The notes below the pieces were generated by a model. That model did no database searches. It was not told the DNA's origin and was given only the letters and a program-made list of their open reading frames with translations. Shown here piece after piece: positions 1 through 64,000 of a stretch of DNA of 64,000 nucleotides. Every line of letters begins with the position of its first letter. Positions within the stretch are counted from its first letter, which is position 1. Location of the stretch: contig CBDBHB010000008.1 of NCBI GenBank assembly GCA_965205505.1, forward strand, positions 864,001-928,000. Direction: 5' to 3'. Origin of the DNA: Acidobacteriota bacterium. Its GTDB lineage: Bacteria; Acidobacteriota; UBA890; WLXD01. The translations under genes were made by a program, and so were the position numbers.

Positions 1-236
1 CCCATCTGCGGATTGCGGTAGAAGCCGCACGCGATCTTGAACACGAAGTGATCGGCGCCGTGAATGTGCGCCCCCTTCACATGAATCTCCGCGTCGATAT
101 CAGGTATGTCGAGACCGATCGGCGGTGGCTGCGTGACCTGGTCTCGCGCCAGCGCCTCGAACGCTCTCTCGACAACATCGATGGCGACTGCCATGTCGAC
201 GCTGTCGCGAATCTCCTGTTCCGTTAGCAGAAGCAT
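1..236 (-). CDS. Ornithine cyclodeaminase/mu-crystallin family protein (EutC-like), 5' part; runs off the window
   Basis: Hand translation from ATG at 236: MLLLTEQEIRDSVDMAVAIDVVERAFEALARDQVTQPPPIGLDIPDIDAEIHVKGAHIHGADHFVFKIACGFYRNPQM; starts 3 nt after the dehydratase stop. Confidence 0.8.
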   Translation of the reverse strand, partial: MLLLTEQEIRDSVDMAVAIDVVERAFEALARDQVTQPPPIGLDIPDIDAEIHVKGAHIHGADHFVFKIACGFYRNPQM

Positions 237-239
237 CGG

Positions 240-1205
240 CTACGGCTCGTTCGCGACAACGGCAGCGAAACGCGCCGCATCGATGTTGCCGCCCGACACC
301 ACGAGCGCCACCTTCGTATCGGGCGCCAGGCGGCCAGAGAGGATCGCGGCAAGCGCGACCGACCCACCGCCCTCGACCACCAGTCGGTGTCGCCGAAAAG
401 CAAAGCGCATGGCGTTCGCTATCTCCTCCTCGCTCACCTCGACGTAATCGTCAACCAACTCGCTAGCCAGTCGCAGGGTGTGATGGTTCTCGGAGCCCAG
501 GTTACCAGCCAATGCGGTGGCCAACGTTTCTTGCTCGGGCAGGCTCACCAACTTGCCGGCCTCGACGCTGCGAGCCAGCACCGCGGCTCGCTCGGCGGAC
601 ACGCCGGTAATCCGGATGCTCGGATCGACGCTCTTCAGTCCGACAGCGACCCCGGCAATCAGACCTCCACCCCCCATCGGCACGACAACGTGGTCGACGC
701 CAGGCTGCTGCTCGAGGATCTCACGACCAATCGTCGCATGCCCGGCGATGACTTCGGGGTGATCGAAGGGGTGCACGTAGGTAAGGCCGCGCTCACGGGC
801 GAGCCGCAGCGAGATGGCCTCGGCAGCCTCCGCTGTCTCGCCCTCGACGATCGCCTCCGCGCCGAACTCACGAATGGCGCTCAACTTCGCGGGGTCAACC
901 CACTCGGGAACACAGATCGTCGCACCCAGCCCCTCGCGCTTGGCAACATACGACGTCGCGAGGCCATGGTTGCCGCTCGAGGTGGCGATGATGCCGCGGC
1001 GGCGCTGATCCTCGTCGAGGCTGAGGACTCGGTTGGTGGCACCGCGAAGCTTGAACGAGCCGGTGACCTGCAGGCACTCTAGCTTGAGCCAGATCGGACA
1101 CCCGCTAAGATCCGTGAGCCACGTTGAAGGCAACAACGGGGTTGCGATGACCACGCCCGCGATCCGCGCCCGCGCACCCTCAACGTCGTAGTCACCGAGG
1201 CTCAT
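240..1205 (-). CDS. PLP-dependent threonine/serine dehydratase (EutB-like)
   Basis: LKLECLQVTGSFKLRGA PLP-lysine motif, SSGNHG, GGGGL, SGGN; no ACT domain. Confidence 0.9.
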   Translation of the reverse strand: MSLGDYDVEGARARIAGVVIATPLLPSTWLTDLSGCPIWLKLECLQVTGSFKLRGATNRVLSLDEDQRRRGIIATSSGNHGLATSYVAKREGLGATICVPEWVDPAKLSAIREFGAEAIVEGETAEAAEAISLRLARERGLTYVHPFDHPEVIAGHATIGREILEQQPGVDHVVVPMGGGGLIAGVAVGLKSVDPSIRITGVSAERAAVLARSVEAGKLVSLPEQETLATALAGNLGSENHHTLRLASELVDDYVEVSEEEIANAMRFAFRRHRLVVEGGGSVALAAILSGRLAPDTKVALVVSGGNIDAARFAAVVANEP

Positions 1206-1349
1206 GGCGTCCGACTATATCCCCTGTCGAACTCATACATGGGCTAGCGCCCGCTCGCCACACGGGACTGCCAGACTCCCTCCCTCCGTGTCGGGGCGGC
1301 AGGCGGTCCGGACTTCTTGGGCAACCGCTAGCAGGCCGTGGTGTCGCTA

Positions 1350-1988
1350 TCAGCGCAAGGTTACGTAGGAGTCGTGATGGTGGATCGCTAGGCCGGCCCA
1401 CCCATCGTACCCGACGAAGGCAGCCAAAACCTGGGCCAGCACGTTCACGCCGTCGACGACGTTGAGCACACGGTCGATCAGCTGGCGTTTCTTCCCGCCA
1501 AGGCTCTTGCTGTCGTACCAGAACGGCACGGTGGCAACAAACGGGATGCTCCCCGCCGCGGCATGACCTCGATCCAAGCCCTTGACGAAACTCTTGAGCA
1601 GCTTCCTGCGCCGCCTGCGATCGTTCCAGTCAGCAAGCTGGTACGGCTCGATGTCGACGATGACACCGTCGAAGAGCCCGGTGGCCGCGATTTCCGCGAC
1701 CCATGCCTCGACGACCGACGGGCTGGTCGCCCACGACGCGTCGCCGTTGAGAGCGTAAACCTCGATTCCCAGCGCGTGCGCGTCGGCGACGAAATCACCG
1801 AACGTGGCCGCAGTGCCGGTGCTGACGTATTGGTAGACGCGACCGACACCTTTGTTCGACGCGAAATCGAGCGCCGCGGCGGACGGCGGTGACCAGATCC
1901 AGATCGCCCGGTCGGTCGCAGACTGCGCCGGGGCGGGCATTGCGGCCACGATCAGGAGAAGCGAAACGACAGATAACAAACGACGCAT
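1350..1988 (-). CDS. Secreted hypothetical protein (TIM-barrel/glycoside-hydrolase-like), possibly internally shortened
   Basis: ATG at 1988 gives signal peptide MRRLLSVVSLLLIVAAMPAPAQS; motifs WIW, FDGVIVDIEPY, VPFWY, GLAIHH. Confidence 0.6.
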   Translation of the reverse strand: MRRLLSVVSLLLIVAAMPAPAQSATDRAIWIWSPPSAAALDFASNKGVGRVYQYVSTGTAATFGDFVADAHALGIEVYALNGDASWATSPSVVEAWVAEIAATGLFDGVIVDIEPYQLADWNDRRRRRKLLKSFVKGLDRGHAAAGSIPFVATVPFWYDSKSLGGKKRQLIDRVLNVVDGVNVLAQVLAAFVGYDGWAGLAIHHHDSYVTLR

Positions 1989-2042
1989 CGGATGGACACT
2001 AGGTACGCGAGCTCGGGCGTGGGAGCCTGGTGGGGTGCGTCG

Positions 2043-2083
2043 AGTGGCCTGTAACAGATGATCGTTGCCTATCGTGGTGGCGA
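2043..2083. repeat. Solo left end of the TA-flanked palindromic element (type C end)
   Basis: agtggcctgtaacagatgatcgttgcctatcgtggtggcga matches 35345-35385 at 40/41 nt. Confidence 0.85.
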
Positions 2084-2112
2084 CCCGCGGCAAAACGTCG
2101 GAACATGGCACT

Positions 2113-3069
2113 ATGCAAGGTCTGTGGATGCACGATGGCGAGATGCGTCTACGCGACGACCTTCCACGCCCCTGCCCGGAACCCGGCGAGGCGCTGATTC
2201 GTGTCCGACGCGCCGGCATCTGCAACACGGACCTCGAGATGATGCGTGGATACGCGCCGTTTCGGGGGGTGCTGGGTCACGAGTTCGTCGGAGAGGTAGT
2301 CGACGGGCCGCCGGGGCTTACGGGTCGGCGTGTGGTGGGTGAGATCAACGTTGATTGTCGCAGCTGCTCACGCTGCGTGGCCAACGACCCGAAGCACTGC
2401 GTACGACGGAGGGTGCTTGGCATCCGGGGCCTTGACGGCGCCTTCGCCGAGTACACGGTGCTGCCGGTTCGCAACCTCCACGCCGTGCCTGACTCGGTCA
2501 GCGATCGCGAAGCAGCGTTCACCGAACCGCTGGCGGCGGCGCAGCACACCGCCGAGCAGGCTGGGATCAAGCAGTCCGACGGTGTGTTGGTGGTAGGCGA
2601 CGGTAAACTCGGCCAGCTCGTGGCTCGCGCACTCGCACCAAGCAGTGCACGTGTCACTGTTCTGGGCCATCATCAGCGCAAGCTGGCGCTGCTGGCGGAC
2701 CTGGGGATCGCGACGTCGACCGACGCAAGCAGCATCGGAGACGAGTTCGACGTTGCTGTCGATTGTAGCGGCGTGCCTGAGGGCTTCGAGGCAGCGCGAT
2801 CGGCGCTGCGGGCAGGAGGCACCCTGGTGCTCAAGAGTACCTACGCCGGTCGGCTGGTTATCGATGCATCATCGTTGGTGGTGGACGAGATCCGCGTCGT
2901 CGGCTCACGATGCGGCGCGTTCGAGCCGGCGATCGAGGCTCTTGCCAGCGGCCGCGTGGCGGTGACGCCGCTACTGGACGCGACCTACCCCCTCGAGCAG
3001 GGTCTCGTCGCACTCGACCACGCGGCGCGCCGCGGCACCCTGAAGATCCAGCTCGAGATTTCCGCATAG
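2113..3069 (+). CDS. Zinc-dependent medium-chain alcohol dehydrogenase
   Basis: GICNTD, GHEFVG, structural Zn cysteines CRSCSRC...C, GDGKLG Rossmann motif; likely ATG at 2113. Confidence 0.9.
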   Translation: MQGLWMHDGEMRLRDDLPRPCPEPGEALIRVRRAGICNTDLEMMRGYAPFRGVLGHEFVGEVVDGPPGLTGRRVVGEINVDCRSCSRCVANDPKHCVRRRVLGIRGLDGAFAEYTVLPVRNLHAVPDSVSDREAAFTEPLAAAQHTAEQAGIKQSDGVLVVGDGKLGQLVARALAPSSARVTVLGHHQRKLALLADLGIATSTDASSIGDEFDVAVDCSGVPEGFEAARSALRAGGTLVLKSTYAGRLVIDASSLVVDEIRVVGSRCGAFEPAIEALASGRVAVTPLLDATYPLEQGLVALDHAARRGTLKIQLEISA

Positions 3070-3209
3070 GGCGACCCACCCGCCACTCCCGGCACGTCGA
3101 CGTGGCCGCTGCCACCCTCTGGCCCCCGATACGAAGGAATCGGACAGTCGGCCTCGAGCGGTTGCCGGCAGCGGCCGAGGGTGGCCAACTGGGTGCATCG
3201 GATGAAGCC

Positions 3210-3325
3210 AGAACTCACTAATGATGATATATAACAATTAACATGATTGTTTCAGATGTAACACTGACTATTTATATGTGTGACGGACTAGTGCGTGATG
3301 TTATAACGGTCTCAATCAGTTATCT
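3210..3325 (+). promoter_or_regulatory. AT-rich upstream region of the pilin cluster
   Basis: Sharp AT-rich stretch in a GC-rich background, directly before ATG 3361. Confidence 0.45.
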
Positions 3326-3360
3326 GACCAACCCCCTCCCGCTCCCGAAAGGGAAAGCCC

Positions 3361-4695
3361 ATGAAGTGCACGGCGTCACTCAAGGTCCTCGGAGACGAAG
3401 ACGGCTTCGGCTTGCTCTTCGCGCTCATGGCCATGGCTGCTGTCGGCCTGATCGGGTGGTCGATGATGACCAACGGCATGATCGACATGACCATCTCGGA
3501 CAACTTCCGAAGCAAGTCGGTAGCCTTCTACGCAGCGGACGCCGGCATCGAGCAATCGCTGGTGGATCTCAAGGTAGACGACGCCTGGATCGACGAGATC
3601 GTCAATCCCGCGACGTGGGAGTTGATTCCGCTCAGCTCCTCGAGCCTGACGATCAACGGACACACGCTGACCCTGTCGCTCGACGGTAGCGGCTACATCG
3701 TTCCCGGCTACTACAGCTTCGGCCCGCCCACTTCGATCGGAGCCGGTAGCTACACACGCGACATCTACCTTCCGCCAGTACTCGGCGACTACAGCGGCGA
3801 CTGTGACGACTCCGGCGCTTCCAGCTCCGCTGGCTCCGGCTCCGGTAGCTCCGGCGGATCGAGCTCGGGTGGTTCCAGCTCGAGCGCCGCTCTCTTGCCG
3901 TTGGCGCCTGGCCCGCAGTTCGGGCTCGCCACCATGGCGCTGATCACCGCCGCCAAGGTCGACATATGCCACGTGCCTTCGGGCAGCCCTTCGGACGCCT
4001 ACACGATCAACGTGTCCACTAGCGCGCTGTCTGCTCACCTGGCGCACGGAGACTCGGCCGGAGCCTGCGCCTCCTCGAGCGGTAGCTCGAGCGGTAGCTC
4101 GAGCGGCTCGGGATCGGGATCGGGATCGGGATCGGGATCGGGTACCCCTGAGGACCCCTGCGACCTACTTTCGAGCGGTTCGTCGAGCTCGGGTGGCTCT
4201 GGCTCGGGTGGCTCGAGCTCCAGTGGTTCTGGCTACGCTAGCTCCAGCTCGGGTGGATCGGGATCTGGCGGCTTCTTCGCCAGCATCGGCAGCGCGTTGG
4301 CTCACGCCAGGATGGTCCTGGCGACGCCGCTGTTCGGCGAGCGGAACCCGGGCAACCACAAGGAGGCCGACGGGCTCGCAGCGCATGACTCCAGCGGGTC
4401 GAGCTCGAGCGGATCCAGTTCCGGTGGCTCCAGCTCTAGTGGTTCCAGCTCAGGTGGTTCCAGCTCCAGCGGATCCAGCTCGGGTGGTTCCAGCTCGGCT
4501 TCAGGTTCCGGTGGCTCCAGCTCGGGCAGCGAGCCTGAGCCGGTCGAGGAGCTCGTGTTCACGGTGCGCTCCACTGGCACTGGCGCGCAGGTCGAGATGG
4601 GTTCGCAGGTTCTCTACGCCGACCTCGTCTTCGCTGTCGAACAGGACAGCAATGTGCTCGAGATCTCGGTGCGCAACTGGCGGCAGGACCGCTAA
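3361..4695 (+). CDS. PilX/GspK-like minor pilin with Ser/Gly-rich linkers and a Cys/His module
   Basis: Prepilin-like G|FGLLFALMAMAAVGLIG without Glu5; PilX-N AFYAADAGIE motif; C-terminal VRSTG...WRQ. Confidence 0.75.
   Translation: MKCTASLKVLGDEDGFGLLFALMAMAAVGLIGWSMMTNGMIDMTISDNFRSKSVAFYAADAGIEQSLVDLKVDDAWIDEIVNPATWELIPLSSSSLTINGHTLTLSLDGSGYIVPGYYSFGPPTSIGAGSYTRDIYLPPVLGDYSGDCDDSGASSSAGSGSGSSGGSSSGGSSSSAALLPLAPGPQFGLATMALITAAKVDICHVPSGSPSDAYTINVSTSALSAHLAHGDSAGACASSSGSSSGSSSGSGSGSGSGSGSGTPEDPCDLLSSGSSSSGGSGSGGSSSSGSGYASSSSGGSGSGGFFASIGSALAHARMVLATPLFGERNPGNHKEADGLAAHDSSGSSSSGSSSGGSSSSGSSSGGSSSSGSSSGGSSSASGSGGSSSGSEPEPVEELVFTVRSTGTGAQVEMGSQVLYADLVFAVEQDSNVLEISVRNWRQDR
4108..4143 (+). repeat. 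Hexanucleotide tandem repeat (TCGGGA)5+ encoding (SG)n
   Basis: Direct reading. Confidence 0.9.
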
Positions 4696-4712
4696 GACAA
4701 GGATCCGAAGCG

Positions 4713-5114
4713 ATGCGAGATGTCGAAGGCTTCTCGTTGGTCGAAGCGCTAGTGGCAGTGTTCATCCTGACAGTGGTGTCGCTGTCACTAGCGCAGATGA
4801 TCGGGCTGGGGATGCTCTCCGACAAGAGCTCGACCGATCTGACCGGCGCGACCGTCTTGTCCACTGACAAGATCGAGGAGCTGCGCGGCTCTGACTACGT
4901 GTCGCTTTTTCAAGGCGGCTCGCTCGACTCGGACTCTAGCGGCTACTTCGACACGGCCGACGTCGACAACGATGGAACGATCGACTTCACTCGGCGCTGG
5001 AAGATAATCGACCAGGCGGGTGGCAAGACACTCGAGGTTAGGGACATCGCGATGGTCGAAGGTCTGGGGCCGGTTCGCGAGGCAACAATGGCAACGGTGG
5101 TGGCAGAACGATGA
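4713..5114 (+). CDS. PilV-like type IV minor pilin
   Basis: G|FSLVEALVAVFIL N-methylation motif. Confidence 0.85.
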   Translation: MRDVEGFSLVEALVAVFILTVVSLSLAQMIGLGMLSDKSSTDLTGATVLSTDKIEELRGSDYVSLFQGGSLDSDSSGYFDTADVDNDGTIDFTRRWKIIDQAGGKTLEVRDIAMVEGLGPVREATMATVVAER

Positions 5115-5779
5115 CGAATCTCCGCAATGCTGCTGGATACTCGCTAATCGAGGTCATGGTCGCCAGCTTGATAATGACGATGATACTCGGCGGCTTGTTC
5201 GGCGCCCTCGACTCCACGCAGACCTTCTATGAGAACTACGCCGACAACTCCGACATGCGGCAGAACGCCCGCGTGGCGATAGACACCATGGCCACCGAGC
5301 TACGCTACGCCGGCTACGACATAGGAGACCTGACCGAAGCACTGTCGCAGGCCGACGACACCACGATTCAGTTCGTTGCCGATATCGACGACGGCGCGGC
5401 GAGCGGTCCCTGTGATGCATCCCAGGAATCAACCACCAACGGCGGTGCCGAGCGCATCACCTACAGCTTGAACACCGGTACTGGCGAGCTAACGCGAACC
5501 GTTGACTGCTACGACGGGTCAGCATGGATTGTCAACGTCCATAGCTCGGTGGTGCTCGACAACTTCGACACCAGCTCGATCGTGTTCGCCTATTATGACT
5601 TCACCGGGACGCGAATCCCATTGGGCGGCGGCACACTGGACGCCGACGGCCGATCGGATGTCCGGTCTGTGGAGATCATCTTCGGTCTGGTCGACGAGAC
5701 CGAGTCGCAGCTCATCGGTGAGACAAACACCAACCTCCAGCTGCGGACCACCGTACGTCTCCACAACCAGGAAATGTAG
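5111..5779 (+). CDS. PilW-like type IV minor pilin
   Basis: G|YSLIEVMVA motif; ELRYAGY; ATGA overlap with the previous gene. Confidence 0.85.
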   Translation: MTNLRNAAGYSLIEVMVASLIMTMILGGLFGALDSTQTFYENYADNSDMRQNARVAIDTMATELRYAGYDIGDLTEALSQADDTTIQFVADIDDGAASGPCDASQESTTNGGAERITYSLNTGTGELTRTVDCYDGSAWIVNVHSSVVLDNFDTSSIVFAYYDFTGTRIPLGGGTLDADGRSDVRSVEIIFGLVDETESQLIGETNTNLQLRTTVRLHNQEM

Positions 5780-5788
5780 CCGATAGCC

Positions 5789-6688
5789 ATGACGCGCCCC
5801 ACCGATTTACGCATCGACACCACCGCGCTGCTGCGAAATTTGCTCATCTTCTGCGTCAGCATCGAGATGCTGCTCTTCACGTTTGATTACTACTTGAACT
5901 ATGCCGGTGGTAGCCACAGCTCGGCACTCCGACGGCTGTTCAGTACTTCGCGCGAAGACGGTCTCGCCGGATGGGTGGCGGTCCTGCAGACTGCGATGAT
6001 CGCCGTGACGCTGTGGGCAATTTACATGGTGGTCCGCAAGACTGCGACACGCTGGCAGATACTCGGGTGGCAGGCGCTGCTGGTCTTCTTCTGCTATCTG
6101 GCGCTCGACGACGGCGCTCACATTCACGAGCGCCTCGGCACCGCCTACAACGAGGCCGGCGACGGCTTCGCGCTGGGCGCCTGGACGTTGGAGTTGTTTC
6201 CCAGCTACCGCTGGCAGATCGTCTTCATGCCGCTGTTCGCAGCGATGGGGTTCTTCATGTTCGGCTTCCTGCTCAAGCAGCTACGCGGGTGGAAACCGAA
6301 GGCGGCCGTGTTCGTCGCCCTGAGCTGCCTGGCCGGCGCTGTGGTGTTGGACTTCTTCGAAGGGCTGGCGCCGACTCACGCGCTCAACCCCTATACGGCG
6401 ATCACACAGCGCTGGCACCTGGAGTACTGGGCGGCGCGGACATCCGACGTCAGCGCCTATGACATGCTGCTGCACTTCTCCAAGTCGATCGAGGAATGCA
6501 CCGAGATGTTCGGGATGACGCTGCTGTGGGTGGTGTTCCTGCATCACTTCACATGGCTCGCTCGCGACCTGCGCGTGCGGTTCGATCCGCCGCAGCCCCG
6601 ACGAGCGGCAGCGCCGGATCACGGCGTGGCGGCGGTCGCGCAATCCCCCGATCTGATGCCGGCGTCGGAGTTACCCAGAGCGGCCTGA
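5789..6688 (+). CDS. Multi-pass membrane protein of unknown function
   Basis: About 6 hydrophobic helices; LDD..IHE and IEE..EMFG motifs. Confidence 0.75.
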   Translation: MTRPTDLRIDTTALLRNLLIFCVSIEMLLFTFDYYLNYAGGSHSSALRRLFSTSREDGLAGWVAVLQTAMIAVTLWAIYMVVRKTATRWQILGWQALLVFFCYLALDDGAHIHERLGTAYNEAGDGFALGAWTLELFPSYRWQIVFMPLFAAMGFFMFGFLLKQLRGWKPKAAVFVALSCLAGAVVLDFFEGLAPTHALNPYTAITQRWHLEYWAARTSDVSAYDMLLHFSKSIEECTEMFGMTLLWVVFLHHFTWLARDLRVRFDPPQPRRAAAPDHGVAAVAQSPDLMPASELPRAA

Positions 6689-6739
6689 CCCGCCGGCCAT
6701 ATCGCTGGCCGCAAGCAACCTTCCTGCTGGGGAATCCCG

Positions 6740-8395
6740 CTACGACGCCTTGGGAAGCTCCCCCAACGCCGCTGGTTGGTGCAGGGACCACCAATCCTCC
6801 GCCTCGCTCGGGCCCCATCGGGCGCCGTCAAGCGGCACCTGGGACAGAGCCTCGGACAACTCGCGCATGCTCTCGAATCGGTCGGCTGGGTTCTTTTCGA
6901 GGCACTTGAGAATCGCTGCATCTAGCGACGCGGGAATCAGCAGCTCGGTACGAGTCGAGGGTGCCGCCGGCTGCGTCTTGACGTGATCGACCACCATCGC
7001 CATGGGTGTGGGCTGATCGAACACCAGCTTGCCCGTTACGAGCCAGTACGCGACACACCCGAGGGCGTAGACGTCGGTGGCGGGACCGATCAGCTCGGCC
7101 TGCATCGCCAGCTCGGGCGGCATGTAGGCGGGGGTGCCAGTGGTCAGCCCGTCGACAGTCAGCTGGGTGTCTCCGTGGGCGTCCTGCTGCTTCACCAGGC
7201 CGAAATCGAGGACCTTGACGAAATCGTGCTCGCCGCCCAGGCGACAAGCGTGGATGTTCGCCGGCTTGATATCGCGATGCACCAGGCCGCGGGTATGAGC
7301 CTCGGCCAACGATGCACACGCCTGCCGCAACAGGTAGATGGCGCGCCCCGGCGGCAACGGCCCGAAGCGCTTGACCAAGGTCTCCAGATCGAGACCCTCC
7401 AGATACTCCATTACGTAGTAGAACACCCCTTCGTTGGTAATGCCGAAGTCGTAGATCTCGACGGTGTTGGGAGATCGAAGCCCTGCCGTCGCCCGCGCCT
7501 CGCGCTCGAAGCGGCGGGTCGCCATCTTCGTCGAGTCCTTGTCGCCGTCGCTCAAGAGCTCGGGACGAATGATCTTGATTGCGGCCGGTCGGGCCAGAGT
7601 CTGATGCTGTGCCAACCACACCTCACCCATGCCGCCCTGGCCGATGCGCTCCTGCAGGTCGTAGGTGTTCGCCGAGCGCGCGTCGATGGCCACCGACCGG
7701 AAGCGATCGATGAGTAGCACGCCCAGAATCGATACGATCACGGCGATCGACAGTAGGAACACAACGTCGGTGATCTTGGAGGCAGTCAGCACCGACTGTG
7801 TCAGCAACCGCACTTCCGGATGCCGAGCGCGCACCAGCACTCCGAGCGCGATCGGCGCCGCCCCCAGCGGCACGATGACGGCGGCGGCGCGAGCCCACGT
7901 GTTGGGAACGAAGATCGCGTAGGTCGCCATCAACAACACGAATGAAAGGGCCGTCAGGTTCCATCGCGACAGCACCAGCCCGGCGTCACCAGCAGCGGCC
8001 TCCCGCAACAACTGACCATGATCGAGCACCAGAATGTGCGCGCTCACGGCCACGAACAACACGATCTCTAGCGCGCGCAAGCGGCCTAGCGAAAGATCAC
8101 TCGCGGCAAACAGCAGGATGGTGCCCACGGCGACCAACGCGATGGTGCCGATACGGACCACCCCCACGCCTGCCTGATTGAGGAAAAGATCACGCAACAG
8201 GAACACCGTTGTCCCGCCCAACATGATCGCTGCGAGAGGCCGCAGCAACATGTGCAGGATCACGCGTGTCGCCGGGTCCCCCGACGCGACTGCATCCAGC
8301 AGTCCGGTCTCTGGTCAGAACTTGTGCTTGCAACGATCCGCAGGCGCACGGCCGGCGAGCGAAGGGGCTGTGGGATTCGTGTGCTGTTCAGTCAT
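6740..8395 (-). CDS. Membrane-anchored Hanks-type Ser/Thr protein kinase; extended N-terminus has an in-frame UGA (8315-8317); shorter alternative starts at GTG 8263
   Basis: IGQGGMGEVW, AAIK, HRDIKPAN, DFGL, GTPAYMPPE, DVYALG; N-terminal TM helices; ATG 8395 is in frame with 8263 across one TGA. Confidence 0.9.
8288..8314 (-). promoter_or_regulatory. Candidate bacterial SECIS hairpin after the kinase UGA
   Basis: UGA-CCAGAGACCG-GACUGC-UGGAU-GCAGUC: 10-nt spacer, perfect 6-bp stem, 5-nt loop with G2. Confidence 0.5.
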
Positions 8396-8522
8396 GATCA
8401 ACCTGCCCGATTGGCGTCGGGGTCATTCTCGCACGGACTAGGTATGCCTCTCGGCACCGTATCTTGCCCGTGTAACGACGAGCGGGCATACAACTCGAAG
8501 TTTGCTGCCGACGAGCACGAGG

Positions 8523-9080
8523 TTACTCGGCGCCTGGTGTCACCGCACCAAGGCGTCCGACGATCGAGCCGTCCTCGCCCAACAATCGCAGCTCCGGCGT
8601 TCCGTCGTCCAAGCCCAGTACGATCCGGAGTCGGCCGGCACGATCGAACAGCTCCAGCCGCGGCCCCGCAGACGGAACACTCAGCATCGCTTCGACATCG
8701 CCGGACCGACCCATCAACGCTACCATCGGACCGAATCGATCGCTCACCGTGATCGCGCCACGTGGGCGACCGGCAGCGTCGTGGACGCGTAGTCGTCGAG
8801 CACTCGTGGCGCTCACCTCGGAGGGCACCGGCCGGAGCGCCGGCAACGGTGCAGTAGAGACCGGCGGCTGTACGCGCTGACGCACTTGCCGCTGCAGATC
8901 GTCGATCATCCGCTGCAGGCGACTGGTCTCGTAGTCGAGGCGGAACCGGAGATTGCCGACCTCCTGTCTCAGCTGCATTGTCGCTGCCGATTCCTGCACA
9001 CGGTTGGCAAGCTCTGCGTACAACACTACGAACGGCAACGAGATCAGGCTGAGGGTAAACAAACGGGATACGGTGACCAT
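8523..9080 (-). CDS. Hypothetical membrane-anchored protein (TM, coiled coil, beta-hairpin repeats)
   Basis: ATG 9080; N-terminal TM helix; repeated L.L.D..G..R units. Confidence 0.65.
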   Translation of the reverse strand: MVTVSRLFTLSLISLPFVVLYAELANRVQESAATMQLRQEVGNLRFRLDYETSRLQRMIDDLQRQVRQRVQPPVSTAPLPALRPVPSEVSATSARRLRVHDAAGRPRGAITVSDRFGPMVALMGRSGDVEAMLSVPSAGPRLELFDRAGRLRIVLGLDDGTPELRLLGEDGSIVGRLGAVTPGAE

Positions 9081-9170
9081 CGGCGCGCTCCGTCGAATCG
9101 GGGATGGCGTGTGTCGTTGAGCGTCGTCGGAGTTTAGCCGCCGACGACAATCAAGCTCTGCAAGGCGACT

Positions 9171-9830
9171 ATGATCGACGACACTGTGGACATTGACTTC
9201 GAACGCGCGCGCCGCCAACTTGTCGACACACTACGGAAACAGGGCATCCAGGATCGCCGCGCCCTCGAGGCGATCGCCCGCGTTCCACGCCACGAGTTCG
9301 TACAGTCGCGCTTCGAGCGCGAGGCGTACGGTAACTTCCCACTGCCGCTCGGGCACGGGCAAACCATCTCGCAGCCATACATCGTTGCGCTGATGACGGA
9401 GCTGCTCGACGCTTCACCTGGCGACCGCATCCTCGAGGTCGGTACCGGCAGCGGCTACCAGACGGCAGTGCTAGCGGAGCTCGGGTGCGAAGTCTACACG
9501 GTCGAGATCATCGAAGAGCTCGCCGATCGAGCGGCTGAAGTTCTGTCGCGGCTCGGTTACCGGAGCGTGCACCAGCTCGTCGGCGACGGAGCCCTCGGAT
9601 GGCCGGAGCACGCGCCCTTCGATGGGCTGATTGTCACCGCAGCTCCCTCCGTAGTACCCGAAGCCCTCATCGAGCAGGTCGGCGCCGGCAACCTGGTGGT
9701 GCCGGTGGGCGCGTCAGGGGCCACACAGAAGCTCGTACGGCTCGAGAAAGACCGCTCGGGGCATCTCATTCGACACGACATCGCCCCGGTGCGCTTCGTG
9801 CCGCTGGTCGGCCGGCCGCCGCATGACTAG
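9171..9830 (+). CDS. pcm: Protein-L-isoaspartate O-methyltransferase
   Basis: VPRHEF, GQTISQPYIVA, LEVGTGSGYQTA, GWPEHAPFD, VRFVPL. Confidence 0.95.
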   Translation: MIDDTVDIDFERARRQLVDTLRKQGIQDRRALEAIARVPRHEFVQSRFEREAYGNFPLPLGHGQTISQPYIVALMTELLDASPGDRILEVGTGSGYQTAVLAELGCEVYTVEIIEELADRAAEVLSRLGYRSVHQLVGDGALGWPEHAPFDGLIVTAAPSVVPEALIEQVGAGNLVVPVGASGATQKLVRLEKDRSGHLIRHDIAPVRFVPLVGRPPHD

Positions 9831-10104
9831 TACTCCTGATCATAAGTACGGTGACGTTTGCAGGAGCGAGATGCGGGCGAGATCAAGGAAGGGTGAGGAA
9901 GGCGATGCCTTAGCCGTCCTCGACGAGCCCTGACGCCGAGATCGCCTGCATATCGCTCCTGCCCTCCGGGTGGCCGCGGGACCGGCCACCTTCGGCGTCG
10001 CGGCGCCTCGACGATACACCCAGCATCGCCCTCGTCGCCGCTCCTACAATTCGCCCCGGTCGCGCGCGCCACAAACGTCACTGTACTTATGATCAGGAGC
10101 ACTA
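9828..10104. mobile_element. TA-flanked palindromic (MITE/RPE-like) element, type A/A ends
   Basis: 33-nt terminal inverted repeats tagtactcctgatcataagtacggtgacgtttg (31/33 match), two internal opposed hairpin arms, no transposase. Confidence 0.9.
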
Positions 10105-10800
10105 GGGGCCTGCCGCGTCGAGCATGGCGCGCGCCATGCGCGGTCCGGCGCCATCGTCTTCGTGCTTGAAGAACACGAAGGTCTCCGTCCAGTGCAAGGC
10201 TCGTATGCGGTCGCGCCACTCGTCCAGGGCGGCAGCGTCGTAATCAGTGCGACGGAGCCTCAGGTATCCCCAGCTCGCGGTAGCCACGAGCGGCACCTCC
10301 ACCTTCCCGCCGTCGGCAACTACGAGTGCCGCGTCAAATTCGCGCAGCGTCGCGTACACCTTGTCGTCGAACCAGGACTCGTTGCGAAACTCGAATGCCA
10401 CGCGGTCACCCTTCGGCACGCGCTCCAGGAAGGCTCGCAGCGCCTCGATGTCCTTCTTGGCGTACGGCGGCATCTGAACGAGGTGTGCACCCAGGCGCTC
10501 ACCGAGCTCCGCGGTGACACCGAAGAGATACTCGAGCAACTCGTCGTCGGCCCGCAGTCTGGAGAAGTGCGAGATCCGACGCGTTGCCTTGAGCACGAAG
10601 CGGAACTCCTCGGGCACAACCTGCAGCCACTTCGTGACCAGCTTCGCCGACGGCATGCGATAGAAGGTGTTGTTGATCTCCACGCTCGGCAGTTGCCCGG
10701 CGTAGTACTCCAACATTCGCGCGTCCGGAAGATCAGCGGGATAGAAGTTCCCCTTCCAAGCCTTGTATGAGAACCCGCTCGTTCCGGCCAGAATCTGCAT
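10102..10800 (-). CDS. DUF72 (YecE-like) protein
   Basis: GTSGFSY..W.G.FYP, VEINNTFYRMP, AFEFRN.SW, YLRLR; ATG at 10800. Confidence 0.9.
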   Translation of the reverse strand: MQILAGTSGFSYKAWKGNFYPADLPDARMLEYYAGQLPSVEINNTFYRMPSAKLVTKWLQVVPEEFRFVLKATRRISHFSRLRADDELLEYLFGVTAELGERLGAHLVQMPPYAKKDIEALRAFLERVPKGDRVAFEFRNESWFDDKVYATLREFDAALVVADGGKVEVPLVATASWGYLRLRRTDYDAAALDEWRDRIRALHWTETFVFFKHEDDGAGPRMARAMLDAAGP

Positions 10801-10801
10801 C

Positions 10802-11446
10802 CTACGCCCAAGTGTCTCGTAAGCCATCGAAATCACGGATCGGCCAGCTCCCGCGATACAGCAGCACCATGCCCGCCATTTGAACCACATGGTACAGGTC
10901 GTTGTGATTGAAATGCCGGTGCAGGGCAACGCCGCTAGCCTGGATTGCGGCGGCGGCCAGGGTCACCAGGAGCCCCGCAACCAGCCAACCGGCTCCTGCC
11001 ACGCCCCGGTACATCTGAACCAGCTGCAATGCCAGCACCGCGGCGATCTGTGGAACGTAGTTGGCGATGACCCAGATGAAGTCATCGTGCCGCAACATCC
11101 AAGCCGCATACACGATGAGCTGGACGATTGCCATCACCAACAGAATCCGCCGCGGCCTGGCTCGCAACGACGCATGGGCGCTGGCGGCCAGAAACAGGAA
11201 CACCGTGGCACCGATGGCCAAGACAGTGAGCTTCCAAAGAAAGCTGTGGGCTCCAACTCCCAGATACGCTCCGAAACCGTGCGAAGTGCCTCCAGCGAAC
11301 GCGGCGAGGCCGATGCTCCAGAAGCTGACAGCGAACAATGTCCGCGCCCGCGACGCCGACGATTGCTTTAGCAGCCGTTTCCCCAGCCATACCGCGAGCA
11401 CCGCGAGCAAGTAGTCGGTGAGCGTCGTCATCGGGTCGACGATCAT
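10802..11446 (-). CDS. Multi-pass membrane protein (DUF6962-like)
   Basis: PMTTLTDYLLA, GGTSHG, HFNHNDLYHVVQ; about 7 TM helices. Confidence 0.7.
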   Translation of the reverse strand: MIVDPMTTLTDYLLAVLAVWLGKRLLKQSSASRARTLFAVSFWSIGLAAFAGGTSHGFGAYLGVGAHSFLWKLTVLAIGATVFLFLAASAHASLRARPRRILLVMAIVQLIVYAAWMLRHDDFIWVIANYVPQIAAVLALQLVQMYRGVAGAGWLVAGLLVTLAAAAIQASGVALHRHFNHNDLYHVVQMAGMVLLYRGSWPIRDFDGLRDTWA

Positions 11447-11462
11447 GCGCCTCTTGTCTCCA

Positions 11463-13631
11463 TCACTCGTCCAGCGAGGCCCGCATGCGATCACCGGGCT
11501 GGGTGAGCTCGATCGCCCGCTGCCCATCGACCACCCGGCCGACCATCGGGAACTCGCCGGTAAGGTGAGGCTGCGCGGCATGGGCGACGAAGAACTGCGA
11601 ACGCGCGCTATCTCGACCTGCGTGTGCCAGCCCGACGCTGCCACGCACATACCCGATGGGCGAGTCTTCGTTGCGTAGCGCCGGCGCCAGTACTCCGTCA
11701 GGCGAGGCGCCACCTTGCGTCACGAACCCCGCGATCACTCGATCAAACCGACTGCCGTCGAAGAACCCGGCCGCCGTCAGATCGATCAGCTGGACGACGC
11801 TCAGCGGAGCCCAATCCGGACGCAGTTCGATTACCACCTCGCCGCGGTCGGTCTGAAGGTGTAGGCGGGTATCCTGCGACTGCAACCCGAGCACACGTTC
11901 CGCCAACTCGACGTAGATGGCGCGGTCGCGGCCGCTAGCATGCGGCGCCAGCAGCGCCTCGATATCCCGCAATACGCTCCGCGTCTCAGGACCACGACCG
12001 AGGTCGTCGAGGGCCGCGAATCGAACGAAACGATCAGGCTCATCGCGAATTAGCGAGAGACGTCGCATCAGCAACTCATGCCCGATCGCCGAGAGGGCAC
12101 GTAGCGCCGCTAACCGCGGCCCGCGCCTCTCAGAGCCCCGCTGATCGAAGTAGCGCCGCCACAGCCGATCGGCCATCTCCGCCTGCAGCTGCGGATCGTC
12201 GTGAAAAAAGGCCGCCTTATGGTGGCGGGCGATCAGGTCGAGCGCTTCTTCCTCGAGGTCTCCGTCGACCAAATCAAACGCCATCCGATAGGCTTCCTCC
12301 GGTGCCCGATCCTCCAGCTCGGCCAAGAGCGCTGCGCGCACTGGCCGCGGGCCGGAGCGCAGCAGGGCCGCAGCGAGCGACTGATCCGCAAGCTCCTCCG
12401 AACGCGACAGGGCCCGCGCGAACCAGACCGCCTCGAGGCGAAACTGATCGAGGTATTCGAGCACCACCGCATCCGTATCGGTTGCGTTCTCAATTCCAAC
12501 GCGGCGACGGGTTCGGGAAACCACCTCCTCGAGGAGCTTGCCAGAGGCCCCCACCAGACCTTGAATCGCCGCCAGTCGAACGCTCTCGGCTCCCTCACCC
12601 AATGCCTCGAGCAAGCGATCGGAAGCAACGCCTCGGCTCGAGACGGTTGCCCCCAGGGCACGGAGGGCACAGCTGCGAACGTGCAGGTCCCGATCGAGCG
12701 AACGTCGCAAGACCGCCACGAACGCATCGTCGCCGGCCGCGCCCGCCTCGCCCTCCCAGGTCGTCTCCAGCCAGGCCAGAGCTTCACACTGCAAGCGGCG
12801 ATCACGCGTGTCCAGCAAGCGGACGGCATTGGACTCCGCCACATGCTGCGGAGCGCCGCGCAGACCGCGCACTGCCATCAAGCGCACCTCGGTGTCGGGA
12901 TCATCGATCAGCGGCATCAACTGCGGCAGCGCGTTGGGATCGGTGAGACGGCGGAGCGCATGCGCTGCCGCCAGACGGACGGTGGCGACCGGCCAGCCCG
13001 TGAAGGGGCGTATGGCATCCGCGGCGGCACCGGCCAAGCGCCACCAGCTGTTGAGCATCGCCGCCAGCACCGCCGGATTCGGGTGCGTCTCCGGCGTGCT
13101 TTGGCCGGCGCGCAGTAGCCAGCCGGCCACCGCTGTCGCAGCATCGCCGTCGACGATGCCCAGCGCCCACGCAGCTTGTTCCGCGACTAGGCTGGCCGGC
13201 TCGTCGAGCAACGGCAGCAGAGCGTCACGCGCGCGCGTACGCTCAGCGTCCTCCGTATCCACGGCGAGGTCGTACTCCAGGCGTCCGAGAGCGAACGCCG
13301 CGGCGGCGCGAACCACCGTTGCAGGATCGCGGGTGAGCTCGATCAGGCGGGACAGTAAGCGTGGCGAACCGACCCGGCCGATAGCGAGAGCCGTCCGCGA
13401 TCGCATCGCGGCATCCGGCGACGCGGCCAAGTCGAGGAGGCCTTCGGCGGCATAGCGTCGGTCCTCGGACTCGAGGATCAACGCAGCCGCTTCCACCGCC
13501 GCTGGCAACGGGGGCGGCCAGGCAACCTCGCCGCCGACCGATTCGTCTCCGGCACCGGGCTGCTGAAGGCCACCCGATCCTGCACCCATGGAAACGGCCA
13601 CCAGCGCGAGCACCCCGAGCAAGCGCATCAT
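11463..13631 (-). CDS. HEAT-repeat protein with C-terminal cyclophilin-type PPIase domain
   Basis: Signal peptide; VRAAAAFALG HEAT units; C-terminal TDRGEVVIEL...GFFDG..F.RV...FVTQGG...SQFF. Confidence 0.85.
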   Translation of the reverse strand: MMRLLGVLALVAVSMGAGSGGLQQPGAGDESVGGEVAWPPPLPAAVEAAALILESEDRRYAAEGLLDLAASPDAAMRSRTALAIGRVGSPRLLSRLIELTRDPATVVRAAAAFALGRLEYDLAVDTEDAERTRARDALLPLLDEPASLVAEQAAWALGIVDGDAATAVAGWLLRAGQSTPETHPNPAVLAAMLNSWWRLAGAAADAIRPFTGWPVATVRLAAAHALRRLTDPNALPQLMPLIDDPDTEVRLMAVRGLRGAPQHVAESNAVRLLDTRDRRLQCEALAWLETTWEGEAGAAGDDAFVAVLRRSLDRDLHVRSCALRALGATVSSRGVASDRLLEALGEGAESVRLAAIQGLVGASGKLLEEVVSRTRRRVGIENATDTDAVVLEYLDQFRLEAVWFARALSRSEELADQSLAAALLRSGPRPVRAALLAELEDRAPEEAYRMAFDLVDGDLEEEALDLIARHHKAAFFHDDPQLQAEMADRLWRRYFDQRGSERRGPRLAALRALSAIGHELLMRRLSLIRDEPDRFVRFAALDDLGRGPETRSVLRDIEALLAPHASGRDRAIYVELAERVLGLQSQDTRLHLQTDRGEVVIELRPDWAPLSVVQLIDLTAAGFFDGSRFDRVIAGFVTQGGASPDGVLAPALRNEDSPIGYVRGSVGLAHAGRDSARSQFFVAHAAQPHLTGEFPMVGRVVDGQRAIELTQPGDRMRASLDE

Positions 13632-14449
13632 TCGGTCGCCGCCCACCCGGAAGCCGACAGCGCGGCGCGAAGTCGCTTTGCGAGCCCTCCGACGGTGCGC
13701 CGTCGTCGTCCGACAGCACCTACCGGCATTGCTCCGATGAGGCTATTCACCAGCATCACCTCGTCGGCTTCCACCAAGTCGGCCTCCCGCAGCCGGCCCT
13801 CGACGACCAGGCCGCTCTCGAGCAGGCGTCGTCGGACGGTGCCCGGCAGACAGCCTTCGTCGAGCGGCGGTGTCAGCACGCGGCCACCCACTCGGGCGAT
13901 CACGTTGCTCCTGCTTCCCTCGGCTACTCCACCTCGCCGATTGAGCAGGATCGCTTCGAACGCGTCCTGTTCGGATGCCATCGCAAGCGCCATCGACTGA
14001 CGCTGCCACGAGATCGACTTCACCTGCCGGAGCGGGTCCCGTTCGTCCACCGTAAACTCCCGAGCGACGACGACTGCCACTCCTGCATCGTATGCGGCGG
14101 CTGCCGGCGGTGAATAGGAAGCAGCCGTCGCCAACCGAGTGGGACCAAGATCGGGACTCCCTCGCGTCACGGTGACTCGCAGCCGCGCGACCGGCTGCGG
14201 CGCCGCCGCCGCCACCGCGTCGATGGCAGCACGCAGCTCATCGCGACTTTCGGGAATCGACAGCCGAATCCGCTCGAGGCCATCGAACAAGCGGTCCAGG
14301 TGTGCCTCAACATCCAGCGGTTGGCGGCAATCGACGCGCAGCGTCTCAAAGAGACCGTCGCCAACCAGGAAACCGGCGTCGTTACACTCGATGCGAGCAT
14401 GCTCGCCGGCGATCAGCGCACCGTTGAGATAGGTGCGGAGCTCAACCAA
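13628..14449 (-). CDS. pabC: Class IV aminotransferase / 4-amino-4-deoxychorismate lyase
   Basis: GDGLFETLR, HLDRL, EGSRSNV, LPGTVR; follows pabB. Confidence 0.75.
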   Translation of the reverse strand: MVELRTYLNGALIAGEHARIECNDAGFLVGDGLFETLRVDCRQPLDVEAHLDRLFDGLERIRLSIPESRDELRAAIDAVAAAAPQPVARLRVTVTRGSPDLGPTRLATAASYSPPAAAAYDAGVAVVVAREFTVDERDPLRQVKSISWQRQSMALAMASEQDAFEAILLNRRGGVAEGSRSNVIARVGGRVLTPPLDEGCLPGTVRRRLLESGLVVEGRLREADLVEADEVMLVNSLIGAMPVGAVGRRRRTVGGLAKRLRAALSASGWAATE

Positions 14450-15854
14450 CTCCCAACGCCTGTAGAAAGGCCTGCGCCTTCGCCATCGTCTCCTCGCGCT
14501 CGGCCCGCGGATCGGAGTCCGCCACGATGCCGCCGCCGGCATGGTAGTCGACACGATCTGCAGTCACGACTGCGGTGCGTATCGCCACGGACAGTTCCAT
14601 ATCTCCGTCGGTGTCAATCCAGCCGATCGCCCCCATAGCCGGCCCGCGGCGACGCGGCTCCTCGGCGGCCGATACCTTCATGGCCTGAATCTTCGGGGCC
14701 CCGGTGATCGATCCCGGAGGGAACGTGGCCCGTAGCAGGTCTGTGGGCCCGATGTCAGGTCGCAGCCGAGCCGCCACACGAGCCACCGTGTGAATCACGG
14801 TGGGGAGCACCATCGGGGCAGCGAATTCATGCACGACGACGCTACCCGGCACGCTAACTCGGCCCAGGTCGTTGCGTACCAGATCGACGATCATGGCCAG
14901 CTCAGCGGCGTCTTTCTCGCTGTCTTGCAGAGCTGCGATCACGGCAGCGTCCCGGGTCGGATCAGGGCGTGGTCGCGTCCCTTTGATGGGATGGCTCTCT
15001 ACCGCTCGACCGCGCAGCTTGAGAAAACACTCGGGGCTGACCGACAGCACCGCAGCGTCGGGCAGCTGCAGGTAGGCACCGTACTCCGCCGGACTGGCCG
15101 CTCGAAGCCGCCCGTAGAGTTCCCAAGCATCACCTAGCGACCACGGCGCCGCGAAACGACGGCACAGGTTGGTCTCGAAGATCTCGCCGGCACGAATCCG
15201 CTCCAACGTGCGCCGCACGGCCGCTTCGAAGCCCGGCCCGTCAGGCTCGCTCGACACGCTCGTCGGGGCCGCCGGCCCGCCATCCCGGCTGTCGACCTCG
15301 GCGGCCTCGCAGAGACGCTTCTCGACCCGTGACTGCAACATCTCCATACGCCCACCGACGGCCGCGCCGATCAGGCGCCATTGCTCGCCGCGCCCCTCGA
15401 GCCAGGCGGTGTAAATGCCCAGGTGCATGTCCGGCACTGCAGCATCCGCAGCCGGGAGAGTCGGCAACTCCTCCAGCAGCGCAGCGAGCTCATAGCCGAG
15501 GAAGCCGAACAGGCGCGTTCCCGCGGGAAGCACGCCGAGCAACGCCTCGACAGCACCGAACGCGTCCACTGGCAGGCGCACTTTTTGGGCGTCGTGGCGC
15601 AACGTCGTCGACGAGCCGTGCGCAGACAGGACCGCCACCGGTTCGATGGCGAACAGGGTGCGCCCCGGCCCGGCCCCGTCGAGCCATACGAACCCGGGCT
15701 CATCATGCAACGCATCGGCGAGGCGAACCGCCGAGCACTCGGCGCGCAGCGCAATGCTCGCCACTGTGCCGCGTTGTTCCAAGACCGGCAATCGATCCAG
15801 CAACATCGACCGCGTGGCTGCCAGAGCCTCGGCGGCGGGCTTATCCGACCACAC
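14442..15854 (-). CDS. pabB: Aminodeoxychorismate synthase component I (chorismate-binding, TrpE/PabB family)
   Basis: SPECFL, PIKGTRPR, MIVDLVRNDL, FPPGSITGAPKIQAM, GGGIVADS. Confidence 0.85.
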   Translation of the reverse strand: MWSDKPAAEALAATRSMLLDRLPVLEQRGTVASIALRAECSAVRLADALHDEPGFVWLDGAGPGRTLFAIEPVAVLSAHGSSTTLRHDAQKVRLPVDAFGAVEALLGVLPAGTRLFGFLGYELAALLEELPTLPAADAAVPDMHLGIYTAWLEGRGEQWRLIGAAVGGRMEMLQSRVEKRLCEAAEVDSRDGGPAAPTSVSSEPDGPGFEAAVRRTLERIRAGEIFETNLCRRFAAPWSLGDAWELYGRLRAASPAEYGAYLQLPDAAVLSVSPECFLKLRGRAVESHPIKGTRPRPDPTRDAAVIAALQDSEKDAAELAMIVDLVRNDLGRVSVPGSVVVHEFAAPMVLPTVIHTVARVAARLRPDIGPTDLLRATFPPGSITGAPKIQAMKVSAAEEPRRRGPAMGAIGWIDTDGDMELSVAIRTAVVTADRVDYHAGGGIVADSDPRAEREETMAKAQAFLQALGVG

Positions 15855-16425
15855 CCGCCCCGTCCAGGAAGTTCGCGAGCACGCGGTCGCCCGCGTCCGT
15901 TAGGAACGACTCGGGGTGAAAGAGCACGCCCTCGGCCGGCCGATCAACCATCCGGCATCCCATGATGATATTCTCGCAGTCGCTGGTCGCCGTGACCTCC
16001 AAGCGATGATCGACGCTGCCCGGATCAACAACCAGCGAGTGGTAGAGGCCCACGAGCAACGGGCTCGGCAGCCCGCGTAGCACCCCGGCGCCGCGATGGC
16101 GAACCAAACGTCTCTTGCCGTGCATGGGTACGCCGGAGGGCTCCACACGAGCGCCCGCCGCGACCGCGATGACCTGCATTCCAAGGCATACGCCGAGGGT
16201 GGGCACTCGCCCAGACAGGCCGGCGACCACTTCCGAACAGACGCCGGTCCGGTCCGGGCCGAAAGGACCTGGCGATAACACGATGCGATCCGGCTGTAAG
16301 GCCGCAACTTCATCGAGCGTGACGGCATCCGACCGGCACACAGTGCACTCGGCCCCCTGCGCGGACATCATCTGCACCAGGTTCCAGGTGAAGGAATCGT
16401 AGTTGTCAAGAACCAGTACGTGCAC
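15841..16425 (-). CDS. pabA: Glutamine amidotransferase component II (PabA/TrpG)
   Basis: LDNYDSFTWNL, SPGP, GVCLGMQ, YHSL, FHPES. Confidence 0.9.
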   Translation of the reverse strand: MHVLVLDNYDSFTWNLVQMMSAQGAECTVCRSDAVTLDEVAALQPDRIVLSPGPFGPDRTGVCSEVVAGLSGRVPTLGVCLGMQVIAVAAGARVEPSGVPMHGKRRLVRHRGAGVLRGLPSPLLVGLYHSLVVDPGSVDHRLEVTATSDCENIIMGCRMVDRPAEGVLFHPESFLTDAGDRVLANFLDGAGVVG

Positions 16426-16431
16426 AGGACA

Positions 16432-17763
16432 CTAACCCAGCCAACCAGAGAGTAGCGTCATCAGGACCGCCACCGGGACCACGTAGCGCACCCAGAAGAA
16501 CCACGCGTTGATCCACCTCGGCACCACGCCCGCCTCCTCCAGCTGTCGACGTACCGACGGCAAGCCCAGCCCCCAGGCCAGGGCCACGACGGCGGCCACG
16601 CTGCCCACCGGTTGCATCGTCGAGCCCCACAAGAGGTCGCTCCAGACGATGTAGTCGAGCGACAGCATCGCCGGCAGCCCCGCCACGACGAGCAACGCCG
16701 AGATCGCCCACGCCGAACGGCTGCGGCTCCAGCCACGAGAGTCGGCCAATGATCCGACCAGCACTTCGACCGCGGCTACACCGGACAGGAAGGCGATACA
16801 CAGGAGGCCGAGGAAGAACAGGGCACCGAAGATGGGTCCGGCCGGCATGGCGACGAACGCGGCCGGCATGACCTCGAAGAGCAGCGGCGGACCGGTCGCC
16901 GGTGACAGCCCGTAGGCGAACGCGACCGGTATGACTACCAGCGCCGCCAGGATGCTGGCTGCGACGTCGCCTACCGCGGTGGAGATCACCCGCCGAGGCA
17001 ACGGCGCGTCGGGAGGCAGATAGGAACCGTAGATCACCAAGAACGTTCCACCGAGTCCAAGAGAAAAGTACGCTTGCCCAACCGCGGCCATCACCGCCAA
17101 CGGCGTAAGCGCCCGCCAGTCGAAGGTAAACAGATAGCGGAATCCTTCGGCCGCCCCCGGCAGCGACAGCGACCATGCGACGAGACCGAGGGTAAGCACA
17201 CCGAACACCGGCAGGACAAAGCTACTGATGCGCTCGATACCCTGGCGAACGCCCTTGGATACGACCGCCGCCGCCGCGGCACCAACTACCGCCGAGCACA
17301 GCATCTGTACCGGCCATCGGGCATGCAGGGCGGCAAAGGTCTCGGTCGACAGCTCGTTGAAGCCGACGGCCCAGCCCAATGACATCACGAGGTAGGCCAG
17401 CAACCACCCAAGCACCACGAGGTAGTAGGTCATCGCCATCGCGACGCCAACGAACAATAGGTGCCCGATCGGCCGCCCGGCCGGAATCCCGGCACGAACG
17501 AACGCCTCGACCGGCCCCCGACCTGTAGCTCGCCCCAGCGTGAGCTCGGCGAGCAGCGCCGGAACACCCACCACGACGACGATGAGCAGGTAGATCGCGA
17601 GAAACGCTCCTCCGCCGAACATGCCCATCATGTAAGGGAAGCGCCAGAAGTTGCCGAGGCCAATCGACACCCCCAGCAGGGCGAAGATCATTCCCCAGCC
17701 GGACGAGAAGGTCTCGCGCCCCGCCGCGTCTGCCGGGGCCGGCCCGCTACCGTCGGGAGCCAT
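16432..17763 (-). CDS. Sodium-dependent transporter, NSS/SNF family
   Basis: RETFSS, IGLGNFWRFPY, GGGAFL..Y, GIER, QAYFSLGLG. Confidence 0.92.
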   Translation of the reverse strand: MAPDGSGPAPADAAGRETFSSGWGMIFALLGVSIGLGNFWRFPYMMGMFGGGAFLAIYLLIVVVVGVPALLAELTLGRATGRGPVEAFVRAGIPAGRPIGHLLFVGVAMAMTYYLVVLGWLLAYLVMSLGWAVGFNELSTETFAALHARWPVQMLCSAVVGAAAAAVVSKGVRQGIERISSFVLPVFGVLTLGLVAWSLSLPGAAEGFRYLFTFDWRALTPLAVMAAVGQAYFSLGLGGTFLVIYGSYLPPDAPLPRRVISTAVGDVAASILAALVVIPVAFAYGLSPATGPPLLFEVMPAAFVAMPAGPIFGALFFLGLLCIAFLSGVAAVEVLVGSLADSRGWSRSRSAWAISALLVVAGLPAMLSLDYIVWSDLLWGSTMQPVGSVAAVVALAWGLGLPSVRRQLEEAGVVPRWINAWFFWVRYVVPVAVLMTLLSGWLG

Positions 17764-17890
17764 TCACTCGTCGCGCCGAACAGCTCCGTCGGTCAATAGC
17801 CGCGTAGCACAGACTCAACACGCTCGATCGGGGCGGCACGTCGCTGTCGGAATACGGGGTGGGCAGGCTCCAGAACCCAGAAGTATCCCA

Positions 17891-18074
17891 TAGCAGGCCG
17901 TGGTGGAAGTGTGGCTGGTCTGGCGACAGGGTTTTGCGGGCGGAGGCAAGGAGAGAGGAGGAAACGATGGTTACCCCATCGTCGACGACGAACGACGTAG
18001 CATACGCGCGCAACCCCCTATCGCCCAAAGGGTTACGGCAACCAGGCCCGCCACACTGCCACCACGGCCTGCTA
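17891..18074. mobile_element. TA-flanked palindromic element, type D/D ends, single arm
   Basis: TIRs tagcaggccgtggtggaagtgtggc / gccacactgccaccacggcctgcta (24/25). Confidence 0.85.
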
Positions 18075-18107
18075 GGAGCCGCTTTCCATCCGTGCGGCCA
18101 CATGTGG

Positions 18108-18224
18108 TCATGAATATCTTATTACATGGTTAACAGAACAATATTGCTTTATTAGATTTCTTTAATCCATTATAGCAACGTATACTATTTAATAATAATT
18201 GTTAATAGTCAATAGAGTGTTATC
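18108..18224 (+). promoter_or_regulatory. Very AT-rich upstream region of the c-di-GMP enzyme
   Basis: Contains tatactatttaataataattgttaatagtcaatag in a GC-rich background. Confidence 0.5.
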
Positions 18225-20567
18225 TTGAGTCGAAGTGTCGCCACCGAGGGCCGGGCAGCGAAGGCGTCCGCTACCGTCGAAGATCGCCAGCTTGCCGGCG
18301 TCGTCATGACCCGCTGCACCGTGCTGATCGGCGCCGCCTATTTGGTGCTCTATGGCAACGGCGAACCGGTGGCGCCGTGGCAACAGATCGCGATGGTGCT
18401 GGTCTTGATGGCCAGCCTCTCTTGCTACGGCATTGCGGTGCGCTCTGGCCGGTGGGAACGCTTGCGCTGGCCGATCACGCTCGCCGATCTTGTCCTCGTG
18501 ACCGTCGCGGTGGCGTTTACTGGTGAAGCGACGAACGACTTCTTCCTGTTCTTCTTCTTGGTGCTGATCATCGCCGGAATCAGCAGCCAGTTCGGCCACA
18601 CCGTGGTCGCCACCATGCTGGTTTGCTCGGTCTACTTCGGCATGATGTATGCCGATCACGGCAGCCTGCTGTTGCGGCAAACTGATCTGCTCATCCGCCT
18701 GCCCTTCCTATTCGGCGTCGGTCTGTTCTTCGGCACGATCTCCGATGAGGCACGTCGTCGGGAGCAACACCGGTACAACCACATCACCGACGTCAACCGC
18801 AAGATGGTGCATCGCTACCATCAGGTGGCGTCGGAGCGAGACCGCACCAGGGCCCTACTGGAAATCGGCCAGCTGGCGCTGTCATCCGGCGATCCGCAAG
18901 GCGTGCTGCGTTCGGTGAACATGAAGCTACGTGAAACGGTGCGCGCCGAGCGGTGTTCGACGCTGATCTTCAATGAGGGAGATCGACACGCCTACCTCGC
19001 CGCCTGTTCCGAGGACGGGGAACAGAGCGTTCAGCTGCTACTGGCTCTGCGGCACTATCCGGAGCTCGAGGAAACACTCTCCACTGGGGAGATCACTGAG
19101 CTGCACGCCAACCAACCCTCGAAGCTCTGGGAGAAAGTGCGCCACCATCTTCCGGCGGCACACCGGTTCCGCAGTTGGTTCGTGGTTCCAGTGATGCACA
19201 GCGAGGTTGTGGTGGGAGCTTTCTTCCTGCGTGATGCCTGTGAGGACTTCACCTTGCAGGAGGAGGAGAGAACTTTCTGCAAGGCCGCCGCCTTGATGGT
19301 GGCCGGCTACTTGCAGGGTTGTGACCTCGTCGAGGAGATGCGACGGCGGACGCGTCTGGACGGACTCACCGGACTTCTCAACTTCTCCACGTTCCGTCAG
19401 GAGCTCGACGAGGCGTTGATCGAGCACGCCAAGAAGGAACACGCGAAACCGCTCTCGCTCGTGATGGTCGATATCGACAACCTCAAGACAATCAACGATC
19501 GTCACGGGCATATGGTCGGCAATCAGGTCATCGGAGAGGTCGGCCAGCGGCTGGCGCGGGCGTTGCCAATGGCCCACTCGATCTGTCGCTATGGCGGCGA
19601 CGAGTTCTTCGCGCTCGTGCCGCTCGACAAGAAGGCCGCCATCGAGCGCGCCGAGCGAGTGTTGATCCTGCTCGAGGAACTGCCTGAAGAGATGCAGTGT
19701 TCCGTACAGGTGTCGATCGGCATCGCGACATTCCCGGAGGACGGCGAGGTGGCCGATAGCTTCATGGACGCAGCAGATCGCGCCATGTACGTCGCCAAGG
19801 GCGAGGGCGGCAATCAGATCCACTCCGCGGGCGTGGGTGACGAGAGCGACGACCGCGTGTACCAGGCAATGATCGCTGTAAACGCGCGGCGGCTGATACC
19901 GGGGGAGGGCAACGCGCTGCGTCAGGTTCTCGACAGCATGCTCCGCAGGGAGGAGCAGGAGCTTGACAGCGCCGCCGTGCAACAATCGCTGCGGGCGCTG
20001 ATGGAAGCGGTGGAGTCCAAGGACAGCTACACGCGCACGCATTCGCTGGAGGTATCCGATCTGACCCGTCGACTCTGCTCGGCGGTCGACCTTACCGAAC
20101 GCGAGGCCCTCGCTGTAGAGGTGGGTGCGCTTGTACACGACATCGGCAAGGTCGGGATCCCCGACGACATCCTGAAGAAGCCCGGGGCTCTAACGACACG
20201 CGAACGCATGCAGATCGAGCAACACCCGGAGATCGGAGCACAGATCCTCAAACCACTTCCAGCGTTGAAGGCCGTCGTCCCCTTGGTGCTACAGCACCAC
20301 GAACGCTGGGATGGTACCGGGTATCCACACGGGCTGGCGGGCACCGATATTCCGGTCGGCTCCCAGATCATCTCGCTCTGCGACGTATGGCACGCGCTGA
20401 CCTCGGACCGCAGCTATCGCCCGGCCTTCTCCCACGAGGTCGCGCGCGACATGATCGCCGATGGCCGCGGCGCCGAGTGGCCCGAGGATCTGGTCGACGC
20501 GTTCTTCGTGATCATCGAAGAGATGCGTGTCGAAAGCAGGCGGAACCGGCGACGCCGTAGCGCCTGA
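18225..20567 (+). CDS. Membrane TM-GAF-GGDEF-HD-GYP c-di-GMP signalling protein
   Basis: N-terminal TM helices; DGLTGL, DIDNLK.IND..GH, RYGGDEF; HDIGK, HHERWDGTGYP. Confidence 0.92.
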   Translation: MSRSVATEGRAAKASATVEDRQLAGVVMTRCTVLIGAAYLVLYGNGEPVAPWQQIAMVLVLMASLSCYGIAVRSGRWERLRWPITLADLVLVTVAVAFTGEATNDFFLFFFLVLIIAGISSQFGHTVVATMLVCSVYFGMMYADHGSLLLRQTDLLIRLPFLFGVGLFFGTISDEARRREQHRYNHITDVNRKMVHRYHQVASERDRTRALLEIGQLALSSGDPQGVLRSVNMKLRETVRAERCSTLIFNEGDRHAYLAACSEDGEQSVQLLLALRHYPELEETLSTGEITELHANQPSKLWEKVRHHLPAAHRFRSWFVVPVMHSEVVVGAFFLRDACEDFTLQEEERTFCKAAALMVAGYLQGCDLVEEMRRRTRLDGLTGLLNFSTFRQELDEALIEHAKKEHAKPLSLVMVDIDNLKTINDRHGHMVGNQVIGEVGQRLARALPMAHSICRYGGDEFFALVPLDKKAAIERAERVLILLEELPEEMQCSVQVSIGIATFPEDGEVADSFMDAADRAMYVAKGEGGNQIHSAGVGDESDDRVYQAMIAVNARRLIPGEGNALRQVLDSMLRREEQELDSAAVQQSLRALMEAVESKDSYTRTHSLEVSDLTRRLCSAVDLTEREALAVEVGALVHDIGKVGIPDDILKKPGALTTRERMQIEQHPEIGAQILKPLPALKAVVPLVLQHHERWDGTGYPHGLAGTDIPVGSQIISLCDVWHALTSDRSYRPAFSHEVARDMIADGRGAEWPEDLVDAFFVIIEEMRVESRRNRRRRSA

Positions 20568-20583
20568 GTCGCGGGCTGCTGCC

Positions 20584-21582
20584 TCAGTCGGCCTTGGCGA
20601 GCAGTGCTGCAATCTCACGTCGCACATCGGCCTCGTCGCCACGCTCGTAGCCATAGTGCCGCCAAACGATGCGTCCGTCTTGATCCAGCAGGTAGTTCGT
20701 CGGCGTTGCGATGACGCCATACGAGCCCGCCGAAATCTCCTGTCCGGGATCGAACGCCGCCGGAATGGAGAAGCCGTTGTCGTCGTAGAACTGCCGCGTC
20801 CGCTCGACATCGTTGGAAACATCGATGGCGATGATCGCCAGTCCCTGAGGCGACAGGTCGCGGTAGATGGCGTCCAGGTGAGGGAACTCCTCACGGCACG
20901 CCAGTCAGGTCGGCGACCAGAAGTTCAGTAGCGTCGCCCCGTGAAGCGCCGAGCGTAACTCAACCTCCGGCTGCTGGAGCCCGGGCAGCGAGAAGTCCGG
21001 CGCGGTCAACGCGACGAGATCGCGCCCTTGCCGGAACCACTCCTCGAAACTCGCCGCGCTTGAAGAATCGATCGAGTACGCCCAGCGCAGCGCCTGGTCG
21101 AGTTGCTCGCTGCGATCAGCAACGCTGGCGCGCAGTAGCATCGTGATGCCACCTGCCAGGTCCCCAGCGCTGGCCATCGCCAGCCCCAACTGCAACGGAA
21201 GGGAGCTCTCGATCGGGATGCCCAGAAGGTCTGTTCGGGTGAGCATCAGCGCCCGTTCGAAGGCACTCGCGGCTTCCTCGTTGTCGCCCACAGCGAGATG
21301 CGCTTCGCCCCTGAGCTCATGGACGCGACTAAACATCCTCGCCTCCGGAAACTCGTCGAGAAAGCCCTCTACCAACTCTAGGCGCTCACGGCCATTCACC
21401 GCGGCAATGCGCTCGAGGCGGCGCAGCGCGACCGCGTTGGTCAGCGGTACCCGACTCGCCGAACCCAGGCGAGTGAAGGCCCTGCCGGCCTCTCCGTCGG
21501 TGTCCAGCGGCCGCATCAGATCCCAGTTCTGACAGGCCGAGACGACGATGGCGGCAAGGGCGAACACAATCAGACGGCGCAC
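20584..21582 (-). CDS. TPR-containing TlpA/ResA-like thioredoxin-fold lipoprotein; candidate selenoprotein (Sec at UGA 20905-20907)
   Basis: Lipobox VSAC; APDFSLP...LLNFWSPT-UGA-LACREEFPHL continues in frame through AIIAIDVS...YGVIATPTNYLLDQDGRIV to a stop at 20584 (332 aa). Confidence 0.88.
20868..20904 (-). promoter_or_regulatory. Bacterial SECIS hairpin of the TlpA-like gene
   Basis: UGA C UGGCGU GCC GUGAGG AGUUC CCUCAC CUGG ACGCCA: two 6-bp stems, apical loop 16 nt from UGA with G at position 2. Confidence 0.75.
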
Positions 21583-21704
21583 TCACGGCCTCCGGTAGGC
21601 TAGTGTCCCGACGCAGGACACCAGCTTCGTATAGGAGGATCCTGTAATGCCGCCGGCCAGGATGCAATGCGGCGACCCCCCAACGGCGCGATGACGAGTG
21701 CAAA

Positions 21705-22220
21705 GTGAGATCGCAACTATCGCTCTTCGGCGCCCGAGCACGCCCTACCCGCCCTCTAATGCAGCATCGGCGCGCCGACGCGCTCTTGAAGCGCATCGAT
21801 CGATGCCTGCTGCAGTTTCCGGAGCTCGACGATCACGCCGTCACGATCGGTATTACGCGTTGCGCCGATGGGATCGCGGTACTCGAGGACATGATCGTTC
21901 GTTTCGATCTGCGCCGCCGCCTGCCCTCGCACTACACAGTGGCTCACGAGCTCACGCACTTGCTGCAGGGACTGGGGTTGGTGCCGCACGGCGAAGTGCA
22001 GTGCGATATTTGGACACTCGCACGCGACCCGCTCTTTCTCGACGAGGAGCCGTGCTACCTACCGCTTCCGGCGCCTCTACGGCAAGACTGGAGTCGTGTC
22101 CGTGAGCGGGTTGCGCTGTTGTGCCGGCGCGCGATTGACAGACGGCCCCACCATCGGACCTATATTCGGTGGCTGCGATCCGAGCTCGAGACGCTCGCCT
22201 CGCGCGGCGCGCAGTCGTAG
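21705..22220 (+). CDS. Hypothetical protein with HExxH (zincin-like) motif
   Basis: TVAHELTHLLQ...GEVQCDIWTLAR. Confidence 0.7.
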   Translation: MRSQLSLFGARARPTRPLMQHRRADALLKRIDRCLLQFPELDDHAVTIGITRCADGIAVLEDMIVRFDLRRRLPSHYTVAHELTHLLQGLGLVPHGEVQCDIWTLARDPLFLDEEPCYLPLPAPLRQDWSRVRERVALLCRRAIDRRPHHRTYIRWLRSELETLASRGAQS

Positions 22221-22678
22221 CAATAGCCGAATACCTGCACGGTGTAGCGAGTAGCGACGAACCGCTGACGCTCGAGGTTCCTTTCCAGCACCTCGTCTAG
22301 CTGCCGATCGAACCATTCGATGATCTTGCCGCAGCCGACGCAGATCATGTGCTCGTGCTGTCGCGCCCCCAGAACATGCTCGTAGTAGTAATGGTCTGTG
22401 CCGAGCCGGACCTTGCGACCTAGTCCGGCCTGTACCAGCAGGTCGAGCGTGCGGTAGATCGTCGCGCGCGACACTGCCGAGCCCGCGGCGCGTAGCCGGA
22501 GGAGAAGCTCCTCCGCTTCCACGTGCGTATCGAGTTGCAGAAACTCGCTGAGCACCTCCTCGCGCTCATGGGTGAACCGGAGCCCCTGCTGACCGAGGTA
22601 GTCGCGGAACGCATCGACGGCTGTCTGCACGGCGCTCGAACGCCCGGCGCGACCACGTCCTGGCTGAATGCGCGCCAT
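22160..22678 (-). CDS. fur: Fur-family transcriptional regulator
   Basis: GLRFT..R, HVEAEEL, SRATIYRTL, HEHMICVGCG, GYCYDC; ATG 22678 overlaps the upstream stop. Confidence 0.9.
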   Translation of the reverse strand: MARIQPGRGRAGRSSAVQTAVDAFRDYLGQQGLRFTHEREEVLSEFLQLDTHVEAEELLLRLRAAGSAVSRATIYRTLDLLVQAGLGRKVRLGTDHYYYEHVLGARQHEHMICVGCGKIIEWFDRQLDEVLERNLERQRFVATRYTVQVFGYCYDCAPREASVSSSDRSHRI

Positions 22679-23580
22679 CAAAGGCGACCTTTCGCCATCA
22701 GCTCGGCGTATATGTGGAACGCAGCCAGGCCGCGATAGTTGCCCCAGCCCTCGGCCCATTGATCGGCCTCGAAGGGCTCGAGTGGCGTGCCGGATCCATA
22801 GTTGTTCCCCAGCCACTCAAGCAGCAGGGGATCGGCGGAGGGAAAGCAATCCAGCCGACCGTAACCGATGATGGCGGTGAGTTGGGCCCCCAACAAGCCG
22901 ACGCCGTCGTACATCGCCAGTCGATCGACCAACGTCTCCAACGGGGCTCGCGCCAGCCCGATGATGTCCAACTGGCCGCTCATCGCGGCCTGAGCGATTG
23001 TGTGCAGCTGGCGAGCCTGTGCCAGGCTGAAGTCCACCTGGACCATCTCCTCCGGCGTTACCTTGGCAACCACGCGCGGCGTCGGAAAAGCGAAGAACGT
23101 ATCGCCAGCGTACGCTACGCGGTAGCTCACGGCCTCGGCAACCTTGGAGACGCTGGCGCGGAAAAAATGCAGCCCGGGACGACTCGCGACTGCTAGCGTG
23201 ATGGACTCGAACGGGTGCATCCTCTGGGTGGGGCGTAGGCCGTAAAAGTCGGAGGAAAGCCCGTACAGGCCCTGGTCCTTGCGACAGAGCTTGTAGAACG
23301 GGCCCGGATCGAAGCCCATGCCCATCATCCGCGATAACAGCGCTACTACGCCGGGCTCGTCGCGCTCGGTGCCGTTCATCAGGGTGACGATCAACTCCGG
23401 ACGCTGCCCGGTACCCAAGCTACTGACCAGCACGAGGCGCATGCGACCGCTGACGTCGACGAGACGAGTGAAGCGCTTGCCGTCGAAGACATCGACCACC
23501 TCCCCCGCCCCCGGGGACATGAACATCGCGGTCGTCTCGAATCCGAACGGCGCCGACGGTGTCAGCCGAAACTCGTGCAT
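22678..23580 (-). CDS. AlkA-like DNA-3-methyladenine glycosylase (HhH-GPD family)
   Basis: PFES, FPTP, GVG HhH-like segment, FPSAD, W..YRGLAAFH. Confidence 0.75.
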   Translation of the reverse strand: MHEFRLTPSAPFGFETTAMFMSPGAGEVVDVFDGKRFTRLVDVSGRMRLVLVSSLGTGQRPELIVTLMNGTERDEPGVVALLSRMMGMGFDPGPFYKLCRKDQGLYGLSSDFYGLRPTQRMHPFESITLAVASRPGLHFFRASVSKVAEAVSYRVAYAGDTFFAFPTPRVVAKVTPEEMVQVDFSLAQARQLHTIAQAAMSGQLDIIGLARAPLETLVDRLAMYDGVGLLGAQLTAIIGYGRLDCFPSADPLLLEWLGNNYGSGTPLEPFEADQWAEGWGNYRGLAAFHIYAELMAKGRL

Positions 23581-23676
23581 CGCCTGCCCCCGTCTGATGA
23601 GCTTCGGCCAGCCATTCGAACCCGCCCCGCGGCGGCTACCGAGCGAGACCTTGCCAGCGCCGACGGCGTCAAACCT

Positions 23677-24015
23677 CTATTCGAAGCTCGCTACCGCTTC
23701 CGCCTCATCGGTATGGCTCTCGAACACGGATATCAGCTGCGTGAACTGCAACAAGTCGCGAATCTTCGCGGTCAGGTTCAGCAGCTTCATCGCGGCGTCT
23801 TGGCTCTGCGCGGTGGTGAAGCTCGCCACCAACTCCCCCACACCGGCGCTGTCCATGTAGCCGACCTTATCCAGGTTGAGCACGATCTTCTTCTCGCCAC
23901 GATCGAGAAGATCACGGATGATCTGGCGAAGCTGAACATCGCCTGAGCCGAGGGTGAGCTTGCCGCTCAGGTCGATGACGACCACCTCGTCGACGCGGCG
24001 CTCGTTGAACTTCAT
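23677..24015 (-). CDS. STAS-domain anti-sigma factor antagonist
   Basis: VVIDLSGKL, YMDSAGVGELV phospho-Ser motif. Confidence 0.92.
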   Translation of the reverse strand: MKFNERRVDEVVVIDLSGKLTLGSGDVQLRQIIRDLLDRGEKKIVLNLDKVGYMDSAGVGELVASFTTAQSQDAAMKLLNLTAKIRDLLQFTQLISVFESHTDEAEAVASFE

Positions 24016-24108
24016 TCGTGGATCCTCCGACGCGTGTGGGTGAAGATCGGCAAGACACTAGCGGCAAGGCTAGCTACGCTATCATCGGGTCGTGCAAGGA
24101 GCAAATAG

Positions 24109-25089
24109 TTGACACTAGCCGACGAGAATGTCGCCAGGCTAGAGCCGGACATCGAGCAGATCGCTCCGATCCTCGTCTGGCACTCTAGGGCAGAGGATTA
24201 TCGCAAGGCGCTCATGCAGCGGCTTCCCGGCGTACCTGTGGAAGTGCGCTCCGGCGCCGTCCGAGCGAAACCTTCGGAGGCGCGAGCCTTGCTCACATGG
24301 TCCCCGCCGCCGGGCGCGCTTGGTCAGCTCCAGGCGCTCGAGTGGATTCACGTCATGGGCGCCGGCGTCGACGGCCTGCTCGGCCGCGACGACCTCTCGG
24401 CGGACGTGCAGCTGACCCGGTCGTTGGGGCGCTTCGGAACTCAGATGGCCGAGTACGTGGTCGGGTACCTGCTGCATCAGCTCATCGCCATCGAGGACTA
24501 CCGGCGCGATCAGGATCGCGGCGTGTGGAACGGTCAACCGCGCCCGCTACTCCAGGATTCCCATATCGGAGTGATAGGGCTCGGATCGATCGGGCAGGTC
24601 GTCGCCGAGCGGCTCGCTGCTTTCGGCGCCGAGATCTCGGGAGTGTGTCGCACCGCCCGGCCGGTACCACATGTCCGTCACGTCTACGACGCGCGAAACT
24701 GGCGGCAAATGGTGCCGGCCTGCGACGCGCTGGTGCTAACCCTACCGCTGACGCAGGAGTCGCGCGGCATGATCGACGCCGATGTTCTGGCTCAGATGCG
24801 CCCGGGCGCCGTGTTGATCAACGTCTCGCGAGGCGAGCTCATCGACGAGGAGGCCCTCATACTGGCGCTGCGCGACGGCGTGCTCGGAGCCGCCGTCTTG
24901 GACGTTTTCGAGCACGAGCCGCTGCCCGACGAGAGCCCCTTGTGGACCGAGCCACGGGCGTGGGTTACGCCGCACATAGCCGGCCCCAGTGAGGTCGACT
25001 CGATCGCCACCGAGTTCGCCGACAACTACCGCCGCTTCGTCGAGGGTACGCCGCTAGCCAATCTGGTCGATCGCCAACGCGGTTACTGA
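24109..25089 (+). CDS. D-2-hydroxyacid dehydrogenase (GhrA-like)
   Basis: GAGVD, GLGSIG, LINVSRG, LDVFEHEPLP, TPHIAG. Confidence 0.92.
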   Translation: MTLADENVARLEPDIEQIAPILVWHSRAEDYRKALMQRLPGVPVEVRSGAVRAKPSEARALLTWSPPPGALGQLQALEWIHVMGAGVDGLLGRDDLSADVQLTRSLGRFGTQMAEYVVGYLLHQLIAIEDYRRDQDRGVWNGQPRPLLQDSHIGVIGLGSIGQVVAERLAAFGAEISGVCRTARPVPHVRHVYDARNWRQMVPACDALVLTLPLTQESRGMIDADVLAQMRPGAVLINVSRGELIDEEALILALRDGVLGAAVLDVFEHEPLPDESPLWTEPRAWVTPHIAGPSEVDSIATEFADNYRRFVEGTPLANLVDRQRGY

Positions 25090-26273
25090 CGCGCGAGCTC
25101 GTCGATAGTCGTGAGCGCGTGCTCGATCTCAGCGTCCATGGTGTAAAAATGTGGCGCCATGCGAATACCCGCACCCAGCCGATAGTCGACCATTATGCGA
25201 CGCTGCATCAGTTGCTGCGCCACGCGATCGGCGCCGGGAACATCGACGGTGACGTGCCCGCCACGGCGCTCGGTCGACAATGGCGAGTTGACGCGCCAGC
25301 CGCGCTCGCTGGCCTCCTCGATGATCAACTGCGTTTGGCGGCGCGACTTACGTCGCACGCTCGCAAGATCGAGACGACCGATGATATCCAGTCCGGGCAC
25401 CGCGGCCGACAGCGATGGAATGTGGGTCGTGCCGTTCAGAAACCGCCACGCATCGTCTCGGTAGTTCATGTCGTGCGGATCGAAAGCAAACGGCTCGCGC
25501 CGCGCGAACCACCCTGTGAGCGCAGGCTCGAGCTCGGCCATGCGGTCGGCGCGCGTGTATAGGTAGGCCACCCCGGGGCCTCCACAGAGCCACTTGAGCA
25601 CCCCGCCCACCGCAAAGTCGACGTTCATGCCGATGACGTCGATAGGCATGACACCGGCTGACTGATAGATGTCGAGGGCGACGCTCGCTCCAACTTCGTG
25701 GGCGCGGGCAACGATCGCTTCGACGTCCTGCAAGTAGCTACCGCGGAAGATGACGTGCGAGATTGGCACCAGCGCGGTGCGCTCGTCGATCGCAGCGACC
25801 ATCGCCTCTGTAGGCACCTCGAAACCATCCGGCGACGCGACGAGATGCAGCTGCGCTCCGTGGCGCTCGTGGCCACGATACATCTGCACGATCGACGGAA
25901 AGTTGAGCTCGGAGCAAACGATGCGGTTACGCTCTGATGAAAAGTCAAAGCACGACGCCAGCACGGCTGACGCCAACGTAACGTTCTGATGTGTCGACAC
26001 GGTGCCAGGCGGTGCCCCGATAACGTTGCCGATGGCGTTGCCGACCTCCTCTGGCAAGAGCCACCACTCCTCTTCCCAAGCACCCACACCTCGGGTCGCC
26101 CACGTGTCTGCGTAGCCGGCGAGCGCCGCGGGCACCCCGCGCGGCATCGCGCCGAGCGAGTTCGAGATCAGATAGGACGACGATTCGAGGATCGGGAACT
26201 CTTCGCGCCAGGCGAGGAGATCCCCCTCCTCAGCCGCAGACGCTCTCGATGTAGGGGCTTCGATCGAACTCAT
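25083..26273 (-). CDS. Kynureninase-like class V PLP enzyme
   Basis: YLISNSLGAMP, DIYQSAG, LKWLCGGPG, GWF, RRGG. Confidence 0.8.
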   Translation of the reverse strand: MSSIEAPTSRASAAEEGDLLAWREEFPILESSSYLISNSLGAMPRGVPAALAGYADTWATRGVGAWEEEWWLLPEEVGNAIGNVIGAPPGTVSTHQNVTLASAVLASCFDFSSERNRIVCSELNFPSIVQMYRGHERHGAQLHLVASPDGFEVPTEAMVAAIDERTALVPISHVIFRGSYLQDVEAIVARAHEVGASVALDIYQSAGVMPIDVIGMNVDFAVGGVLKWLCGGPGVAYLYTRADRMAELEPALTGWFARREPFAFDPHDMNYRDDAWRFLNGTTHIPSLSAAVPGLDIIGRLDLASVRRKSRRQTQLIIEEASERGWRVNSPLSTERRGGHVTVDVPGADRVAQQLMQRRIMVDYRLGAGIRMAPHFYTMDAEIEHALTTIDELARQ

Positions 26274-26377
26274 TGGGAATCAGACGGGGTTGGCGGGAGC
26301 AGCTAAACTACAGTGCCCGCGAAACAGTCGCCAGCACCCCGTGCGGACCCGAGCCGGGCATAGGACTTCCGGAAGCG

Positions 26378-27217
26378 ATGTCACAGATCCTCCGAATCGG
26401 GCAAAGCGCCGACCCCGACGACGCGTTCATGGCATGGGGGCTGCGCGCCGAGTTGGAGCGACGCGGTCTCGACGCCGAGTTGGAGTTCGCCGACATCGAG
26501 TCGCTGAATCGAGCTACCGAGGATGGTCGCCTCGATCTCAGCGCGATTTCTGTGGGCGCCTACCCGACGTTCGCCGACCGCTATCGGATGTTGCGCTGCG
26601 GGGCCAGCTTCGGCGACGCGTACGGACCACTCGTGGTCGGTACCCGACCTCCGAGCGCGGGCACCGACACACCACTTTCAGGACTCACGGTGGCCATCCC
26701 CGGAGCCTTGACAACCGCCCGGATGCTTCTGCGCAACTACGCCGGCACGACCTATCAGGAGGTCGAGATGCGATTCGACGCCATCCTCGACGCGGTCGTC
26801 GCCGGTGAGGTGGACGCCGGACTGATCATTCACGAAGGGCAGTTGCTGTACGAGCGTATGGGGTTACACGCGCTCTTCGAACCGGCGATGGAGTGGGCCG
26901 AGCGCGAGCAGCTACCGCTACCGCTCGGAGTGGTAGCTATGCGCCGCGATCTTGCCGCACCGGTTCAGGAGGCGGTCGCCGACGCGTTTGCTCATAGCGT
27001 GCACGCCGCATTCCAGCATCCGGAGGCAGCCCTCGACTTCGCCGCAAGCTACGCGCGCGGTCTGGCCCGCGATGACCTCGAGGAGTATGTCTACCGATAC
27101 GTCAATGCGGCAACCCTCGACATGGGTGTAGCCGGGCAACGGGCCATCGAGCGTCTGTTCGAACACGCTCGAGCTGCCGGGCTTCTGGCCACGGTACCGG
27201 CGGTCGACCTCTACTAG
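26378..27217 (+). CDS. mqnD: 1,4-dihydroxy-6-naphthoate synthase
   Basis: SADPDDAFM, DIESLN, YGPLVV, AIPG.LTTA, IIHEGQL, PLPLG, YVN. Confidence 0.88.
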   Translation: MSQILRIGQSADPDDAFMAWGLRAELERRGLDAELEFADIESLNRATEDGRLDLSAISVGAYPTFADRYRMLRCGASFGDAYGPLVVGTRPPSAGTDTPLSGLTVAIPGALTTARMLLRNYAGTTYQEVEMRFDAILDAVVAGEVDAGLIIHEGQLLYERMGLHALFEPAMEWAEREQLPLPLGVVAMRRDLAAPVQEAVADAFAHSVHAAFQHPEAALDFAASYARGLARDDLEEYVYRYVNAATLDMGVAGQRAIERLFEHARAAGLLATVPAVDLY

Positions 27218-27319
27218 ATGAGATGAGAAGGCCAACCTCCTGAACGCAGTAGCCTGACGGCTCTGCAAACGTTTCTTCAAACGTAACGGGCTCGAAGCCC
27301 AAGGAGGTTGGCCGAGCAA

Positions 27320-28111
27320 GTGTAACGATTGGACTGGACGTAAGCGACCGGTACAGCCGTATGTGCGTGCTCGACAGTAAGGGCAGGGTGATGGAGGAAG
27401 GGCGGGTGAGGACGAGCCCGGAGGGGCTGGCGAGGCGGTTCGGGTGCGAGGAGCCCGCTCGAGTAGTGCTGGAGGTTGGAACGCGCTCGCCGTGGATGAG
27501 TGAGCAGTTGAAGCAACTGGGTCATGAGGTGCTGGTGGCTAACCCGAGGCGGCTGAAGCTGATCTATGGCGAGCACGACAAGACCGACCGGTTGGATGCC
27601 GAGCACCTGGCACGAGTGGGCAGAATGGACCCAAAGCTGCTTAAGACGGTGCAGCATCGAGGCAGACAAGCGCGAGCGGATCTAGCCGTGATTCGGAGCC
27701 GAGATGCTCTGGTAAAGAGGCACGCAGTTGGTGAGCCATGTGCGTGGTGCGGTCAAGTCGGCCGGTTGTCGTATTCCCAGGTGCTCGACGCCGGCGTTCG
27801 CGCGCACCGCGCCAGAGCACATACCGGAGCGGCTCAAGGGAGCGCTCGAGCCGGTGCTTGAAACGATCGCCATGCTGACGGGCAACATCCAGCAATACGA
27901 GCGTCAGATCGCAACGCCGAGATTGCCCCTATGGCGTATGTCGACGCTCCCAGCCTTCCGGGTGACGGCGGGACCGGCCGCCTCCGGCGTCGCGGCGCCT
28001 CGACGATACACCCAGCATCGCCCTCGTCTCGCCGTTGTGCTGCACCGACTGTGGCTGAGTGGAGACGAGTACGAACCGTTGCGCGCACCTGTAGAGGTTT
28101 CAGCAGCATGA
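27320..28111 (+). pseudogene. IS110 transposase, disrupted
   Basis: GLDVSD, LEVG, KTDRLDA (DEDD RuvC-like) present; start codon lost, frameshift near 27718, Tnp domain missing. Confidence 0.85.
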
Positions 28112-28357
28112 ACTAACCCGCAACCAGGAGGTCGGTAGGGCGACGCGACCCAACGGTTATCGATCTGACCGCCCGGTCCGGGCGACTGCGAAGGTCACTA
28201 CGAGCTTCGAGCTCGGCAGCTAGATTGCAGCGCCTCGAATCGGGACGGACCCCAGAATGCACCGGACGACCTGAATCCTCGTCCACCAGAGTGCGAATAG
28301 GAGCATGGCGTGCAGATCGATTCTTCGCTGGGCACCACATTGCCCTTGACCGAACTA
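28112..28357 (+). ncRNA. Candidate bridge/seek RNA region (right non-coding end of IS copy 1)
   Basis: Same sequence as 51167-51412 (apart from a 1-nt indel), including the target-matching segments. Confidence 0.65.
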
Positions 28358-28371
28358 GGCCTTCTCTTAGA

Positions 28372-28646
28372 AGTGGCCTGAGTCAGAGGTTCGTTGCATA
28401 TTGCTGGGCCGAGATAGGGGCAAGCTCAAGGCGCGATGAGAATGGCGATCCTCTCCGATCGTCGACGAATCGCAACGCCGAGATTGCCCCTATATCGTCC
28501 CAGCCTTCCGGGTGACGGCGGGACCGGCCGCCTCCGGCGTCGCGGCGCCTCGACGATACACCCAGCATCGCCCTCGTCGCCGCTCCTACAATTCGCCCCG
28601 GTCGCGCGCGCCACAAACGTCACCGTACTTATGATCAGGAGCACTA
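28372..28646. mobile_element. TA-flanked palindromic element with hybrid ends (C-like left, A right); left TA at 27215-27216 separated by the IS
   Basis: Left agtggcctgagtcagaggttcgttgcatat resembles the type C end; right ~130 nt nearly identical to 9978-10105. Confidence 0.88.
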
Positions 28647-29348
28647 GGGATCGCGTCGTGCGCTGTCGATCACCAGTGGAACCATCGGCATGTATCCCAA
28701 GGTCGTGCCAGGTTCCGGCGCTGTCGGCACCAGAGTGATCCGATCGACGGCCTCGATCCCTTCGACGACCAGCCCGAACACCGTGTACCCCGGGTGATCG
28801 GTCCCGGCGTGGTCGAGACTCGGGTTGTCGAGGTAGTTGATGAAGAACTGTGAAGTCGCGCTATCGATATCGCTTCCCCGACGGGCAAGCGCCACCGTAC
28901 CGCGCAGGTTCGCAAGGCCGTTGTGAGCCTCGCTGACAACCGGATCGTGCGTCGGCCGTGCATTCAGATCCGCGTCATAGCCACCTGCCTGGATGACGGG
29001 GAGGGCAAACGGCGGCTCGACGCGATGGAAGATTGTGCCGTCGTAGAACCCCTCGTCGACGTAGCGCAGGAAGTTGGCGACGCTCACCGGCGCTCGATCC
29101 TCGTACAAGGCCACCACGATGTCACCCACCGTGGTAGTCAACCGAACTCGCGGCGCATGGGCCGGCAGCGGAGCAGGATCGATCACCGGGCCGCGCTCCG
29201 GCAACGGGTCGTGTAGCCATGCATCGCGTCCACCGCACGCCGCGACGGCGAGCAAGACAGAAACGAGCCCCGCGCACAGCACGGCCGGCGACCTTAGCAC
29301 CGCCGCACGCCGACCGGGCAACCTCGGCTCAGTACGTCTCGACCACAT
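28644..29348 (-). CDS. Cyclophilin-type peptidyl-prolyl isomerase, lipoprotein
   Basis: Lipobox VAAC; APVSVANF..Y...GFYDGTIFHRV, SATSQFFIN, YTVFG; start uncertain. Confidence 0.9.
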   Translation of the reverse strand: MWSRRTEPRLPGRRAAVLRSPAVLCAGLVSVLLAVAACGGRDAWLHDPLPERGPVIDPAPLPAHAPRVRLTTTVGDIVVALYEDRAPVSVANFLRYVDEGFYDGTIFHRVEPPFALPVIQAGGYDADLNARPTHDPVVSEAHNGLANLRGTVALARRGSDIDSATSQFFINYLDNPSLDHAGTDHPGYTVFGLVVEGIEAVDRITLVPTAPEPGTTLGYMPMVPLVIDSARRDP

Positions 29349-30561
29349 CGTAGAGAGGAGTTTTCCGACGCGCCGGTGTGAACCCAGACTCACGGATGAG
29401 CTCGATGGTCTCTTCGGTGGTAGTTCTCACATCGTGCGCCGCTTCGTGCAACACGTTCTCCTCGATCAACGTACCACCGAAGTCGTCTGTCCCGAACTGG
29501 AGCGCCACCTGACCGGCCTTCTTGCCCTCTGAGAACCATGAGGCCTGTATGTGGCGAACGTTGTCGAGGTAGAGGCGCGCCAGAGCCAGGACCCGAAGGT
29601 ACACGGACGGCCCGACGCTATCGGGAAACTGGCGCTCCATCGGCGTGTTGACAGCCTTGTGCGACCACGGAATGAACGCCGTGAACCCCTGCCCGTCAGC
29701 TTCGTCCTGTACGCGGCGCAAACACTCCATGTGTTCGATAACGTCGGCCGGCTGCTCCGCATGCCCATACATCAGCGTGGCAGTCGTTCGCAACCCCTGC
29801 CGATGTGCAGCTCGATGGATTTCGAGCCACTCGAGGCTGCTCTGCTTCTTGGGAGAAATGCGAGCGCGCACCCGGTCAGAGAGCAGCTCGGCGCCGCCAC
29901 CTGGCATCGTCGTAAGGCCAGCGTCGCCCAGCGCACGAAAGATGTCGTCGTAGTCGAGTCCCGACACCTCGCGCATCTTGCCGATCTCCGGCGCCGAGAA
30001 CAGGTGCGGATGGACGTCGGGGAAGCGCTCCCGGAATGTTCTCGTCACGTCGACGTAATACGAAAACGGCAGCTCGTCGTACAACCCACCCTGAAGGAGC
30101 ACGGTCGTCGCGCCAAGCTCGACCGACCTTCCGATCGTATCCATGAGCTCATCGATCGTCTGCGCGTACCCCTCCTTGGCATCGCCGGGCTTACGGTAAA
30201 AGGCGCAGAACAGGCAATCGGCGTCGCAGAAGTTGGTGTAGTTCGGGTTGCTGTCGATCACGAACGTTACGCGGCGCTCTGGGTTGTGGCGATAACGCCA
30301 GACATTGGCCAACTCGCCAAGCTCCGCCAACGGTGCCTGGGTAAGCAACCACAGGCCTTCCTGCGGAGTGATGCGCGCGCCATCGTCGACTTTCTCGCGA
30401 ATCTCCTCGGATCGGACCGAGCGCGTGCCCTGGGTCAGCAGATCACCCAGCACGCAGCCTGGGGCGGCACCGGCGGCCGTGTTGCTGCCCAACTTAGCTG
30501 CCTTCCGACGTGAAGCGCGCATCACGTCCGAGGCCTTGGTAACCAGGCCGGGTGCGGTCAC
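29329..30561 (-). CDS. mqnC: Cyclic dehypoxanthinyl futalosine synthase (radical SAM)
   Basis: NYTNFCDADCLFCAFY, LLQGG, PGGGAE, HIQASW, DFGGTLIEENV; start uncertain (GTGA overlap at 30561). Confidence 0.9.
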   Translation of the reverse strand: MTAPGLVTKASDVMRASRRKAAKLGSNTAAGAAPGCVLGDLLTQGTRSVRSEEIREKVDDGARITPQEGLWLLTQAPLAELGELANVWRYRHNPERRVTFVIDSNPNYTNFCDADCLFCAFYRKPGDAKEGYAQTIDELMDTIGRSVELGATTVLLQGGLYDELPFSYYVDVTRTFRERFPDVHPHLFSAPEIGKMREVSGLDYDDIFRALGDAGLTTMPGGGAELLSDRVRARISPKKQSSLEWLEIHRAAHRQGLRTTATLMYGHAEQPADVIEHMECLRRVQDEADGQGFTAFIPWSHKAVNTPMERQFPDSVGPSVYLRVLALARLYLDNVRHIQASWFSEGKKAGQVALQFGTDDFGGTLIEENVLHEAAHDVRTTTEETIELIRESGFTPARRKTPLYDVVETY

Positions 30562-31416
30562 GTCGTGGTCTCCGAACGGTGCACCGGACGGCGCTCCTCC
30601 CACCAGGGTGATTCCGATAGCAGGACGCGAAAGCGTTCGATCGCTTCGGTCTCCGGCGCGCCGAGCCGATAAGTGAACCCCATCAGGTAGGCATAGGCCG
30701 CGACGGCATCGAGCCCAGCCTGACCGCCGTGTGCGACGGCAAGTGGATGTAGGTCGCGCAGGCTCTGATCGAGCGAGGTGGCCAGGCGATCGAGCAACTC
30801 GGCGCTCGCGGCCGACGTTGCCTCGCGGCGAACCACCCACCTCGCGAACACGAACGGCAGTCCCTGCCACCGTTTCCACGCGGCACTCAGATCAAGCGCC
30901 TGACTCCAGCGCCCACCGGTCAGGCTCATGGACACCGCACCGTAGTCGCGCGCGCCGGGTACGAGTCCTCCGGAGGCCGCCTCCTTGAGTGCTGCATCGC
31001 CAATCAACAGGACCGCTTCGTCGTCGTCGATAGCCTGTTCGCGGCGTACGTAGCGTGCAGCACCCACGTCGTAGCGTCGCTCCAGCAGCAAGTCGCAGCA
31101 GCGGATACGAGGTGCTGGTCTGTCCCGTTACCGCTACGCTCGCGCCGCAGAGTTGATCCGGTGATACGCGCGAGAACAGCAACACAGAATGGGCCGGCCC
31201 ATCGCACGCCACACAGAGGCTGCCCAGCGTCGTGAACTCCGGACTCCTGAAGGAATCGCACAGCGACATGATGCCGGCGTCAATCTCACCGCGGCGCGCT
31301 GCCTTTCCGAGCATACGTGGCGGCAAATCGATGAGATCAAAGGTGCCGTCATCAACGTGCTGATAGAAGGGGACAGAGTTCAGGTACGGGATCCGCGCAA
31401 CCCTCAGTGGGCTCAT
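30558..31416 (-). CDS. mqnA: Chorismate dehydratase, split by a 1-nt frameshift near 31090 (probable sequencing error)
   Basis: IPYLNSVPF, SVLLFS, TSTS in one frame; LLIGDAAL, DL...W...GLPFVFARW in the next; join at CGA CTT GCT GCT vs CGA CTG CTG. Confidence 0.85.
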
Positions 31417-32750
31417 GGGGAGCTCGCAACTCTCACTTCGGACTCGCCGGCGAGCGAGACGTCGGCAGGCACCTCCGGCGCGCCTTGGACGGTCGCCGGA
31501 GTCTGGGCCAGGCGTCGTACGTCGCGGGCGCTCTCTCCGAGCAGGTCCCAGGTATGCAGTCCATGGTGCTCGACGTCCACGGCCACCGGCTCGGCAACCT
31601 TGCCGCGCAACGCAATCGGTTCACCGTTGGCTATCTCCATCCGCTGCGACCAGTGGGCGGTGCGGTCCGGTGGCGGGTATACCGCGACGATCCGATACAT
31701 CGCATCGCGTTGCACCGGTAGGCGGCCGGCCTCGCGGATCATCTTCGTAAGCTTCTGCGTGGTCATGCCCGCCGGACTGCTCGCCAACGCCGCGTGAGCA
31801 ATGAGCTCCTCGCCAATTGTGCCGTCGAGGTCGTCAGCACCCCATTGCAGCGCCATCGACGCGGTTTCCGCTCCGAGCATCACCCAGTAGGCCTTGATGT
31901 GCGGGAAGTTATCGAGCAGTAGCCGAGCGGCAGCGATCGTTCTGAGGTCCTCGAGGGCAGACGCCGGACGGTCGACGATGTTGGAGTACCCGAGCTGGAA
32001 GGCCAGGGGTATGAAGCTGAAGAATCCACCGGTACGGTCCTGCAGTGCGCGCAGCAGGAGCATGTGGTTGATGCGCTCTTCATACGTCTCAATATGGCCG
32101 TATAGCAGCGTGGCGTTGGTGCGAATCCCCCGACCGTGCGCGATCTCGTGGATCTCGAGCCAGCGCTCGTGTCCAATCTTGCCGCGGTACATCTCCCGGC
32201 GAACGCGCTCCGAGAACACCTCGGCGCCTCCCCCGGGCATGGCTACCAGGCCGGCTTCTTGAAGACGGTCGAACACCTCCTCTACGGAGATCTTCTCGCG
32301 CCGCGCGAAGAAGTCGATCTCGACAGCAGTGTAGGCCTTGATCTGGGCCTCGGGGTTCGCTTCGCGAATGGTCTCTAACACCTCGAGGTAACGCTCGAAC
32401 GGCCAATTCGGATGAAGCCCACCGACGATATGCACCTCGCGAATGGGCTCCTGGACCCGCTCGCGGATCTGCGCCAACGTCATCTCGTAGGCGTGATCGT
32501 CGTTCTTCTTGGCGGCGAAGTCGCAGAACTTACAGCTCAGCACGCAAACGTTCGTTGGGTTTATCTGTCGGTTGAGCACGAAGCCCACGAACGCACCGGT
32601 ACGACGCTCTTTTTCCGCGTTGGCAAGTCGCCCGAGACCCACGACATCGTTGGTCGACAGCATCGCCATTCCGTCATCGGAGTCGAGACGCTCACGCGCG
32701 GCGACTTTCTCAATGACGCGTTGAAGGCGGGGGTCGCTGGATCGTCTCAT
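31413..32750 (-). CDS. mqnE: Aminofutalosine synthase (radical SAM)
   Basis: INPTNVCVLSCKFC, EVHIVGG, AYTAVEI, HIKAYWVM, GADDLDGT. Confidence 0.92.
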   Translation of the reverse strand: MRRSSDPRLQRVIEKVAARERLDSDDGMAMLSTNDVVGLGRLANAEKERRTGAFVGFVLNRQINPTNVCVLSCKFCDFAAKKNDDHAYEMTLAQIRERVQEPIREVHIVGGLHPNWPFERYLEVLETIREANPEAQIKAYTAVEIDFFARREKISVEEVFDRLQEAGLVAMPGGGAEVFSERVRREMYRGKIGHERWLEIHEIAHGRGIRTNATLLYGHIETYEERINHMLLLRALQDRTGGFFSFIPLAFQLGYSNIVDRPASALEDLRTIAAARLLLDNFPHIKAYWVMLGAETASMALQWGADDLDGTIGEELIAHAALASSPAGMTTQKLTKMIREAGRLPVQRDAMYRIVAVYPPPDRTAHWSQRMEIANGEPIALRGKVAEPVAVDVEHHGLHTWDLLGESARDVRRLAQTPATVQGAPEVPADVSLAGESEVRVASSP

Positions 32751-32775
32751 CGTTCCGGTCGGCTCCGAGGGAAGC

Positions 32776-34659
32776 CTAGTCTAGCCCGTATTCTGCCCAC
32801 CTGCGGCTCACCTTGTCGAGTAGCTCGTCCGGCATCACGAGCCGATCCGGGTAGCCTGGCTTGAAGGTGGCGTCGATACCCATCGTCCCGTAGCAGGTAG
32901 TCCATGGACCGCGACATTCGGTGCGCTCGAAGACAACGTCGCGCGCGCAATCGAAGCGGGTGAACAGGCCCCAGAGCCGCTGGTCGGGATCGTCCAGGTC
33001 GACGTCGTCGCTGAGCGCGGCAACAACCCGAACCGGGCCCAGATCGACATCGACGAGCCGCTCGACGACAGCGCGACCCTCGGCGCTCACCTGTACCAGC
33101 ATGAGCGAATCCTCGAGCACCCGGTACGCCGTTACACGCCTGTCAATGGCACGCGGATCGGCGATACGATTGCCACGACCCGACCGCTCGTCGGCCGAGC
33201 CGGCCGAATATCGAGTCGGATCGCGTAACACAGCGCTCATTTCTGGCGCATCGGCGGCGCCGCCCAGCGCCGCTCGGACAGCCTCATGATCGGCTCCGGG
33301 CGCACCGTGCAGCGCTTCCGTGGGGCCGCTGGTGGCATCGACAATCATCTTGCTACCGAGGTTCATTCGGTAGCTGGTGAAGTCGAGCGTGTCGAGCGGC
33401 ACGCCGGGCAGGAGCAGGAAGTCTCTCTCGGGCTCGAAGTTGTCACGCATGGCGCGCAGGACGGCGCCGAAATCGCGTACCGGTACCCCCTCATCGACAA
33501 GCACAAGGCACTTCGTCAGCGCCAGTTGCCCAGTACCCATCAGTGCCAGGGCGGTCTTCACCGCCTCCTTGTAGAAGCGCTGACGCACAGAGACCACCAG
33601 CAGGTTGTGGAACCCGGCTTCGAAGTAGGCCCACAGATCGACGATCTCATGGTGAATGAGCTTGATGAGCGGCCCGAGGATGTCCTGGGTGGCGTTACCG
33701 ATGAACTTATCCTCCTGGGGCGGCAACCCGACGACCGCCGACAGGTAAATGGGCCGGCGACGGCGGGTGACGCGCCGCACCTTGAACACCGGAAACGGCG
33801 CCGCGTGCGAGTAGTGGCCGAAGTGATCGCCGAACGGCCCTTCGAGCCGCCGCTCGTCGGGCACCACCTCGCCCTCGAGAACGATCTCGGCGTTGGCCGG
33901 CACCTCCAGGTCGATGCTCGAGCACCGTATCATCGGGCACGGCGCCCCTCGCAGGATGCCGGAGAAGGCGATCTCATCCATGCCCTCCGGCAAGGCGGCG
34001 ACCGCCGACAGCAATAGCGCCGGGTCGACCCCGATTACCACTGCTACCGGAAGCGACCGGCCCAACTCTTCGGCACGCGCGTAGTGGAACCCGCCGCCCT
34101 TGTTGATTTGCCAGTGCATGCCAGTGACGTCGTTATCGTAAACCTGCAGACGATAGACGCCCATGTTGCGCTCGCCGGTCAGCGGGTCGCGGGTAATCAC
34201 CAGGCCGAATGTGATGAAGGGGCCGCCGTCCTCAGGCCAGCAAGTCTGCACCGGAAACTGGTGCAGGTCGGGCGCCTCGACCACCTCCTGGCAAGGCCCT
34301 CGGCGGACGCGCCGCGTCCGCATTGGCAGCAGCTGCATCAAGTTGGAGCGCAGCCGCCAGACCGCCTTCGGCGACGGTGGGTTGAGCCCCTCGGCAGTAG
34401 CCAACAGCATCGCGCCGATCTCGTCGGCCGGCCGCCCGAGAGCGAGCTGGATGCGTCGCTCACTCCCCAGCGAGTTGATCAGCAACGGGTGCTTGGCGTC
34501 GTTGACGTTCTCGAACAGCAACGCGGGGCCGCCGTCCTTGACCACCCGGTCAGCAATGGCGGCGATCTCGAGATGCGGGTCAACGCTCGCCTGGACGCGC
34601 CGCAGCTCACCGGCGCGCTCGAGTGCGTCGACGAAACCGCGTAGATCCGTGAAGCTCAC
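32776..34659 (-). CDS. ubiD: UbiD-family prFMN decarboxylase (menaquinone, MqnL-like)
   Basis: GGPALLF, WPEDGGPFIT, EGPFGDHFG, MGIDAT.K. Confidence 0.92.
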   Translation of the reverse strand: MSFTDLRGFVDALERAGELRRVQASVDPHLEIAAIADRVVKDGGPALLFENVNDAKHPLLINSLGSERRIQLALGRPADEIGAMLLATAEGLNPPSPKAVWRLRSNLMQLLPMRTRRVRRGPCQEVVEAPDLHQFPVQTCWPEDGGPFITFGLVITRDPLTGERNMGVYRLQVYDNDVTGMHWQINKGGGFHYARAEELGRSLPVAVVIGVDPALLLSAVAALPEGMDEIAFSGILRGAPCPMIRCSSIDLEVPANAEIVLEGEVVPDERRLEGPFGDHFGHYSHAAPFPVFKVRRVTRRRRPIYLSAVVGLPPQEDKFIGNATQDILGPLIKLIHHEIVDLWAYFEAGFHNLLVVSVRQRFYKEAVKTALALMGTGQLALTKCLVLVDEGVPVRDFGAVLRAMRDNFEPERDFLLLPGVPLDTLDFTSYRMNLGSKMIVDATSGPTEALHGAPGADHEAVRAALGGAADAPEMSAVLRDPTRYSAGSADERSGRGNRIADPRAIDRRVTAYRVLEDSLMLVQVSAEGRAVVERLVDVDLGPVRVVAALSDDVDLDDPDQRLWGLFTRFDCARDVVFERTECRGPWTTCYGTMGIDATFKPGYPDRLVMPDELLDKVSRRWAEYGLD

Positions 34660-35237
34660 TCCGCCGGCTCCGGCTCGAGTTGCTCTGACCGCCAGGCGCG
34701 AGGCGTCTCGGCCCCTAGGGTGGCCGCGACCTTGTCGACGAAGTGCTCGATGAGTTGCTCGAGATCGGCAGGTTGATGGTAGAAGGGCGGCGACGCTGGC
34801 ACGATGATCACACCGTCACGTGACAGTCGTACGGCGTTCTCCAGTGCGTTCGTCGGCCACGGGGTCTCCCTCACCACCAGCACCAGCCTGCGACGTTCCT
34901 TTAACGCCACCATCGCGGCGCGGGTGATCAGCGAGTCGGCCAAGCCGTTGGCGATCTTCGCCAGGGTGCTCAGGGAGCACGGAATCACCACCATGGCATC
35001 GAATGAGTTGGAGCCCGACGCAAAGGCGTTGGCAAGATCCTTGTCCGAAAAGATCCGCCGTACCAGCGGACGCAGGTCCTTCTCCGTCAGACCGGTTTCC
35101 TCTTTCAACACCATGCGGCCCCAGTTACTGAGCACCAGGTACGCCTCGCCGAGGTCACGTCTCAGCAAGGCCACCGCGTAAGGCGCTCCGGACGCACCGG
35201 TCATGCCTACGAGAATGCGCCGCGGTCGAGCGCTCAC
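34656..35237 (-). CDS. ubiX: Flavin prenyltransferase
   Basis: GMTGASG, ASGS, PCS..TL, LKERR.L.LVVRETP, P.FYHQP. Confidence 0.93.
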   Translation of the reverse strand: MSARPRRILVGMTGASGAPYAVALLRRDLGEAYLVLSNWGRMVLKEETGLTEKDLRPLVRRIFSDKDLANAFASGSNSFDAMVVIPCSLSTLAKIANGLADSLITRAAMVALKERRRLVLVVRETPWPTNALENAVRLSRDGVIIVPASPPFYHQPADLEQLIEHFVDKVAATLGAETPRAWRSEQLEPEPAE

Positions 35238-35343
35238 GGGCCTGACTCTCCGCCGTTTGGAAGGTGCCGTATCAAGCGTTTGACGTCCTGTCCAACAAGT
35301 GACGGCGGCCGCTGTAACCAGATCCGCCAGAGTTCTTCAGCAC

Positions 35344-35893
35344 TAGTGGCCTGTAACAGATGATCGTTGCATATCGTGGTGGCGAAATGGGCTCGGATGC
35401 CAGGCGCAACGACGAGACGATGTTGGCCCATCTTGGAGGAGAAGCAACGCCGCAGACGGGCCCATTTCGCCGCCATCCTGCGGACAGATGGGCAGTTGTG
35501 GGCGATATCGGCGTTGCGCCTCGTCAACGATGCCCCAGCAGGTCGTGATGGAAGTGTGATGGGTCTGGTTACGCCACCAAGGGCGCGGATCCAAGGCGCC
35601 GCGTCGCAGGCGATGCCCGTGCGCATCGTCTAGGAGCGGCAACGCCGGAGACGCGCCCTTGGCGGCGTAACCTGTAGGGCAAGTGGGAGTCACGGGCGAT
35701 GGCGGCGTCTCTCCTCCTCGACGATGGCTCCAGCATCGCCTCATCGTCGATCCTTGTCCTAGCCCGTGAGTCCCATTTGCCAGACCCACCACACTTCCAT
35801 CACGGCCTGCTAGCATCGCCCTCCTCCCCGCGCCTTGATCTCACCCGCAAATCCCATCTGCGATATGCAACGATCATCTGTTACAGGCCACTA
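35344..35893. mobile_element. TA-flanked palindromic element, type C/C ends, carrying a nested type D element
   Basis: Perfect 33-nt TIRs tagtggcctgtaacagatgatcgttgcatatcg / cgatatgcaacgatcatctgttacaggccacta. Confidence 0.92.
35536..35812. mobile_element. Nested palindromic element, type D/D ends, two arms
   Basis: cagcaggtcgtgatggaagtgtg ... cacacttccatcacggcctgcta; ends match those of 17891-18074. Confidence 0.85.
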
Positions 35894-35899
35894 GATCCC

Positions 35900-36784
35900 C
35901 TAAAGCCCGGCGACTACGAACGCCAGGACGACAAACCCGACAACAATGTTGATCTGGAAGAACGCCAGACTCACGCGGTCGGCTAACCACTGCTCCGCCG
36001 CCAACAAGATCGCTACGGCGACCAGCAACGTCGCCGACACGATGCCGCCGAGGTAGCCGAAGTACAGCACCAGCAACGCTCCGACCGCAACCGTGTGCGT
36101 CGCGGCCGAAATCCGCAGCGCCGCCGCACTGCCAAGGCGACAAGGAAGGCTATGGAGGCCGGCGCCACGATCGAAGCCCTCATCGAGCGTGGCGTAAATG
36201 ATGTCGAACCCCGCAACCCACAGCAGGGTGAACAACGCCAGGAACAGGGCGGGCGCAGCCGCCTGTACGGTGCCCGTGACCGCTACGTGGCCACCCAAAG
36301 GAGCGAGCGCCAAGGCCAGGCCGATGCCGAAATGTGCCAGGGGTGTGACGCGTTTCAAATACGGGTAGCCCACGAACACGACTACCGGAACCGGCGAAAG
36401 CCACAAGCACAAGGGCGGTAACCGGCTGCACGCAACCAGATAGATCGCCAGGCCGACGCCGGCGATCACCCAACCCTCTGCCACGCTCATGTTACCGCTC
36501 GGCAGCTCGCGGTCCCGTGTACGGGGGTTGGCGTCGTCGAGGCGACGGTCGATCAGCCGATTGAGCGACATCGCCAAAGTGCGCGCGCCAATGCCTGCGA
36601 CCACCGCCCAACTGAGCGGTCGCCAGGCTGGCTGCCCGCCGCTCGCCAGCAAGGCACCTGCGATCAGCATCGGCAACGAGAACAGCGTGTGCTCGACCTT
36701 GATGAACGCCGCCCACGTGCGGGAGCGAGAACGTGGCACGGTGTTCGCGCCTCCAACCCGCGCACTCCGGATCATCGAAATCAT
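35900..36784 (-). CDS. ubiA: UbiA-family polyprenyltransferase (MqnP-like)
   Basis: IKVEHTLFSLP, NRLIDRRLD..NPRT..R.LP.G, YPYLKR, GFDIIYATLD. Confidence 0.92.
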   Translation of the reverse strand: MISMIRSARVGGANTVPRSRSRTWAAFIKVEHTLFSLPMLIAGALLASGGQPAWRPLSWAVVAGIGARTLAMSLNRLIDRRLDDANPRTRDRELPSGNMSVAEGWVIAGVGLAIYLVACSRLPPLCLWLSPVPVVVFVGYPYLKRVTPLAHFGIGLALALAPLGGHVAVTGTVQAAAPALFLALFTLLWVAGFDIIYATLDEGFDRGAGLHSLPCRLGSAAALRISAATHTVAVGALLVLYFGYLGGIVSATLLVAVAILLAAEQWLADRVSLAFFQINIVVGFVVLAFVVAGL

Positions 36785-36805
36785 GTGCCTCCGCTACGGA
36801 CGAGC

Positions 36806-38440
36806 CTACCGGATGCGGATGCCGTACTTGTCGAGCAGCGTGCCGGTGGCGCGCGCTAGCTCCGCCGTCGCCCGCCGGTGCTCGATACGAGCACGCAGCT
36901 CCTGCGAGCGTGACACGGCAAGCTGGTCCTGGAACTGCAACACCTCGAAGTTCGTCGACATCCCGACGCCGAACCGGTCTGTCTCTATGCGTAGCTGCTC
37001 CTCTGCAAGCTCGCGCGTCTTGCCGGTCGACTTCACCGCTTCGAACGCAGTACGCACTCCTCGGGCAGCCTGTCGCACCTCGAGCACAACCTGCTGCTCT
37101 GTACGGAGTCGCTCTGTGCGCGCTCGCTCCTCGTTTAGCGTCGCCTGCGCGTAGTTGCCCTCGGCAGTGCTGTTGCCCAGCGGTATGGTGATGTTGAACC
37201 CCGCGCTCCAGCTCGTGAAGTCGAGCCCCAAGAGCTCTTTGACCGCGTCGTTGTAGCCCCCAGGAATGACCTCGATCACCTCGCCGCCGAAGAATCCATC
37301 GCGGACTATGAGGTCACCGCCGATTCCGTTGGCTGAAAGCTGCCCAATGAGATCGAGCTTCGGCAGCAGCGCGTTACGGGTTGCCTTCACCTCTACCTGG
37401 CGTGCGTTGATGGTAGCCTGCGCCCCGGCGAGCTCAGCACGGCGTTCCCGGGCCTGCTGAATCGCCGCGTTGACGTCGATCTCGGTAGCTACGACAGTGG
37501 GCTCTTCGGTGGCGATGAGCTGGGTATCCCAGCCGGCGGGCAGACGATCGGCTCGTAGTAACGCGCGCAGCGCGTCGCGACTGTTATCGAGCGCGTTGCG
37601 CGCCACGATGAGGTCCGTCTCGCGGCCCGCAACTTGCACCTCGGCCTGGGTCGCCTCCACCGGCGCGATCAAGCCCACCTCGACCTGCGCCTGCGTGCGC
37701 TCGAGCTGCTCCAATGCCAGTCGCTGAGATGACTGCTTCACCTCGAGGTCGCGCTCGGCAAACACCAACTCCCAGTAGGCCCGCTCGACCTGCAACAGCA
37801 CCTGCTCGACCTGTGCCACGAACGAGGCGCGACTGACGGCAGTGTTGGCGCGAGCCAACAGCAATGGGGCTTCGGTGGCCGCACGTCCACGCCCGTTCAA
37901 CAACGGCTGTACGACGCTGACCGCCACGGTGTTGTTCCAGGCCGGATTCAGGCTGTTGAAGATGCTGTTCGAGTCGGTCCTCGAAGCGACGTAGCTAACG
38001 TCGTATCGCAACCCGAAGCCGAGCTGCTGCTGGAAGTCGAACAGCGACGCAAACGACCTCTGCGTGGTTACGTCGGCACCTGCCAGCGCCGTCGATGCCG
38101 GGAATCGCTGATCGGAGTAGCCAAGCCCGCCAAATCCGACACCGCCGCCGAAAGCACCGCCAGTGGGAAAGGGGGTGACGCCGATGGCACCGGGGATACC
38201 GAAGAACAACGACGGCTCGAACTGCCCCTTGGCAGTCGTTACTCGCTCGTCGGCAATCGACCGGTCGTAACGGACGACGCGGATGTCGAGGTTGTGTTCA
38301 AACGCCAGCTGTACCGCCTCGGGGAGGCTGATCTCGAGCTCGGCCTCCTGGTGCGGCGCGGCATAGACAAGGGCTGGTGTGGCCAGGGTGACCACGAGCA
38401 GGCGGAAGGCCGACCTGCCGAGAACCGATGAATCGAACAT
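36806..38440 (-). CDS. TolC-family outer membrane efflux protein
   Basis: Signal peptide; ISLPEAVQLAFEHN, QPLLNG, AYWEL, LLPKLDL, G.STNFEVL; ATG 38440. Confidence 0.9.
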   Translation of the reverse strand: MFDSSVLGRSAFRLLVVTLATPALVYAAPHQEAELEISLPEAVQLAFEHNLDIRVVRYDRSIADERVTTAKGQFEPSLFFGIPGAIGVTPFPTGGAFGGGVGFGGLGYSDQRFPASTALAGADVTTQRSFASLFDFQQQLGFGLRYDVSYVASRTDSNSIFNSLNPAWNNTVAVSVVQPLLNGRGRAATEAPLLLARANTAVSRASFVAQVEQVLLQVERAYWELVFAERDLEVKQSSQRLALEQLERTQAQVEVGLIAPVEATQAEVQVAGRETDLIVARNALDNSRDALRALLRADRLPAGWDTQLIATEEPTVVATEIDVNAAIQQARERRAELAGAQATINARQVEVKATRNALLPKLDLIGQLSANGIGGDLIVRDGFFGGEVIEVIPGGYNDAVKELLGLDFTSWSAGFNITIPLGNSTAEGNYAQATLNEERARTERLRTEQQVVLEVRQAARGVRTAFEAVKSTGKTRELAEEQLRIETDRFGVGMSTNFEVLQFQDQLAVSRSQELRARIEHRRATAELARATGTLLDKYGIRIR

Positions 38441-38904
38441 TCGTGGACCCTCCGGATATCTGCGATTCTCGCTCCGCCGAGCGAGACAAGCGGAGCGGCG
38501 GTATGCGCGCGTATTAACGAAGATTACCCGTTCCGGCGACCCCTGGTAGGCAGCCCGCATACTCAAATCGACGGACGGGCGGTGGTCGGCGCGGGACTCT
38601 CTCCTTGTTTCTCGTGGACACCGAGTCGGGAGATCGCGGCGGGCCAGAAAGTCCCTGACGAGCCGAGGTTGACCTGCATCTGGCGCGCCTCTCCTGTCCG
38701 GTCCTGTCCAGCCACGTCCGCTGTTGCCGTGAACTGTCAAACTCTGCTTATGCGTGCCTCCTGGATGCACGACGACCATCCTAGACGTGTACAATAGGTG
38801 CTCAAAGTCCCCCAATTGATAGGATGTGGTGGGCTGTGATTCGGGGCCGCGCATCCGACCCAAAGAGATCGTTCCGCGGTGCCCACCCTGGAGGAGTAGA
38901 TCTA

Positions 38905-40710
38905 ATGCGTCGCACACTGGTTCTGGTCGCTGCACTAGCGCTCGTGGCCACGACAGGTACTGCGGCTTTTGCGCAGGCGAAGAACGACCCGACCCAGGAA
39001 GGCACGACTGGTCTGTTTACCGTGGCGCGCGCCAGCGTGCTGGAGCCCGGGAAGTGGTCGCTCGGCGTTTTCTTTGATCGGATCGCCCGCGAGGAGGGCG
39101 ACTCCGTCATCACCTCCTACGGTTTCTCCGGCGCCTATGGCCTCGCCAACCGCGTCGAGGTGTTCTTCGGCGTAACCCCGCGCGTCGAGGTCGACCGGCG
39201 GTTCACCTCGGAGGCCACGCTGTTCGACATGCATCTCGTACCCGGCGGCAGCGGGCTTTTCTTCCTGCCACCGCTCTGCTGCTCGGGTCTCAACGACCAT
39301 CCGTTCGCAGCGCAGCGTGACCAGAGCGGATTCGGCGACGTCTGGATGGGCGTCAAGGTGAAGGTTGCAGGCGATCTCCGTGAGTACGGCGGCGTCGCCC
39401 TTCAGGGAATGGTCAAGCTACCGACCTCCGCTGCCAGCGACGGCATCGGTACCGGCGCTTTCAGCGTTGGCGGCAAGCTCATCGGCAGCACTGCGCTGGG
39501 TCGTCTCGGCGTCAACGCCTACGGCGGTTACCTGTGGCACGCTACGCCCGATCCCGCCGACAAGATCACCAGCCTCGTTGGGCGCAACATCACCGGAGCG
39601 CCGCTCGTGGCCCCGGAGACCGTGTTTCCGACCCTCTTCAATTTCGAGGTCAGCCCCGAGGTGCTTTACGGCGTCGGACTGCAGTTCCCGACCGACGGCC
39701 AGCTACAAGCGATCACCGAGTGGACCGGGGTCGCCGCCACCCAGAGCTCGACCGAGAACGACTTCATGGGCTACGCCGATCAGTCGGTCTACCGACTCGG
39801 CCTGCGTGCCGCGCTTGATAGTGGACTGTCGCTAAGCGCGGCCGCCAACTACCAGAGCCAGATCAACGTCCGCGATATCGCCTGGCAGACCGACGCGAGT
39901 GCAATCGACGGCGCGCTCAGGCGCTGGGGACTGCTGTTCGGGCTCGCCTACACCAATGGCGAGGGCAGGTCGGCATCGGAGGCCGAGGCGCGGCGCTTGG
40001 CCGAAGAGGAAGCGCGGCGCTTGGCCGAAGAGGAGGCGCGGCGCTTGGCCGAGGAGGAGGCCAGGAACCGAGCCCCGACGCTCACCTGCGAGGTCGAGAG
40101 GTCGACGGTTCGGCAGGGTGAGAGCGTGCGTGTGCGAGCGGTGACCAGCGACCCCAACGGCGACCCTGTAACCGTCACCTGGAGTGCCGCGGCGGGGAGC
40201 CTGAGCGCCACGACCGGCGACGTCGTTACCTGGAACAGCAGCGGCGTGGCGGCCGGTTCGGGTAACATCACCGGGCGGGCCAGCGACGGCCGGGGGGGCA
40301 CGGCGGACTGCACGGTTCGCATTGTCGTCGAGATACCGGAAATGCCGGACCTCACGCCGGAGGAACGTCCGTTCGATTGCTACGACTTCGGCTCGGGGAG
40401 CGCCCGGATCGACAACAGGTGCAAGGCAGTGCTCGACGACGTGGCCTTGGTGCTACGGCAGAACCCGAGCGCCACGGTTGCGATCACTGGGTACAGCGAC
40501 TTGGCAGGAGCGGCTACCGCCAACGACGAGCGTTCGCAGCAACGCGCCGACAACGCTCGGGCGGACCTCGTAGACCGTCATAGCATCGGCGCGTCGCGGA
40601 TCCATACGAGCTCGCGTGGCAGCAGCGAACAGATTGCCGACAGCAGCACCGCCGCCGGGCGGGCGCGCAACCGCCGCATTCACATCGTCGTTACGATCCC
40701 ACCGCGCTAG
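38905..40710 (+). CDS. OmpA-family outer membrane protein (beta-barrel, EEEARRLA linker, Ig-like domain, OmpA C-domain)
   Basis: GGAGGAG RBS before ATG 38905; ITGYSD...N..RSQQRA...NRR. Confidence 0.88.
   Translation: MRRTLVLVAALALVATTGTAAFAQAKNDPTQEGTTGLFTVARASVLEPGKWSLGVFFDRIAREEGDSVITSYGFSGAYGLANRVEVFFGVTPRVEVDRRFTSEATLFDMHLVPGGSGLFFLPPLCCSGLNDHPFAAQRDQSGFGDVWMGVKVKVAGDLREYGGVALQGMVKLPTSAASDGIGTGAFSVGGKLIGSTALGRLGVNAYGGYLWHATPDPADKITSLVGRNITGAPLVAPETVFPTLFNFEVSPEVLYGVGLQFPTDGQLQAITEWTGVAATQSSTENDFMGYADQSVYRLGLRAALDSGLSLSAAANYQSQINVRDIAWQTDASAIDGALRRWGLLFGLAYTNGEGRSASEAEARRLAEEEARRLAEEEARRLAEEEARNRAPTLTCEVERSTVRQGESVRVRAVTSDPNGDPVTVTWSAAAGSLSATTGDVVTWNSSGVAAGSGNITGRASDGRGGTADCTVRIVVEIPEMPDLTPEERPFDCYDFGSGSARIDNRCKAVLDDVALVLRQNPSATVAITGYSDLAGAATANDERSQQRADNARADLVDRHSIGASRIHTSSRGSSEQIADSSTAAGRARNRRIHIVVTIPPR
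39984..40062 (+). repeat. 24-bp tandem repeat x3 encoding EARRLAEE
   Basis: gcgcggcgcttggccga(a/g)gagga repeated. Confidence 0.9.
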
Positions 40711-40719
40711 CAGGCCGCG

Positions 40720-42771
40720 GTGACAGCTCGGAAAACCCGGGCGCTGGCTCTTACGGCTGGGGCGATGCTCGCCATCGCCCCAGCCGTATTCTCGTCGTCG
40801 GCGACCGGCACCCAGGAATACACGCCCGAACGCATCACGGCACACCTTGGCACGCGCGTCGGCCGGAGCCTCGGACCTCCAGGCGGGGAGGTTCGGTCTC
40901 TCGTAGTGTCGCCGAGCGAGCCGACTCGCCTGTACCTGGGGACCGCAACGGGCCACGTGTACGCCTCGCTCGACACCGCCCAAACCTGGGAGGAGCTACC
41001 GATCGCTCTCGGACACGACGCGGTGATCGACAACCTGCTAGTTCACCCCGGCGACGCCGACATCGTGTTTGCGGCCTATTGGACGCCGCAGGGCAGTGGC
41101 GGCCTGGCCCGCACGAGTGACGGTGGCGCGACATGGAAGCTCGTGTCGCTGCCGGGCGATCCGTCGCTGCGGTCCATCGCCGTCGCCCCTTCGCGCGTGC
41201 GCACCATGTACGTGGGCGGGATCGGCGGCGTCTGGCGCAGCGACGACGGCGGCGACTCATGGACGAACGTCAACGGCGAGGGCCTAGTGGCCGAGTTCGT
41301 AGAGTCGCTGGCGGTCGACCCACGCGACCCCGATCACGTCTACGCCGGTACCTGGAGGCAGGTCTATCGAAGCCACGACGGCGGAGCTACCTGGCATCGC
41401 GTCTATCAGGGGATGGCTATCGATCGCGACATCTTCTCGTTGGCTATCGACCCCAACGATCCTGATACCGTGCTCGCGGGCACCTGCAACTTCCTGTACT
41501 GCTCTAACAACGCAGGCGACACCTGGGCTGAGCGCCGCACCGGAGTGTCGCCCGCGCACAATCGCATACACACGATCGTCCACGACCCTCGCAACCCCGA
41601 AGTGATCTACGCGGGCACTCGCGGGGCCCTCTATCAATCCACCGACAGTGGTATCAACTGGTCGATTCTTCTTGGCGCCGTCTCGGTGAGCGCCCTCGCC
41701 CTCGGACCGCGGGGGGACCAGCTCTTCGTGGCAACCGAGGAGCGCGGCGTTCTGGCGGGCACTCCCAGCGACGGCTTTGGCGAGCGCAACCGCGGCCTTC
41801 ACAGCGCTCGGGTCGTGGCGTTCGACGTGTTGCCAGGCGCGCCACGCGTCCTGTTCGCCGCACGCAGCGACGGACCCCTGCGTGAGTCGGTTCATATCTC
41901 CACCGACATCGGTCAGACGTGGCGGCCGCTCGGCGTAACCCCCTCGATCGGCTCGATCCGATTCCTGCGGGCACAGATCGACCCCGTCAACCGTGCGTTG
42001 GTTGTCGGCGAGACGGGTTGGTGGAGTGTTTTCCCAGGCGGTCGCTGGGTGCCCATTCCCTCCCCTCCCGGGGACCTCACGGCCCTCGAGATCGCCCACG
42101 CGGTGGATGGACTTGTCATCGCCGCCACTAGCAGCGGCCTGTACCTGGCGGCGGCCACCGCTCTCGACGACAAGCAGGGTGCCGCACAGCCTTTCGACGG
42201 CGATGCCGCACCCGTGTGGCGGGCAATATGGAGCGGCGCCGCCGTCGAGGCACTGACGGTTGGCGATACGTTCGCGCTCGCCGTGGGCGACGGCTGGGCC
42301 GTGCGAGGCGACCTCCGTGAGCTGGTCACCGGACAGCGGCCCCAGACGGCGAAGCTCAAGGGATTACCGGGAGGCGTCGAGGACCTCGCCCTCCACCCCG
42401 AGGATCGGAACATCGCCTACGCGGTGACTGCCAGCGCCATCTACCGGACGGAAGACGGTGGAGTGGCCTGGACGCAGCTGCCCATTCCCTGGCCAGCCTC
42501 GGGGCTGCGCGCGGTGGAGGTGGACCCCGCCAATCCAGATCAGATACTGGCGCTCGACTACAGCGGTGCTCTGTACCGCGGCCACGGCGAGGGTCAGCAT
42601 TGGCTCGTTCTCGACGAGGACCCCGGCCTCGATCGAGCCTGGGCGCTGCGACTCAGCGCGCAGGCGCCGGGGTATGCTTTGGTAGCTACCCGCGGCCACG
42701 GCCTGCGAGTGGTCGACATTAGTCCACTCGCGGCACCGACTGCTGGCCGGGGTGACAAGCCCGACGCGTGA
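40720..42771 (+). CDS. Secreted BNR/Asp-box beta-propeller protein (YCF48/sortilin-like)
   Basis: Repeated S.DGG.TW Asp-boxes; signal peptide. Confidence 0.85.
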   Translation: MTARKTRALALTAGAMLAIAPAVFSSSATGTQEYTPERITAHLGTRVGRSLGPPGGEVRSLVVSPSEPTRLYLGTATGHVYASLDTAQTWEELPIALGHDAVIDNLLVHPGDADIVFAAYWTPQGSGGLARTSDGGATWKLVSLPGDPSLRSIAVAPSRVRTMYVGGIGGVWRSDDGGDSWTNVNGEGLVAEFVESLAVDPRDPDHVYAGTWRQVYRSHDGGATWHRVYQGMAIDRDIFSLAIDPNDPDTVLAGTCNFLYCSNNAGDTWAERRTGVSPAHNRIHTIVHDPRNPEVIYAGTRGALYQSTDSGINWSILLGAVSVSALALGPRGDQLFVATEERGVLAGTPSDGFGERNRGLHSARVVAFDVLPGAPRVLFAARSDGPLRESVHISTDIGQTWRPLGVTPSIGSIRFLRAQIDPVNRALVVGETGWWSVFPGGRWVPIPSPPGDLTALEIAHAVDGLVIAATSSGLYLAAATALDDKQGAAQPFDGDAAPVWRAIWSGAAVEALTVGDTFALAVGDGWAVRGDLRELVTGQRPQTAKLKGLPGGVEDLALHPEDRNIAYAVTASAIYRTEDGGVAWTQLPIPWPASGLRAVEVDPANPDQILALDYSGALYRGHGEGQHWLVLDEDPGLDRAWALRLSAQAPGYALVATRGHGLRVVDISPLAAPTAGRGDKPDA

Positions 42772-42808
42772 TCACCGAGCCTGCCACACCGCGACCTGCT
42801 AGAGACCC

Positions 42809-43381
42809 ATGGAATCGATTGGCGCCGTGCTCGACCCGTCTCACCGTCGACGCATCATCCTGATCACCAGCGTCTGCGTGCTGGTCATCGACCAGATCAC
42901 CAAGACGCTATGCTGGATGAACATTCCCCTGCACGCGCGGGTACCGGTGTTCGGCAACGTGCTCTCGCTCACGCATGTACACAATCGCGGGATGGCCTTC
43001 GGCTTCTTCAACACCGGACAGGCCGAGTGGGTTCGCTGGGTGTTGGTAGCGGTGGCGATCGCGGCGGTTGGGATCATCTGGTCGTACGCTCGTCACGAGA
43101 GCACGCAACGGTCTGTGGTCGTTGCCTTCGGGGCGATTCTTGGCGGCGCCATGGGGAACCTGGTCGATCGGTTGCTTTACGGTTACGTCGTCGACTTCGT
43201 GCTTCTGCACTGGAACCGGCACGAGTTCCCCGCTTTCAACGCCGCCGACTCAGCCATTACCATGGGTGGTATCGCTCTGTTCCTGGCACTGGCCCGGGAT
43301 ACCGAGGAACCAGCAGAACCCGAGCACTCCCCGAGCGACGTCGTAACACCGGCCGATGAGCCGGCGAGTGACGACGCCTGA
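42809..43381 (+). CDS. lspA: Lipoprotein signal peptidase II
   Basis: DQITK, NRGMAFG, GGAMGNLVDR, VVDF, FNAADSAI. Confidence 0.96.
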   Translation: MESIGAVLDPSHRRRIILITSVCVLVIDQITKTLCWMNIPLHARVPVFGNVLSLTHVHNRGMAFGFFNTGQAEWVRWVLVAVAIAAVGIIWSYARHESTQRSVVVAFGAILGGAMGNLVDRLLYGYVVDFVLLHWNRHEFPAFNAADSAITMGGIALFLALARDTEEPAEPEHSPSDVVTPADEPASDDA

Positions 43382-43396
43382 GGTCACGAGGTTTCG

Positions 43397-44296
43397 ATGT
43401 TCCCGATTCTGTTTCGGCTGCCGATCCCCGGCATCGGCCCCATTACAATCCACACGTATGGCGTCCTGCTGGTCGTTGCCTTTCTGGTCGCCGTCATCGT
43501 GGCGCGTCGTCTGGCACGTCGCGAGGGCATCGACCCAGATCAGATGGTCGACCTCGGCGTCTACGTCATCCTCGGCGGTCTGGTGGGAGCGAAGCTGCTG
43601 CTGCTGCTCGTCGATCACGACTTCTACGGTCGACAGTTCAGAAGCATCCTCGAGGACGGCGGCGGTGGTGTTGGCGAGGCGCTCTCGCCGTATCTCGGCA
43701 GCTTCGGCGCGTTCCTTGGAACGGTCTCGCGAATGGGGCTGAGCTTGCTGCAGGCCGGAGGCGTCTTCTACGGCGGCATGATCGCCGGCTTGGTGGTCGG
43801 AATCTGGTACATACGCCGCTACGCGATGCCCTTGTGGAAAGCCACCGATGTCGCAGCACCGGCAATCGCCATCGCGCATGCGTTCGGCCGCGTCGGCTGC
43901 TTCGCAGCGGGCTGCTGCTACGGCATCCCCACCGATGCACCCTGGGGCGTTACGTTCGAGAACAGTTACAGTGGCACGCTGGTGGGTGTTCCACTGAATA
44001 TCCCTCTGCATCCTACGCAGCTGTACTCCGCGCTCGGCAACTTGGCGATCTTCGGGCTGTTGCTGTGGTTGTACAAGCGCAAGAAATTCGACGGCCAGGT
44101 GTTCTGGGTGTACGTGCTGGGATACGGCGTTTTCCGATTCGTGCTCGAGTTCTGGCGCGGTGATCCTCGAGGGACAGTCTTCGGCGGCATGCTTTCTACC
44201 TCGCAGTTCGTCTCCATCGTGATGGTGACGCTGGCACTGGGTATGTTGGCGCGCTTGCGCACCGGGATGCAGAAGACAGCGGAGAGCACCACCTGA
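43397..44296 (+). CDS. lgt: Prolipoprotein diacylglyceryl transferase
   Basis: HTYG, GGVFYGG, GRVGCF.AGCCYG, HPTQLY, RFVLEFWRGD. Confidence 0.95.
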   Translation: MFPILFRLPIPGIGPITIHTYGVLLVVAFLVAVIVARRLARREGIDPDQMVDLGVYVILGGLVGAKLLLLLVDHDFYGRQFRSILEDGGGGVGEALSPYLGSFGAFLGTVSRMGLSLLQAGGVFYGGMIAGLVVGIWYIRRYAMPLWKATDVAAPAIAIAHAFGRVGCFAAGCCYGIPTDAPWGVTFENSYSGTLVGVPLNIPLHPTQLYSALGNLAIFGLLLWLYKRKKFDGQVFWVYVLGYGVFRFVLEFWRGDPRGTVFGGMLSTSQFVSIVMVTLALGMLARLRTGMQKTAESTT

Positions 44297-45291
44297 GTCC
44301 ACCCGATCTACGTCCCGAGCCGACGACGATACGGCTCGAGATCGGCGACCAGGAGGCCGGCGAGAGACTCGACCGATTGCTGGCACGCCGGCTCGCCGAC
44401 GTGTCGCGTTCTCGTGTGCGTCGTCTGATTGATGCAGGCGCTGTGCGCATCGGAGACAAGCCCGCCCGCAAGGCCTCCATCCCGGTTAGCTCGGGACAGA
44501 TCATCCACGTCATCCTCGCGCCACGTCCGCCAGACTGGGACGTCACCCCCGAGGATATCCCGCTCGATGTCCTGTACGAGGACGCCTCGCTAGCGGTGAT
44601 CAACAAGCCGGCCGGCATGGTCGTGCACCCGGCTCCTGGCCATCCCACCGGCACGCTGGTGCACGCGCTGCTGCACCGCTATCAACGACGCCTCTCGGCG
44701 CTGACCGACACCGCCAGGCCAGGCATCGTCCACCGCCTCGATCGCGGTACCAGCGGTTTGATCGTCGTCGCAATGACCGACATGGCGCATCAGCGAATCG
44801 CCGACCAGTTCGCCAACCGCACAGTGAGCAAAGAGTACCTGGCCCTGGTTTTTGGGCGGCCGAAGACACGCAGCGGCACGATCGACACACCGCTGGGACG
44901 TGACCGATCCGATCGCAAGAAGATCTCCGCCAACACCGCCCAGGCGCGCGACGCCCTCACGCGCTGGAGCTTCGAAGAGGATTTTCCGGGACCGGGTATC
45001 ACACTGCTACGCGCGTTTCCGCATACCGGCCGTACGCACCAGGTACGTGCGCACCTGGCGCACATCCACCATCCGCTGGTCGGTGATTCGCTGTACTCCG
45101 GGAAACAATGGAAGGGGATCCAGGACATCACAGTCCGGCGGGCGATCGCTGGCTTCGGGCGACCCGCGCTTCACGCTCACAGGCTTGCGTTCGAACACCC
45201 CGACGACGGTCGACGGATGGAGTTCGAGCTGGCACCGCCCGACGACATGAGCACCCTACTCACCACCCTGAGGCAGGCTCGGCCGTCCTGA
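44293..45291 (+). CDS. rluD: RluA/RluD-family pseudouridine synthase, probable CTG start
   Basis: GERLDRLL S4 motif upstream of the first TTG; NKPAGMVVHP, HRLDRGTSG, TGRTHQVR, ALHA. Confidence 0.9.
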   Translation: MSPPDLRPEPTTIRLEIGDQEAGERLDRLLARRLADVSRSRVRRLIDAGAVRIGDKPARKASIPVSSGQIIHVILAPRPPDWDVTPEDIPLDVLYEDASLAVINKPAGMVVHPAPGHPTGTLVHALLHRYQRRLSALTDTARPGIVHRLDRGTSGLIVVAMTDMAHQRIADQFANRTVSKEYLALVFGRPKTRSGTIDTPLGRDRSDRKKISANTAQARDALTRWSFEEDFPGPGITLLRAFPHTGRTHQVRAHLAHIHHPLVGDSLYSGKQWKGIQDITVRRAIAGFGRPALHAHRLAFEHPDDGRRMEFELAPPDDMSTLLTTLRQARPS

Positions 45292-45477
45292 GGCCAGATC
45301 GGAACGCTCCCCTGCTACTCCAACGAACGCACAAAGATCACCTTGACCATGGTACCATCCAGCGCTTTCGCGCAGTCTTCGCGCCGACCGGTTCTTCGTC
45401 GGCCCGCACGGCCCCCCCCTTGATCCCGCTGCGTGCCTGTCGGCGGCGCTACCCTGAAAGAAGGAGCGAGGGTAGGC

Positions 45478-47562
45478 ATGGCCAAGTTCGCGAGCGAGGA
45501 TCTCCGGAACGTAGGTGTTATCGGGCACGATGACACCGGTAAGACGACCCTGGTGTCGGCGTGCCTTTACACCACTGGAGCTGTAAGCCGGCTCGGGCGG
45601 GTCGAGGATGGTCATTCGACCACCGACTTCGACGAGGAGGAGATCGACCGCCAGATCTCGATCCAGGTCGGCCTCGCCTATGCGCAGTGGCGTGGCTCCC
45701 AGATCACTTTCGTGGACACTCCCGGATACGCCGTATTTCGGGCCGAGACCAAGGGCGCGATGCGAGTGGTGGACGGCGCGCTGGTCACCGTCGACGCCCT
45801 ATCGGGCGCCGAGGTCATGACCGAGAAGGTGTGGGAGTACATGCGCGACCTCAAGGTCCCGGGCGTCATCGTCATCAACCGCCTGGATCGCGAGAACGGC
45901 TCGTTCGAGCGTCCCGTCGAATCGTGCGTCGACTCCTTCGGGCGCGAGGTCGTGGCTTTGCAGCTACCGATCGGCGCGGCCGACAAATTCAGAGGCGTAG
46001 TCGACTTACTGGACATGAAGGCCTACACCTACGCCGTCGATGGCGACGGCAAGGGCACCGTAGGCGACGTTCCGGACGACATGAAAGACGCCGCCGAGGC
46101 GGCGCGCGAGGCGCTCGTGGAGATGGTCGCCGAGAGCAACGAAGAGCTCATGGAAATCTACTTCGAGGAGGGCGGTCTCACCAGAGACCAGCTCACCGAA
46201 GGTGTACGCCAGGCGGTATTCGCGATGAGCTTGTTCCCGGTACTGTGTATGTCGGCAGCGCACAATATCGGCACGGATCGGGTGCTTGATGCATGCCTCG
46301 ACTTCCTTCCATCGCCTACCGATCGCCGACAGCTGCTGGCACGTGACGAGGGCGAGGACGTGTGGATTGACGCCGAGGCAGACGCCCCATTCGCCGGACT
46401 CGTCTTCAAGACGGTCTCCGACGCGTTTGCCGGTCGCATCAACTATGTCAAGGCGTTCACCGGCGGCGTCAACGCCGACGCTACCGTCGTCAACGCGCGC
46501 ACCGGATCGAACGAGCGACTCTCCAACATGTCCTTGGTGCAGGGCAAGCAGCTCGAACCCCTCGCCGCGGCGGTCGCCGGGCAAATCTTCGCGGTCACCA
46601 AGCTCAAGGACACCGGAACGTCGGACACCTTGCGCGACAAGCCGAGCAGGGCGGTGATCGAGCACGTCACGTTCCCGAAGCCGGCGATCTCGTTCGCCCT
46701 GGAGCCCGAGAGCAAGGGCGACGAGGAGAAGATCAGCAACGCCATTGCGCGCCTCAGAGACGAGGACCCGACGCTCGGCGTGGAGCGTGACCCGCAGACC
46801 CACGAGCTGTTGCTCTCGGGCATTGGACAGCTGCACGTCGAGGTAACCCTGGCGAAGATGAAACGTCGCTATGGGGTCAACGCCAAGCTGCATCCGCCCA
46901 AGGTTCCGTACCGCGAGACCATCCGCGGCACCGCCCACGCCGAAGGGCGTCACAAGAAGCAGTCTGGTGGTCGCGGACAGTTCGGCGTCGCCAAGATCAC
47001 TGTCGCGCCACTTCCCGCCGGGAGTGGCTTCCAGTTCGAAGACAAAATCTTCGGCGGTTCGATCTCGCAGTCATATCGTCCGGCGGTCGAGAAGGGCATC
47101 ATCGAGGCATCGGCTCGCGGCGTGTTAGCCGGATACCCGATGGTCGACTTCAAGGTCGAGCTGACTGACGGTAAGGAGCACGCTGTCGACTCATCGGAGA
47201 TGGCGTTCAAGATTGCCGGCTCAATCGCCTTCAAAGACGCTTTACCGCGGGCGAGGCCGGTGCTGCTCGAACCCATCATGAAACTGGAGATCAACGTGCC
47301 CGACGATTCTATGGGCGACGTGATGGGGGACCTGAATTCCCGCCGCGGGCGCGTGCAGGGCATGGATCCCCGCAAGAACCGGCAGATCATCCACGCAGAG
47401 GCGCCGCTGGCGGAGCTGCTCAGCTACGCTGTGGAGCTCAACTCGCTCACCGGCGGGCGCGGCACGTACACGATGGAGTTCTCCCGCTACGATGACGTGC
47501 CGCCGAACGTCGCGCAGAAGGTGATCGAAGCGAGCAAGCGAGCTGCGGATGCAGCGAACTAG
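45478..47562 (+). CDS. fusA: Elongation factor G paralogue (EF-G2-like)
   Basis: GHDDTGKT, RQISI, DTPGY, NRLD, KKQSGGRGQFG, DSSEMAF; not in an str operon. Confidence 0.9.
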   Translation: MAKFASEDLRNVGVIGHDDTGKTTLVSACLYTTGAVSRLGRVEDGHSTTDFDEEEIDRQISIQVGLAYAQWRGSQITFVDTPGYAVFRAETKGAMRVVDGALVTVDALSGAEVMTEKVWEYMRDLKVPGVIVINRLDRENGSFERPVESCVDSFGREVVALQLPIGAADKFRGVVDLLDMKAYTYAVDGDGKGTVGDVPDDMKDAAEAAREALVEMVAESNEELMEIYFEEGGLTRDQLTEGVRQAVFAMSLFPVLCMSAAHNIGTDRVLDACLDFLPSPTDRRQLLARDEGEDVWIDAEADAPFAGLVFKTVSDAFAGRINYVKAFTGGVNADATVVNARTGSNERLSNMSLVQGKQLEPLAAAVAGQIFAVTKLKDTGTSDTLRDKPSRAVIEHVTFPKPAISFALEPESKGDEEKISNAIARLRDEDPTLGVERDPQTHELLLSGIGQLHVEVTLAKMKRRYGVNAKLHPPKVPYRETIRGTAHAEGRHKKQSGGRGQFGVAKITVAPLPAGSGFQFEDKIFGGSISQSYRPAVEKGIIEASARGVLAGYPMVDFKVELTDGKEHAVDSSEMAFKIAGSIAFKDALPRARPVLLEPIMKLEINVPDDSMGDVMGDLNSRRGRVQGMDPRKNRQIIHAEAPLAELLSYAVELNSLTGGRGTYTMEFSRYDDVPPNVAQKVIEASKRAADAAN

Positions 47563-48130
47563 TGCTCCTCTCGCACACGCCGTCCGATTAGGCGCCGTGC
47601 TGGCGCCCGCGATCGCGATGCTGTTGCCAGCCTACGTCGCCAGCGCGCAGCTGGTGCGCGAGCGTGCCGAGTCCACCGCCATGGTCGCCACGAGCCCGGT
47701 GGCGCGCGGCGGAACGCTGCGGGCGGCGATGGAGATCCGCGTCGCCGAGGGGTTCCATATCAACGCAAACCCGGCGTCGGAGGACTTCCTGATCGCCACC
47801 GAGGTAAACCTGGCGGCGGCGGACGGATTCGCGATCAGCGAGGTCTTCTATCCACCCGCCCACGAGCTCACGTTCGGCTTCTGGGACGGACCGCTACGAG
47901 TGTGGGAAGGGTCCGTCGTGGCCGGCGTGGTGCTCGAGGTTGCCGATACGGCGGCGCTCGGATTCCGCGACCTGGAGTTCGTTGTCCTGTATCAGGCTTG
48001 CAACGACGCAGCTTGTTTCGCGCCGGCCGAGACTACCTACAAGCTGGCCGTGGATGTCGTTGAACAAGGATCCGCGACGCGCGCGCTGCAATCGCCGTTG
48101 CTGAGTCGAGCTCGGTTCGAGCGGCAGTAA
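47549..48130 (+). CDS. Secreted DsbD N-terminal-like domain protein
   Basis: Signal peptide; GFHINAN, YQACNDAACFAP. Confidence 0.8.
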   Translation: MQRTSAPLAHAVRLGAVLAPAIAMLLPAYVASAQLVRERAESTAMVATSPVARGGTLRAAMEIRVAEGFHINANPASEDFLIATEVNLAAADGFAISEVFYPPAHELTFGFWDGPLRVWEGSVVAGVVLEVADTAALGFRDLEFVVLYQACNDAACFAPAETTYKLAVDVVEQGSATRALQSPLLSRARFERQ

Positions 48131-48132
48131 GG

Positions 48133-48780
48133 CTACGGGCTCTGCGAGGTGGCCTCGAACGGTCGCTGCCCACGTGGCACGTGGGTGCGGAACACGTAAT
48201 CCCACAGCGGCGAGCTCACCCCGTACCAGCGCTCCTCGGCGGAGAAGTGGTGCTGCAGATGGCGTTTGCGTAACCCGACCCCGATGCGGTTCTTCGGTGT
48301 CACGAAATGAGTATAGAAATGGATGTAGTCGTAACAGAGGTAACCAATCGTAAAGCCGCCCCAGAACGGAAACAGCGTCGGAGTACCGAGAATCCAGTAG
48401 CCGACGCTCATCAGAACCAGGTATAGCGGTACTGCCATCATCGGCGGAGCCAATAGCCGATCCCACTCTTGCACGTCGTGGTGCAGCCGGTGCAGTGGGT
48501 AAAGGAACTCTTTGAGCCGCGCGTGCTGTGGCTCCCAGTGGAAGACCCAGCGATGCAGGCAATACTCGGTGAATGTCCACGCGAAGGCACCGAAGATCGA
48601 CAGGGCGATGACGGTTCCGACCGACAGATCGCGCAAATACCCCAGATAAATCAGGGCCAACGCGACCGGCCCCCAAATGGCGATCGGTACCGCCGGGTGG
48701 ACGCGAGTAAGCGACTCGAGGAAGTCGTTCTCGTAGAGCCGTACCTCGCGCTCACGAGTGACCCGTGCTTTCTTCACCAC
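48133..48780 (-). CDS. Fatty acid hydroxylase / sterol desaturase family
   Basis: His boxes HRWVFH, HRLHH, HFYTH, HLQHH; LE.LTR.HP; YGVSSPLWD; start uncertain. Confidence 0.88.
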   Translation of the reverse strand: MVKKARVTREREVRLYENDFLESLTRVHPAVPIAIWGPVALALIYLGYLRDLSVGTVIALSIFGAFAWTFTEYCLHRWVFHWEPQHARLKEFLYPLHRLHHDVQEWDRLLAPPMMAVPLYLVLMSVGYWILGTPTLFPFWGGFTIGYLCYDYIHFYTHFVTPKNRIGVGLRKRHLQHHFSAEERWYGVSSPLWDYVFRTHVPRGQRPFEATSQSP

Positions 48781-48870
48781 AGCTCTTGCCTCACTAGGTC
48801 GCCGCAACCTGGGCGGCAACTCGTCCCGATCTTCCAGTGTAGAACGTAACCCGTGAAAGAGAATAGATCC

Positions 48871-49176
48871 TCAAAGCCTCACCCGCACCGCCGCCCCCTC
48901 GATAACGACCTCGTAGGTTCGCAGCCAATCGCCGGGAGAGTTGAGGCACTCGCCACTGGCCACGTCGAAGCGCCAGCCGTGCCACGGGCAGCTGACGGTA
49001 TGACCGTCGAGATCACCATCACCGACCGGACCGCCGCGATGACAACAGGTGTTCTCAATGGCGTGGAACACTCCGCCAACGTTGAACAACGCGATCTCTT
49101 TTTCGCCGATCTCGATCGTTTTCCCGGTACCTTCCACGAGGTCAGTAACGCCTGCGACCGTCTTCAGCTCACTCAA
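48871..49176 (-). CDS. Rieske [2Fe-2S] ferredoxin
   Basis: C.H...CPWHGWRFDV. Confidence 0.9.
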   Translation of the reverse strand: MSELKTVAGVTDLVEGTGKTIEIGEKEIALFNVGGVFHAIENTCCHRGGPVGDGDLDGHTVSCPWHGWRFDVASGECLNSPGDWLRTYEVVIEGAAVRVRL

Positions 49177-49271
49177 CTTTGGGCCTCCGAAGCCCGCCCG
49201 ATGACGGGAACCGCGCCCTTGTCGACACCTCATGCGACGCGAGGAGGCTTATTCTGGCACGCTCTCTAATC

Positions 49272-50024
49272 GTGGGCAAAGAACTCGATCGTGACAGCCT
49301 CGCTCCCGACCGCGTCGAGGCTGCCGGCGGATCGTTTACCAACGCCGTGCAGCGGATGTTCGATGGCCTCGCGCCGCGCTACGACACGTTCAACCGCTGG
49401 GCCAGCCTCGGACTGGACACCGCGTGGCGGCGCGCTGCGATCCGCCAACTCGGGGTGCCGGCCGGCGGTTCTGTGCTCGACATCGCCACCGGAACCGGCG
49501 ACCTTGCACTCGCCTCGGCCATCGCCGGCCATCGCGCGGTGGGCGTCGACTTCGCCCGCGAGATGATCAACGCCGCCCGCGCCAAGCGATCGCGAGCCGA
49601 CCTCCCGGTGCCGTTCCACGTCGCCAGTGCCGAAGCCCTTCCCTACGATGAAGCCAGTTTCGACGGAGCCCTTTCCGGTTTCGCGATGCGCAACGTCCGC
49701 CCCATCCTGTATTCCGTGCTCGCCGAGGCACACCGTGTGCTCAAACCCGGCGGGCGCTTCGTGATCCTCGAGTTTTGCGACCCTCCATTTGCTCATGTCC
49801 GCTGGGGGCACCGCCTCTACACGCGAGCCGTCGTCCCCAACATCGGTCGCTGGCTAACTGGCACCTCCGTCCCGTTCGACTACCTCAACCGCAGCATCGA
49901 TGCCTGGGAGAGCCCGGAGTCATTCGCCGCTATCCTCACCCGCGCCGGCTTCATCGAGGTCGCGTATCGCCGCCTCACCCTGGGTACGGTCGCCCTCCAC
50001 TGGGGCGCCAAGCCACGCAGTTAG
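49272..50024 (+). CDS. ubiE: UbiE/MenG demethylmenaquinone methyltransferase
   Basis: MFD.LAPRYD..N, LDIATGTGDL, F.MRNV, RVLKPGGR..ILEF, YL..SI. Confidence 0.9.
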   Translation: MGKELDRDSLAPDRVEAAGGSFTNAVQRMFDGLAPRYDTFNRWASLGLDTAWRRAAIRQLGVPAGGSVLDIATGTGDLALASAIAGHRAVGVDFAREMINAARAKRSRADLPVPFHVASAEALPYDEASFDGALSGFAMRNVRPILYSVLAEAHRVLKPGGRFVILEFCDPPFAHVRWGHRLYTRAVVPNIGRWLTGTSVPFDYLNRSIDAWESPESFAAILTRAGFIEVAYRRLTLGTVALHWGAKPRS

Positions 50025-50121
50025 ATGAGATGAGAAGGCCAACCTCCTGAACGCAGTAGCCTGACGGCTCTGCAAACGTTTCTTCAAACGTAACGGGCTC
50101 GAAGCCCAAGGAGGTTGGCCG

Positions 50122-51166
50122 ATGATAAGTGTAACGATTGGACTGGACGTAAGCGACCGGTACAGCCGTATGTGCGTGCTCGACAGTAAGGGCAGGGTGA
50201 TGGAGGAAGGGCGGGTGAGGACGAGCCCGGAGGGGCTGGCGAGGCGGTTCGGGTGCGAGGAGCCCGCTCGAGTTAGTGCTGGAGGTTGGAACGCACTCGC
50301 CGTGGATGAGTGAGCAGTTGAAGCAACTGGGTCATGAGGTGCTGGTGGCTAACCCGAGGCGGCTGAAGCTGATCTATGGCGAGCACGGACCGACCGGTTG
50401 GATGCCGAGCACCTGGCACGAGTGGGCAGAATGGACCCAAAGCTGCTTAAGACGGTGCAGCATCGAGGCAGACAAGCGCGAGCGGATCTAGCCGTGATTC
50501 GGAGCCGAGATGCTCTGGTAAAGAGCCGCACGCAGTTGGTGAGCCATGTGCGTGGTGCGGTCAAGTCGGCCGGTTGTCGTATTCCCAGGTGCTCGACGCC
50601 GGCGTTCGCGCGCACCGCGCCAGAGCACATACCGGAGCGGCTCAAGGGAGCGCTCGAGCCGGTGCTTGAAACGATCGCCATGCTGACGGGCAACATCCAG
50701 CAATACGAGCGTCAGATCGTGCAGCTGTGCCAGGGGCGATACCCGGAGACACAGCAGCTCCAGCAAGTGGCCGGGGTCGGAGCTCTGACCGCACTGGCGT
50801 ATGTGCTGACGCTCGAGGAGCCGGAACGGTTCAATACCTCCAGAGCCGTGGGCCCGTACCTGGGACTGAGACCGAAGAAACGGCAGTCGGGGGACAAGGA
50901 CCCTGCGCTACGAATAACCAAGGCGGGCGACAAAATGCTCCGACGCCTGTTGGTGGGGCTCGGCGCATTACATCCTGGGCCCCTTCGGGCCCAATACTGA
51001 GCTCAGACGCTGGGGGCTCAAGCTGGCCGGACGCGGTGGTCCTCATGGCAACAAAAAGGCAGCAGTTGCTGTCGCCCGTAAGCTCGCCGTTGTGCTGCAC
51101 CGACTGTGGCTGAGTGGAGACGAGTACGAACCGTTGCGCGCACCTGTAGAGGTTTCAGCAGCATGA
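50122..51166 (+). pseudogene. IS110 transposase/recombinase with three apparent frameshifts (~50273, ~50387, ~50956)
   Basis: GGAGG RBS; GLDVSD, LEVG, D..DA; GVG, YLGL.P...QSG, ITKAG; frameshifts may be sequencing errors. Confidence 0.85.
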
Positions 51167-51412
51167 ACTAACCCGCAACCAGGAGGTCGGTAGGGCGACG
51201 CGACCCAACGGTTATCGATCTGACCGCCCGGTCCGGGCGACTGCGAAGGTCACTACGAGCTTCGAGCTCGGCAGCTAGATTGCAGCGCCTCGAATCGGGA
51301 CGGACCCCAGAATGCACCGGACGACCTGAATCCTCGTCCACCAGAGTGCGAATAGGAGCATGGCGTGCAGATCGATTCTTCGCTGGGCACCACATTGCCC
51401 TTGACCGAACTA
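51167..51412 (+). ncRNA. Candidate bridge/seek RNA region of IS copy 2
   Basis: Target-matching segments 51247-51255 and 51271-51278 flank the hairpin cgagct-tcg-agctcg; donor-like segments 51333-51338 and 51352-51358. Confidence 0.7.
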
Positions 51413-51426
51413 GGCCTTCTCATAGA

Positions 51427-51512
51427 AGTGGCCTGAGTCAGGACACCTGGCGGAGCGGTGAGACAGCCGGTTTCCGTAGCCGGACCCACCAGAGTTCTTC
51501 AGCATCCTGCTA
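51427..51512. repeat. Short TA-flanked element with hybrid ends (C-like left, type E right)
   Basis: agtggcctgagtcag ... gacccaccagagttcttcagcatcctgcta; type E end also at 35320-35342 and inverted at 52063-52094. Confidence 0.75.
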
Positions 51513-51893
51513 CGCTGAGAACGAATGCCCGCAGCCACACGTCCCGGTGGCGTTCGGGTTCTTCACCGAGAACCCGCTGCCCATCAGAGACTCGGTGTGA
51601 TCGACGTGACACCCCTCCAGGTAAGGAAGACTGAAGGAGTCGAGAAGCACCTCGATGTCGCCCTGCGGGATCACCAGATCGCCTTCCTTGTGCTCGTCGA
51701 ATGAGAACCCGTACTCGAAGCCTGAACAGCCGCCTCCTTGAACGAAGATGCGCAGCATCTTGCCTTGGGCGTCCGGCTTGGTGTCCAGGAACTCGCGTAC
51801 CTTGGCGATGGCGGCCTCGGTGAACACGAGCGGTGCTTTCGAGGTCGGCGGCGAGGCCGGGCTTTCGGGCTGCTCGCTAGCTGTGGCTTCCAT
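51510..51893 (-). CDS. erpA: A-type Fe-S carrier protein (HesB/IscA/ErpA family)
   Basis: GGGCSGFEY, NPNATGTCGCGHSF. Confidence 0.93.
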   Translation of the reverse strand: MEATASEQPESPASPPTSKAPLVFTEAAIAKVREFLDTKPDAQGKMLRIFVQGGGCSGFEYGFSFDEHKEGDLVIPQGDIEVLLDSFSLPYLEGCHVDHTESLMGSGFSVKNPNATGTCGCGHSFSA

Positions 51894-52062
51894 GAAGGCT
51901 CCGTGACGTCGTAGCGGATGACACGTACTTCTATCAGGATAAACGTTGTCCCGGTGTGGTCACAAGACTCGTTCGCGCCACTCAATCGAGCCGCATGCCG
52001 ATATCGTGATCCGAAGCCATCTGGTTCTCGGCCCAAAGCGCCCCCAAGTCAGCAAGGGCCGT

Positions 52063-52094
52063 GCAGGTTGCTGAAAAACTCTGGCGGGTCTGGC
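52063..52094. repeat. Solo type E element end
   Basis: gcaggttgctgaaaaactctggcgggtctggc matches the reverse complement of 51479-51510 at 28/32. Confidence 0.75.
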
Positions 52095-52097
52095 GCT

Positions 52098-54224
52098 TCA
52101 GTCCTGCGTTCCGAGCTCCGCCAACCGCACCCGCGCTCGGGGTGCGAGCCGAGGCCCGTCATTATGAAAGAGTCTCGCCTCGGAGTCGGCCGCCGCCCGG
52201 GTCAGAGCTTGGCGAGCCGGCTGCGCGCCGTCGGCCGAGCTCGCTAGTAAGGCCACCCCTAGCCAATAATCCACCGCGCCGGCACCGAAGGGGGCGCCGG
52301 CGGGCGCACGCACGCGACGTAGCACGTCCACTGCGGCCCCAAAGCGCCCTTGCTCCAGCAGCAAGTGGGCCATCTGTAGCTGCAGCACCCAGCGCGGCGT
52401 TACGGAGTCGCCAGCTCCCAGAGCCACTGTGGCCGCCGCCCACAGCGCCACTGCCCGCGCCGGATCTACGCCCGTCAGGAGCGTTGGGCTAGAGCCCAGC
52501 GTGACGCTCGCTACGCCAGGCGAATTGCCACGCTCGTAGCCGATAGCGAGCCTGTTGAACGGCGGCGAACCCATCAACACCTCTTCCACTTCGGCGGCGC
52601 CGGCTATCGGGCGACCATCGATGGTCAGGATGTGATCGCCGACGCTCAGGCCAGCGCTGGCGGCAGGCCCACCAGGCGTCAGCGATGCAACGATCCCATT
52701 GCCCTCGGGCCCGCCGTCGACTATCAATGCTCCCAGCCAGGCACGGTCGCCCGCCAGCGGCGCGTTGAGCTCGTCGACCCATGCCGTGAGCGCGTCGCGA
52801 TCCCCGCGAGGCAACCGGACCACGCCATGCGACAGGCCCGATCCGGCGGCCCACAGGCGCAGCACCACCTCCGTGGCCGGCGTCGACTCCAGTTCGACGG
52901 TGATGAACACGCTGGCCGGGATCTCTTCTTCCAGCCGATGCTGAGCAGCAGCGTCCAGGGTGCCGTCGTTCTGGAACTCCAGATCGGCGATGCGGTGGCG
53001 GCGATCCATCTGGAACCAGCCGCTGGCGCTGCCGAGCTCGCCGACGAGGTCGCCCAGTACCTCGTCGCGATCTAGCTCGTCACCACCTCGGGCACCGAGC
53101 ACGGCGATCCCGGGCAACAAGCGCACCTCCAGGCTGCGCGTAGTGCCGTCCTCGAGCCGGAACGGCATTTCGAACACGCCCGCACCCGGCATCGACACCA
53201 TCACGCGGTGGTCTCCGACCGGCAGCTCCAGGCGCGCCTGATCGCTAACGCCATCCTGCCGCATCGGTTCGGTGAGCTCGCCGTCGACGTACAAGTTGGC
53301 CGCGGGAGGCAAGCTGCGCAGCAGCAGCATTCCCAAGGCCGCGTCGAGATGCAGAACGCCAAGGTCGTAGTCGCTCAGGTCCGGCACCTCCAGCCGCTGC
53401 CGGAAGGTCCGGTGCTCGGCCAACGTGACTTCGATCTCGTACCACCCCGGGAGCAACGCGTCGACAATCAACGGCAACGACACGGTTGCCGCCGGGTTGA
53501 TTGTCGAGGCCAACGTCGTGCCCATTACTTCACCATTGAGGGTCAAGACTGCGCCTGGCGGATCGGTCGCCAAGCGCAGCGTGGCACTCGATCGCTCCAG
53601 CGATAACCCGACGCCCTCCGTACGGTTGTTTCGCACGCTGACCTCTTCGCGCTGACTGGCGTATCCGGCACGTCGGCCCACGACGACATGATCGCCGGCA
53701 AGTACCGGCAAGATGTCGGGAATGTCACCCAGCTCGCGACCATCGAGAAAGACTCGCAAATCGGCCGGGAAGCGCCCGATGCGCAGGAACCCGACCCTAC
53801 GCTCGCGACGTCGGCGAAAACGAGACGCGAACTCCGCCGACACCGACTCGGCGTTTATCTCGTAGGAGGGCGCCAGCTCGATCACTTGGTCGAGATCATC
53901 ATCGACCTCACCCCTACGACCGACCTCCCAGAGCGCTCGTGCTCTTGACATCAGAGCGCGTCGCAGCAGCAGCCGCAGCACCTCCGAAGGCGCCGCGCCA
54001 GAGGTGTCGAATCGCCCGATCATCCGATCCAGGAGAACAATCGCACCTTCGTGATCACCGGCCCGGATTATTGTCTCGGCACGAGCGTAGAGAATTCCCA
54101 GCTCCTCGACCGGGCCCTGTACCTCCACCAACGGTTGATCAATGGCGACCATCGCCAACGACGCGACGACCGCGAGAAGTAGCCCACGCCGGGCGTTGCC
54201 GGTCCGCGCCTCGAGGCTCCTCAC
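52098..54224 (-). CDS. Secreted TPR-like/PEGA-repeat/PDZ domain protein
   Basis: PEGA-like TDPPGAVLTLNG; PDZ-like WLGA...PGGPAASAGLSVGDHILTIDG. Confidence 0.75.
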   Translation of the reverse strand: MRSLEARTGNARRGLLLAVVASLAMVAIDQPLVEVQGPVEELGILYARAETIIRAGDHEGAIVLLDRMIGRFDTSGAAPSEVLRLLLRRALMSRARALWEVGRRGEVDDDLDQVIELAPSYEINAESVSAEFASRFRRRRERRVGFLRIGRFPADLRVFLDGRELGDIPDILPVLAGDHVVVGRRAGYASQREEVSVRNNRTEGVGLSLERSSATLRLATDPPGAVLTLNGEVMGTTLASTINPAATVSLPLIVDALLPGWYEIEVTLAEHRTFRQRLEVPDLSDYDLGVLHLDAALGMLLLRSLPPAANLYVDGELTEPMRQDGVSDQARLELPVGDHRVMVSMPGAGVFEMPFRLEDGTTRSLEVRLLPGIAVLGARGGDELDRDEVLGDLVGELGSASGWFQMDRRHRIADLEFQNDGTLDAAAQHRLEEEIPASVFITVELESTPATEVVLRLWAAGSGLSHGVVRLPRGDRDALTAWVDELNAPLAGDRAWLGALIVDGGPEGNGIVASLTPGGPAASAGLSVGDHILTIDGRPIAGAAEVEEVLMGSPPFNRLAIGYERGNSPGVASVTLGSSPTLLTGVDPARAVALWAAATVALGAGDSVTPRWVLQLQMAHLLLEQGRFGAAVDVLRRVRAPAGAPFGAGAVDYWLGVALLASSADGAQPARQALTRAAADSEARLFHNDGPRLAPRARVRLAELGTQD

Positions 54225-55528
54225 CGGATCACGTAAACGATGGAGGCACCGCGATCGGCGACGTATACACGCCCGGTGCCGTCGACGGCGAGATCCCGGG
54301 GGCTGCGCATCTGCACGGCACTAGGGAAGTCAGGGCCGAGGCGGCTGAACGGATTGCCGTCAGCGTCGAACACGTCGATCAGCTTCGCGTCCCGGTCAAG
54401 CACGTAGATATTGTCCAGGCCATCGATCTCGATCGCCTCTGGACGTCGCCAGTTCCCCTGAACGACAACTACGTCTCGGCGGCCGGCGGCGTCGAAACGA
54501 ATCACTTGATCCGAGCGGCGTTCGAGCACCAACAACCGGCCACGCCCGTCAACAGCGAGGTCAACAGGCTCTTCGTCGCGGCCCGTGATCTGTCGTTCGA
54601 ACCCCCCTTCTGGGGTAAATCGGAGCACGCGCCGCGGGTCCGAGTCCAACAGGTACCAGTACCCCTCGGGTGTCCGTGTCCCACCCTGCAAATCCTCCAA
54701 CGGCACCGGTCGGCCAGCCTCGCTGGCCACGAATCGGAGCTGGGATCCACCGAGCGCGATGACACCCGCCTTGCGCGTTGGCAAGTATGGCAGCCCATCG
54801 ATTCCCCACCATGGTCGGCGATGGTCGTCATGCGGAAGTCGGCTGACCCTCGACGCGTCGGCCCAGATCAACAGCACGGCCGCTATGCCCTCGTCGACGA
54901 CCAGTAGCTGACCGTCGCGGCTGGCTGCTAGCGCGATGGGGCGCCGAAGCTCGTGACCAGGCGTAGATAGCACGCCGGCCGCGGTCCAGTACGGCGTACC
55001 ACTACGGGGTCGTATCCGGAACCGTTGGATCAAGCCCAGGCGCTGCCGCGCTTCGGTTGCGGCTCCAGCATCGCCCTCCAGCGACCCGGCGTCGGTAGCG
55101 GTGATTACCCGCTGCAACATATCAGCGGCCGAAACCCAATCACGGTCGAGGAGGGCAACACTGGCCAATCCGAGGCGAGCCCGTGACGTCCAGGCCGACG
55201 GCGGCTCTTGCTCGAGCACCCGGACATACTCGCCGCCAGCCAACGCGAATGCACCCGAACGCCAGCGTAGGTCGCCGAGACGAACCCGGGCAGCCGCGCG
55301 CCATGACACGGCCGGCGCGACCGCAGCACCGAACTCGGCGACGATGCGCTCGTAGCCCATACGCGCCTCACGCAACCGTCCCAGCCGCAAGAGGCCCTCG
55401 GCCTCGGCAAAGAGGGCCCCGGCAGCCTCGGCGGTCTCCGTCTGTTGCGCCGAGGCATCGGCGATCTGCCCGACGGTGCCGCAGAGAGCCAACGCTAGCG
55501 CAGCGCTGCGGGTCAGTTGTCCGCGCAT
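54221..55528 (-). CDS. Secreted TPR plus NHL-repeat beta-propeller protein
   Basis: P.DLAVDG.GR.YV.D repeats; N-terminal TPR-like helices. Confidence 0.8.
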   Translation of the reverse strand: MRGQLTRSAALALALCGTVGQIADASAQQTETAEAAGALFAEAEGLLRLGRLREARMGYERIVAEFGAAVAPAVSWRAAARVRLGDLRWRSGAFALAGGEYVRVLEQEPPSAWTSRARLGLASVALLDRDWVSAADMLQRVITATDAGSLEGDAGAATEARQRLGLIQRFRIRPRSGTPYWTAAGVLSTPGHELRRPIALAASRDGQLLVVDEGIAAVLLIWADASRVSRLPHDDHRRPWWGIDGLPYLPTRKAGVIALGGSQLRFVASEAGRPVPLEDLQGGTRTPEGYWYLLDSDPRRVLRFTPEGGFERQITGRDEEPVDLAVDGRGRLLVLERRSDQVIRFDAAGRRDVVVVQGNWRRPEAIEIDGLDNIYVLDRDAKLIDVFDADGNPFSRLGPDFPSAVQMRSPRDLAVDGTGRVYVADRGASIVYVIR

Positions 55529-56246
55529 ACCACCACGACGACGGTGATGTTGTCTCGACCGTCGCGCTCGCAGGCGCGGTTCGCCATCACCTCCGCCGCG
55601 ACCTTCGCTTCGCTATTCTCCTTCACGATGCGTGCGATCTCGTCGGGAGGCGTCGAGGGGATGAGGCCGTCCGAAGCAAGCACGTAGATATCGGCGTGAC
55701 AGCGCCCTCCGCGAGATCGACTTCGATTTCTTCCTGAATCCCCAGGCACCGGCTGAGCACGTGGCGCATCGGGTGGGTCTCGGCATCCGCTTCGGTGAGC
55801 ACACCGTCGCGCACCTGCTGACCCACGACAGTGTGATCCTGGGTGAGCTGTTCGATCACCCCGCCGCGAATACGCCAAGCACGACTATCACCTACGTGAC
55901 CAAGCAGCAGCTGGTCGCCGTCAACCACGATCGCCGTAACGGTGGTCCCCATCCCCTCGCGCTCAGGCGAGTTGCGAGCCTCGGTCAGGATGCCGTGGTT
56001 GGCTCTGTCGAAGGCGTCGAGAACCAGATCGAGGTCGGGTGAGTCACCGTTGTCGCGAGCCGTCTGCAGCGTGCGCGTGAGCACCTCCACCGCCATGTTG
56101 CTGGCGTGCTCGCCAGCCCGGTGGCCACCGAGACCATCCGCAACCACGAAGAGGCCGAGATCCTCTTCGGCTCGACAGGCGTCCTCGTTGTGGCGCCGGA
56201 CGGTACCTACTAGCGACGTTGCTCCCGCGTGGATTCTCAGCGACAT
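55513..56246 (-). CDS. PP2C-family Ser/Thr phosphatase (Stp1-like), frameshifted near 55692
   Basis: [25 protein letters not shown] in one frame; LASDGL and DNITVVVV in another. Confidence 0.85.
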
Positions 56247-56427
56247 TCTCCATTGATTCCGGGCGGTTCAGATCAGCGCGCACCGGCGAGGGAATTTTCT
56301 TTCGGCGCTATCAACCTGTCAATAACCGACCGGCACCGGTGCGAGGGCATTTGGCGTTTCGACCGTCAACTACCGTACCTGATATCCTAGCCCGCGCTCC
56401 ATGAAGCCGGACTGACAGGAGGTCATC

Positions 56428-57332
56428 ATGACCGCCGCTGATGACGACGCCACTCCGCCCGAAGAAGAAACCCCCGAGCCCGTTGCGGCCGAGCCCGTTG
56501 CGGCCGAGCCCGTTGCGGCCGAGCCCGTTGCAGCCGAGCCCGTTGCGGCCGAGCCCGTTGCAGCCGAGCCCGTTGCGGCCGAGCCCGTTGCAGCCGAGCC
56601 TGTTGCAGCCGAGGCCACTGCGGCCGAGCCCGCTGCAGCCGAGCCCGTTGCAGCCGAGGCCACTGCGGCCGAGCCCGCTGCAGCCGAGCCCGTTGCCGAG
56701 CCGAGCCCGTTGCAGCCGAGCCCGTTGCAGCCGAGCCCGTTGCAGCCGAGCCCGTTGCAGCCGAGCCCGTTGCAGCCGAGCCCGTTGCAGCCGAGCCCGT
56801 TGCAGCCGAGCCCGTTGCAGCCGAGCCCGTTGCAGCCGAGCCCGTTGCAGCCGAGCCCGTTGCAGCCGAGCCCGTTGCGGCGGCCAAGGCCGAAGCGGCG
56901 GATGTTGCCGAAGACTCCACCTCGGCCAAGCCGGCCAAGAAATCGGCCCCCGACGCCGAGGACCCTCCGCCGCCGCCACCCCCTCCCGACCCGGCCACCT
57001 GCAAGGGGATTGTCATCGGACAGTTAGCGTTCGAGGATTCAGTGCTGGCGGGCGAGTTCGACGACTCGGAATTCCTTTTCTATCTAGAGCCGCCGGGCGT
57101 GCTGAACGCCAACCTGCGGTGCATGCACGCCTACCCTGCCGAGACCGTTCGCGGCGGGATACTCATGACGAAGGCCGCCCGCGACGCCAAGAAGGTGTTT
57201 CTCGACGATGGCGTCAACCCCGACGAATACGAGCTCGAGTTTCCCAAGGAGTTCGGCTACGTAAAGTCGCTCCAGCACTATGTGCCGGAGTCGCGCGAAC
57301 ACGCCAAATTCCCGTGGTCAAAGAAGTACTGA
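56428..57332 (+). CDS. Hypothetical protein: acidic (EPVAA)n tail plus small globular C-domain; one frameshift inside the repeat
   Basis: AGGAGG RBS before ATG 56428; after the slip at ~56697 the EPVAA frame runs through [14 protein letters not shown] into ORF 57042-57332. Confidence 0.7.
56475..56883 (+). repeat. 15-bp tandem repeat, about 27 units (gagcccgttgcrgcc)
   Basis: Direct reading. Confidence 0.95.
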
Positions 57333-57402
57333 CTCGGGCCCTCGCAGCGGCGCTGGACAGACGGGAAGGGGCCTTTCGTCCTCCCCCCCGGTCAGGCCTC
57401 GG

Positions 57403-57436
57403 AAATGTTGACAAAAAAGTCATGTTTTCGTATTCT
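57403..57436 (+). promoter_or_regulatory. Sigma70 promoter of the rrf2-suf operon overlapped by an IscR-like palindrome
   Basis: TTGACA (57408-57413), 17 nt, TATTCT (57431-57436); dyad aaatgttgac-aaaaaa-gtcatgtttt. Confidence 0.7.
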
Positions 57437-57530
57437 GAACCCTGACGCGCGAGTTTCTGGCTAGTTCCAGTCCAAGCGCATGAGCGACCGAGCCGTTTCC
57501 GGCTCACCTTTCTCACTCCGGAGCATCTCC

Positions 57531-58061
57531 GTGAAGATCACCGCCCTCGAGGAGTACGGTCTGCGCTGTATGTTGCAGCTGGCGCTGAACGACCCCGGGC
57601 AACCTATGTCAGTAAATCAGGTTGCGACGAACGAGGGCCTCAGTCCCGAGTACGCTGGCAAGCTGCTGAACATGTTGCGCCACCAGAGGCTCGTGGACAG
57701 CGTCCGCGGCCGCAACGGCGGCTTCCTGCTGACCCGCACGGCCGCCGACATCAACCTCGGTGAGATCGTCCTGGCGCTATCTAACCAACTCTTCGACTCG
57801 GAGTATTGCGAGCGCCACGCCGGCACCGGGGAGGTCTGTGTGCACGACACCGCGTGCGCGCTGCGCCCGGTCTGGTCAACGCTGTCAGAGCATGTGAGCC
57901 AGCTGCTCGAGAGCATCACACTGGCAGATCTGCTGCGCTCTGAGCGTCAGATGTGTCGTGAGCTCCAACCCATGGTTGAAGCCATTCCGAACCTTACGAG
58001 CGAAACGAAGTTCCCGGCTGCCCCGACCCTCCACAAGGTGCAGCTAACCGAATCCAACTGA
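57531..58061 (+). CDS. Rrf2-family Fe-S regulator (IscR/SufR-like)
   Basis: EYGLRCM, SVRGRNGGF.L, three Cys in CERH...CVHDTAC; GTG start after GGAG. Confidence 0.9.
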   Translation: MKITALEEYGLRCMLQLALNDPGQPMSVNQVATNEGLSPEYAGKLLNMLRHQRLVDSVRGRNGGFLLTRTAADINLGEIVLALSNQLFDSEYCERHAGTGEVCVHDTACALRPVWSTLSEHVSQLLESITLADLLRSERQMCRELQPMVEAIPNLTSETKFPAAPTLHKVQLTESN

Positions 58062-58106
58062 ATTGCTGACTTGTAGGCGAGAAATGATTACAGGAGCACC
58101 ACGCTG

Positions 58107-58874
58107 ATGAGCGAGCAGACACCTTTGTTCGAGGTAAAGGGCTTGCGCGTAGCGATCGAAGGCAAGGAGATCCTGCGCGGTCTCGACCTCAAGATCGACC
58201 GCGGTGAGGTCCACGCGCTGATGGGTCGTAACGGCTCTGGCAAGAGCACCCTTGCCTACGTGACCCTCGGGCATCCGCATTACGAGGTGCTTGACGGCCA
58301 GATCCTCTACAACGGCGAGGACATAACCGAGCTCGACACCGACGAGCGCGCCCGCCTCGGTATGTTCCTGGCGTTCCAGTACCCGATGGCGATATCTGGC
58401 GTGACCGTATCGAAGTTCATGCACTCGGCGCTGAAGGCACGCGACGAGAGCCTGGCCATACGGGACTTTCGCGAAAAGCTCAACGCCGCCATGGAGCTGC
58501 TCGGCGTAGACAAGTCGTTCACCAGTCGTTACGTCAACGAGGGGTTCTCGGGAGGCGAGAAGAAGCGCCTCGAGATTTTGCAGATGTTCATGCTGGAGCC
58601 GGACTTTTGCATCCTCGACGAGACCGACTCAGGACTCGACATCGACGCCCTCAAGACGGTCGCCGAGGGCGTCAACGCGACGCGCTCGCCGGAGCGCTCG
58701 CATCTGGTGATCACCCACTACCAACGAGTGCTCAACTACATCACTCCCGATGTGGTGCACGTGATGATGGACGGGAAGATCGTCCGTACGGGAGGGCCGG
58801 AACTGGCGCACGCCCTCGAAGAGAAGGGCTACGAGTGGATCGAGGACGAGTTGCTGCAGCCGGCGGAGGCCTGA
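58107..58874 (+). CDS. sufC: Fe-S assembly ATPase
   Basis: GRNGSGKST, FLAFQYP, GFSGGEKKR, LDETDSGLDID. Confidence 0.97.
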   Translation: MSEQTPLFEVKGLRVAIEGKEILRGLDLKIDRGEVHALMGRNGSGKSTLAYVTLGHPHYEVLDGQILYNGEDITELDTDERARLGMFLAFQYPMAISGVTVSKFMHSALKARDESLAIRDFREKLNAAMELLGVDKSFTSRYVNEGFSGGEKKRLEILQMFMLEPDFCILDETDSGLDIDALKTVAEGVNATRSPERSHLVITHYQRVLNYITPDVVHVMMDGKIVRTGGPELAHALEEKGYEWIEDELLQPAEA

Positions 58875-58934
58875 ATGTCCTGTAACAGACGGATCCGACC
58901 CGATCGCGCGCGTCACGATATGCAACGAACCTCT
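58875..58934. repeat. Degenerate remnant of a type C element
   Basis: cctgtaacaga ... gatatgcaacgaacctct match the left and right C-type ends. Confidence 0.6.
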
Positions 58935-58952
58935 ACCGAAGGACACTGAGCC

Positions 58953-60365
58953 ATGTCGACACAAGCCGATGACCTGAACATCAACGACGAGTACAAGTAC
59001 GGCTTCCACGATCCCGAGGTTGCCGTCTACAAGGCCGAGCGTGGCCTCAGCGCCGACGTCGTGCGCGACATCTCGGCGATGAAGAAAGAGCCCGAGTGGA
59101 TGACCGAGTTCCGGCTGCGCTCGCTTGACATCTTCGAGTCCAAGCCGATGCCGCGGTGGGGCAACGAGGAGTTGTTGAACTCGATCGACTTCGACGAAAT
59201 CTACTACTACCTGAAGCCGACCGAGGAGCAGGGCACGGACTGGGACGACGTTCCGGAGTACATCAAGAACACGTTCGAGAAGCTCGGTATACCCCAGGCG
59301 GAGCGCAAGTTCCTCGCCGGCGTGTCGGCGCAGTACGAATCCGAGGTCGTGTACCACTCGCTGCAGAAGGAGATCGAAGAGCAGGGTGTGATCTTCACCG
59401 ACATGGACACGGGCCTGCGCGAGCACGAGGAACTGGTCAAGAAGTACTTCGCCAAGCTGATCCCGCCGGAGGACAACAAGTTCGCGGCGCTCAACTCGGC
59501 GGTGTGGTCGGGCGGCTCGTTCGTCTACGTGCCCCCGGGTGTTGAAGTGACGATGCCACTGCAGGCCTACTTCCGCATCAACACCGAGAACATGGGCCAG
59601 TTCGAACGTACGTTGATCATCGCCGACGAGGGCTCGCGCGTGCACTACATCGAAGGGTGCACGGCGCCGACGTACGTAAGCGACGCGTTGCACTCGGCGG
59701 TGGTCGAGCTGGTGGCGCTACCGGGCTCGCACCTGCGCTATACGACCATTCAGAACTGGTCGAAGAACGTATACAACCTGGTGACCAAGCGCGCCGTCGC
59801 GCACGAGAACGCCACCGTGGAGTGGGTCGACGGCAACCTCGGCTCGAAGCTCACGATGAAGTTCCCATGCGTAAACCTGGTGGGCGAGGGCGCTCACGGC
59901 GAGATCCTCTCGATAGCGTTCTCCAACGAGGGCCAGCATCAGGACGCTGGCGCCAAGATCTATCACGCCGCGCCGCGCACGACCTCGCGCATCACCTCGA
60001 AGTCGATCTCCAAGGACGGTGGGCGGGCTTCATACCGCGGCATGGTGAAGGTCTACCCCGGCGCGGTGGGCTCGAAGGTGCACGTGGAGTGCGATGCGCT
60101 CCTCATGGGCGCCGAGTCACGCTCCGATACCTATCCGACGATGGAAGTCGCCGAGGAGCAGGTACAGGTCGAGCACGAGGCGCGCGTCTCGAAGGTCGGC
60201 GACGAGCAGCTCTTCTATCTCATGAGCCGTGGGCTCACCGAGGAGGAAGCGCTCGTGATGGTGGTCAACGGATTCATCGAGCCGTTCGTAAAGGAGCTGC
60301 CGATGGAGTACGCCGTCGAGCTCAACCGGCTCATCCAGCTCGAGATGGAAGGTTCCGTCGGCTAG
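58953..60365 (+). CDS. sufB: Fe-S assembly scaffold
   Basis: [23 protein letters not shown]-terminal EMEGSVG. Confidence 0.97.
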
Positions 60366-60392
60366 CCGCCAGGGCTCAGACGACGATTGGGA

Positions 60393-61715
60393 ATGACATC
60401 GATGGAAGCGACTGCTCAATCCTCCGTGAGCTCCGATGACGTGCGTGCAATCGTCCAGGCAGCCGGTGAGCCCGAGTGGCTGGCGCAGAGGCGCCACGAC
60501 GGCTGGGATGCCTACTCCGCTGCTCCCCTGCCCGATCGCGTTGCCCACCTGTGGCGCTACTCGGAGCCCGAGAAGTTCCTTCCCGACCGCATCACCCCGC
60601 TAGTTTCCAGCGGCGCGGTTTCTGACAGCGACGCCGCTGACGATTTGCCCGGCGATCCGGCGGCGGTGGCCGTGGTCGAAGACGCGGTGCTGCGGTCTTG
60701 CTGGATCGACCCGGCGTGGCGCGACGCCGGCGTCGTGCTGATGGACCTGGGCACGGCGGCGCGGGAGCATGCAGATCTCGTCCGTGCCCATCTCGGCACT
60801 GCAGCCGGCGCCGAGTCGGGCAAGTTCGAGGCACTCAACGCGGCCCTCTTCTCCGGCGGCCTCTTTCTCTACGTGCCTCGCAACGTGAAAGTGGACAAGC
60901 CCATCCACCTGTTTCAGCGTGCCCGCGCCGATCTGGCCGGCCTGTTCGCGCGGCTGCTGGTAGTGGTCGACGAGGGCGCCGAGGTGACCCTGTTCGACGA
61001 GTACAGCAACGGCGGTGAGCATCCGCGCGTGCTGGCGAACGCGGTAGTCGAGGGTGCGCTGTTGCCCAACTCGCGGCTCTCCTACTTCAACGTCCAGCGC
61101 TGGGGCGATCGGACCCGGAGCCATGCGCGACAGCGGTTCCTGCTGCAACGCGATGCCTCGGTAACCACCGTCAACATCGGGCTCGGCGGCCAGTACAACA
61201 AGGCCGACCTGGGCAATGTCCAGCAGGGTGGTAACGCCCAGGCCGAGATGATCGGCGTGATCTTCGGCGGCGATCACCAGCACTTCGACAACCACACCGA
61301 ACACGTCCACGAAGCCGGCAACAGCTTCTCCGACATGGACTTCAAGGTGGTGCTCGAGGACCGGGCACGCTCGGTCTACACCGGGCTCATCCGTATCGAC
61401 CGATCGGCGGCCAACTGCGAGGCCTATCAGGAGAACCGCAACCTGATGCTCGATCCCACGTGTCGTGCCGAGTCGATCCCCGAGCTCGAGATCCTCAACG
61501 AGGAGGTCCGCTGTACCCATGGCGCCACCGTGGGCCCGATCGACGAAGAGCAGATCTACTACCTTCGCACGCGTGGGCTGCGAGAGTCCGAGGCCGAGCG
61601 GCTGATCGTGGAGGGGTTCTTCGGACCCGCCCTGGACCGTATCGAGGACGACGAGATCCGCGACCGGTTGTGGGGCTACATCGACGCCAAGCTCGCTGGT
61701 AGAACCCGCCTATGA
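60393..61715 (+). CDS. sufD: Fe-S assembly protein
   Basis: WRYS, PELEI..EEVRCTHGATVG, YYLRTRG; start approximate. Confidence 0.95.
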   Translation: MTSMEATAQSSVSSDDVRAIVQAAGEPEWLAQRRHDGWDAYSAAPLPDRVAHLWRYSEPEKFLPDRITPLVSSGAVSDSDAADDLPGDPAAVAVVEDAVLRSCWIDPAWRDAGVVLMDLGTAAREHADLVRAHLGTAAGAESGKFEALNAALFSGGLFLYVPRNVKVDKPIHLFQRARADLAGLFARLLVVVDEGAEVTLFDEYSNGGEHPRVLANAVVEGALLPNSRLSYFNVQRWGDRTRSHARQRFLLQRDASVTTVNIGLGGQYNKADLGNVQQGGNAQAEMIGVIFGGDHQHFDNHTEHVHEAGNSFSDMDFKVVLEDRARSVYTGLIRIDRSAANCEAYQENRNLMLDPTCRAESIPELEILNEEVRCTHGATVGPIDEEQIYYLRTRGLRESEAERLIVEGFFGPALDRIEDDEIRDRLWGYIDAKLAGRTRL

Positions 61716-62074
61716 GCACGACGACACAGACGTGGGTCGAAGTGGCAGCATCGGATGCGATTCCCGACGGCGAGGCGCGCACGTTCACGGTGGCTGGGGT
61801 CCGTATCGCGGTGGCCCGCGTCGAGGGCGAGCTGTTCGCGGTCCAGGACCTGTGTACCCACGACGACGGGCCGCTGGGTGAGGGACGGCTCCTGGGGCAC
61901 GCCATCCAGTGCCCGCGCCACGGCGCCCAGTTCGACATCCGCACCGGCGAGGTGCTGTTGATGCCCGCGCTCGTGCCCATCGACACTTTCCCGGTGCAGG
62001 AGCAGGACGGCAAGGTACTGGTCAGCGTGCCTGAAGCCGCCCGCGCCGCAGCCGATTCCGGCGACGACTGGTAG
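61712..62074 (+). CDS. Rieske-type ferredoxin of the suf operon
   Basis: CTHDDGPL...CPRHGAQFDIRTG. Confidence 0.92.
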   Translation: MSTTTQTWVEVAASDAIPDGEARTFTVAGVRIAVARVEGELFAVQDLCTHDDGPLGEGRLLGHAIQCPRHGAQFDIRTGEVLLMPALVPIDTFPVQEQDGKVLVSVPEAARAAADSGDDW

Positions 62075-62086
62075 GCGAGGGCCAAG

Positions 62087-63355
62087 GTGCCTACGTCAAC
62101 AGCGAAAGCCACCGAGCCGCAGGCGATCGACGTCGCGCGGGTACGCGCCGACTTCCCCATTCTGAGTCGGGAGGTGCACGGCAAGCCCCTCGTCTACCTC
62201 GACAACTCGGCAACCACGCAACGGCCAGAGGCGGTGATCGAGGCCATTGCCGACTTCTACCGGACGAGCAACGCCAACGTCCACCGCGGCGTGCACGCCC
62301 TGTCGGAGGAGGCTACCGACGCCTACGAGGGCGCCCGCAAGAAGGTCGCGAGCTTCCTCAATGCCGCTACCCCGGAGAGCATCGTCTTCACCCGCAACAC
62401 CACCGAGTCGATCAACCTCGTAGCGCACTCCTGGGCGCGCCGTCACCTGCGCGCCGGTGACGAGATCATGCTCACCGTCACCGAACACCACAGCAACCTC
62501 GTCCCCTGGCAGATCCTCTCTCAGGAGATCGGCTGCAAGCTGCGCTTCCTGGACATCGACGACGACGGCCACCTGCGCATCGACCAGATCGACGAGGTGC
62601 TCAACGAACACACCCGCCTGGTGGCTATCAGCCACGTCTCCAACGTGCTCGGCACCGTCAACCCGATCCCCACGATCGCCTGTGCCGCACGGGCGGTTGG
62701 CGCCAAGGTGCTCGTCGACGGCGCTCAGGGCGTGCCGCACGGGCCGGTCGATGTGAGCGCGCTGGACTGTGATTTCTACGCCTACTCGCCCCACAAGGCG
62801 CTCGGCCCACTCGGCATCGGCGTGCTGTGGGTCGACCGCGATCTGATGGAGGAGATGGACCCCTTCCTCGGCGGCGGCGAGATGATTCGCGACGTGACGC
62901 TCGAGCGCAGCACCTGGGCAGCGGTACCGCATAAGTTCGAGGCGGGCTCGCCGTCGGTGGCCGACGCCGTGGGGCTGGGCGCCAGCATCGATTACCTCGA
63001 GTCGCTCGGCATGCAGAATGTCCGCCACCACGAGGTGAGCATCAACGAGTACCTGCTCGAGCGGCTGCAAGAGCTGCCGTGGGTGACGATCTTCGGGCCC
63101 AAGAATCCGAGCGATCGCTGCGGTCTGGTGACTTTCAACGACAACCAGATTCACCCCCATGACCTCGGTACCGTCCTCGATCAGCACGGCGTGGCGATTC
63201 GCACCGGGCATCACTGCGCCAAGCCGCTCATGCGGCGGCTGGGGGTGATGGCCAGTGCCCGCGCCTCGTTCTACATCTACAACGACAGGAGCGAGGTCGA
63301 TGTGCTGATCAACGCGCTGCTCGCAGCGCGCGAAGTGTTCGGCCTCTCGACCTGA
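62087..63355 (+). CDS. sufS: Cysteine desulfurase
   Basis: YLDNSATTQ, NVHRG, EHHSNLVPW, HK, RTGHHCA. Confidence 0.96.
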   Translation: MPTSTAKATEPQAIDVARVRADFPILSREVHGKPLVYLDNSATTQRPEAVIEAIADFYRTSNANVHRGVHALSEEATDAYEGARKKVASFLNAATPESIVFTRNTTESINLVAHSWARRHLRAGDEIMLTVTEHHSNLVPWQILSQEIGCKLRFLDIDDDGHLRIDQIDEVLNEHTRLVAISHVSNVLGTVNPIPTIACAARAVGAKVLVDGAQGVPHGPVDVSALDCDFYAYSPHKALGPLGIGVLWVDRDLMEEMDPFLGGGEMIRDVTLERSTWAAVPHKFEAGSPSVADAVGLGASIDYLESLGMQNVRHHEVSINEYLLERLQELPWVTIFGPKNPSDRCGLVTFNDNQIHPHDLGTVLDQHGVAIRTGHHCAKPLMRRLGVMASARASFYIYNDRSEVDVLINALLAAREVFGLST

Positions 63356-63372
63356 CGCCTGGAACCAAACAG

Positions 63373-63855
63373 ATGCAAGGACTCGACGATCTGTACCGGG
63401 AGGTCATTCTCGACCACTATCGGACCCCGCACGGCGCCGACGTGATCGATGCCCCGTCGGTACAGGTGGAGGGGTTCAATCCGCTGTGCGGCGACGAGCT
63501 GGTGATGAGCCTCGACATCGACGATGGCCGTATTCGCGGGCTGCACATAAAGCCGTCCGGGTGCTCGATATCGGTGGCTTCGGCTTCAATGCTGGCGCAG
63601 CAACTGGAAGGCAAGACCGTGCAGGAGGCGATCCAGCTCAAGGAGAGCTTCAAGGCGGTGATGCGCGGCGGCGACTGGCCGGCCGGAACCGACCCCGGTG
63701 ACCTCGAGGCACTCGAGGGAGTGAAGAGGTTCCCCGTCCGTATCAAGTGTGCGCTGCTCGCCTGGATGACGCTCGAGCAGGCGCTGGCGCAGCACGACCC
63801 GGAGCTCGCCTCGCAGGTTGAGACCGACAAGGACATCGAAGTCAGGGTCCACTAG
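63373..63855 (+). CDS. sufU: SUF sulfur-transfer protein
   Basis: LYREVILDHY, NPLCGD, GCSISVASAS, RIKCALL. Confidence 0.95.
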   Translation: MQGLDDLYREVILDHYRTPHGADVIDAPSVQVEGFNPLCGDELVMSLDIDDGRIRGLHIKPSGCSISVASASMLAQQLEGKTVQEAIQLKESFKAVMRGGDWPAGTDPGDLEALEGVKRFPVRIKCALLAWMTLEQALAQHDPELASQVETDKDIEVRVH

Positions 63856-63920
63856 GCACGGCGCGGGACCGAGCAACCCGCGTCGAGCAGTGGCCCGAAA
63901 CCACGCCAACGGAGTACCGC

Positions 63921-64000
63921 ATGTCGTTACCGAACAGGGAAGAGGTTTTCGAGGCGCTGAGGCCGATCGTCGATCCCGAGATGAACGTCTCGATCGTCGA
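63921..64000 (+). CDS. sufT: DUF59/SufT protein, 5' part
   Basis: MSLPNREEVFEALRPIVDPEMNVSIV (DPE motif). Confidence 0.85.
   Translation, partial: MSLPNREEVFEALRPIVDPEMNVSIV

Follow-up and report, generated by a model that had tools for sequence, protein, structure and literature searches.

Probable selenocysteine decoding of a conserved in-frame UGA in a family of membrane Ser/Thr kinases from Acidobacteriota

Can a bacterial signalling kinase contain selenocysteine (Sec)? The great majority of known bacterial selenoproteins are redox or metal enzymes that carry Sec in the active site, and an earlier note on the DNA analysed here proposed that the N-terminal part of a membrane Ser/Thr kinase contains a Sec codon. 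The window, a stretch of 64,000 nucleotides from an Acidobacteriota bacterium (assembly GCA_965205505.1, contig CBDBHB010000008.1, positions 864,001 to 928,000), encodes this kinase on the minus strand. Read directly from the minus-strand letters, ATG 8395–8393 shares a frame with the kinase, a single in-frame UGA lies at 8317–8315, and the translation places Cys22 (8332–8330) five residues ahead of it, all as the note described. With TGA translated as U, positions 6740–8395 read through as one open frame, and the only U in it is residue 27. The proposal is backed by a conserved TGA or Cys at this column, by downstream hairpins, by sel genes and by independent contigs, and we conclude with high confidence that 6740–8395 is a genuine selenoprotein gene in which UGA codon 27 is read as Sec. 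The features of the locus are, in window coordinates:

6740..8395, minus strand: probable selenoprotein kinase coding sequence, 551 codons plus stop (ATG 8395–8393, stop 6742–6740)
8330..8332, minus strand: Cys22 of the C-x4-U pair; orthologues keep Cys with a synonymous TGC/TGT change
8303..8320, minus strand: motif F26-U27-P28-E29-T30-G31; family consensus [F/L]-[U/C]-P-x-x-G
8315..8317, minus strand: in-frame TGA, proposed Sec codon U27, codon 27 of 551
8288..8304, minus strand: SECIS-like hairpin 1, GACUGC / UGGAU / GCAGUC, starting 10 nt past the UGA
8270..8286, minus strand: second hairpin, CGUCGGG / GGA / CCCGGCG, with its loop 35 nt past the UGA
7670..8278, minus strand: membrane domain, residues 40–242, six hydrophobic spans, no Pfam family
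6869..7663, minus strand: Hanks-type Ser/Thr protein kinase domain, residues 245–509, Pfam PF00069

Translation would begin at ATG 8395, and SelB with Sec-tRNA(Sec) would decode UGA codon 27, guided by the hairpin 10 nt downstream. The predicted product of 551 residues would consist of a short cytoplasmic N-terminal tail, the F-U-P-E-T-G motif, six membrane helices and a cytoplasmic Hanks-type kinase. The kinase domain matches Pfam PF00069 with an E value of 2.3e-38 (132.5 bits, cut-off 31.7). Across a 37-row alignment of the family, K274, H373-R374-D375 and D397-F398-G399 are invariant and the glycine loop G252–G257 and P427-E428 are invariant or nearly so; the protein is a predicted Hanks-type Ser/Thr kinase with intact catalytic motifs. 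An AlphaFold2 (AF2) model places helices over residues 40–242, with pLDDT mostly >90, and a hydropathy scan finds six spans in this membrane domain, for which a Pfam scan of residues 1–240 returns no match. Searching with a profile of the membrane domain recovers 1139 cluster representatives at E ≤ 1e-3; a single-protein search for related loci returned only 2, both in Acidobacteriota MAGs. Flanking ORFs are common only within orthologue groups, and comparison of conserved neighbours identified no family-wide partner gene.

The TGA itself is secure. Logan contigs from 4 runs in 4 studies, some of which may be the source sample, cover positions 8150–8500 with zero differing letters, and given these identical letters the TGA is not a read error. 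At the aligned codon, homologues have a conserved TGA followed by a hairpin, or else they encode Cys. TGA occupies the motif column in 30 distinct genes (31 loci) from 25 genomes and 4 Acidobacteriota families, and Cys (TGC/TGT) in 15 distinct genes from 13 genomes; Cys is the only sense residue ever seen there. The Sec/Cys column always sits within [F/L]-[U/C]-P/R-x-x-G, about 350 residues ahead of the HRD motif, and position −1 is F or L in all the U and C forms seen. Counting U as C, the 37-row alignment has no variation at column 27 or G31, and P28 is conserved at 90% or above. Neither a sense codon in reads, nor a missing sel gene, nor homologues with unrelated residues or a start near 8263 and no hairpin were encountered, any of which would have counted against the original proposal.

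Several observations bear on the sequence ahead of the TGA. In 4 of 4 same-genus orthologues an ATG lies exactly 26 codons 5′ of the TGA, and the region before the TGA differs between the window and the orthologue L017 by 6 synonymous and 3 non-synonymous codons. The peptide A-D-R-C-K-H-K/R-F that precedes the TGA is kept across synonymous changes, and in other subgroups the first Met has a stop codon only a few codons upstream of it. Because the ATG distance is fixed, the changes are largely synonymous, the peptide is kept and upstream stops are near, the stretch upstream of the TGA is, as judged from these patterns, coding.

We next consider the hairpins downstream of the TGA. The layout described in the earlier note is present in the letters: a 10-nt spacer (8314–8305), GACTGC (8304–8299), the loop TGGAT (8298–8294) and GCAGTC (8293–8288). 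This 6-bp hairpin has a predicted energy of −8.6 kcal/mol, with 16 nt from the UGA to its apical loop UGGAU, and is retained in the orthologues L017, L018 and L019. A redoxin gene of known UxxC type, also encoded in the window, has the same geometry behind its own TGA (20907–20905, minus strand), with a 10-nt spacer, 6 bp and a 5-nt loop. The second hairpin (−10.0 kcal/mol in a scan with bSECIS criteria) is present in the minimum-free-energy fold; its role is doubtful, since the same scan found no perfect-stem counterpart at its spacing in L017, L018 or L019.

Taken alone, the kinase hairpin is no more than expected by chance, and the signal arises from comparison with relatives. The fold of 8260–8330 has a z-score of −0.33 (65 of 200 shuffles are at least as stable), and of the 1481 TGA triplets in the window, 7.6% are followed by a perfect hairpin just as good. 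Published bSECIS criteria specify a loop of 3–9 nt, a stem of 4–16 bp, a G in loop positions 1–2, 16–37 nt from UGA to loop and an energy of −7.5 kcal/mol or lower (PMC13188914). The window hairpin is modest by this standard, its 16-nt spacing being the minimum allowed, but it conforms to all of these criteria. Applying the criteria with perfect stems only, rather than bSECISearch itself, we found conforming hairpins in 27 of 30 TGA forms and only 1 of 15 Cys forms, and behind 120 of the 1480 TGA triplets of the window. At the median, the best hairpin of a TGA form reaches −11.6 kcal/mol and that of a Cys form −2.4 kcal/mol. In an alignment of 19 TGA forms, 86.8% of cells are paired, a share that falls to 39–53% when the partner is slid; two pairs vary on both sides, and the covariation score is reached in 0 of 500 shuffles. 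In the commonest hairpin the CCC-GGN-NNG-GGC core is partly forced by Pro-Gly-x-Gly codons, and 3 of its 8 pairs are invariant. The distinct peptide contexts G-L-L-D-A-V, V-S-G-S-D-T and L-P-G-x-G each carry their own hairpin in the same place. A scan of the window at Rfam gathering thresholds returned no family; a general model of bacterial SECIS elements may be absent from Rfam, so that this negative carries little weight.

A phylogenetic tree of 37 intact genes places the TGA forms in one deep clade of 28 (SH-aLRT 94) that diverges to about 40% identity, with Cys forms basal. Within this clade we observe one reversion to Cys (G009/G010), and the reverted branch is also without a hairpin. 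The tree needs only two state changes and kin are not independent, so that few independent events stand behind the association of TGA with the hairpin.

The genome encodes the machinery that Sec decoding would use. As the earlier note had asked, we searched for selA, selB, selC and selD and found all four above curated cut-offs: tRNA-Sec scores 68 bits and is called by ARAGORN as SeC with anticodon tca, SelA scores 432 bits, the SelB-specific wing domain 57.6 bits and SelD 323 bits. Of the 61 genomes sampled from relatives, 53 have SelA above cut-off and 55 have tRNA-Sec, the latter at a cut-off that also lets in some tRNA-Ser. Nearly all sampled relatives have Sec machinery, and co-occurrence with it is therefore uninformative.

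Could the UGA instead be a true stop that ends a 26-codon leader ORF, with the kinase starting separately at GTG 8263 or ATG 8251? Calling ORFs with translation table 11 does begin the kinase only at GTG 8263, the public gene calls of some representatives (P0007, P0013, P0110 and P0148) start just past the TGA position, and residues 1–22 show little conservation and are disordered in the AF2 model. These public calls look truncated, which is what a gene caller that takes a Sec codon for a stop would produce. A separate start is also at odds with the conservation around the codon: P28 and G31, located after the TGA but ahead of any later start, are kept as amino acids by differing codons in 45 homologues, the F or L ahead of the codon is conserved in TGA and Cys forms alike, 15 homologues run through column 27 in a continuous frame with a sense Cys codon, and the conserved hairpin that fits the bSECIS criteria follows the TGA only. 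We consider a leader ORF improbable.

A leaky UGA, decoded as Trp, Cys or Arg by a near-cognate tRNA to give full-length protein without selenium, would share the reading frame of the selenoprotein. UGA-C is a weak termination context, and C directly follows the UGA in all TGA forms, where the next codon is Pro or Arg. This C is accounted for by the conserved Pro, however, and is present in Cys forms too. Leaky decoding would leave unexplained why 27 of 30 TGA forms have, at a fixed distance, a hairpin whose apical loop is G-rich and why Cys forms have lost it, and such decoding sits poorly with a complete Sec machinery and with the replacement of TGA at column 27 by Cys only, Cys as the alternative residue being a hallmark of Sec sites. 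We regard it as very improbable. A pseudogene or an assembly error finds some precedent in a frameshifted orthologue (G002) and in one G020 copy with a second TGA, but the TGA is identical in contigs from 4 runs in 4 studies, and 26 intact genes keep it at column 27 down to about 40% identity with invariant kinase catalytic residues; contigs, alignment and tree effectively refute this reading. Sec insertion at codon 27 is the reading that we adopt. Among the sequencing runs in which the locus is present, no RNA run is listed.

If the UGA is read as Sec, synthesis of the whole kinase would depend on selenium supply. The gene resembles those of the E. coli fdhF type in having an in-frame UGA, a stem-loop within the ORF directly downstream, Cys homologues and selA/selB/selC/selD. 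It likewise matches the bSECIS model (PMC13188914), with an apical loop of 3–9 nt, a G within its first two positions and 16–37 nt from the UGA. Unlike fdhF-type selenoproteins, the host protein here is a signalling kinase rather than an oxidoreductase or metal enzyme, and its Sec belongs to no catalytic domain but to an N-terminal segment that immediately precedes the membrane. A catalogue from 2026 describes 119 prokaryotic selenoprotein families (PMC13188914); in its text and the first of three parts of its table section we found no kinase family, the word 'kinase' occurring in the text twice, each time as PSTK. The main texts of BSepDB and deep-Sep (PMC12013277 for deep-Sep) likewise use the word only for PSTK, and their supplementary tables could hold more. 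A literature search for selenocysteine together with Hanks-type kinases returned no paper, and in a search of the selenoproteome literature 'threonine protein kinase' was absent save in one unrelated human review. Selenium-containing Ser/Thr kinases of this family do not seem to feature in current selenoprotein lists.

SelO, a soluble AMPylase with Sec near its C-terminus, shares with the kinase here a protein-kinase-like fold plus selenocysteine. The present protein differs from SelO in its canonical K274/HRD/DFG residues, its 6-helix membrane domain and the position of Sec at residue 27. Bacterial Sec-containing SelO-like proteins have been predicted by deep-Sep, where SelO is termed a predicted pseudokinase (PMC12013277). 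The closest solved structure to the kinase domain is M. tuberculosis PknB (PDB 1o6y; E 2.9e-49 over residues 236–517); compared with PknB, the kinase here is without a C-terminal extracellular sensor, begins with an N-terminal 6-helix domain and contains Sec. Membership of the PknB/Stk1 PASTA equivalog family (NCBIfam NF033483) is rejected, as the score of 243 bits falls below the cut-off of 450 and only the kinase domain matches. For the membrane domain, the best structural matches, which are weak, are the class III adenylyl cyclases AC8 (PDB 8buz) and Rv1625c (PDB 7yzk). Foldseek against the PDB gives nothing at E ≤ 1e-3 for this domain, and the match to 8buz_A has a TM-score of 0.56 on the query with a probability of 0.99. 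The likeness consists of a 6-helix bundle ahead of a cytoplasmic catalytic domain; there is no sequence similarity to the cyclases, and the output domain here is a kinase.

What might Sec do at this position? We infer, and favour, a role as a cytoplasmic redox or metal sensor. The selenol would lie on the cytoplasmic side, about 13–20 residues before the first membrane helix, and would most likely act as a reactive sensor that modulates the kinase through reversible oxidation, a selenenylsulfide or diselenide, or binding of a soft metal. The specific proposal that Sec is the sensing residue, with a cytoplasmic selenol switching the transmembrane Ser/Thr kinase through a selenenylsulfide or diselenide or a soft metal, is one that we advance tentatively. 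The C-x4-U pair is conserved in the orthologue group of the window, and several other subgroups have a Cys 3–5 residues upstream; the pair cannot be a general mechanism, because Cys at −3 to −5 is absent in the AALFU, FLQLU and RRFU forms. In the full-length AF2 model the motif is beta-structured with a pLDDT of only about 60–70, and when the membrane domain is folded alone it is disordered (<55), which gives a hint that the motif may dock on the kinase.

M. tuberculosis PknG offers a further comparison, as its N-terminal rubredoxin-like CxxCG motifs regulate the kinase of a soluble protein with four Cys ligands. The resemblance, drawn by description, is of a motif built on Cys that precedes the Hanks kinase domain and may couple redox or metal state to kinase activity; the family here has one invariant Sec/Cys beside a membrane domain, and CPxCG...CPxC N-termini occur in its paralogues. 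Such paralogues raise the alternative that Sec/Cys is a metal ligand left from a zinc-ribbon knuckle, binding a soft metal perhaps across a dimer and having no part in redox sensing. The distant paralogues L036, L037, L105, L109, L113 and P0072 have zinc-ribbon-like CPxCG...CPxCL-GLG N-termini in the same place, UPxxG-LLPGLG resembles the second knuckle, and in the full-length model a short beta strand ends at U27 and a turn comes next. In addition, several of the bacterial selenoproteins already catalogued are metal-related (Table 1 of PMC13188914). Set against this, each chain has a single invariant ligand, the second Cys at −3 to −5 is absent in several subgroups, no metal-handling gene is among the conserved neighbours, and descent from a knuckle is a reading of the sequences alone; we consider a pure metal ligand unlikely.

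If a receptor-type Ser/Thr kinase has a conserved Sec in its regulatory N-terminal segment, selenium biology would reach into signal transduction. Should Sec prove to be the sensing residue, redox or selenium status would be tied directly to protein phosphorylation, and the family would provide the first selenoprotein signalling kinase and the first regulatory, non-catalytic Sec in bacteria. The Sec, Cys and no-Cys paralogues constitute a natural experiment on Sec versus Cys in a sensor. The locus also exposes an annotation problem: gene callers cut these genes after the TGA, and some of the resulting calls lose the first membrane helix.

We identified a family of six-helix membrane Ser/Thr kinases that almost certainly carry selenocysteine (Sec, U) at an N-terminal [F/L]-U-P-x-x-G motif and whose decoding signals recur across related genomes. 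In the window, the kinase frame runs from ATG 8395-8393 to the stop 6742-6740 on the reverse strand, with its sole in-frame TGA at 8317-8315, codon 27 (U27). The earlier note had claimed this single UGA and its peptide reading, and the sequence indeed gives MTEQHTNPTAPSLAGRAPADRCKHKF-U-PETGLLDAVASGDPATRVILHML...; the perfect stem that it described, GACUGC/UGGAU/GCAGUC, is present at 8304-8288, 10 nt 3′ of the TGA. ORF calling under table 11 places the kinase start at GTG 8263. Taken alone, the TGA and its hairpin are unremarkable. The 71-nt fold of the hairpin region has a z-score of -0.33, and an equally good hairpin lies behind 7.6% of 1481 window TGA triplets. The region 8150-8500 is covered, with zero letter differences, by contigs of four sequencing runs, each from a different study, and the TGA is therefore not an error. 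In run X5, a single contig at depth 4.5 carries one additional C behind 8160, within the membrane-domain coding region; this insertion would disrupt the reading frame and probably stems from misassembly. No conserved partner gene of the kinase was found, and its neighbours keep their positions only within its orthologue group (family f1):

8523-9218, reverse strand: hypothetical protein upstream of the kinase
5789-6688, forward strand (opposite to the kinase): 299-residue membrane protein

It is the comparison with relatives that, on sequence grounds, would decide the case for Sec. The read-through protein served as query against 61 related genomes, whose loci we then read in frame, and many full-length matches contain exactly one TGA. 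None of our conclusions depends on the unpublished genome G047. This TGA always lies within one motif, [F/L]-[U/C]-P-x-x-G, 348-359 residues N-terminal of HRD-x-KP; one TGA form and two Cys forms have Arg in place of the motif Pro. The TGA form with Arg at this near-invariant position, L048 (G024:C232, H-L-U-R-D-S-G), keeps a strong hairpin of -15.0 kcal/mol. With the N-terminal 240 residues as query, a second search across 401 genomes of the phylum detected the membrane domain in 31 of them, mostly in the window's own order (10/10 genomes in family f1, 11/15 in f2), with further members in f44, f52, f28 and f56. At the column of codon 27, relatives have a conserved TGA or Cys, as tabulated below; the counts leave out about 28 loci of the wider membrane-kinase family because the motif is absent from them, some having a CPxCG...CPxC zinc-ribbon-like N-terminus and others being Cys-free. 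Orthologues of the window gene occur both with TGA (G004, G003, G005 and G002, the last frameshifted further on) and with Cys (G009, G010, G006 and G007). Across the first 100 residues of 37 intact genes aligned with U as C, C27(U) and G31 are the only invariant columns, and P28 is conserved in at least 90%.

Homologues with TGA or Cys at the U27 column (duplicates removed) and the scan for bacterial SECIS (bSECIS) hairpins
TGA forms: 30 distinct sequences (31 loci), 25 genomes, families f1, f2, f44 and f52; 27/30 pass
Cys forms: 15 distinct sequences, 13 genomes; 1/15 pass
All window TGA triplets: 120/1480 pass (8.1%)

The scan took perfect stems and the four criteria of the bSECIS consensus (PMC13188914, section 5): an apical loop of 3-9 nt closed by a 4-16 bp stem, a G within the first two loop positions, a UGA-to-loop distance of 16-37 nt and an energy no higher than -7.5 kcal/mol. 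The hairpin of the window gene (loop UGGAU, 6 bp, -8.6 kcal/mol) lies at a spacing of 16 and is among those that pass. TGA forms have a median best-hairpin energy of -11.6 kcal/mol, Cys forms one of -2.4 (Mann-Whitney p 8e-8, a value that overstates the contrast because kin are not independent). The commonest hairpin, (N)GCCC-GGUNN-GGGC(N) over codons L-P-G-x-G, pairs in 86.8% of cells among 19 aligned TGA forms compared with 39-53% for slid partners. Two of its pairs vary in both bases (GC to UA/UG; GC to AU), and 0/500 shuffles reach the covariation score. Three other pairs are invariable, in part because the Pro and Gly codons dictate them. The window's group instead has GACUGC/GCAGUC over G-L-L-D-A-V, and G005 has GGUGUCCG/CGGACACC over V-S-G-S-D-T, whereas Cys forms with similar peptides have no hairpin at that place. 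Different hairpins at the same place over different peptides appear more telling than the covariation of the commonest one.

For the 37 intact genes (26 U, 11 C) we computed a maximum-likelihood tree after dropping the U/C column and its neighbours; nine genes that were broken or truncated were left out. Every TGA form belongs to a single clade of 28 (SH-aLRT 94), Cys forms are basal and one reversion to Cys occurs in G009/G010, for a minimum of two U/C changes; the association of TGA with hairpin thus rests on few independent events. The TGA has persisted while the genes duplicated several times and diverged to about 40% identity, which excludes a pseudogene or an error. Some members are interrupted and may be pseudogenes or assembly errors: the frame changes after the membrane domain in the G002 orthologue (L019/L069) and a G007 paralogue (L056), one G020 copy (L049, G020:C57) has a second in-frame TGA, and in the window genome's own Cys-form paralogue (L096, G000:C9:1790600-1793300, N-F-C-R-H-F-G) the kinase part is separated from the rest.

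The stretch before the TGA is, to judge from its codons, translated. In all four same-genus orthologues the ATG precedes the TGA by exactly 26 codons; between the window gene and L017 this stretch has 6 synonymous and 3 non-synonymous codon differences, and A-D-R-C-K-H-K/R-F is preserved via synonymous changes (GAT/GAC, CGT/CGG, TGC/TGT and AAG/AAA). In other subgroups a stop directly precedes the opening of the frame, and a Met follows within a few codons, 20-50 codons 5′ of the TGA.

The window organism uses selenocysteine. Its genome (5.98 Mb, 9 contigs, 96% complete) has all of selA, selB, selC and selD, encoding SelA, SelD, a SelB carrying the SelB-specific wing domain and a tRNA-Sec of 68 bits (ARAGORN call SeC, anticodon tca). 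SelA occurs twice on contig C6, at 10616-11695 (+; L009) and 191418-192497 (-; L010), both at 432.4 bits; either a large inverted duplication or an artefact of assembly could account for this. The window also holds a second selenoprotein gene:

20560-21591, reverse strand: TPR and AhpC/TSA-redoxin protein, W-S-P-T-U-L-A-C (UxxC), TGA 20907-20905

This gene is of the same kind as catalogued Prx-like thiol:disulfide oxidoreductase selenoproteins (PF00578, UxxC). Its hairpin, GUGAGG/AGUUC/CCUCAC after a 10-nt spacer, has the geometry that had been proposed as shared with the kinase gene, both having a 10-nt spacer, 6 bp and a 5-nt loop. SelB, Sec-tRNA(Sec) and a downstream hairpin are the well-established decoding route for such genes, and UGA codon 27 of the kinase would very probably be decoded in this way, a reading with which all the evidence agrees.

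The kinases with TGA almost certainly form a genuine selenoprotein family, conserved but mis-annotated and to date found in Acidobacteriota alone. There is nothing unusual in how they are decoded; what is unusual is the type of protein that contains Sec and the regulatory position of this residue. PMC13188914 catalogues 119 prokaryotic selenoprotein families, and 'kinase' occurs only as PSTK throughout its text. The same holds for the main texts of BSepDB and deep-Sep, although supplementary tables could still list the family; the nearest item in the deep-Sep main text is a SelO-like protein termed a predicted pseudokinase. Literature searches on selenocysteine with Hanks-type or Ser/Thr protein kinases returned nothing relevant, and a groundwater-MAG study cited in PMC13188914 could list the family.

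An AlphaFold2 model on the alignment (mean pLDDT 83, pTM 0.67) has residues 1-22 disordered, helices at 40-242, a kinase fold at 245-540 and short strands at 24-27 and 31-34 flanking the U-P-E-T turn (pLDDT ~60-70). The membrane domain folded alone reaches pLDDT 86.5, with residues 1-38 below 55 and without strands; the models give a weak hint that the kinase domain may order the U-P-E-T motif. The kinase domain is canonical (PF00069; closest solved structure PknB), but the protein, at 243 bits, stays below the cut-off of 450 for the PknB/PASTA equivalog and is not a member. Neither a Pfam family nor a PDB match at E<=1e-3 was found for the membrane domain, whose best, weak matches are the 6-helix domains of membrane adenylyl cyclases. 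Hydropathy gives six spans, an even number that would put the N-terminus on the same, cytoplasmic, side as the ATP-dependent kinase.

The invariant Sec/Cys residue would thus sit next to the first helix on the cytoplasmic side, and we favour a role as a reactive selenol reporting oxidants or electrophiles. A Cys lies 3-5 residues upstream of U in about half of the subgroups (CKHKFU, CEHHFU, CLFHLU, CWFU, CRWFU, DCKFU) and is absent in others (AALFU, FLQLU, RRFU), so that a selenenylsulfide might form with the nearby Cys where present and otherwise between chains. More distant paralogues (L036, L037, L105, L109, L113 and the public protein P0072) have a zinc-ribbon-like start, CPxCG...CPxCL-GLG, whose second CPxC knuckle resembles U-P-x-x-G-L-L-P-G-L-G; the Sec/Cys motif may therefore descend from that knuckle. 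That Sec acts as a soft-metal ligand inherited from it is nevertheless rather unlikely, and we prefer the sensing selenol. With UGA at codon 27, no kinase would be made without selenium under either role.

The membrane-domain profile matched 1139 cluster representatives at E<=1e-3 among 1.84 billion. By eye, 12 of the best 150 have the Cys motif and most have a Cys-free V-x-G-S-x-P-x-L-S-x-E-T segment instead. Several of these 150, among them P0007, P0013, P0110 and P0148, start just past the TGA position, as expected for truncated gene calls. Another public call, P0008 (465 residues, starting M-V-R-I-G-T-I-A-L), corresponds by eye to the part of the window protein that begins near residue 79; should this match hold, the call misses the first membrane helix together with the Sec motif and the N-terminal tail.

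Follow-up and report, generated by a model that had tools for sequence, protein, structure and literature searches.

Several families of small hairpin-forming MITEs are known in bacteria, among them Correia/NEMIS in Neisseria, ERIC/IRU and YPAL in enterobacteria and bcr1 in the Bacillus cereus group. These elements are flanked by TA or by short duplications and fold when transcribed. Compensatory changes, and effects on adjacent messages that act at the RNA level, are reported for some of them. Each of them forms a single hairpin over its whole length and is confined to a genus or family. The interior of a MITE is usually taken as junk between the transposase-binding ends, whereas in the elements presented here it is the best-conserved part.

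The window, that is, the whole stretch of 64,000 nucleotides analysed, comes from the genome of an Acidobacteriota bacterium, and the original prediction had noticed in it a covarying hairpin arm repeated at least nine times. These arms are probably the upper parts of hairpin modules of ~100 nt, which are carried by non-autonomous MITEs and kept through the spread of these elements. As MITEs the elements are ordinary; what they hold is a strand-specific fold that is kept across several bacterial phyla.

MITEs and hairpin modules in the window

The repetition of the arm is real, and all the positions quoted for it were found to hold one: eight arms in the window are intact, a ninth is interrupted by a nested insertion and a further copy is partial. 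The arm is, however, just the top of the ~100-nt hairpin module, and it is not a free-standing motif but cargo of MITEs that target TA/CTAG and have 34-nt terminal inverted repeats. With its filters switched off, a covariance model (R1) recovered the eight intact modules with 64-90 bits, at 9861-9961, 17924-18023, 28404-28503, 35377-35475 and 35569-35670 on the plus strand and at 9968-10070, 28510-28612 and 35680-35779 on the minus strand; these scores are partly obtained by construction, because R1 was built from the window and other copies of the same genome. A partial match (30.9 bits) lies at 27963-28060 on the minus strand. A loose core pattern matched the window five times, against 0.01 matches expected from 100 shuffles. 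With the eight window arms as seed, nhmmer (E < 1e-3) found 330 arms in the genome, in 22 sequence clusters and at 190 loci, a few of these arms being duplicates from overlapping contig ends.

A full element of ~285 bp begins and ends with a 34-nt terminal inverted repeat, and a short GC linker separates the two modules inside, the second of which is inverted. The sense of module 1 is the top strand and that of module 2, which belongs to a different sequence cluster, is the bottom strand. The arms of the terminal inverted repeats measure 32-35 nt with 91-100% complementarity, and six end types occur in the genome. The consensus sequences of the MITE families show sharp borders at (C)TAG. Element size ranges from 180 to 285 bp at ~190 loci, without a transposase gene. 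Copies within one family deviate from their consensus by ~3-6%, flanks included, and are too alike for the decay of stems to be compared with that of loops.

The complete two-module MITE at 9827..10105 has type II ends (terminal repeats 9827-9860 and 10072-10105, inverted repeat I4), which enclose a cluster-4 module on the plus strand (9861-9961) and a cluster-0 module on the minus strand (9968-10072), with a GC mini-hairpin linker placed between them. The modules score 88.9 and 65.5 bits with R1. The whole element is predicted to fold into a Y (-163.7 kcal/mol), the z value being -12.25 with RNA energies and -11.09 with DNA energies, and the stop of the ORF 9171..9830 is its terminal TAG. The element at 17891..18074 (plus strand, end type I, terminal repeats 17891-17923 and 18042-18074, I5) is a one-module derivative with a cluster-1 module at 17924-18023 on the plus strand (73.9 bits with R1). 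Compared with the 285-bp family consensus, its second module has been deleted and the stump TTACGGCAA remains; the deletion junctions differ at the 18 further one-module loci compared. The orthologous site in a genome of the same genus (G004) retains a different half of the element, in which the same left repeat is followed by a truncated cluster-3 module.

A MITE fragment on the minus strand (27908..28028) with a partial cluster-0 module (30.9 bits with R1) lies inside a rearranged IS110-family copy. Its segment 27948-28028 is 100% identical to 28498-28578, and in contigs of two other sequencing runs 362 other letters stand at the place of 27908..28028. The two-module MITE at 28372..28649 is chimeric, the left half being of type V (repeat and cluster-9 module, 28403-28504, plus strand) and the right half of type II (cluster-0 module, 28510-28612, minus strand, and repeat 28614-28647). 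It shows 90% identity to 9917-10107, and its modules score 89.7 and 64.1 bits with R1.

The composite element at 35343..35894 (I1, I6), of a type present at five loci in the genome, consists of an outer type III MITE and a nested type I-like MITE, and its three intact modules score 81.5, 89.5 and 81.2 bits with R1. In the outer MITE the terminal repeats occupy 35343-35376 and 35861-35894; a cluster-2 module lies on the plus strand (35377-35475) and a cluster-5 module on the minus strand. The split arm proposed at 35507-35837 corresponds to this last one, a single module (35484-35536 and 35814-35860) cut in its terminal loop by the nested 275-bp element. The nested MITE (35537-35813, terminal repeats 35537-35568 and 35780-35811) carries a cluster-6 module at 35569-35670 on the plus strand and a cluster-8 module at 35678-35781 on the minus strand. 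A scan of the composite element and its surroundings (35250-36000) for sigma-70-like promoters and intrinsic terminators gave 0 and 0.

Other parts of the window hold remnants. The truncated left end of a type III MITE at 2041..2085 (plus strand; D11, I2) comprises the repeat and the beginning of the module stem. MITE remnants without modules were recognised at 51420..51512 by comparison with the family consensus sequences; at 51420-51445 the start of a type V left repeat is fused directly to the end of a right repeat, and 51487-51512 is a right repeat of type VI-like sequence. A type IV remnant of ~72 bp (58876..58947; I11, I12), with both repeats kept and both modules gone, is placed between a stop codon and the following start codon.

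Architecture of the module

The base of the module is a stem of 21-25 bp whose sequence is free and which contains a single conserved mismatch, in most cases C·C. The sequence of this lower stem is wholly different between clusters, with the pairing kept. Above it there is a 2x2 purine loop (mostly GA/GA) and a 3-bp helix, followed by an AA bulge (C-AA-GG), two or three pairs and a 3-nt R-A-C bulge on the 3' strand. The covarying 5-bp stem above this bulge (P2) is absent in about one quarter of the copies (clusters 1, 2 and 8). The compensatory stem changes described in the original prediction are real, but the inner stem is not common to all arms. In the conserved internal loop, 5' G-A-N-G-(n)-A-G faces 3' C-G-A-N'-G-A, where N and N' covary. 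Toward the tip, a conserved step of G-C and G·U leads into the stem CGATG/CATCG, which is closed by a free loop of 5-8 nt.

The GA steps of the internal loop can form tandem sheared pairs. In a kink-turn, a 3-nt bulge is followed by tandem sheared G·A pairs on the same strand. Here the GA/GA steps flank the covarying pair and a bulge of 0-1 nt is located 3' of them on the 5' strand, an order that by inspection differs from the canonical one. A coding reading, suggested by Shine-Dalgarno-like purines and the ATG in GGCGATG, was rejected because the purine run is not general and because the variable length of the loop shifts any reading frame.

Covariation and strand specificity

The proposal of a selected fold is supported: covariation is seen in a larger alignment spanning several phyla. 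RNAalifold applied to 18 cluster representatives gave 25 pairs, 18 of them with compensatory changes. The cross-genome alignment (A2) contains 104 matches from 80 loci of other genomes, among the matches listed, fitted to the model. In this alignment 91.1% of the cells are paired as compared with 72.5% in shuffles, and none of 500 shuffles reached 91.1%. Double changes are seen in 29 of the 33 pairs, with clusters and related genomes being non-independent samples, and sliding the partners by 1-3 columns leaves 31-50% paired. Because P3, the RAC-GCCG segment and the 3' half of the GA loop were prescribed in the pattern that selected the members of A2, the conservation of these three parts there arises by construction. 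The isolated pair inside the GA loop covaries (C-G 73, G-C 24, other 2).

The idea that the motif acts as a single strand is borne out by the large excess of G·U over A·C and by sense scores far above the antisense ones. In the free stems of 17 cluster consensus sequences G·U occurs 21 times and A·C once, and in the cross-genome alignment, with the outermost pair left aside, the counts are ~55 and 9. At the base of P3, 14 of the 18 clusters have G·U and three have A-U or G-C; A·C never occurs there. R1 gives 64-90 bits for the sense strand and 12-18 bits for the antisense strand. With RNA energies the sense strand exceeds the antisense strand in stability in 16 of 17 clusters (p 0.0005), and with DNA energies in 12 of 17 (p 0.14). 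Two-arm elements indeed carry one sense arm per strand (114 of the 115 two-arm loci are convergent), and at none of the 115 loci do both modules of an element belong to the same cluster. The selected form is local hairpins, not one long hairpin.

Insertion target and mobilisation

The insertion target is the TA inside CTAG. An empty site in the same-genus genome G004 reads ATGA-CTAG-TGGCC (ATGACTAGTGGCC), where the window has ATGA-CTAG[279 bp]CTAG-GGGCC with the element at 9827..10105. The outer flank bases of family VI and of the 17891 copy vary and the TA is constant; at imperfect sites the flanks fit a TA duplication better than a CTAG duplication, the two being indistinguishable at perfect CTAG sites. 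According to crude gene calls, the terminal TAG is the stop of a converging gene at 116 of 528 element ends. No empty-site joint was found in the contigs of four DNA runs over 9000-28999, where the contigs end at the elements.

The genome encodes IS630-family transposases (NF033545 at 272.9 and 275.4 bits, cut-off 100) with DDE_3 and HTH_29/HTH_32 domains. Over the outer 24 nt, the ends of two IS630 copies (L005 and L006) agree with MITE type V at 21 positions and with type IV at 20, and in a related genome (G007) the IS ends match type IV at 22 of 24; in all, three MITE end types (III-V) match IS630-family ends of the genome studied. For types I, II and VI, the commonest ones, no autonomous partner was found and the end match is just 12 of 24. 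A search for an autonomous element between pairs of terminal repeats 1.3-3.8 kb apart revealed ordinary genes in the four inspected. Among the 25 module-bearing relatives, 15 have no DDE_3 match, including a two-contig genome (G003) with at least 99 module matches. The matching of the ends indicates mobilisation of types III-V in trans by IS630-family transposases, and types I, II and VI would presumably be mobilised likewise. Insertion at the TA inside CTAG duplicates the TA, and a TAG stop codon, rebuilt in the process, is often the target.

The conserved segment stands ~34 nt inward from each end, always at that distance and in inverted orientation; CGATG...CATCG, nearly invariant, is a small inverted repeat in its own right. 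Both features would suit a double-stranded DNA site, either subterminal transposase repeats or a site for a nucleoid protein, in which case the conserved object would be a long terminal inverted repeat and not a fold. We regard this explanation as very improbable: a duplex site requires neither compensatory changes nor the G·U/A·C asymmetry, the same core stands behind unrelated end sequences, and the autonomous IS630 copies carry neither the module nor the conserved segment.

Loss of modules and level of selection

Deletion has produced the one-module loci in heterogeneous ways, the 18 cluster-1 loci showing at least 12 different junctions. Single copies lose their modules by varied deletions, and selection thus seems to act on the spread of the element and not on the host locus. 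We infer that the module is a cis-acting part of the element, kept because its carriers spread, and that selection at the host locus does not explain it. No preference in orientation relative to the neighbouring genes is seen in the one-module remnants. The gene on the entry side reads in at 24 and away at 28 according to crude, GC3-based ORF picks; these numbers lend no support to a role in host 3' UTRs.

The surviving sense module of the one-module remnants is in the lagging-strand sequence in 38 cases and in the leading-strand sequence in 16 (p 0.004, uncorrected, with about five tests run). The more stable module of a pair is usually the lost one; cluster 1 alone is found at 18 loci and cluster 3 alone at two, and cluster 0 alone at eight and cluster 4 alone at one. 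The replication bias and the loss of the more stable module fit hairpins on single-stranded DNA at the replication fork, and a role as folded single-stranded DNA in transposition, not as RNA, is our second-best guess, although a rather doubtful one. The element would then adopt the Y shape, with a terminal-repeat stem and two arms resembling a parvovirus ITR, which would join the ends or mark a strand and so aid excision or integration, its loops being read by the transposase or by a host DNA protein. DNA energies likewise give a three-armed fold of the whole element (z -11.09), DNA too can form tandem G·A pairs and G·T, and the module looks needed for spread rather than for the host. On the other hand, IS630/Tc1-mariner transposition is a double-strand cut-and-paste reaction, and the stability gap between sense and antisense is clear with RNA energies only. 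Moreover, the replication bias may be a by-product of deletion without function, and a search for an HUH/Y1 transposase gene found none in this genome of 96% completeness.

Action of the module as RNA is our best guess, a tentative one. A transcript entering the element from either side would reach a sense module first, and this module, as RNA, could form a hairpin that resists nucleases or is bound by a protein, and that terminates or protects the message of the neighbour.

Distribution and relation to described motifs

R1 matches were found in 25 of 41 related genomes. In a pattern scan with one genome per species, R1 matched 70 of 80 loci among the matches listed. By title, the R1-positive records among these belong to Acidobacteriota (several classes), Gemmatimonadota and Myxococcota/Myxococcales, together with one 'Chlamydiota' and one 'Spirochaetaceae' MAG. 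Pattern matches titled Cellulomonas, Variovorax, Thioalkalivibrio, Casimicrobiaceae, Acidimicrobiia, Actinomycetota, Alphaproteobacteria, Planctomycetaceae and Chloroflexia were discarded as chance matches without the fold. The core pattern gave one match in viral contigs (L180), and a search of PLSDB plasmids in distant mode with the 279-bp element as query gave none.

GCAGG-type ends also recur across phyla, and so whole elements may have moved together. The core could accordingly be the product of common descent, horizontal spread and recombination among MITEs, with no function and with hairpins that are a by-product of palindromic ends; the near-identity of the genome copies, the inter-family chimeras (28372-28649, for example) and the free decay of single copies point in this direction. 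We nevertheless consider it improbable that the module lacks a function, given lower stems that differ wholly between clusters with their pairing kept, the strong G·U versus A·C asymmetry and the lone covarying pair inside the conserved loop. The lack of same-cluster pairs (0/115) is also unlike simple long inverted repeats.

No family in Rfam 15 corresponds to the module. The window had no match at gathering score, Acido-1 (RF01686) and Acido-Lenti-1 (RF01687) included, and two elements searched with E up to 10 retrieved just miRNA-precursor and lncRNA models at 12-28 bits, against cut-offs of 65-168. A search of the main text of published papers returned no account of the module.

The paired inverted hairpins recall REPIN doublets, and a likeness to Rickettsia RPE-1 had been put forward. 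The latter is unsupported, their palindromic nature being the single link seen between the two, and Rickettsia is absent from the 80 loci among the matches listed in the pattern scan. Y1_Tnp (PF01797) gave 0 matches in the genome (96.3% complete), and the elements have 34-nt terminal repeats and a duplicated TA/CTAG target. That the elements are REP/REPIN sequences moved by a RAYT (Y1), or relatives of RPE-1, is hardly credible.

Discussion

The interior of these MITEs folds strand-specifically, its stems covary and its non-canonical loops are fixed, and it is common to unrelated ends and to several phyla. It is possible, though we advance it with caution, that the module represents an undescribed class of mobile structured nucleic acid, a GA-studded hairpin of ~100 nt on which the multiplication of MITEs with differing ends would depend in three phyla or more. 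A conserved host protein or the transposase would recognise it as a folded single strand, and its role could be to enhance transposition in cis or, as an RNA insulator, to render insertions at stop codons harmless. Should the spread of the element require the module, there would be an unknown step of transposition or tolerance that involves single-stranded DNA or RNA and an unknown protein partner. The elements fill hundreds of intergenic gaps in soil Acidobacteriota and rebuild TAG stop codons; they also break short-read assemblies and are landing sites for an IS110-family element.

Two described systems are comparable by analogy. Integron attC sites share with the module stems of free sequence, conserved unpaired or mismatched positions and the reading of one strand, but they belong to a different kind of mobile element; here there are no cassette arrays, and 114 of 115 pairs are convergent inside terminal repeats. 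The parvovirus ITR shares the Y- or T-shaped fold with a stem and two arms. REP/BIME and REPIN sequences are likewise abundant intergenic palindromes with inverted pairs and a strand-specific hairpin; the present elements differ from them in that a RAYT gene was not found, in their terminal inverted repeats and target duplication, and in their much longer hairpins. The hairpin-forming MITEs (Correia/NEMIS, ERIC/IRU, YPAL and bcr1) are by description similarly small elements flanked by TA or by short duplications, whereas here two modules of ~100 nt fold locally and a GA-rich core extends across phyla. The elements also resemble IS630 and its MITEs, with which the elements share the TA-in-CTAG target, the TA duplication, terminal repeats of ~30 nt, a size below 300 bp and a high copy number. 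They differ in that their interior did not arise from the IS by deletion; it is a conserved hairpin pair that the IS lacks, and the same module is placed behind unrelated ends and in other phyla.

Hairpin modules as cargo of MITEs

Every arm sequence quoted in the original prediction was found in the window. The arms are not free-standing; each is the tip of a hairpin module of about 100 nt, lying within an element whose ends are formed by terminal inverted repeats (about 34 nt) starting and finishing with (C)TAG. The complete 279-bp element is placed at 9827–10105 and a one-module derivative at 17891–18074. The element at 28372–28649 is a chimeric MITE, with the left repeat of one terminal-repeat class (type V) and the right half of another (type II); recombination in the shared core can shuffle MITE ends and modules. 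A 552-bp composite at 35343–35894 has a second element nested in the terminal loop of the first element's module, and one arm looks split because of this nested insertion. A module fragment (27908–28028) and module-less remnants (2041–2085, 51420–51512 and 58876–58947) could also be seen. The covariance model of the module (R1), partly built from the window copies that it scores, gave eight intact modules (64–90 bits) and one partial module (31 bits); read on the opposite strand, these positions score 12–18 bits. A loose core pattern has five matches in the window, against 0.01 expected by chance.

An nhmmer search seeded with the eight window arms revealed 330 arms in 22 sequence clusters and 190 loci in the genome (5.98 Mb, 64% G+C, 9 contigs), a few loci being counted twice because some contig ends overlap. 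Two modules are present at 115 of the 190 loci, a single one at 64, and three or more, nested or adjacent, at 11. The predicted arrangement of one arm per strand was borne out by 114 of the 115 two-module loci, which are convergent (the first module is sense on the top strand, the second on the bottom strand); in none of the 115 do both modules come from the same cluster. The family consensus, with sharp borders and nearly identical copies within each family, runs from terminal repeat through module, short CCC-N3-4-GGG linker and inverted second module to the other terminal repeat.

Fold and covariation of the module

The minimum-free-energy folds agree across all clusters, and RNAalifold on 18 representatives is concordant, with 25 pairs, 18 of them showing compensatory changes. 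The base of the module is a stem of 21–25 bp, unrelated in sequence between clusters and interrupted by one conserved mismatch, mostly C·C. Next come a 2x2 purine loop in which GA mostly faces GA, then a 3-bp helix, the AA bulge C-AA-GG and two or three pairs that include GCC; an R-A-C bulge on the 3' side precedes the covarying 5-bp inner stem P2. Above P2 lies an internal loop, 5' G-A-N-G-(n)-A-G / 3' C-G-A-N'-G-A, and beyond it come G-C and G·U pairs, a tip stem CGATG/CATCG (P3) that hardly varies, and a free loop of 5–8 nt. Within the internal loop N/N' is a lone covarying pair (C-G 73, G-C 24, other 2), and the GA steps beside it could, judging from their sequence, form tandem sheared pairs. 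The two modules of one element never share stems, which speaks for a pair of local hairpins rather than a single long one.

The module is found in several phyla. A pattern scan using one genome per species gave 108 stretches, of which 80 are listed, and R1 matches in 70 of the 80 loci among the matches listed. The remaining ten were rejected as chance coding matches without the fold, nine having no R1 match and one (locus L095) only 22.5 bits. In 104 aligned R1 matches from loci among the matches listed, mutually related sequences fitted to the model itself, paired cells reached 91.1% vs 72.5% in shuffles (92.7% vs 73.6% with the stored structure). Double changes occurred in 29 of the 33 pairs, and the compensatory stem changes listed in the original prediction are confirmed. 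None of 500 shuffles attained the observed covariation values, and sliding the pairing partners by 1–3 columns left 31–50% paired. Because P3, one half of the GA loop and the RAC-GCCG segment were set by the scan pattern, independent evidence of covariation is limited to the free stems and the lone pair.

Strand specificity and possible role

The covarying fold is strand-specific. In the free stems of 17 cluster consensus sequences G·U outnumbers A·C 21 to 1, and in the cross-genome alignment about 55 to 9 with the outermost pair set aside; this column pair, to which 28 of 37 A·C cells belong, is probably not a true pair. The base of P3 is G·U in 14 of 18 clusters, A-U in two, G-C in one and U·U in one. 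With RNA energies the sense strand is more stable than the antisense in 16 of 17 clusters (means -58.9 vs -52.8 kcal/mol; p 0.0005) and with DNA energies in 12 of 17 (p 0.14), the clusters in these tests being non-independent samples.

A role of the module as RNA is our first guess, on the basis of the G·U signature, a stability gap seen specifically with RNA energies and the convergent layout, in which a transcript entering from either side would encounter a sense module first. The second guess is that the module acts as folded single-stranded DNA. Folded as a whole, the element takes the shape of a Y, made of the repeat stem and two arms (z -12.25 for RNA, z -11.09 for DNA). No promoter or terminator signals were found in a scan of the composite element.

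Target site and IS630 partners

The elements have MITE architecture and a TA/CTAG target. The empty site ATGA-CTAG-TGGCC is uninterrupted in a same-genus genome (G004), and in the window the 9827–10105 element stands there between two CTAGs, its left TAG being the stop codon of ORF 9171..9830. At imperfect sites TA is kept and the base outside it is unlike on the two sides (A-TA-G at 17891; T-TA-G in family VI), so that a TA duplication fits better than one of 4 bp. With crude gene calls, 116 of 528 element ends supply a converging gene with its TAG stop, and 34 of 114 two-module elements lie in convergent gaps, a class that accounts for 18% of all gaps. Of 3936 crudely called genes, 1481 (38%) stop at TAG, a high share given the G+C content of 64%. 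The sequence CTAG is itself rare genome-wide, with 5853 occurrences, about 528 of them MITE ends.

Six DDE_3 matches in the genome correspond to two IS630-family elements, 1190 and 1143 bp long (NF033545, 273 and 275 bits). The ends of the first agree over the outer 24 nt with MITE ends of type V (21/24) and type IV (20/24), the latter also agreeing with an IS630 copy of a related genome (22/24); the IS630 copies themselves lack modules. Three end types (III–V) have an IS630 partner. No autonomous partner for the commonest types, I, II and VI, was found in the genome, and we infer that these too are mobilised by IS630-type enzymes. Modules occur in 25 of 41 related genomes and DDE_3 in ten of the 41, all module-bearing; 15 of the 25 module-bearing genomes lack a DDE_3 match. 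In the related genome G007 (contig C1, loci L172/L173) a type I MITE repeat has taken up an IS630 copy at its terminal CTAG, a junction common to two copies; DDE_3 matches number 43 in G007 and 63 in genome G039.

Neighbouring repeats

An IS110-family element (Transposase_20) is present twice, at 27215–28340 and 50022–51400; its NF033542 score, 110 bits, stays below cut-off since the ORF was scored only in part. Each copy adjoins a type III/V MITE repeat at its outer end, with the junction ...GGCCTTCTC(A/T)TAGAAGTGGCCTG, also seen beside other MITE copies in the genome, and the MITE terminus thus seems to be the IS110 target site. At 27912–28027 in the first copy, 116 nt that match the neighbouring MITE exactly stand in place of 362 nt of the middle, owing to either a rearrangement or a chimeric assembly; the 362-nt form is present in two other runs' contigs. 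At 56383–57016 a long array repeats with a 15-nt period (26 registers, with units like CCGTTGCGGCCGAGC) and presumably codes for a repeat protein of the pentapeptide type. Ser/Gly-rich coding repeats of the same periodicity occupy 3808–4526 (AGCTCCGGTGGCTCC-like), and three tandem 24-nt units 39985–40061 (GAGGCGCGGCGCTTGGCCGAAGAG). Behind 24174, contigs of two of four runs have a 24-nt insertion with CTAG (GTCTGGCACTCTAGGGCAGAGGAT).

One-module remnants

The one-module loci do not form a transposing subfamily: at least 12 different deletion junctions occur among 18 loci with cluster 1 alone. Some junctions coincide exactly with the base of the hairpin that was lost, and some of these loci are truncated. 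In G004 the 17891 site has the same left repeat and a different, truncated module. Single loci drop modules while the multiplied copies are intact two-module elements, which argues for a cis role of the module in the element's own spread.

The orientation of the one-module remnants relative to neighbouring genes shows no preference (24 vs 28). On contigs C9 and C8 of the window's own genome, the surviving sense module is on lagging-strand sequence in 38 remnants vs 16, an exploratory, single-genome result (p 0.004, uncorrected, about five tests). The module usually lost from a pair is the more stable one; together with the strand bias this suggests hairpin-driven deletion on the lagging-strand template at the replication fork.

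Relation to known motifs and elements

A full-text literature search found no description of the module, and the Rfam search for a known motif, which the original prediction had allowed for, gave no matching family, Acido-1 and Acido-Lenti-1, two motifs that PMC2864571 lists for Acidobacteria, included. The elements that carry the module belong to the known class of IS630-type MITEs.

Follow-up and report, generated by a model that had tools for sequence, protein, structure and literature searches.

An IS1111-family insertion sequence at the tips of MITEs in an acidobacterial genome, with a predicted guide RNA matching its target

Two IS copies at the stop codons of upstream genes

The window analysed here, a 64,000-nucleotide stretch of an Acidobacteriota genome, holds two copies of one insertion sequence (IS), each lying directly behind a gene and followed by the tip of a MITE or MITE-like element. 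The features concerned are, in window positions:

26273-27217, + strand: menaquinone gene (futalosine route, MqnA/MqnD family; PF02621 VitK2_biosynth, 9.6e-61), its TAG stop spanning the left junction of copy A
27216-28371, + strand: IS copy A, 1156 bp, dead, internally rearranged (direct reading, alignment)
28372-28386, + strand: target remnant AGTGGCCTGAGTCAG in the flank of copy A, tip of a ~290-bp MITE after the mqn gene
35344-35893, no strand: unoccupied target, a 272-bp MITE with a second MITE of 277 bp nested in it (35537-35813), 550 bp in total, both termini CTAGTGGCCTGTAACAG
49179-50024, + strand: UbiE/COQ5-type methyltransferase gene (PF01209 UbiE, 9e-45), its TAG stop spanning the left junction of copy B
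50023-51426, + strand: IS copy B, 1404 bp, full length, transposase gene frameshifted (direct reading, blastn)
50030-50040, + strand: left subterminal inverted repeat ATGAGAAGGCC, 7 nt inside the IS end (sequence reading)
50123-51166, + strand: transposase gene, broken in copy B; intact form 348 aa, PF01548 + PF02371, motif GL-P----SG
51413-51423, + strand: right subterminal inverted repeat GGCCTTCTCAT, 3 nt inside the IS end (sequence reading)
51427-51441, + strand: target remnant AGTGGCCTGAGTCAG in the flank of copy B, tip of a short MITE-like element after the ubiE-like gene

Direct reading of copies A and B gave the same ends, AGATGAG followed by ATGAGAAGGCC on the left and GGCCTTCTC(A/T)T followed by AGA on the right. 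As the preliminary description of this DNA had it, each copy is preceded by a T (..cT; 27215 for copy A, 50022 for copy B) and followed by AGTGGCCTGAGTCAG, and 11-bp inverted repeats lie 7 nt and 3 nt inside the IS ends. The TAG stops of the mqnD and ubiE ORFs, said there to be kept, are indeed made up at both left junctions of one host T and the first AG of the IS, which accounts for an oddity of annotation. In copy A, ~116 nt (27912-28027), copied from the downstream MITE, substitute for ~363 nt of the transposase gene in the alignment; by blastn, the substituted segment matches C8:892469-892578 (window 28469-28578) at 91%. Contigs of four public runs have ACAA after 50387 and one base fewer than copy B at both 50273 and 50955, and the indels of copy B are thus specific to this copy.

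In Siddiquee et al. (2024, PMC11187229), IS1111-family members are characterised by a transposase of 330-350 aa with a C-terminal GL-P----S(t)G motif, by perfect or nearly perfect subterminal inverted repeats of 11-13 bp leaving 7-bp left and 3-bp right extensions, and by a longer 3' non-coding region. Consistent with this description, Pfam searches found both the DEDD (RuvC-like) N-terminal domain PF01548 (1.4e-17, residues 6-149) and the IS116/IS110/IS902 C-terminal domain PF02371 (5.4e-17, residues 212-282) in the transposase, whose motif translates as GLRPKKRQSG and whose 348-aa ORF is intact in 10 of 27 full-length copies. The subterminal repeats ATGAGAAGGCC and GGCCTTCTCAT are perfect (11/11 bp), nine copies, copy A included, having one mismatch (CTCTT), and the 1406-bp element has 100 nt of non-coding DNA upstream of the gene versus 260 nt downstream. 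Comparison of the empty site cTAGTGGCCT with the junctions cT/AGATGAG.. and ..CATAGA/AGTGGCCT yields extensions of 7 nt on the left and 3 nt on the right, this being one of three placements compatible with the AG common to both sides. With domains, length, motif, repeats, extensions and 3' non-coding region all in agreement, the element is, on its sequence features, a member of the IS1111 family (IS110 superfamily, DEDD recombinase), as first proposed.

The insertion site and the target MITEs

Blastn located 31 copies of the IS in the 5.98-Mb genome. Their right flanks proved anything but unrelated, reading AGTG(G/A)CCT in 31/31 copies (AGTGGCCT in 30, AGTGACCT in one), always in the same orientation, which is far more regular than chance would allow. 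On the left side, T occupies position -1 in 29 and C position -2 in 28 of the 30 left ends located by motif, positions -3 to -8 are mixed, and 28 of the 29 left flanks listed are distinct. Since AG forms the first two bases of both the IS and the right flank, the cut may be placed at T/AG, TA/G or TAG/; the earlier claim that no target is duplicated therefore holds inasmuch as no longer repeat is present, and is qualified by this common AG. Well past +8, 27 of the 31 right flanks run on into related repeat sequence, and four lie outside repeats, all of them diverging after +8. The selected target is thus ~10 bp only (C-T/AGTGGCCT). Unoccupied TAGTGGCCT sites number 135 in the genome, most of them tips of the 272-bp MITE and its relatives.

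What had been described as a palindromic repeat is better regarded as the terminal inverted repeat of CTA-flanked MITEs, together with short palindromic derivatives; that a repeat tip serves as the target was correct. The 31-bp end repeat occurs 149 times, preceded by CTA in 110 cases and occupied by the IS in 15, and either TA or CTAG fits as the flanking duplication. As expected of MITEs, the units are small, lack an ORF, carry terminal inverted repeats and exist in many copies of uniform length (270-279 bp for 27 of 43 +/- end pairs less than 6 kb apart); within 6 kb, no end-repeat pair more than 616 bp apart, as might mark an autonomous parent, was found in this genome. Right flanks at occupied sites come from different repeat families, both arms of the 272-bp MITE being represented; the occupied MITEs are otherwise complete 272-bp units whose far end is intact. 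The unoccupied termini noted earlier at 35343 and, inverted, at 35894 are real, and are the two ends (35344, 35893) of the 550-bp nested MITE.

Of 26 related genomes of the class, 20 contain the MITE, among them all four others of the genus; the IS was found neither in these four genomes nor at the two orthologous loci examined. The MITE is thus the older of the two, and the IS has multiplied recently to about 31 copies in one genome. Divergence after +8 outside repeats, the 135 empty sites and the occurrence of the repeat without the IS in the genus all place AGTGGCCTGAGTCAG outside the IS, in line with the preliminary description. One transposase frameshift recurs at 9 loci and a second one at 4. 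Several segmental duplications have IS copies at their borders. Neither a circle junction nor an empty-site joint was found in the assembly or in the four-run contigs, rare molecules being beyond the reach of either. Estimated occupancy of CTAGTGGCCT sites was ~27/103 for repeat-type sites versus ~3/36 for others, a difference that selection against gene insertions could explain, as could an extra structural preference beyond the RNA model set out below; non-palindromic solitary sites are also used by the IS.

A predicted guide RNA and its covariation with the flanks

The 3' region of the element is predicted to encode a candidate RNA with a target loop of the seekRNA/bridge-RNA type, the elements of which are placed as follows:

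28184-28231, + strand: predicted target loop, copy A
51239-51286, + strand: the same predicted loop in copy B, consisting of outer stem, T guide AGGTCACTA (51247-51255), hairpin, B guide CT + AGAT (51275-51280) and outer stem
51352-51358, + strand: conserved block ATAGGAG, candidate donor-side guide matching the right IS end plus core (ATAGA+AG, one G-U)

All 48 nt of the loop are identical in 31/31 copies. The 9-nt guide pairs with TAGTGGCCT with one G-U, and complementarity stops at +8, which is also the limit of flank conservation at non-repeat sites. The left junction is matched by a 2-nt guide plus AGAU, the top-strand match lying 5' of the bottom-strand match and overlapping it at the insertion point. 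With so short a left guide (2 nt plus core), nearly all specificity would fall on a single 9-nt guide containing a G-U pair. An outer stem and an inner hairpin flank the loop, 5 of 17 pairs being kept through changes on both sides (RNAalifold); no matching family was found in Rfam 15, and no RNA run was found that holds the stretch. TTGACC at the right end, together with the GAAGAT that joining of the IS ends would create, would form a candidate junction promoter.

Relatives of the transposase are abundant (at least 7,996 at E <= 1e-40), and in the alignment of the clade the target loop runs ACUGCG, T guide, hairpin, B guide, AGAU, GCAGC. One relative, in genome G011 (62-68% aa identity), has the guides CGGACUCUA and GAGU+AGAU and the flanks ..GAGT/AGAGTCCG, which are perfect matches; this relative also ends in CATAGA, but the flank beyond is a different one and fits the relative's own guide. 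Among 12 related IS with different targets, mean guide-flank scores were 7.9 on the diagonal versus 4.3 off it for the T guide, and 4.0 versus 0.5 for the B guide. The observed sums were not reached in any of 100,000 permutations, a figure that overstates independence because the relatives are kin, and the score lay below the row maximum for 4 of the 12 IS with the T guide and for 5 with the B guide. L067, an architecture misfit, had been removed from the comparison set before the count; L053 was left out as a near-duplicate of L055, copies of one IS within a genome were collapsed, and L054, from an unpublished genome, was unused. On the donor side, the ATAGGAG block covaries with CAT(A/G)GA and with the core AG/AA in 13/13 relatives compared, and the first two bases of the IS equal those of the right flank in all relatives listed, being AG, or AA in the L063, L072, L073 and L076 types.

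It is improbable that the protein alone recognises hairpin or palindromic repeat-tip DNA, an older idea for REP-targeting IS, and that the complementarity in the non-coding region arose incidentally. The tips of palindromes or end repeats do make up most of the targets, and occupancy seems to be higher at repeat-type sites than at others with the same 10-mer; yet non-palindromic solitary sites are used, guides covary with flanks across 12 IS whose targets are unrelated as well as in the G011 pair, and in PMC11187229 the seekRNA is reported as experimentally essential in four IS1111-family members. Still less credible is the reverse order of events, whereby MITEs inserted beside existing IS copies or IS-plus-flank units spread via homologous recombination. 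In its favour, MITEs are mobile elements with CTAG as their insertion site, the left junction of the IS contains a CTAG, and some copies border segmental duplications. The MITE, however, always lies to the right of the IS, whose end on that side has no CTAG; occupied MITEs are complete 272-bp units with an intact far end; the MITE family is old and of wide occurrence, whereas of the genomes searched only this one carries the IS; and 28 distinct left flanks rule out two-sided homologous recombination. That the right flank belongs to a longer IS (AGTGGCCT... or the whole MITE arm) devoid of target specificity, as the 27 of 31 flanks continuing into related repeat well past +8 might suggest, is scarcely tenable given flanks drawn from different repeat families and both MITE arms, four non-repeat flanks that all diverge after +8, 135 empty sites, MITEs without the IS in related genomes, a 3-nt right extension that obeys the family rule, and the G011 relative, whose CATAGA end is followed by a flank fitting its own guide.

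RNA-guided insertion of an IS1111-family element at MITE tips is therefore very probably what took place here, the target specificity, the empty sites, the guide complementarity and the covariation all being visible in the sequence. The RNA guide, absent from the preliminary description, would explain the specificity. In this mechanism, the 260-nt 3' non-coding region would be transcribed into a seekRNA/bridge RNA bound by the recombinase. Its 9-nt guide AGGUCACUA would pair with T/AGTGGCCT on the top strand, one of the pairs being a G-U, and the CU + AGAU guide would match the bottom strand at the left junction, where c-T meets the first IS bases. The recombinase-RNA complex would then join a presumed circular IS to the 10-bp site, with a crossover probably within the 2-nt AG core, so that insertion would occur at one fixed base and in one orientation, with no duplication of the target and with the TAG stop rebuilt using the AG of the IS.

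The 10-bp site is abundant because it corresponds to the C-TA flank plus the first 7-8 end-repeat bases of old CTAG-inserting MITE families, and, CTAG often being a TAG stop, the IS lands beside genes and leaves them unbroken. We suggest only tentatively that the guide is tuned to this one short sequence as something common to several unrelated-looking families of such MITEs. If so, three layers would be superposed, namely a gene's stop codon, a MITE in the stop codon and an IS at the tip of the MITE, and a guide that is almost one-sided, with 9 nt on the right against 2 nt on the left, and that tolerates a G-U would indicate that natural seekRNAs can trade specificity for abundance. By parting the end repeat from its flank, IS insertion may immobilise the MITE. 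The multiplication of defective copies, one frameshift being found at 9 loci and another at 4, would mean, were this reading true, that recombinase and RNA act in trans.

Relation to known elements

Insertion into transposon end repeats has a reported precedent in IS4321/IS5075, which, as Partridge and Hall are said to have described in 2003, target sites within the 38-bp repeats of Tn21-family transposons; in the present case the target consists of the outermost bases of small non-autonomous MITEs and two flanking bases. The bridge RNA of IS621 (IS110), the subject of work by Durrant et al. and Hiraizumi et al. in 2024, reportedly has a target loop and a donor loop, with a 2-nt CT core in both donor and target. 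The AG core found here is the complement of that core and a DEDD recombinase is common to both, whereas a single donor-side candidate guide, at the right end, was identified in our element.

According to PMC11187229, the IS110 group has its RNA upstream of the gene and the guide order reversed, while in seekRNAs of the IS1111 type a top-strand match is followed by a bottom-strand match, the two overlapping at the insertion point; the latter is the order predicted here. The same paper describes seekRNAs of ISEc11, ISPa11, ISKpn4 and ISPst6, encoded in the 3' non-coding region; the RNAs, their ends and the requirement of transposition for them were shown experimentally (Siddiquee et al. 2024). 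Compared with these four, the left-hand match of the RNA predicted here from sequence (2 nt plus core) is unusually short. The pattern of the G000 and G011 elements is that of ISEc11 and ISXne4, reported as retargeted in nature through changes in the guides only (PMC11187229). Multi-copy repeats are targeted by ISPa11 (a REP; PMC11187229) and by ISPpu9 of Pseudomonas putida, an IS110-family element found in REP sequences which is described in PMC12288879 as modular, as carrying a gene for a small RNA on the downstream side of its transposase gene and as forming several kinds of circle; the target here is a MITE tip.

Among the closest known systems is IS1111 of Coxiella burnetii, the founder of the family, of which about 20 copies are reported by Wachter et al. 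(2018, PMC5896051), 20 of 21 in RSA 493 lying within QMITE2, an element older than the insertions and with unoccupied copies known. Both are thus multi-copy IS in an older MITE of which unoccupied copies remain. The Coxiella element, however, inserts in a GTAG REP palindrome, leaving 10-20 bp of QMITE2 5' of the IS (PMC5896051), whereas ours inserts at the outermost tip, with the flanking T on one side and the opening bases of the end repeat on the other. Neither the MITE families nor the host phylum are related to those of Coxiella. Given QMITE2, the Tn21 ends and the REPs, IS-on-repeat targeting was already known in kind, and the pairing seen here, first described as new, is new in its particulars.

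The mechanism, too, is already known and its understanding is left unchanged by this IS, which is a clean new example of RNA-guided targeting and not a new mechanism. It adds to the RNA-guided IS1111/IS110 recombinases a natural, well-populated case, with 31 insertions, a further 135 sites left empty and a clade of 13 members whose guides and flanks change in step, from a little-studied and apparently uncultured lineage, and its target loop and donor-side block could allow targets to be read directly from sequence for thousands of related elements.

Two IS copies in the window and their junctions

Both copies of the insertion sequence (IS) in the window follow an open reading frame (ORF) whose stop codon spans the left junction:

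26273-27217: ORF with its TAG stop across the left junction of copy A (Pfam VitK2_biosynth, MqnA/MqnD family)
27216-28371: IS copy A, in the same orientation as copy B
49179-50024: ORF with its TAG stop across the left junction of copy B (UbiE/COQ5 methyltransferase)
50023-51426: IS copy B, in the same orientation as copy A

In line with the preliminary description, which had placed both insertions at the same base, the two copies begin AGATGAG-ATGAGAAGGCC and finish GGCCTTCTC(A/T)T-AGA, with cT before and AGTGGCCTGAGTCAG after. The 11-bp inverted repeat likewise lies 7 nt from the left and 3 nt from the right IS end as stated there, and the TAG stop of both upstream ORFs is kept, being made up of a host T and the leading AG of the IS.

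Both copies are non-functional. In copy A, the transposase gene lacks ~363 nt and has in their place a 116-nt copy derived from a miniature transposon (MITE) (27912-28027); its source is the MITE 560 nt downstream (28469-28578; 91% match). This replacement could be a gene-conversion-like local event, a template switch or an assembly error. Copy B carries three small indels that are absent from the majority form in four public sequencing runs. The window stretch is present as contigs in seven public runs, none of them recorded as RNA, of which X1, X8, X11 and X13 were compared and the small-share metagenomes X2-X7 left out; in all four, contigs continue from the unique flanks into the IS. Neither a joint of 50022 to 51427 nor the circle junction was found in any contig of these four runs, a neutral result since contigs drop rare forms, and the circle junction (..CATAGAAGATGAGATG.. 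or its T variant) had no match in the assembly. One joint, skipping 50733-51248, was seen in X13 at a depth of 4 (side 28).

Siddiquee et al. 2024 (PMC11187229) list as marks of the IS1111 family subterminal repeats of 11-13 bp, extensions of 7 and 3 bp and a transposase of 330-350 aa, together with a long non-coding region downstream of the transposase gene. All of these are present in the element, whose intact length is 1406 bp with 100 nt of non-coding sequence upstream versus 260 nt downstream of a 348-aa transposase that carries PF01548, PF02371 and the motif GL-P----SG. At least 7,996 relatives of this transposase were retrieved at E <= 1e-40, the nearest, 92% identical, being on metagenome contigs; the only informative name among the relatives listed was 'IS110 family transposase'. 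An Rfam 15 scan of an intact copy returned no family at E <= 1.

Target sites and miniature transposons across the genome

A blastn search of the 5.98-Mb assembly (nine contigs), in which the window is C8:864001-928000, returned 31 copies of the IS at 98-100% identity: 27 full-length copies, two truncated on the left, one that runs off a contig, and copy A. The 348-aa ORF is intact in 10 of the 27 full-length copies, and the defective classes are recurrent, a 4-nt deletion pattern (ORFs of 244 and 122 aa) occurring at nine loci and a second pattern (161 and 140 aa) at four. Since defective copies have multiplied, intact copies probably supply their proteins and RNA in trans.

The shared flank seen in the window extends to the whole set: right ends are followed by AGTGGCCT in 30 of the 31 copies and by AGTGACCT in one (two extra matches to the search motif proved to be unrelated sequence and were excluded). 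From +9 onwards, conservation of the right flank reaches only to the end of the adjoining repeat. Left ends, identified by motif (n = 30), have T at -1 in 29 cases and C at -2 in 28, positions -3 to -8 being mixed, and 28 of 29 listed left flanks are distinct. The orientation of the IS relative to the site is constant in all copies.

Two further features were noted among the copies. A lone IS left-end remnant of ~17 nt (cTAG followed by ATGAGATGAGAAGG) lies at C8:861043 of the source genome, ~3 kb before the window begins, where it sits at the TAG closing a 503-codon open frame and is followed by unrelated sequence. Inverted segmental duplications on contig C6 (~416-424 kb and 513-520 kb) and at the C6/C7 contig ends have identical flanks with IS copies at their borders; at C6:423089 and C6:513834 the left flank is identical and the right flanks differ. 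These duplications are either IS-associated rearrangements or assembly redundancy.

The preliminary description had named as a possible refutation that AGTGGCCTGAGTCAG might belong to the IS; empty sites and MITEs lacking the IS identify it instead as the target. Without an IS, TAGTGGCCT occurs at 135 sites versus roughly 40 expected on our estimate from base composition. Most of these empty sites are the tips of a 272-bp MITE with 31-bp terminal inverted repeats, the remainder being short palindromes of two tips or tips in related families. The genome holds 149 repeat ends of this MITE, 110 of them directly preceded by CTA, and 27 of 43 +/- end pairs under 6 kb span 270-279 bp. Fifteen of the 149 ends, on either arm, carry the IS. 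The two free termini reported earlier turned out to be both ends of a single 550-bp element:

35344-35893: nested element, a 272-bp MITE with a second 277-bp MITE inside at 35537-35813

The inner MITE represents a second, CTAG-flanked family whose end repeat begins CAGCAGGCCGTGATGGAAGTGTG; several IS copies have ends of this family as their left flank. For the MITEs seen in this analysis, flanks of the CTAG/TA type and an association with stop codons were confirmed.

Of 26 genomes of the class, 20 carry the MITE family, all four others of the genus among them; searches detected the IS neither in these four genomes nor at the orthologous mqn and ubiE loci. Thus, the MITE repeat is old and the IS a later arrival in it. 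No autonomous parent of the 272-bp MITE was found in the source genome, and the orthologous loci of the four genus genomes offered no exact empty site for the same MITE, their intergenic regions being different and housing other small elements.

Open frames of 150 codons or more end in the TAG at 11 of 29 left junctions versus 38 of the 135 empty sites. In the nearest genome within the genus (G004, locus L078), the ubiE-like ORF is 10 codons longer than in the window (compared over 50022-51540) and ends in TGA. The TAG of the window ORF is provided by a ~95-nt, TA-flanked element (TAGTGGCCTGAGTCAGG...CTGCTA), so that the stop 'preserved' by the IS at this ORF had itself come from a repeat. In another species of the genus (G002, locus L085), the stop codon of the mqn orthologue, the very one used in the window, carries a distinct small element whose tip is similar (TAGTGGCCCC...ACAGGCCACT); the stop of this gene is a recurrent landing site of such repeats.

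Elsewhere in the window, a repeat finder delineated an extended tandem array with a 15-nt unit at 56383-57016 (two blocks, with 26 overlapping register copies), which is probably a repetitive coding region because, when 56618-56663 (C8:920618-920663) is read on the minus strand, units like GGCTCGGCTGCAACG recur.

A predicted guide RNA and its covariation with flanks

The 3' region of the IS contains, at 51239-51286, the segment GACUGCGA-AGGUCACUA-CGAGCUUCGAGCUCG-GCAG-CU-AGAU-UGCAGC, which reads as a putative internal loop with an outer stem on one side and a hairpin on the other. The 5' side of the loop, AGGUCACUA, is complementary to the top strand of TAGTGGCCT (eight Watson-Crick pairs and one G-U; T guide), and CUAGAU, on the 3' side, has the same sequence as the left junction c-T-AGAT (B guide). 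The 48-nt segment is identical in all 31 copies. Complementarity of the guide stops at +8, the exact limit of flank conservation in copies outside repeats. The guide is exactly complementary not to the common TAGTGGCCT but to TAGTGACCT, the flank of the single deviant copy; this 9-mer occurs at 43 sites genome-wide, only two of them with a preceding C, and one further site of this type carries an IS (C9:69994).

A relative with 62-68% aa identity, present as a single interrupted copy in genome G011, shares its ends and loop frame with this IS, and its guides (CGGACUCUA and GAGU-AGAU) fit its flanks (..GAGT|AGAGTCCG..) perfectly on both sides. A class-level search of genomes yielded no relatives beyond G011. 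Phylum-wide, elements at 46-57% aa identity were found in 19 further genomes; a transposase search of the genome contigs gave a single distant match (L003, 43% identity), which was left out. Seventeen loci with recognisable ends were analysed. Set aside ahead of all counts were L052, L058, L059, L060, L064 and L070 (ends unfound or repeats implausible), L062, L074 (flanks identical to those of L051) and L054 (unpublished genome); same-genome IS copies, L053 (a near-duplicate of L055) and L067 (architecture misfit) were dropped before covariation was counted. Shared by the relatives are the subterminal repeat and the order ACUGCG, T guide, variable hairpin, B guide, AGAU, GCAGC.

Across 12 IS types with different targets, the T guide had a mean score of 7.9 against its own flank versus 4.3 against the others, and the anchored B guide 4.0 versus 0.5; the observed sums were reached in 0 of 100,000 permutations. 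The strictly best match was the own flank in 8 of 12 types for the T guide and 7 of 12 for the B guide. Guide lengths are inversely related: where the T guide is short the B guide is long, and vice versa. RNAalifold (13 sequences) recovered the outer stem and the hairpin base, and 5 of the 17 pairs keep their pairing despite changes on both sides.

A conserved block, AU(A/G)GAA(G/A)C, tracks the right end CAT(A/G)GA plus core (AG or AA) in 13 of 13 sequences and is likely, from this covariation, a donor-side guide; a left-end counterpart complementary to AGATGAG was not convincingly found by eye in the clade alignment. In all relatives listed, the leading two bases of the IS equal the leading two of the right flank, the signature of a 2-nt crossover core. 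IS621 uses a CT core.

Proposed mechanism and known precedents

We propose that the IS would most likely leave as a circle, the junction of which, as read from its sequence, would bring the -35-like TTGACC of the right end to GAAGAT. The transposase would bind RNA of the IS 3' region, the loop of which would pair with each of the two strands of cT|AGTGGCCT; recombination within the AG core would yield insertion in one orientation without duplication. The target site is plentiful and harmless because it consists of the flank and tip of MITEs inserting at CTAG, often a stop codon. The observation made in the preliminary description is confirmed, and its interpretation, an IS-on-repeat pairing at a multi-copy safe site, is supported.

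The use of multi-copy repeats and other mobile elements as targets is a known habit of the IS1111 family. IS4321 and IS5075 reportedly target the end repeats of the Tn21 family. ISPa11 is described as targeting REPs, and ISKpn4/ISPst6 as targeting attC sites (PMC11187229); for the founder IS1111 of Coxiella, the text of PMC5896051 places 20 of 21 copies in the MITE QMITE2. Our literature search, conducted without ISfinder, turned up no published case in which an IS110/IS1111 element sits at the outer tip of a MITE's end repeat, and a term search in the text of PMC3189936 and PMC2680597 returned nothing on IS110-family insertion into MITEs. What the analysis adds to the preliminary description is a guide RNA, predicted and comparatively tested, that would account for the site specificity.

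Follow-up and report, generated by a model that had tools for sequence, protein, structure and literature searches.

Here, we show that segments in the non-coding right end of an insertion sequence (IS) from an Acidobacteriota bacterium are complementary to the target and the ends of this element, that these complementarities change in step with flanks and ends among related elements, and that the surrounding stems covary. The IS is located in the window, by which we mean the whole stretch of 64,000 nucleotides of DNA that was analyzed. Judged by comparative sequence analysis, its right end very probably encodes an IS1111-type seekRNA or bridge RNA that has two target guides and whose three-way junction would read the donor, and we put the probability of this reading at roughly 0.8.

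According to this model, the 260-nt non-coding right end would give rise to a + strand seekRNA or bridge RNA of ~140 nt (roughly 51225-51365), folding into a three-way junction whose arm 1 (P0/P1) contains an internal loop in which two guides flank hairpin P2. These guides, designated T and B, would direct insertion to the position following ...CTAG, within the terminal inverted repeat of a MITE-like repeat, and two single strands of the junction would read the circular donor. From the published mechanism of the family, we infer that an RNA is produced from this end, that the DEDD recombinase binds it, and that it directs strand exchange at AG. Since the recombinase gene of the window copy is broken, this copy would depend on intact ones.

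An IS1111-type element with a broken recombinase gene

Window positions 50025-51426 represent one IS copy, and all features described here are given for the + strand. The dinucleotide AG, which is found in empty sites and represents the putative crossover core, is common to the left (50023-50024) and right (51427-51428) junctions. As delimited by sequence and junctions, the element begins with the head ATGAG (50025-50029), located beyond the left subterminal inverted repeat ATGAGAAGGCC (50030-50040), which is the reverse complement of the right subterminal inverted repeat GGCCTTCTCAT (51413-51423), and ends with the tail AGA (51424-51426). The inverted repeats comprise 11 bp, with 5 nt outside on the left and 3 nt outside on the right. 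Non-coding DNA amounts to 97 nt upstream of the recombinase gene (50025-50121) compared to 260 nt downstream of it (51167-51426).

The DEDD recombinase gene of the window copy (50122-51166), recognized by its open reading frames, Pfam matches, and comparison with the majority form, is in pieces and frameshifted; relative to this majority form, it has single extra bases at 50273 and 50955 and lacks four bases after 50387. BLAST of the element against its own genome returned 33 matches, 28 of them near full length and 98-100% identical. A preliminary description of this DNA, made from its letters, had considered the element a candidate programmable recombinase once the ORF is repaired; such a repair is unnecessary, because 10 of the 28 near-full-length copies have an intact 348-aa recombinase gene. 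The intact protein matches PF01548 (E 1.4e-17) and PF02371 (E 5.4e-17), and the gene fragments of the window copy give weaker matches to the same domains. According to Siddiquee et al. (2024, PMC11187229), recombinases of the IS1111 group are characterized by a length of 330-350 aa and the motif GL-P----S(T)G, which is present in the 348-aa protein as GLRPKKRQSG. By its domains, this motif, the 11-bp subterminal repeats, and the longer downstream non-coding DNA, the element is assigned to the IS1111 group of the IS110 family, the defining features of this group being taken as given in PMC11187229 (Siddiquee et al.) and PMC11208160 (Durrant et al.). Insertion occurs into one specific sequence, with a dinucleotide shared with the element and no other duplication.

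A partial second copy, most of whose middle is missing, is present in the window at 27215-27911 and 28028-28386. Its pieces correspond to query positions 23-720 and 1084-1442, and its left flank ends with ...ctctac-TAG. Two polymorphisms were observed among the 28 copies: G/C (18:10) at 51386-51387 in the distal non-coding end, and A/T (22:6, CTCAT vs CTCTT) at 51421-51422 inside the right inverted repeat. This suggests the existence of two IS sublineages.

Insertion into the terminal repeat of a MITE-like element

All near-full-length copies share the left junction ...C-T-AG/ATGAG and the right junction ...CATAGA-AG/TGGCCT (a slash marks the border), and these sequences identify AG (CT on the bottom strand) as the shared dinucleotide. 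About 75 unoccupied sites listed in the same genome have the form (C)TA/GTGGCCTG and can be read as (C)TAG-TGGCCTGTAACAG..., and together with the junctions they show that the empty target TAGTGGCCT and the AG/CT core had been deduced correctly in the preliminary description. Free TAGTGGCCT sites number 135 (109 with C before them), compared to ~42 expected from base composition, and the same genome count gave 31 occupied right junctions. TGGCCT at 51429-51434 is the right half of the target, as indicated by junctions, empty sites, and site count. The left flanks of the full and the partial copy in the window are gcagttag and ctactag, respectively, just as quoted before. Over 28 distinct left flanks, conservation is confined to C-TAG, with the C present in 26.

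The element inserts into the terminal inverted repeat of a MITE-like repeat that is modular and abundant. The window contains one copy of this repeat at 35343-35894, ~550 bp in length and with inverted CTAGTGGCCTGTAACAG termini, and a short form at ~2041. The modules of which the repeat is built are found dozens of times across the genome, the IS target corresponds to its terminus, and minimal palindromic forms, terminus against terminus, exist as well. The stop codon TAG of an upstream ORF (49179-50024) is part of the insertion site of the window copy, and thus the IS sits directly on the stop codon of this gene. The left flank of this copy was found in four of four same-genus genomes; a search of these four genomes for an orthologous empty site yielded no clean one, and the intergenic DNA past the gene differs.

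Two predicted target guides around a hairpin

In a fold of 51215-51345, AGGUCACUA and GCAGCUAG lie on opposite sides of one internal loop, which is bounded by stem P1 (51236-51246/51280-51289) and hairpin P2 (51256-51270). The T guide AGGUCACUA (51247-51255), delineated by match test and flank covariation, is complementary to the top strand over T, AG, and TGGCCT. It is separated by P2 (CGAGCT-TCG-AGCTCG), which folds and whose pairs covary, from the B guide GCAGCUAG (51271-51278), delineated by flanks and covariation. The B guide reads like the left flank followed by AG, so that it pairs with the bottom strand, and the two guides overlap on TAG. A target loop of this guide-hairpin-guide type, with an AG/CT core and situated in the right end of an IS1111-type element, had been proposed in the preliminary description, and both the fold, in which the target guides are in the internal loop and outside stems, and the covariation described below agree with it. 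The strings named there, AGGTCACTA (51247-51255), CGAGCT-TCG-AGCTCG (51256-51270), GCAGCTAG (51271-51278), CTCGTC (51333-51338), and ATAGGAG (51352-51358), are all found at these positions.

The T guide matches the empty site over 9 nt with one G:U pair. When the non-coding end was shuffled by mononucleotides, 59 of 1000 shuffles reached 9 nt with at most one wobble on either strand of the 17-nt target. A 9-nt T match within a single sequence is weak evidence and not striking; the case rests on the position of the guides and on covariation in relatives. None of the 28 copies differs in the guide-loop region. One of them is inserted at TGACCT, the perfect complement of the T guide, which implies that the remaining sites are read through a wobble. 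The B-guide match in the window's genome is short, covering only C-TAG of the variable left flanks.

A further complementarity, with one wobble, connects GAAGGUCA (51245-51252), composed of the end of P1 and the start of the T guide, with the element's own inverted repeat (GGCCTTC), which the target TGGCCT happens to resemble. It is probably a coincidence, considering that relatives with other targets lack it.

Guides change together with flanks in relatives

Relatives with an alignable non-coding end were obtained from G011, a genome of the same order (62-68% protein identity), from six metagenome loci (50-60% protein identity), and from 19 additional genomes belonging to the phylum (46-57% identity); at E <=1e-70, matches were obtained in 20 of 401 genomes, the window's own included. 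All of them keep the same frame, consisting of GACUGCG, guide, hairpin, guide ending in the core, A, and U-N-GCAGC, and within this frame the guides vary between relatives in step with the flanks. In G011, CGGACUCUA stands opposite T-AG-AGTCCG and GAGUAG opposite the left flank GAGTAG, and in L069 the guide match is perfect over 10 nt. The core varies in step as well: in three elements whose junctions both carry AA, the T guide contains UU and the B guide ends in AA.

For 22 distinct elements, the mean longest Watson-Crick run between T guide and right flank was 6.8 nt with the own flank compared to 3.4 nt with others, and runs of at least 7 nt were found in 13 of 22 own pairs but in only 6 of 462 cross pairs. 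For the B guide and 21 left flanks, the mean run was 5.8 nt with the own and 3.7 nt with other flanks, runs of at least 6 nt occurring in 14 of 21 own and 21 of 420 cross pairs. Both guides therefore follow their own flanks, the behavior by which the preliminary description had suggested to check them; in each case none of 10,000 permutations reached the own sum, a count that overstates significance because the relatives are kin and not independent.

No poorly scoring row was removed from the flank tests. L072 and L082, in which the right end was wrongly detected, and L083 and L086, in which matches were partial or displaced, were counted as misses. L085 was excluded, since part of its non-coding end recurs in its right flank, and L070, L077, and L078 were without a right end in the sequence covered. 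L072 (G166) contributes one of the 25 rows of the alignment used below and one of the 22 rows of the T test, and no claim depends on it. Left ends were wrongly detected in L080 and L082, and the head of L082 was entered by hand for the left-end guide test.

The 5' guide of L086 finds its best complement 9 nt past the called junction, and in L083 the junction match is only partial, raising the possibility that true ends or target structure may differ in these elements. The DNA just past the right end of L085 (G268:C38), which repeats part of its own non-coding end, may reflect a tandem or nested insertion. The recombinase gene of the closest relative, the G011 element (L033/L041, G011:C1, ~3908161-3911885), is split by an insert of ~2.7 kb at residues ~150/146, and despite the split gene its ends and guide RNA region are intact. 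A distant locus, L031 (43% identical), came from a single-protein scan of genome contigs and lies outside the analysis set, as does L039 (G047).

Structure and strand of the predicted RNA

RNAalifold applied to an alignment of 25 non-coding ends (A1) recovered P1, the base of P2, and P3. In a manual five-helix model comprising P5, P0, P1, the base of P2, and P3, 88% of cells are paired, compared to at most 44% with slid partners; 11 pairs are changed on both sides, and the covariation score is 0.204 vs 0.106 (reached by 0 of 500 shuffles). P1 (51236-51246 with 51280-51289), supported by both alignment fold and helix model, closes the target loop, has 98% of cells paired with GC/AU and CG/UA covariation, and by hand count does so in 23 of the 25 lowest-energy folds of single sequences. 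The junction helices show 72-78% of A1 cells paired. P5 is formed by CGCC (51225-51228) and GGCG (51362-51365), with 77.8% of cells paired and two pairs changed on both sides, and P0 by GUCCG (51231-51235) and CGGAC (51301-51305), with all five pairs changed on both sides. In P3, formed by UGCAC (51313-51317) and GUGCG (51346-51350), four of five pairs are invariant and a U-G pair is present in 20 of 25 sequences. P4 (51319-51339), identified by fold and relatives, is a structural hairpin, GGACGA/UCGUCC, which contains CTCGTC. The U-G pair of P3 and the G:U and G:T wobbles of the guides would be A-C mismatches on the other strand, and this assigns the RNA to the + strand.

Outside P5, AUCGAUCUG (51214-51222) and CAGAUCGAU (51368-51376) show a perfect long-range complementarity of 9 bp, which could extend the closing helix; at this place, G011 has another complementary pair. 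An Rfam search of 49800-51700 at E <=10 returned only two hits, both at chance level (E 4.2 and 6.6) and both to models of unrelated eukaryotic lncRNAs.

Proposed reading of the donor ends

The putative right-end donor guide AUAGGAG (51352-51358), identified with the help of the relatives' ends, has the sense of ATAGA plus AG at the right terminus, and its single difference in the window element (G for A) is a G:T wobble. Across relatives, the segment after P3 reads AU(A/G)GAA(G/A), equal to the right terminus AT(A/G)GA plus the core. The A or G in the RNA agrees with that in the right end in 19 of 19 elements placed on the recombinase tree, and, by eye, in G011 as a 20th. This label changes ~4 times on the tree, and the well-supported sister pair L064/L065 differs in it. 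The core base of the segment agrees in the three AA elements, with L064 and L065 being exceptions at the core.

A candidate left-end donor guide, CCCA (51306-51309), starts directly after P0 and was likewise identified by comparison with the relatives' ends. It faces the 4 nt that precede the left inverted repeat, three of four positions pairing in the window element. The segment varies with the bases that it faces (CUCA/TGAG, CCUUA/TAAGG, UCCA/TGGA, and ACCA/TGGT), pairs with the own left end at 71 of 80 positions (0 of 10,000 permutations), and has all four positions paired in 12 of 20 elements. In L064, L075, L069, L086, and L082 it shifts along with the left-end head. In the three-way junction of P5, P0, and P3, the two donor segments connect the helices, and Durrant et al. 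(2024) describe donor-binding nucleotides in multi-loops of IS1111 RNAs.

As an alternative, the seekRNA might serve the target only: the T and B guides would choose the target, the recombinase would read the donor ends via the subterminal inverted repeats, and CCCA and AUAGGAG would be scaffold or protein-binding motifs. According to Siddiquee et al. (PMC11187229), an 82-nt short seekRNA with both target matches suffices to move a mini-IS, and arm 1 (~51231-51305) is of comparable size. Moreover, the left-end guide has just 4 nt and is mismatched in the window element, and the identity of AU(A/G)GAAG with the right terminus, being a motif of the same sense in RNA gene and terminus, could also be read as a repeated protein-binding site. 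However, this explanation does not account for the full concordance at the A/G position despite ~4 switches on the tree, the agreement of the core base in the three AA elements, a difference in the window element that is wobble-compatible for precisely a + strand RNA, or the tracking of the head by the left-end segment in five elements, and it is at odds with the multi-loop donor nucleotides reported by Durrant et al. We therefore regard it as unlikely.

A role of CTCGTC (51333-51338) as left-end guide, combined with ATAGGAG for the right end, is what the preliminary description had proposed. The latter assignment was retained on account of the 19 concordant elements; the former was not. CUCGUC is complementary to the left end GATGAG with one wobble, and the closest relative G011 has CUCGUCU with a 7-nt match, but the segment belongs to the 3' strand of P4. 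Hairpins with four or more pairs, unrelated in stem sequence, occupy this position in 24 of 25 relatives, L071 lacking one, and the complementarity of the 3' strand to the left end is no greater for own (3.39 nt) than for cross pairs (3.36 nt; 4737 of 10,000 permutations). CCCA thus appears to be the likelier left-end guide, and we consider donor reading by CTCGTC highly improbable. Least probable of all is a chance resemblance, in which ordinary conserved IS-end DNA would match the target by accident, as the shuffle frequency and the missing Rfam match might suggest, given that in ~20 related elements the guides at homologous loop positions change with the flanks (for neither guide did any of 10,000 permutations reach the own sum) and the stems covary.

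For the preferred reading, in which strands of the three-way junction contact the donor, it is tempting to speculate that the donor of this clade is read asymmetrically, by a 7-nt right-end guide that includes the core and a mismatch-tolerant left-end guide of 4-5 nt off the core; we offer this only tentatively. If true, the left-end guide would share recognition of this end with contacts that the protein makes to the long inverted repeat, and the 20-odd natural guide/flank pairs with three cores (AG, AA, and TG) would amount to a natural map of specificity in a bridge-recombinase branch that has yet to be characterised.

Relation to known systems

Guide RNAs of the IS1111 type were described in 2024 (Siddiquee et al., Durrant et al.). 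The seekRNA-encoding elements ISEc11, ISPa11, ISKpn4, and ISPst6 (PMC11187229) share with the window element a DEDD recombinase of 330-350 aa with GL-P----SG, subterminal repeats, and longer downstream non-coding DNA. In these seekRNAs, the top-strand match is located 5' of the bottom-strand match and both overlap in the target (PMC11187229); the predicted window RNA has the same order and overlap, with both matches covarying with the target. Their short (82-96 nt) and long (~150-170 nt) forms fit arm 1 and the whole junction, respectively (PMC11187229). Protein identity to members of a plasmid collection is at most 37%, and in contrast to the characterized elements, the window element has the terminal repeat of a MITE-like element as its target.

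ISAzs32, which Durrant et al. (2024) illustrate with a predicted bridge RNA along with five other elements (Extended Data Fig. 10c), was found at L095 (Azospirillum plasmid NC_013856.1) with 33% protein identity. By eye and in one copy, its layout is alike, with a P1 containing a bulged A, guides flanking a hairpin, CGGACCCCAU facing the left-end head ATGGGG, and AGAGAAG equal to the right terminus plus AG, whereas its target and inverted repeats are different.

Similarly to the predicted window RNA, the IS621 bridge RNA (IS110 group) has guide-hairpin-guide loops reading both strands of target and donor, with the core included in each pairing and CT on one strand. IS621 has short inverted repeats, and its protein match is limited to the C-terminal domain (E ~1e-8); a PDB sequence search returned weak matches to IS621 (8wt6) and ISCro4 (9t56) only. 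As described by Durrant et al. (2024), IS621-type elements encode the RNA in the left end, the 5' side of the loops pairs with the bottom strand, and the donor loop is a simple internal loop. We rejected membership in this type, since the window RNA is located in the right end, its 5' guide pairs with the top strand, and its donor segments are in a three-way junction. The window system would work like IS621 but is placed outside the IS621 subgroup.

The element appears to provide a well-documented natural case of RNA-guided recombination from a branch remote from those elements that have been studied, with no plasmid-borne relative exceeding 37% protein identity. Its genome provides 10 intact recombinase genes, 31 occupied and 135 free sites, and more than 20 relatives have guides changed alongside their targets. 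This natural retargeting may serve as a proxy for guide reprogramming. The finding leaves the known mechanism unchanged, and could help to choose new bridge-recombinase orthologues and to test how IS1111 elements recognize their own ends. Insertion into terminal inverted repeats of another transposon is reportedly also a property of the IS1111 members IS4321 and IS5075, attributed to work of Partridge and Hall in 2003, whose targets are said to be Tn21-family transposons in enterobacterial plasmids. The target of the window element differs in being a small non-autonomous repeat.

Transcription and promoter signals

Metatranscriptome contigs of X16 and X17, which belong to one study, cover 50205-51435, most of the element including the non-coding end, with the reservation that such libraries may contain DNA; X20 covers 50933-51089 only. 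No joint corresponding to a circle junction was seen in the RNA-library contigs. A scan for sigma-70 promoters and terminators detected no promoter and one unrelated terminator-like site. By eye, TTGACC at 51401-51406, missed by the consensus scan, is a candidate -35 element of an outward or junction promoter. TTGAC was also found, again by eye, ~16 nt before the terminus in most relatives, a position that fits the idea of a junction promoter mentioned in PMC11187229.
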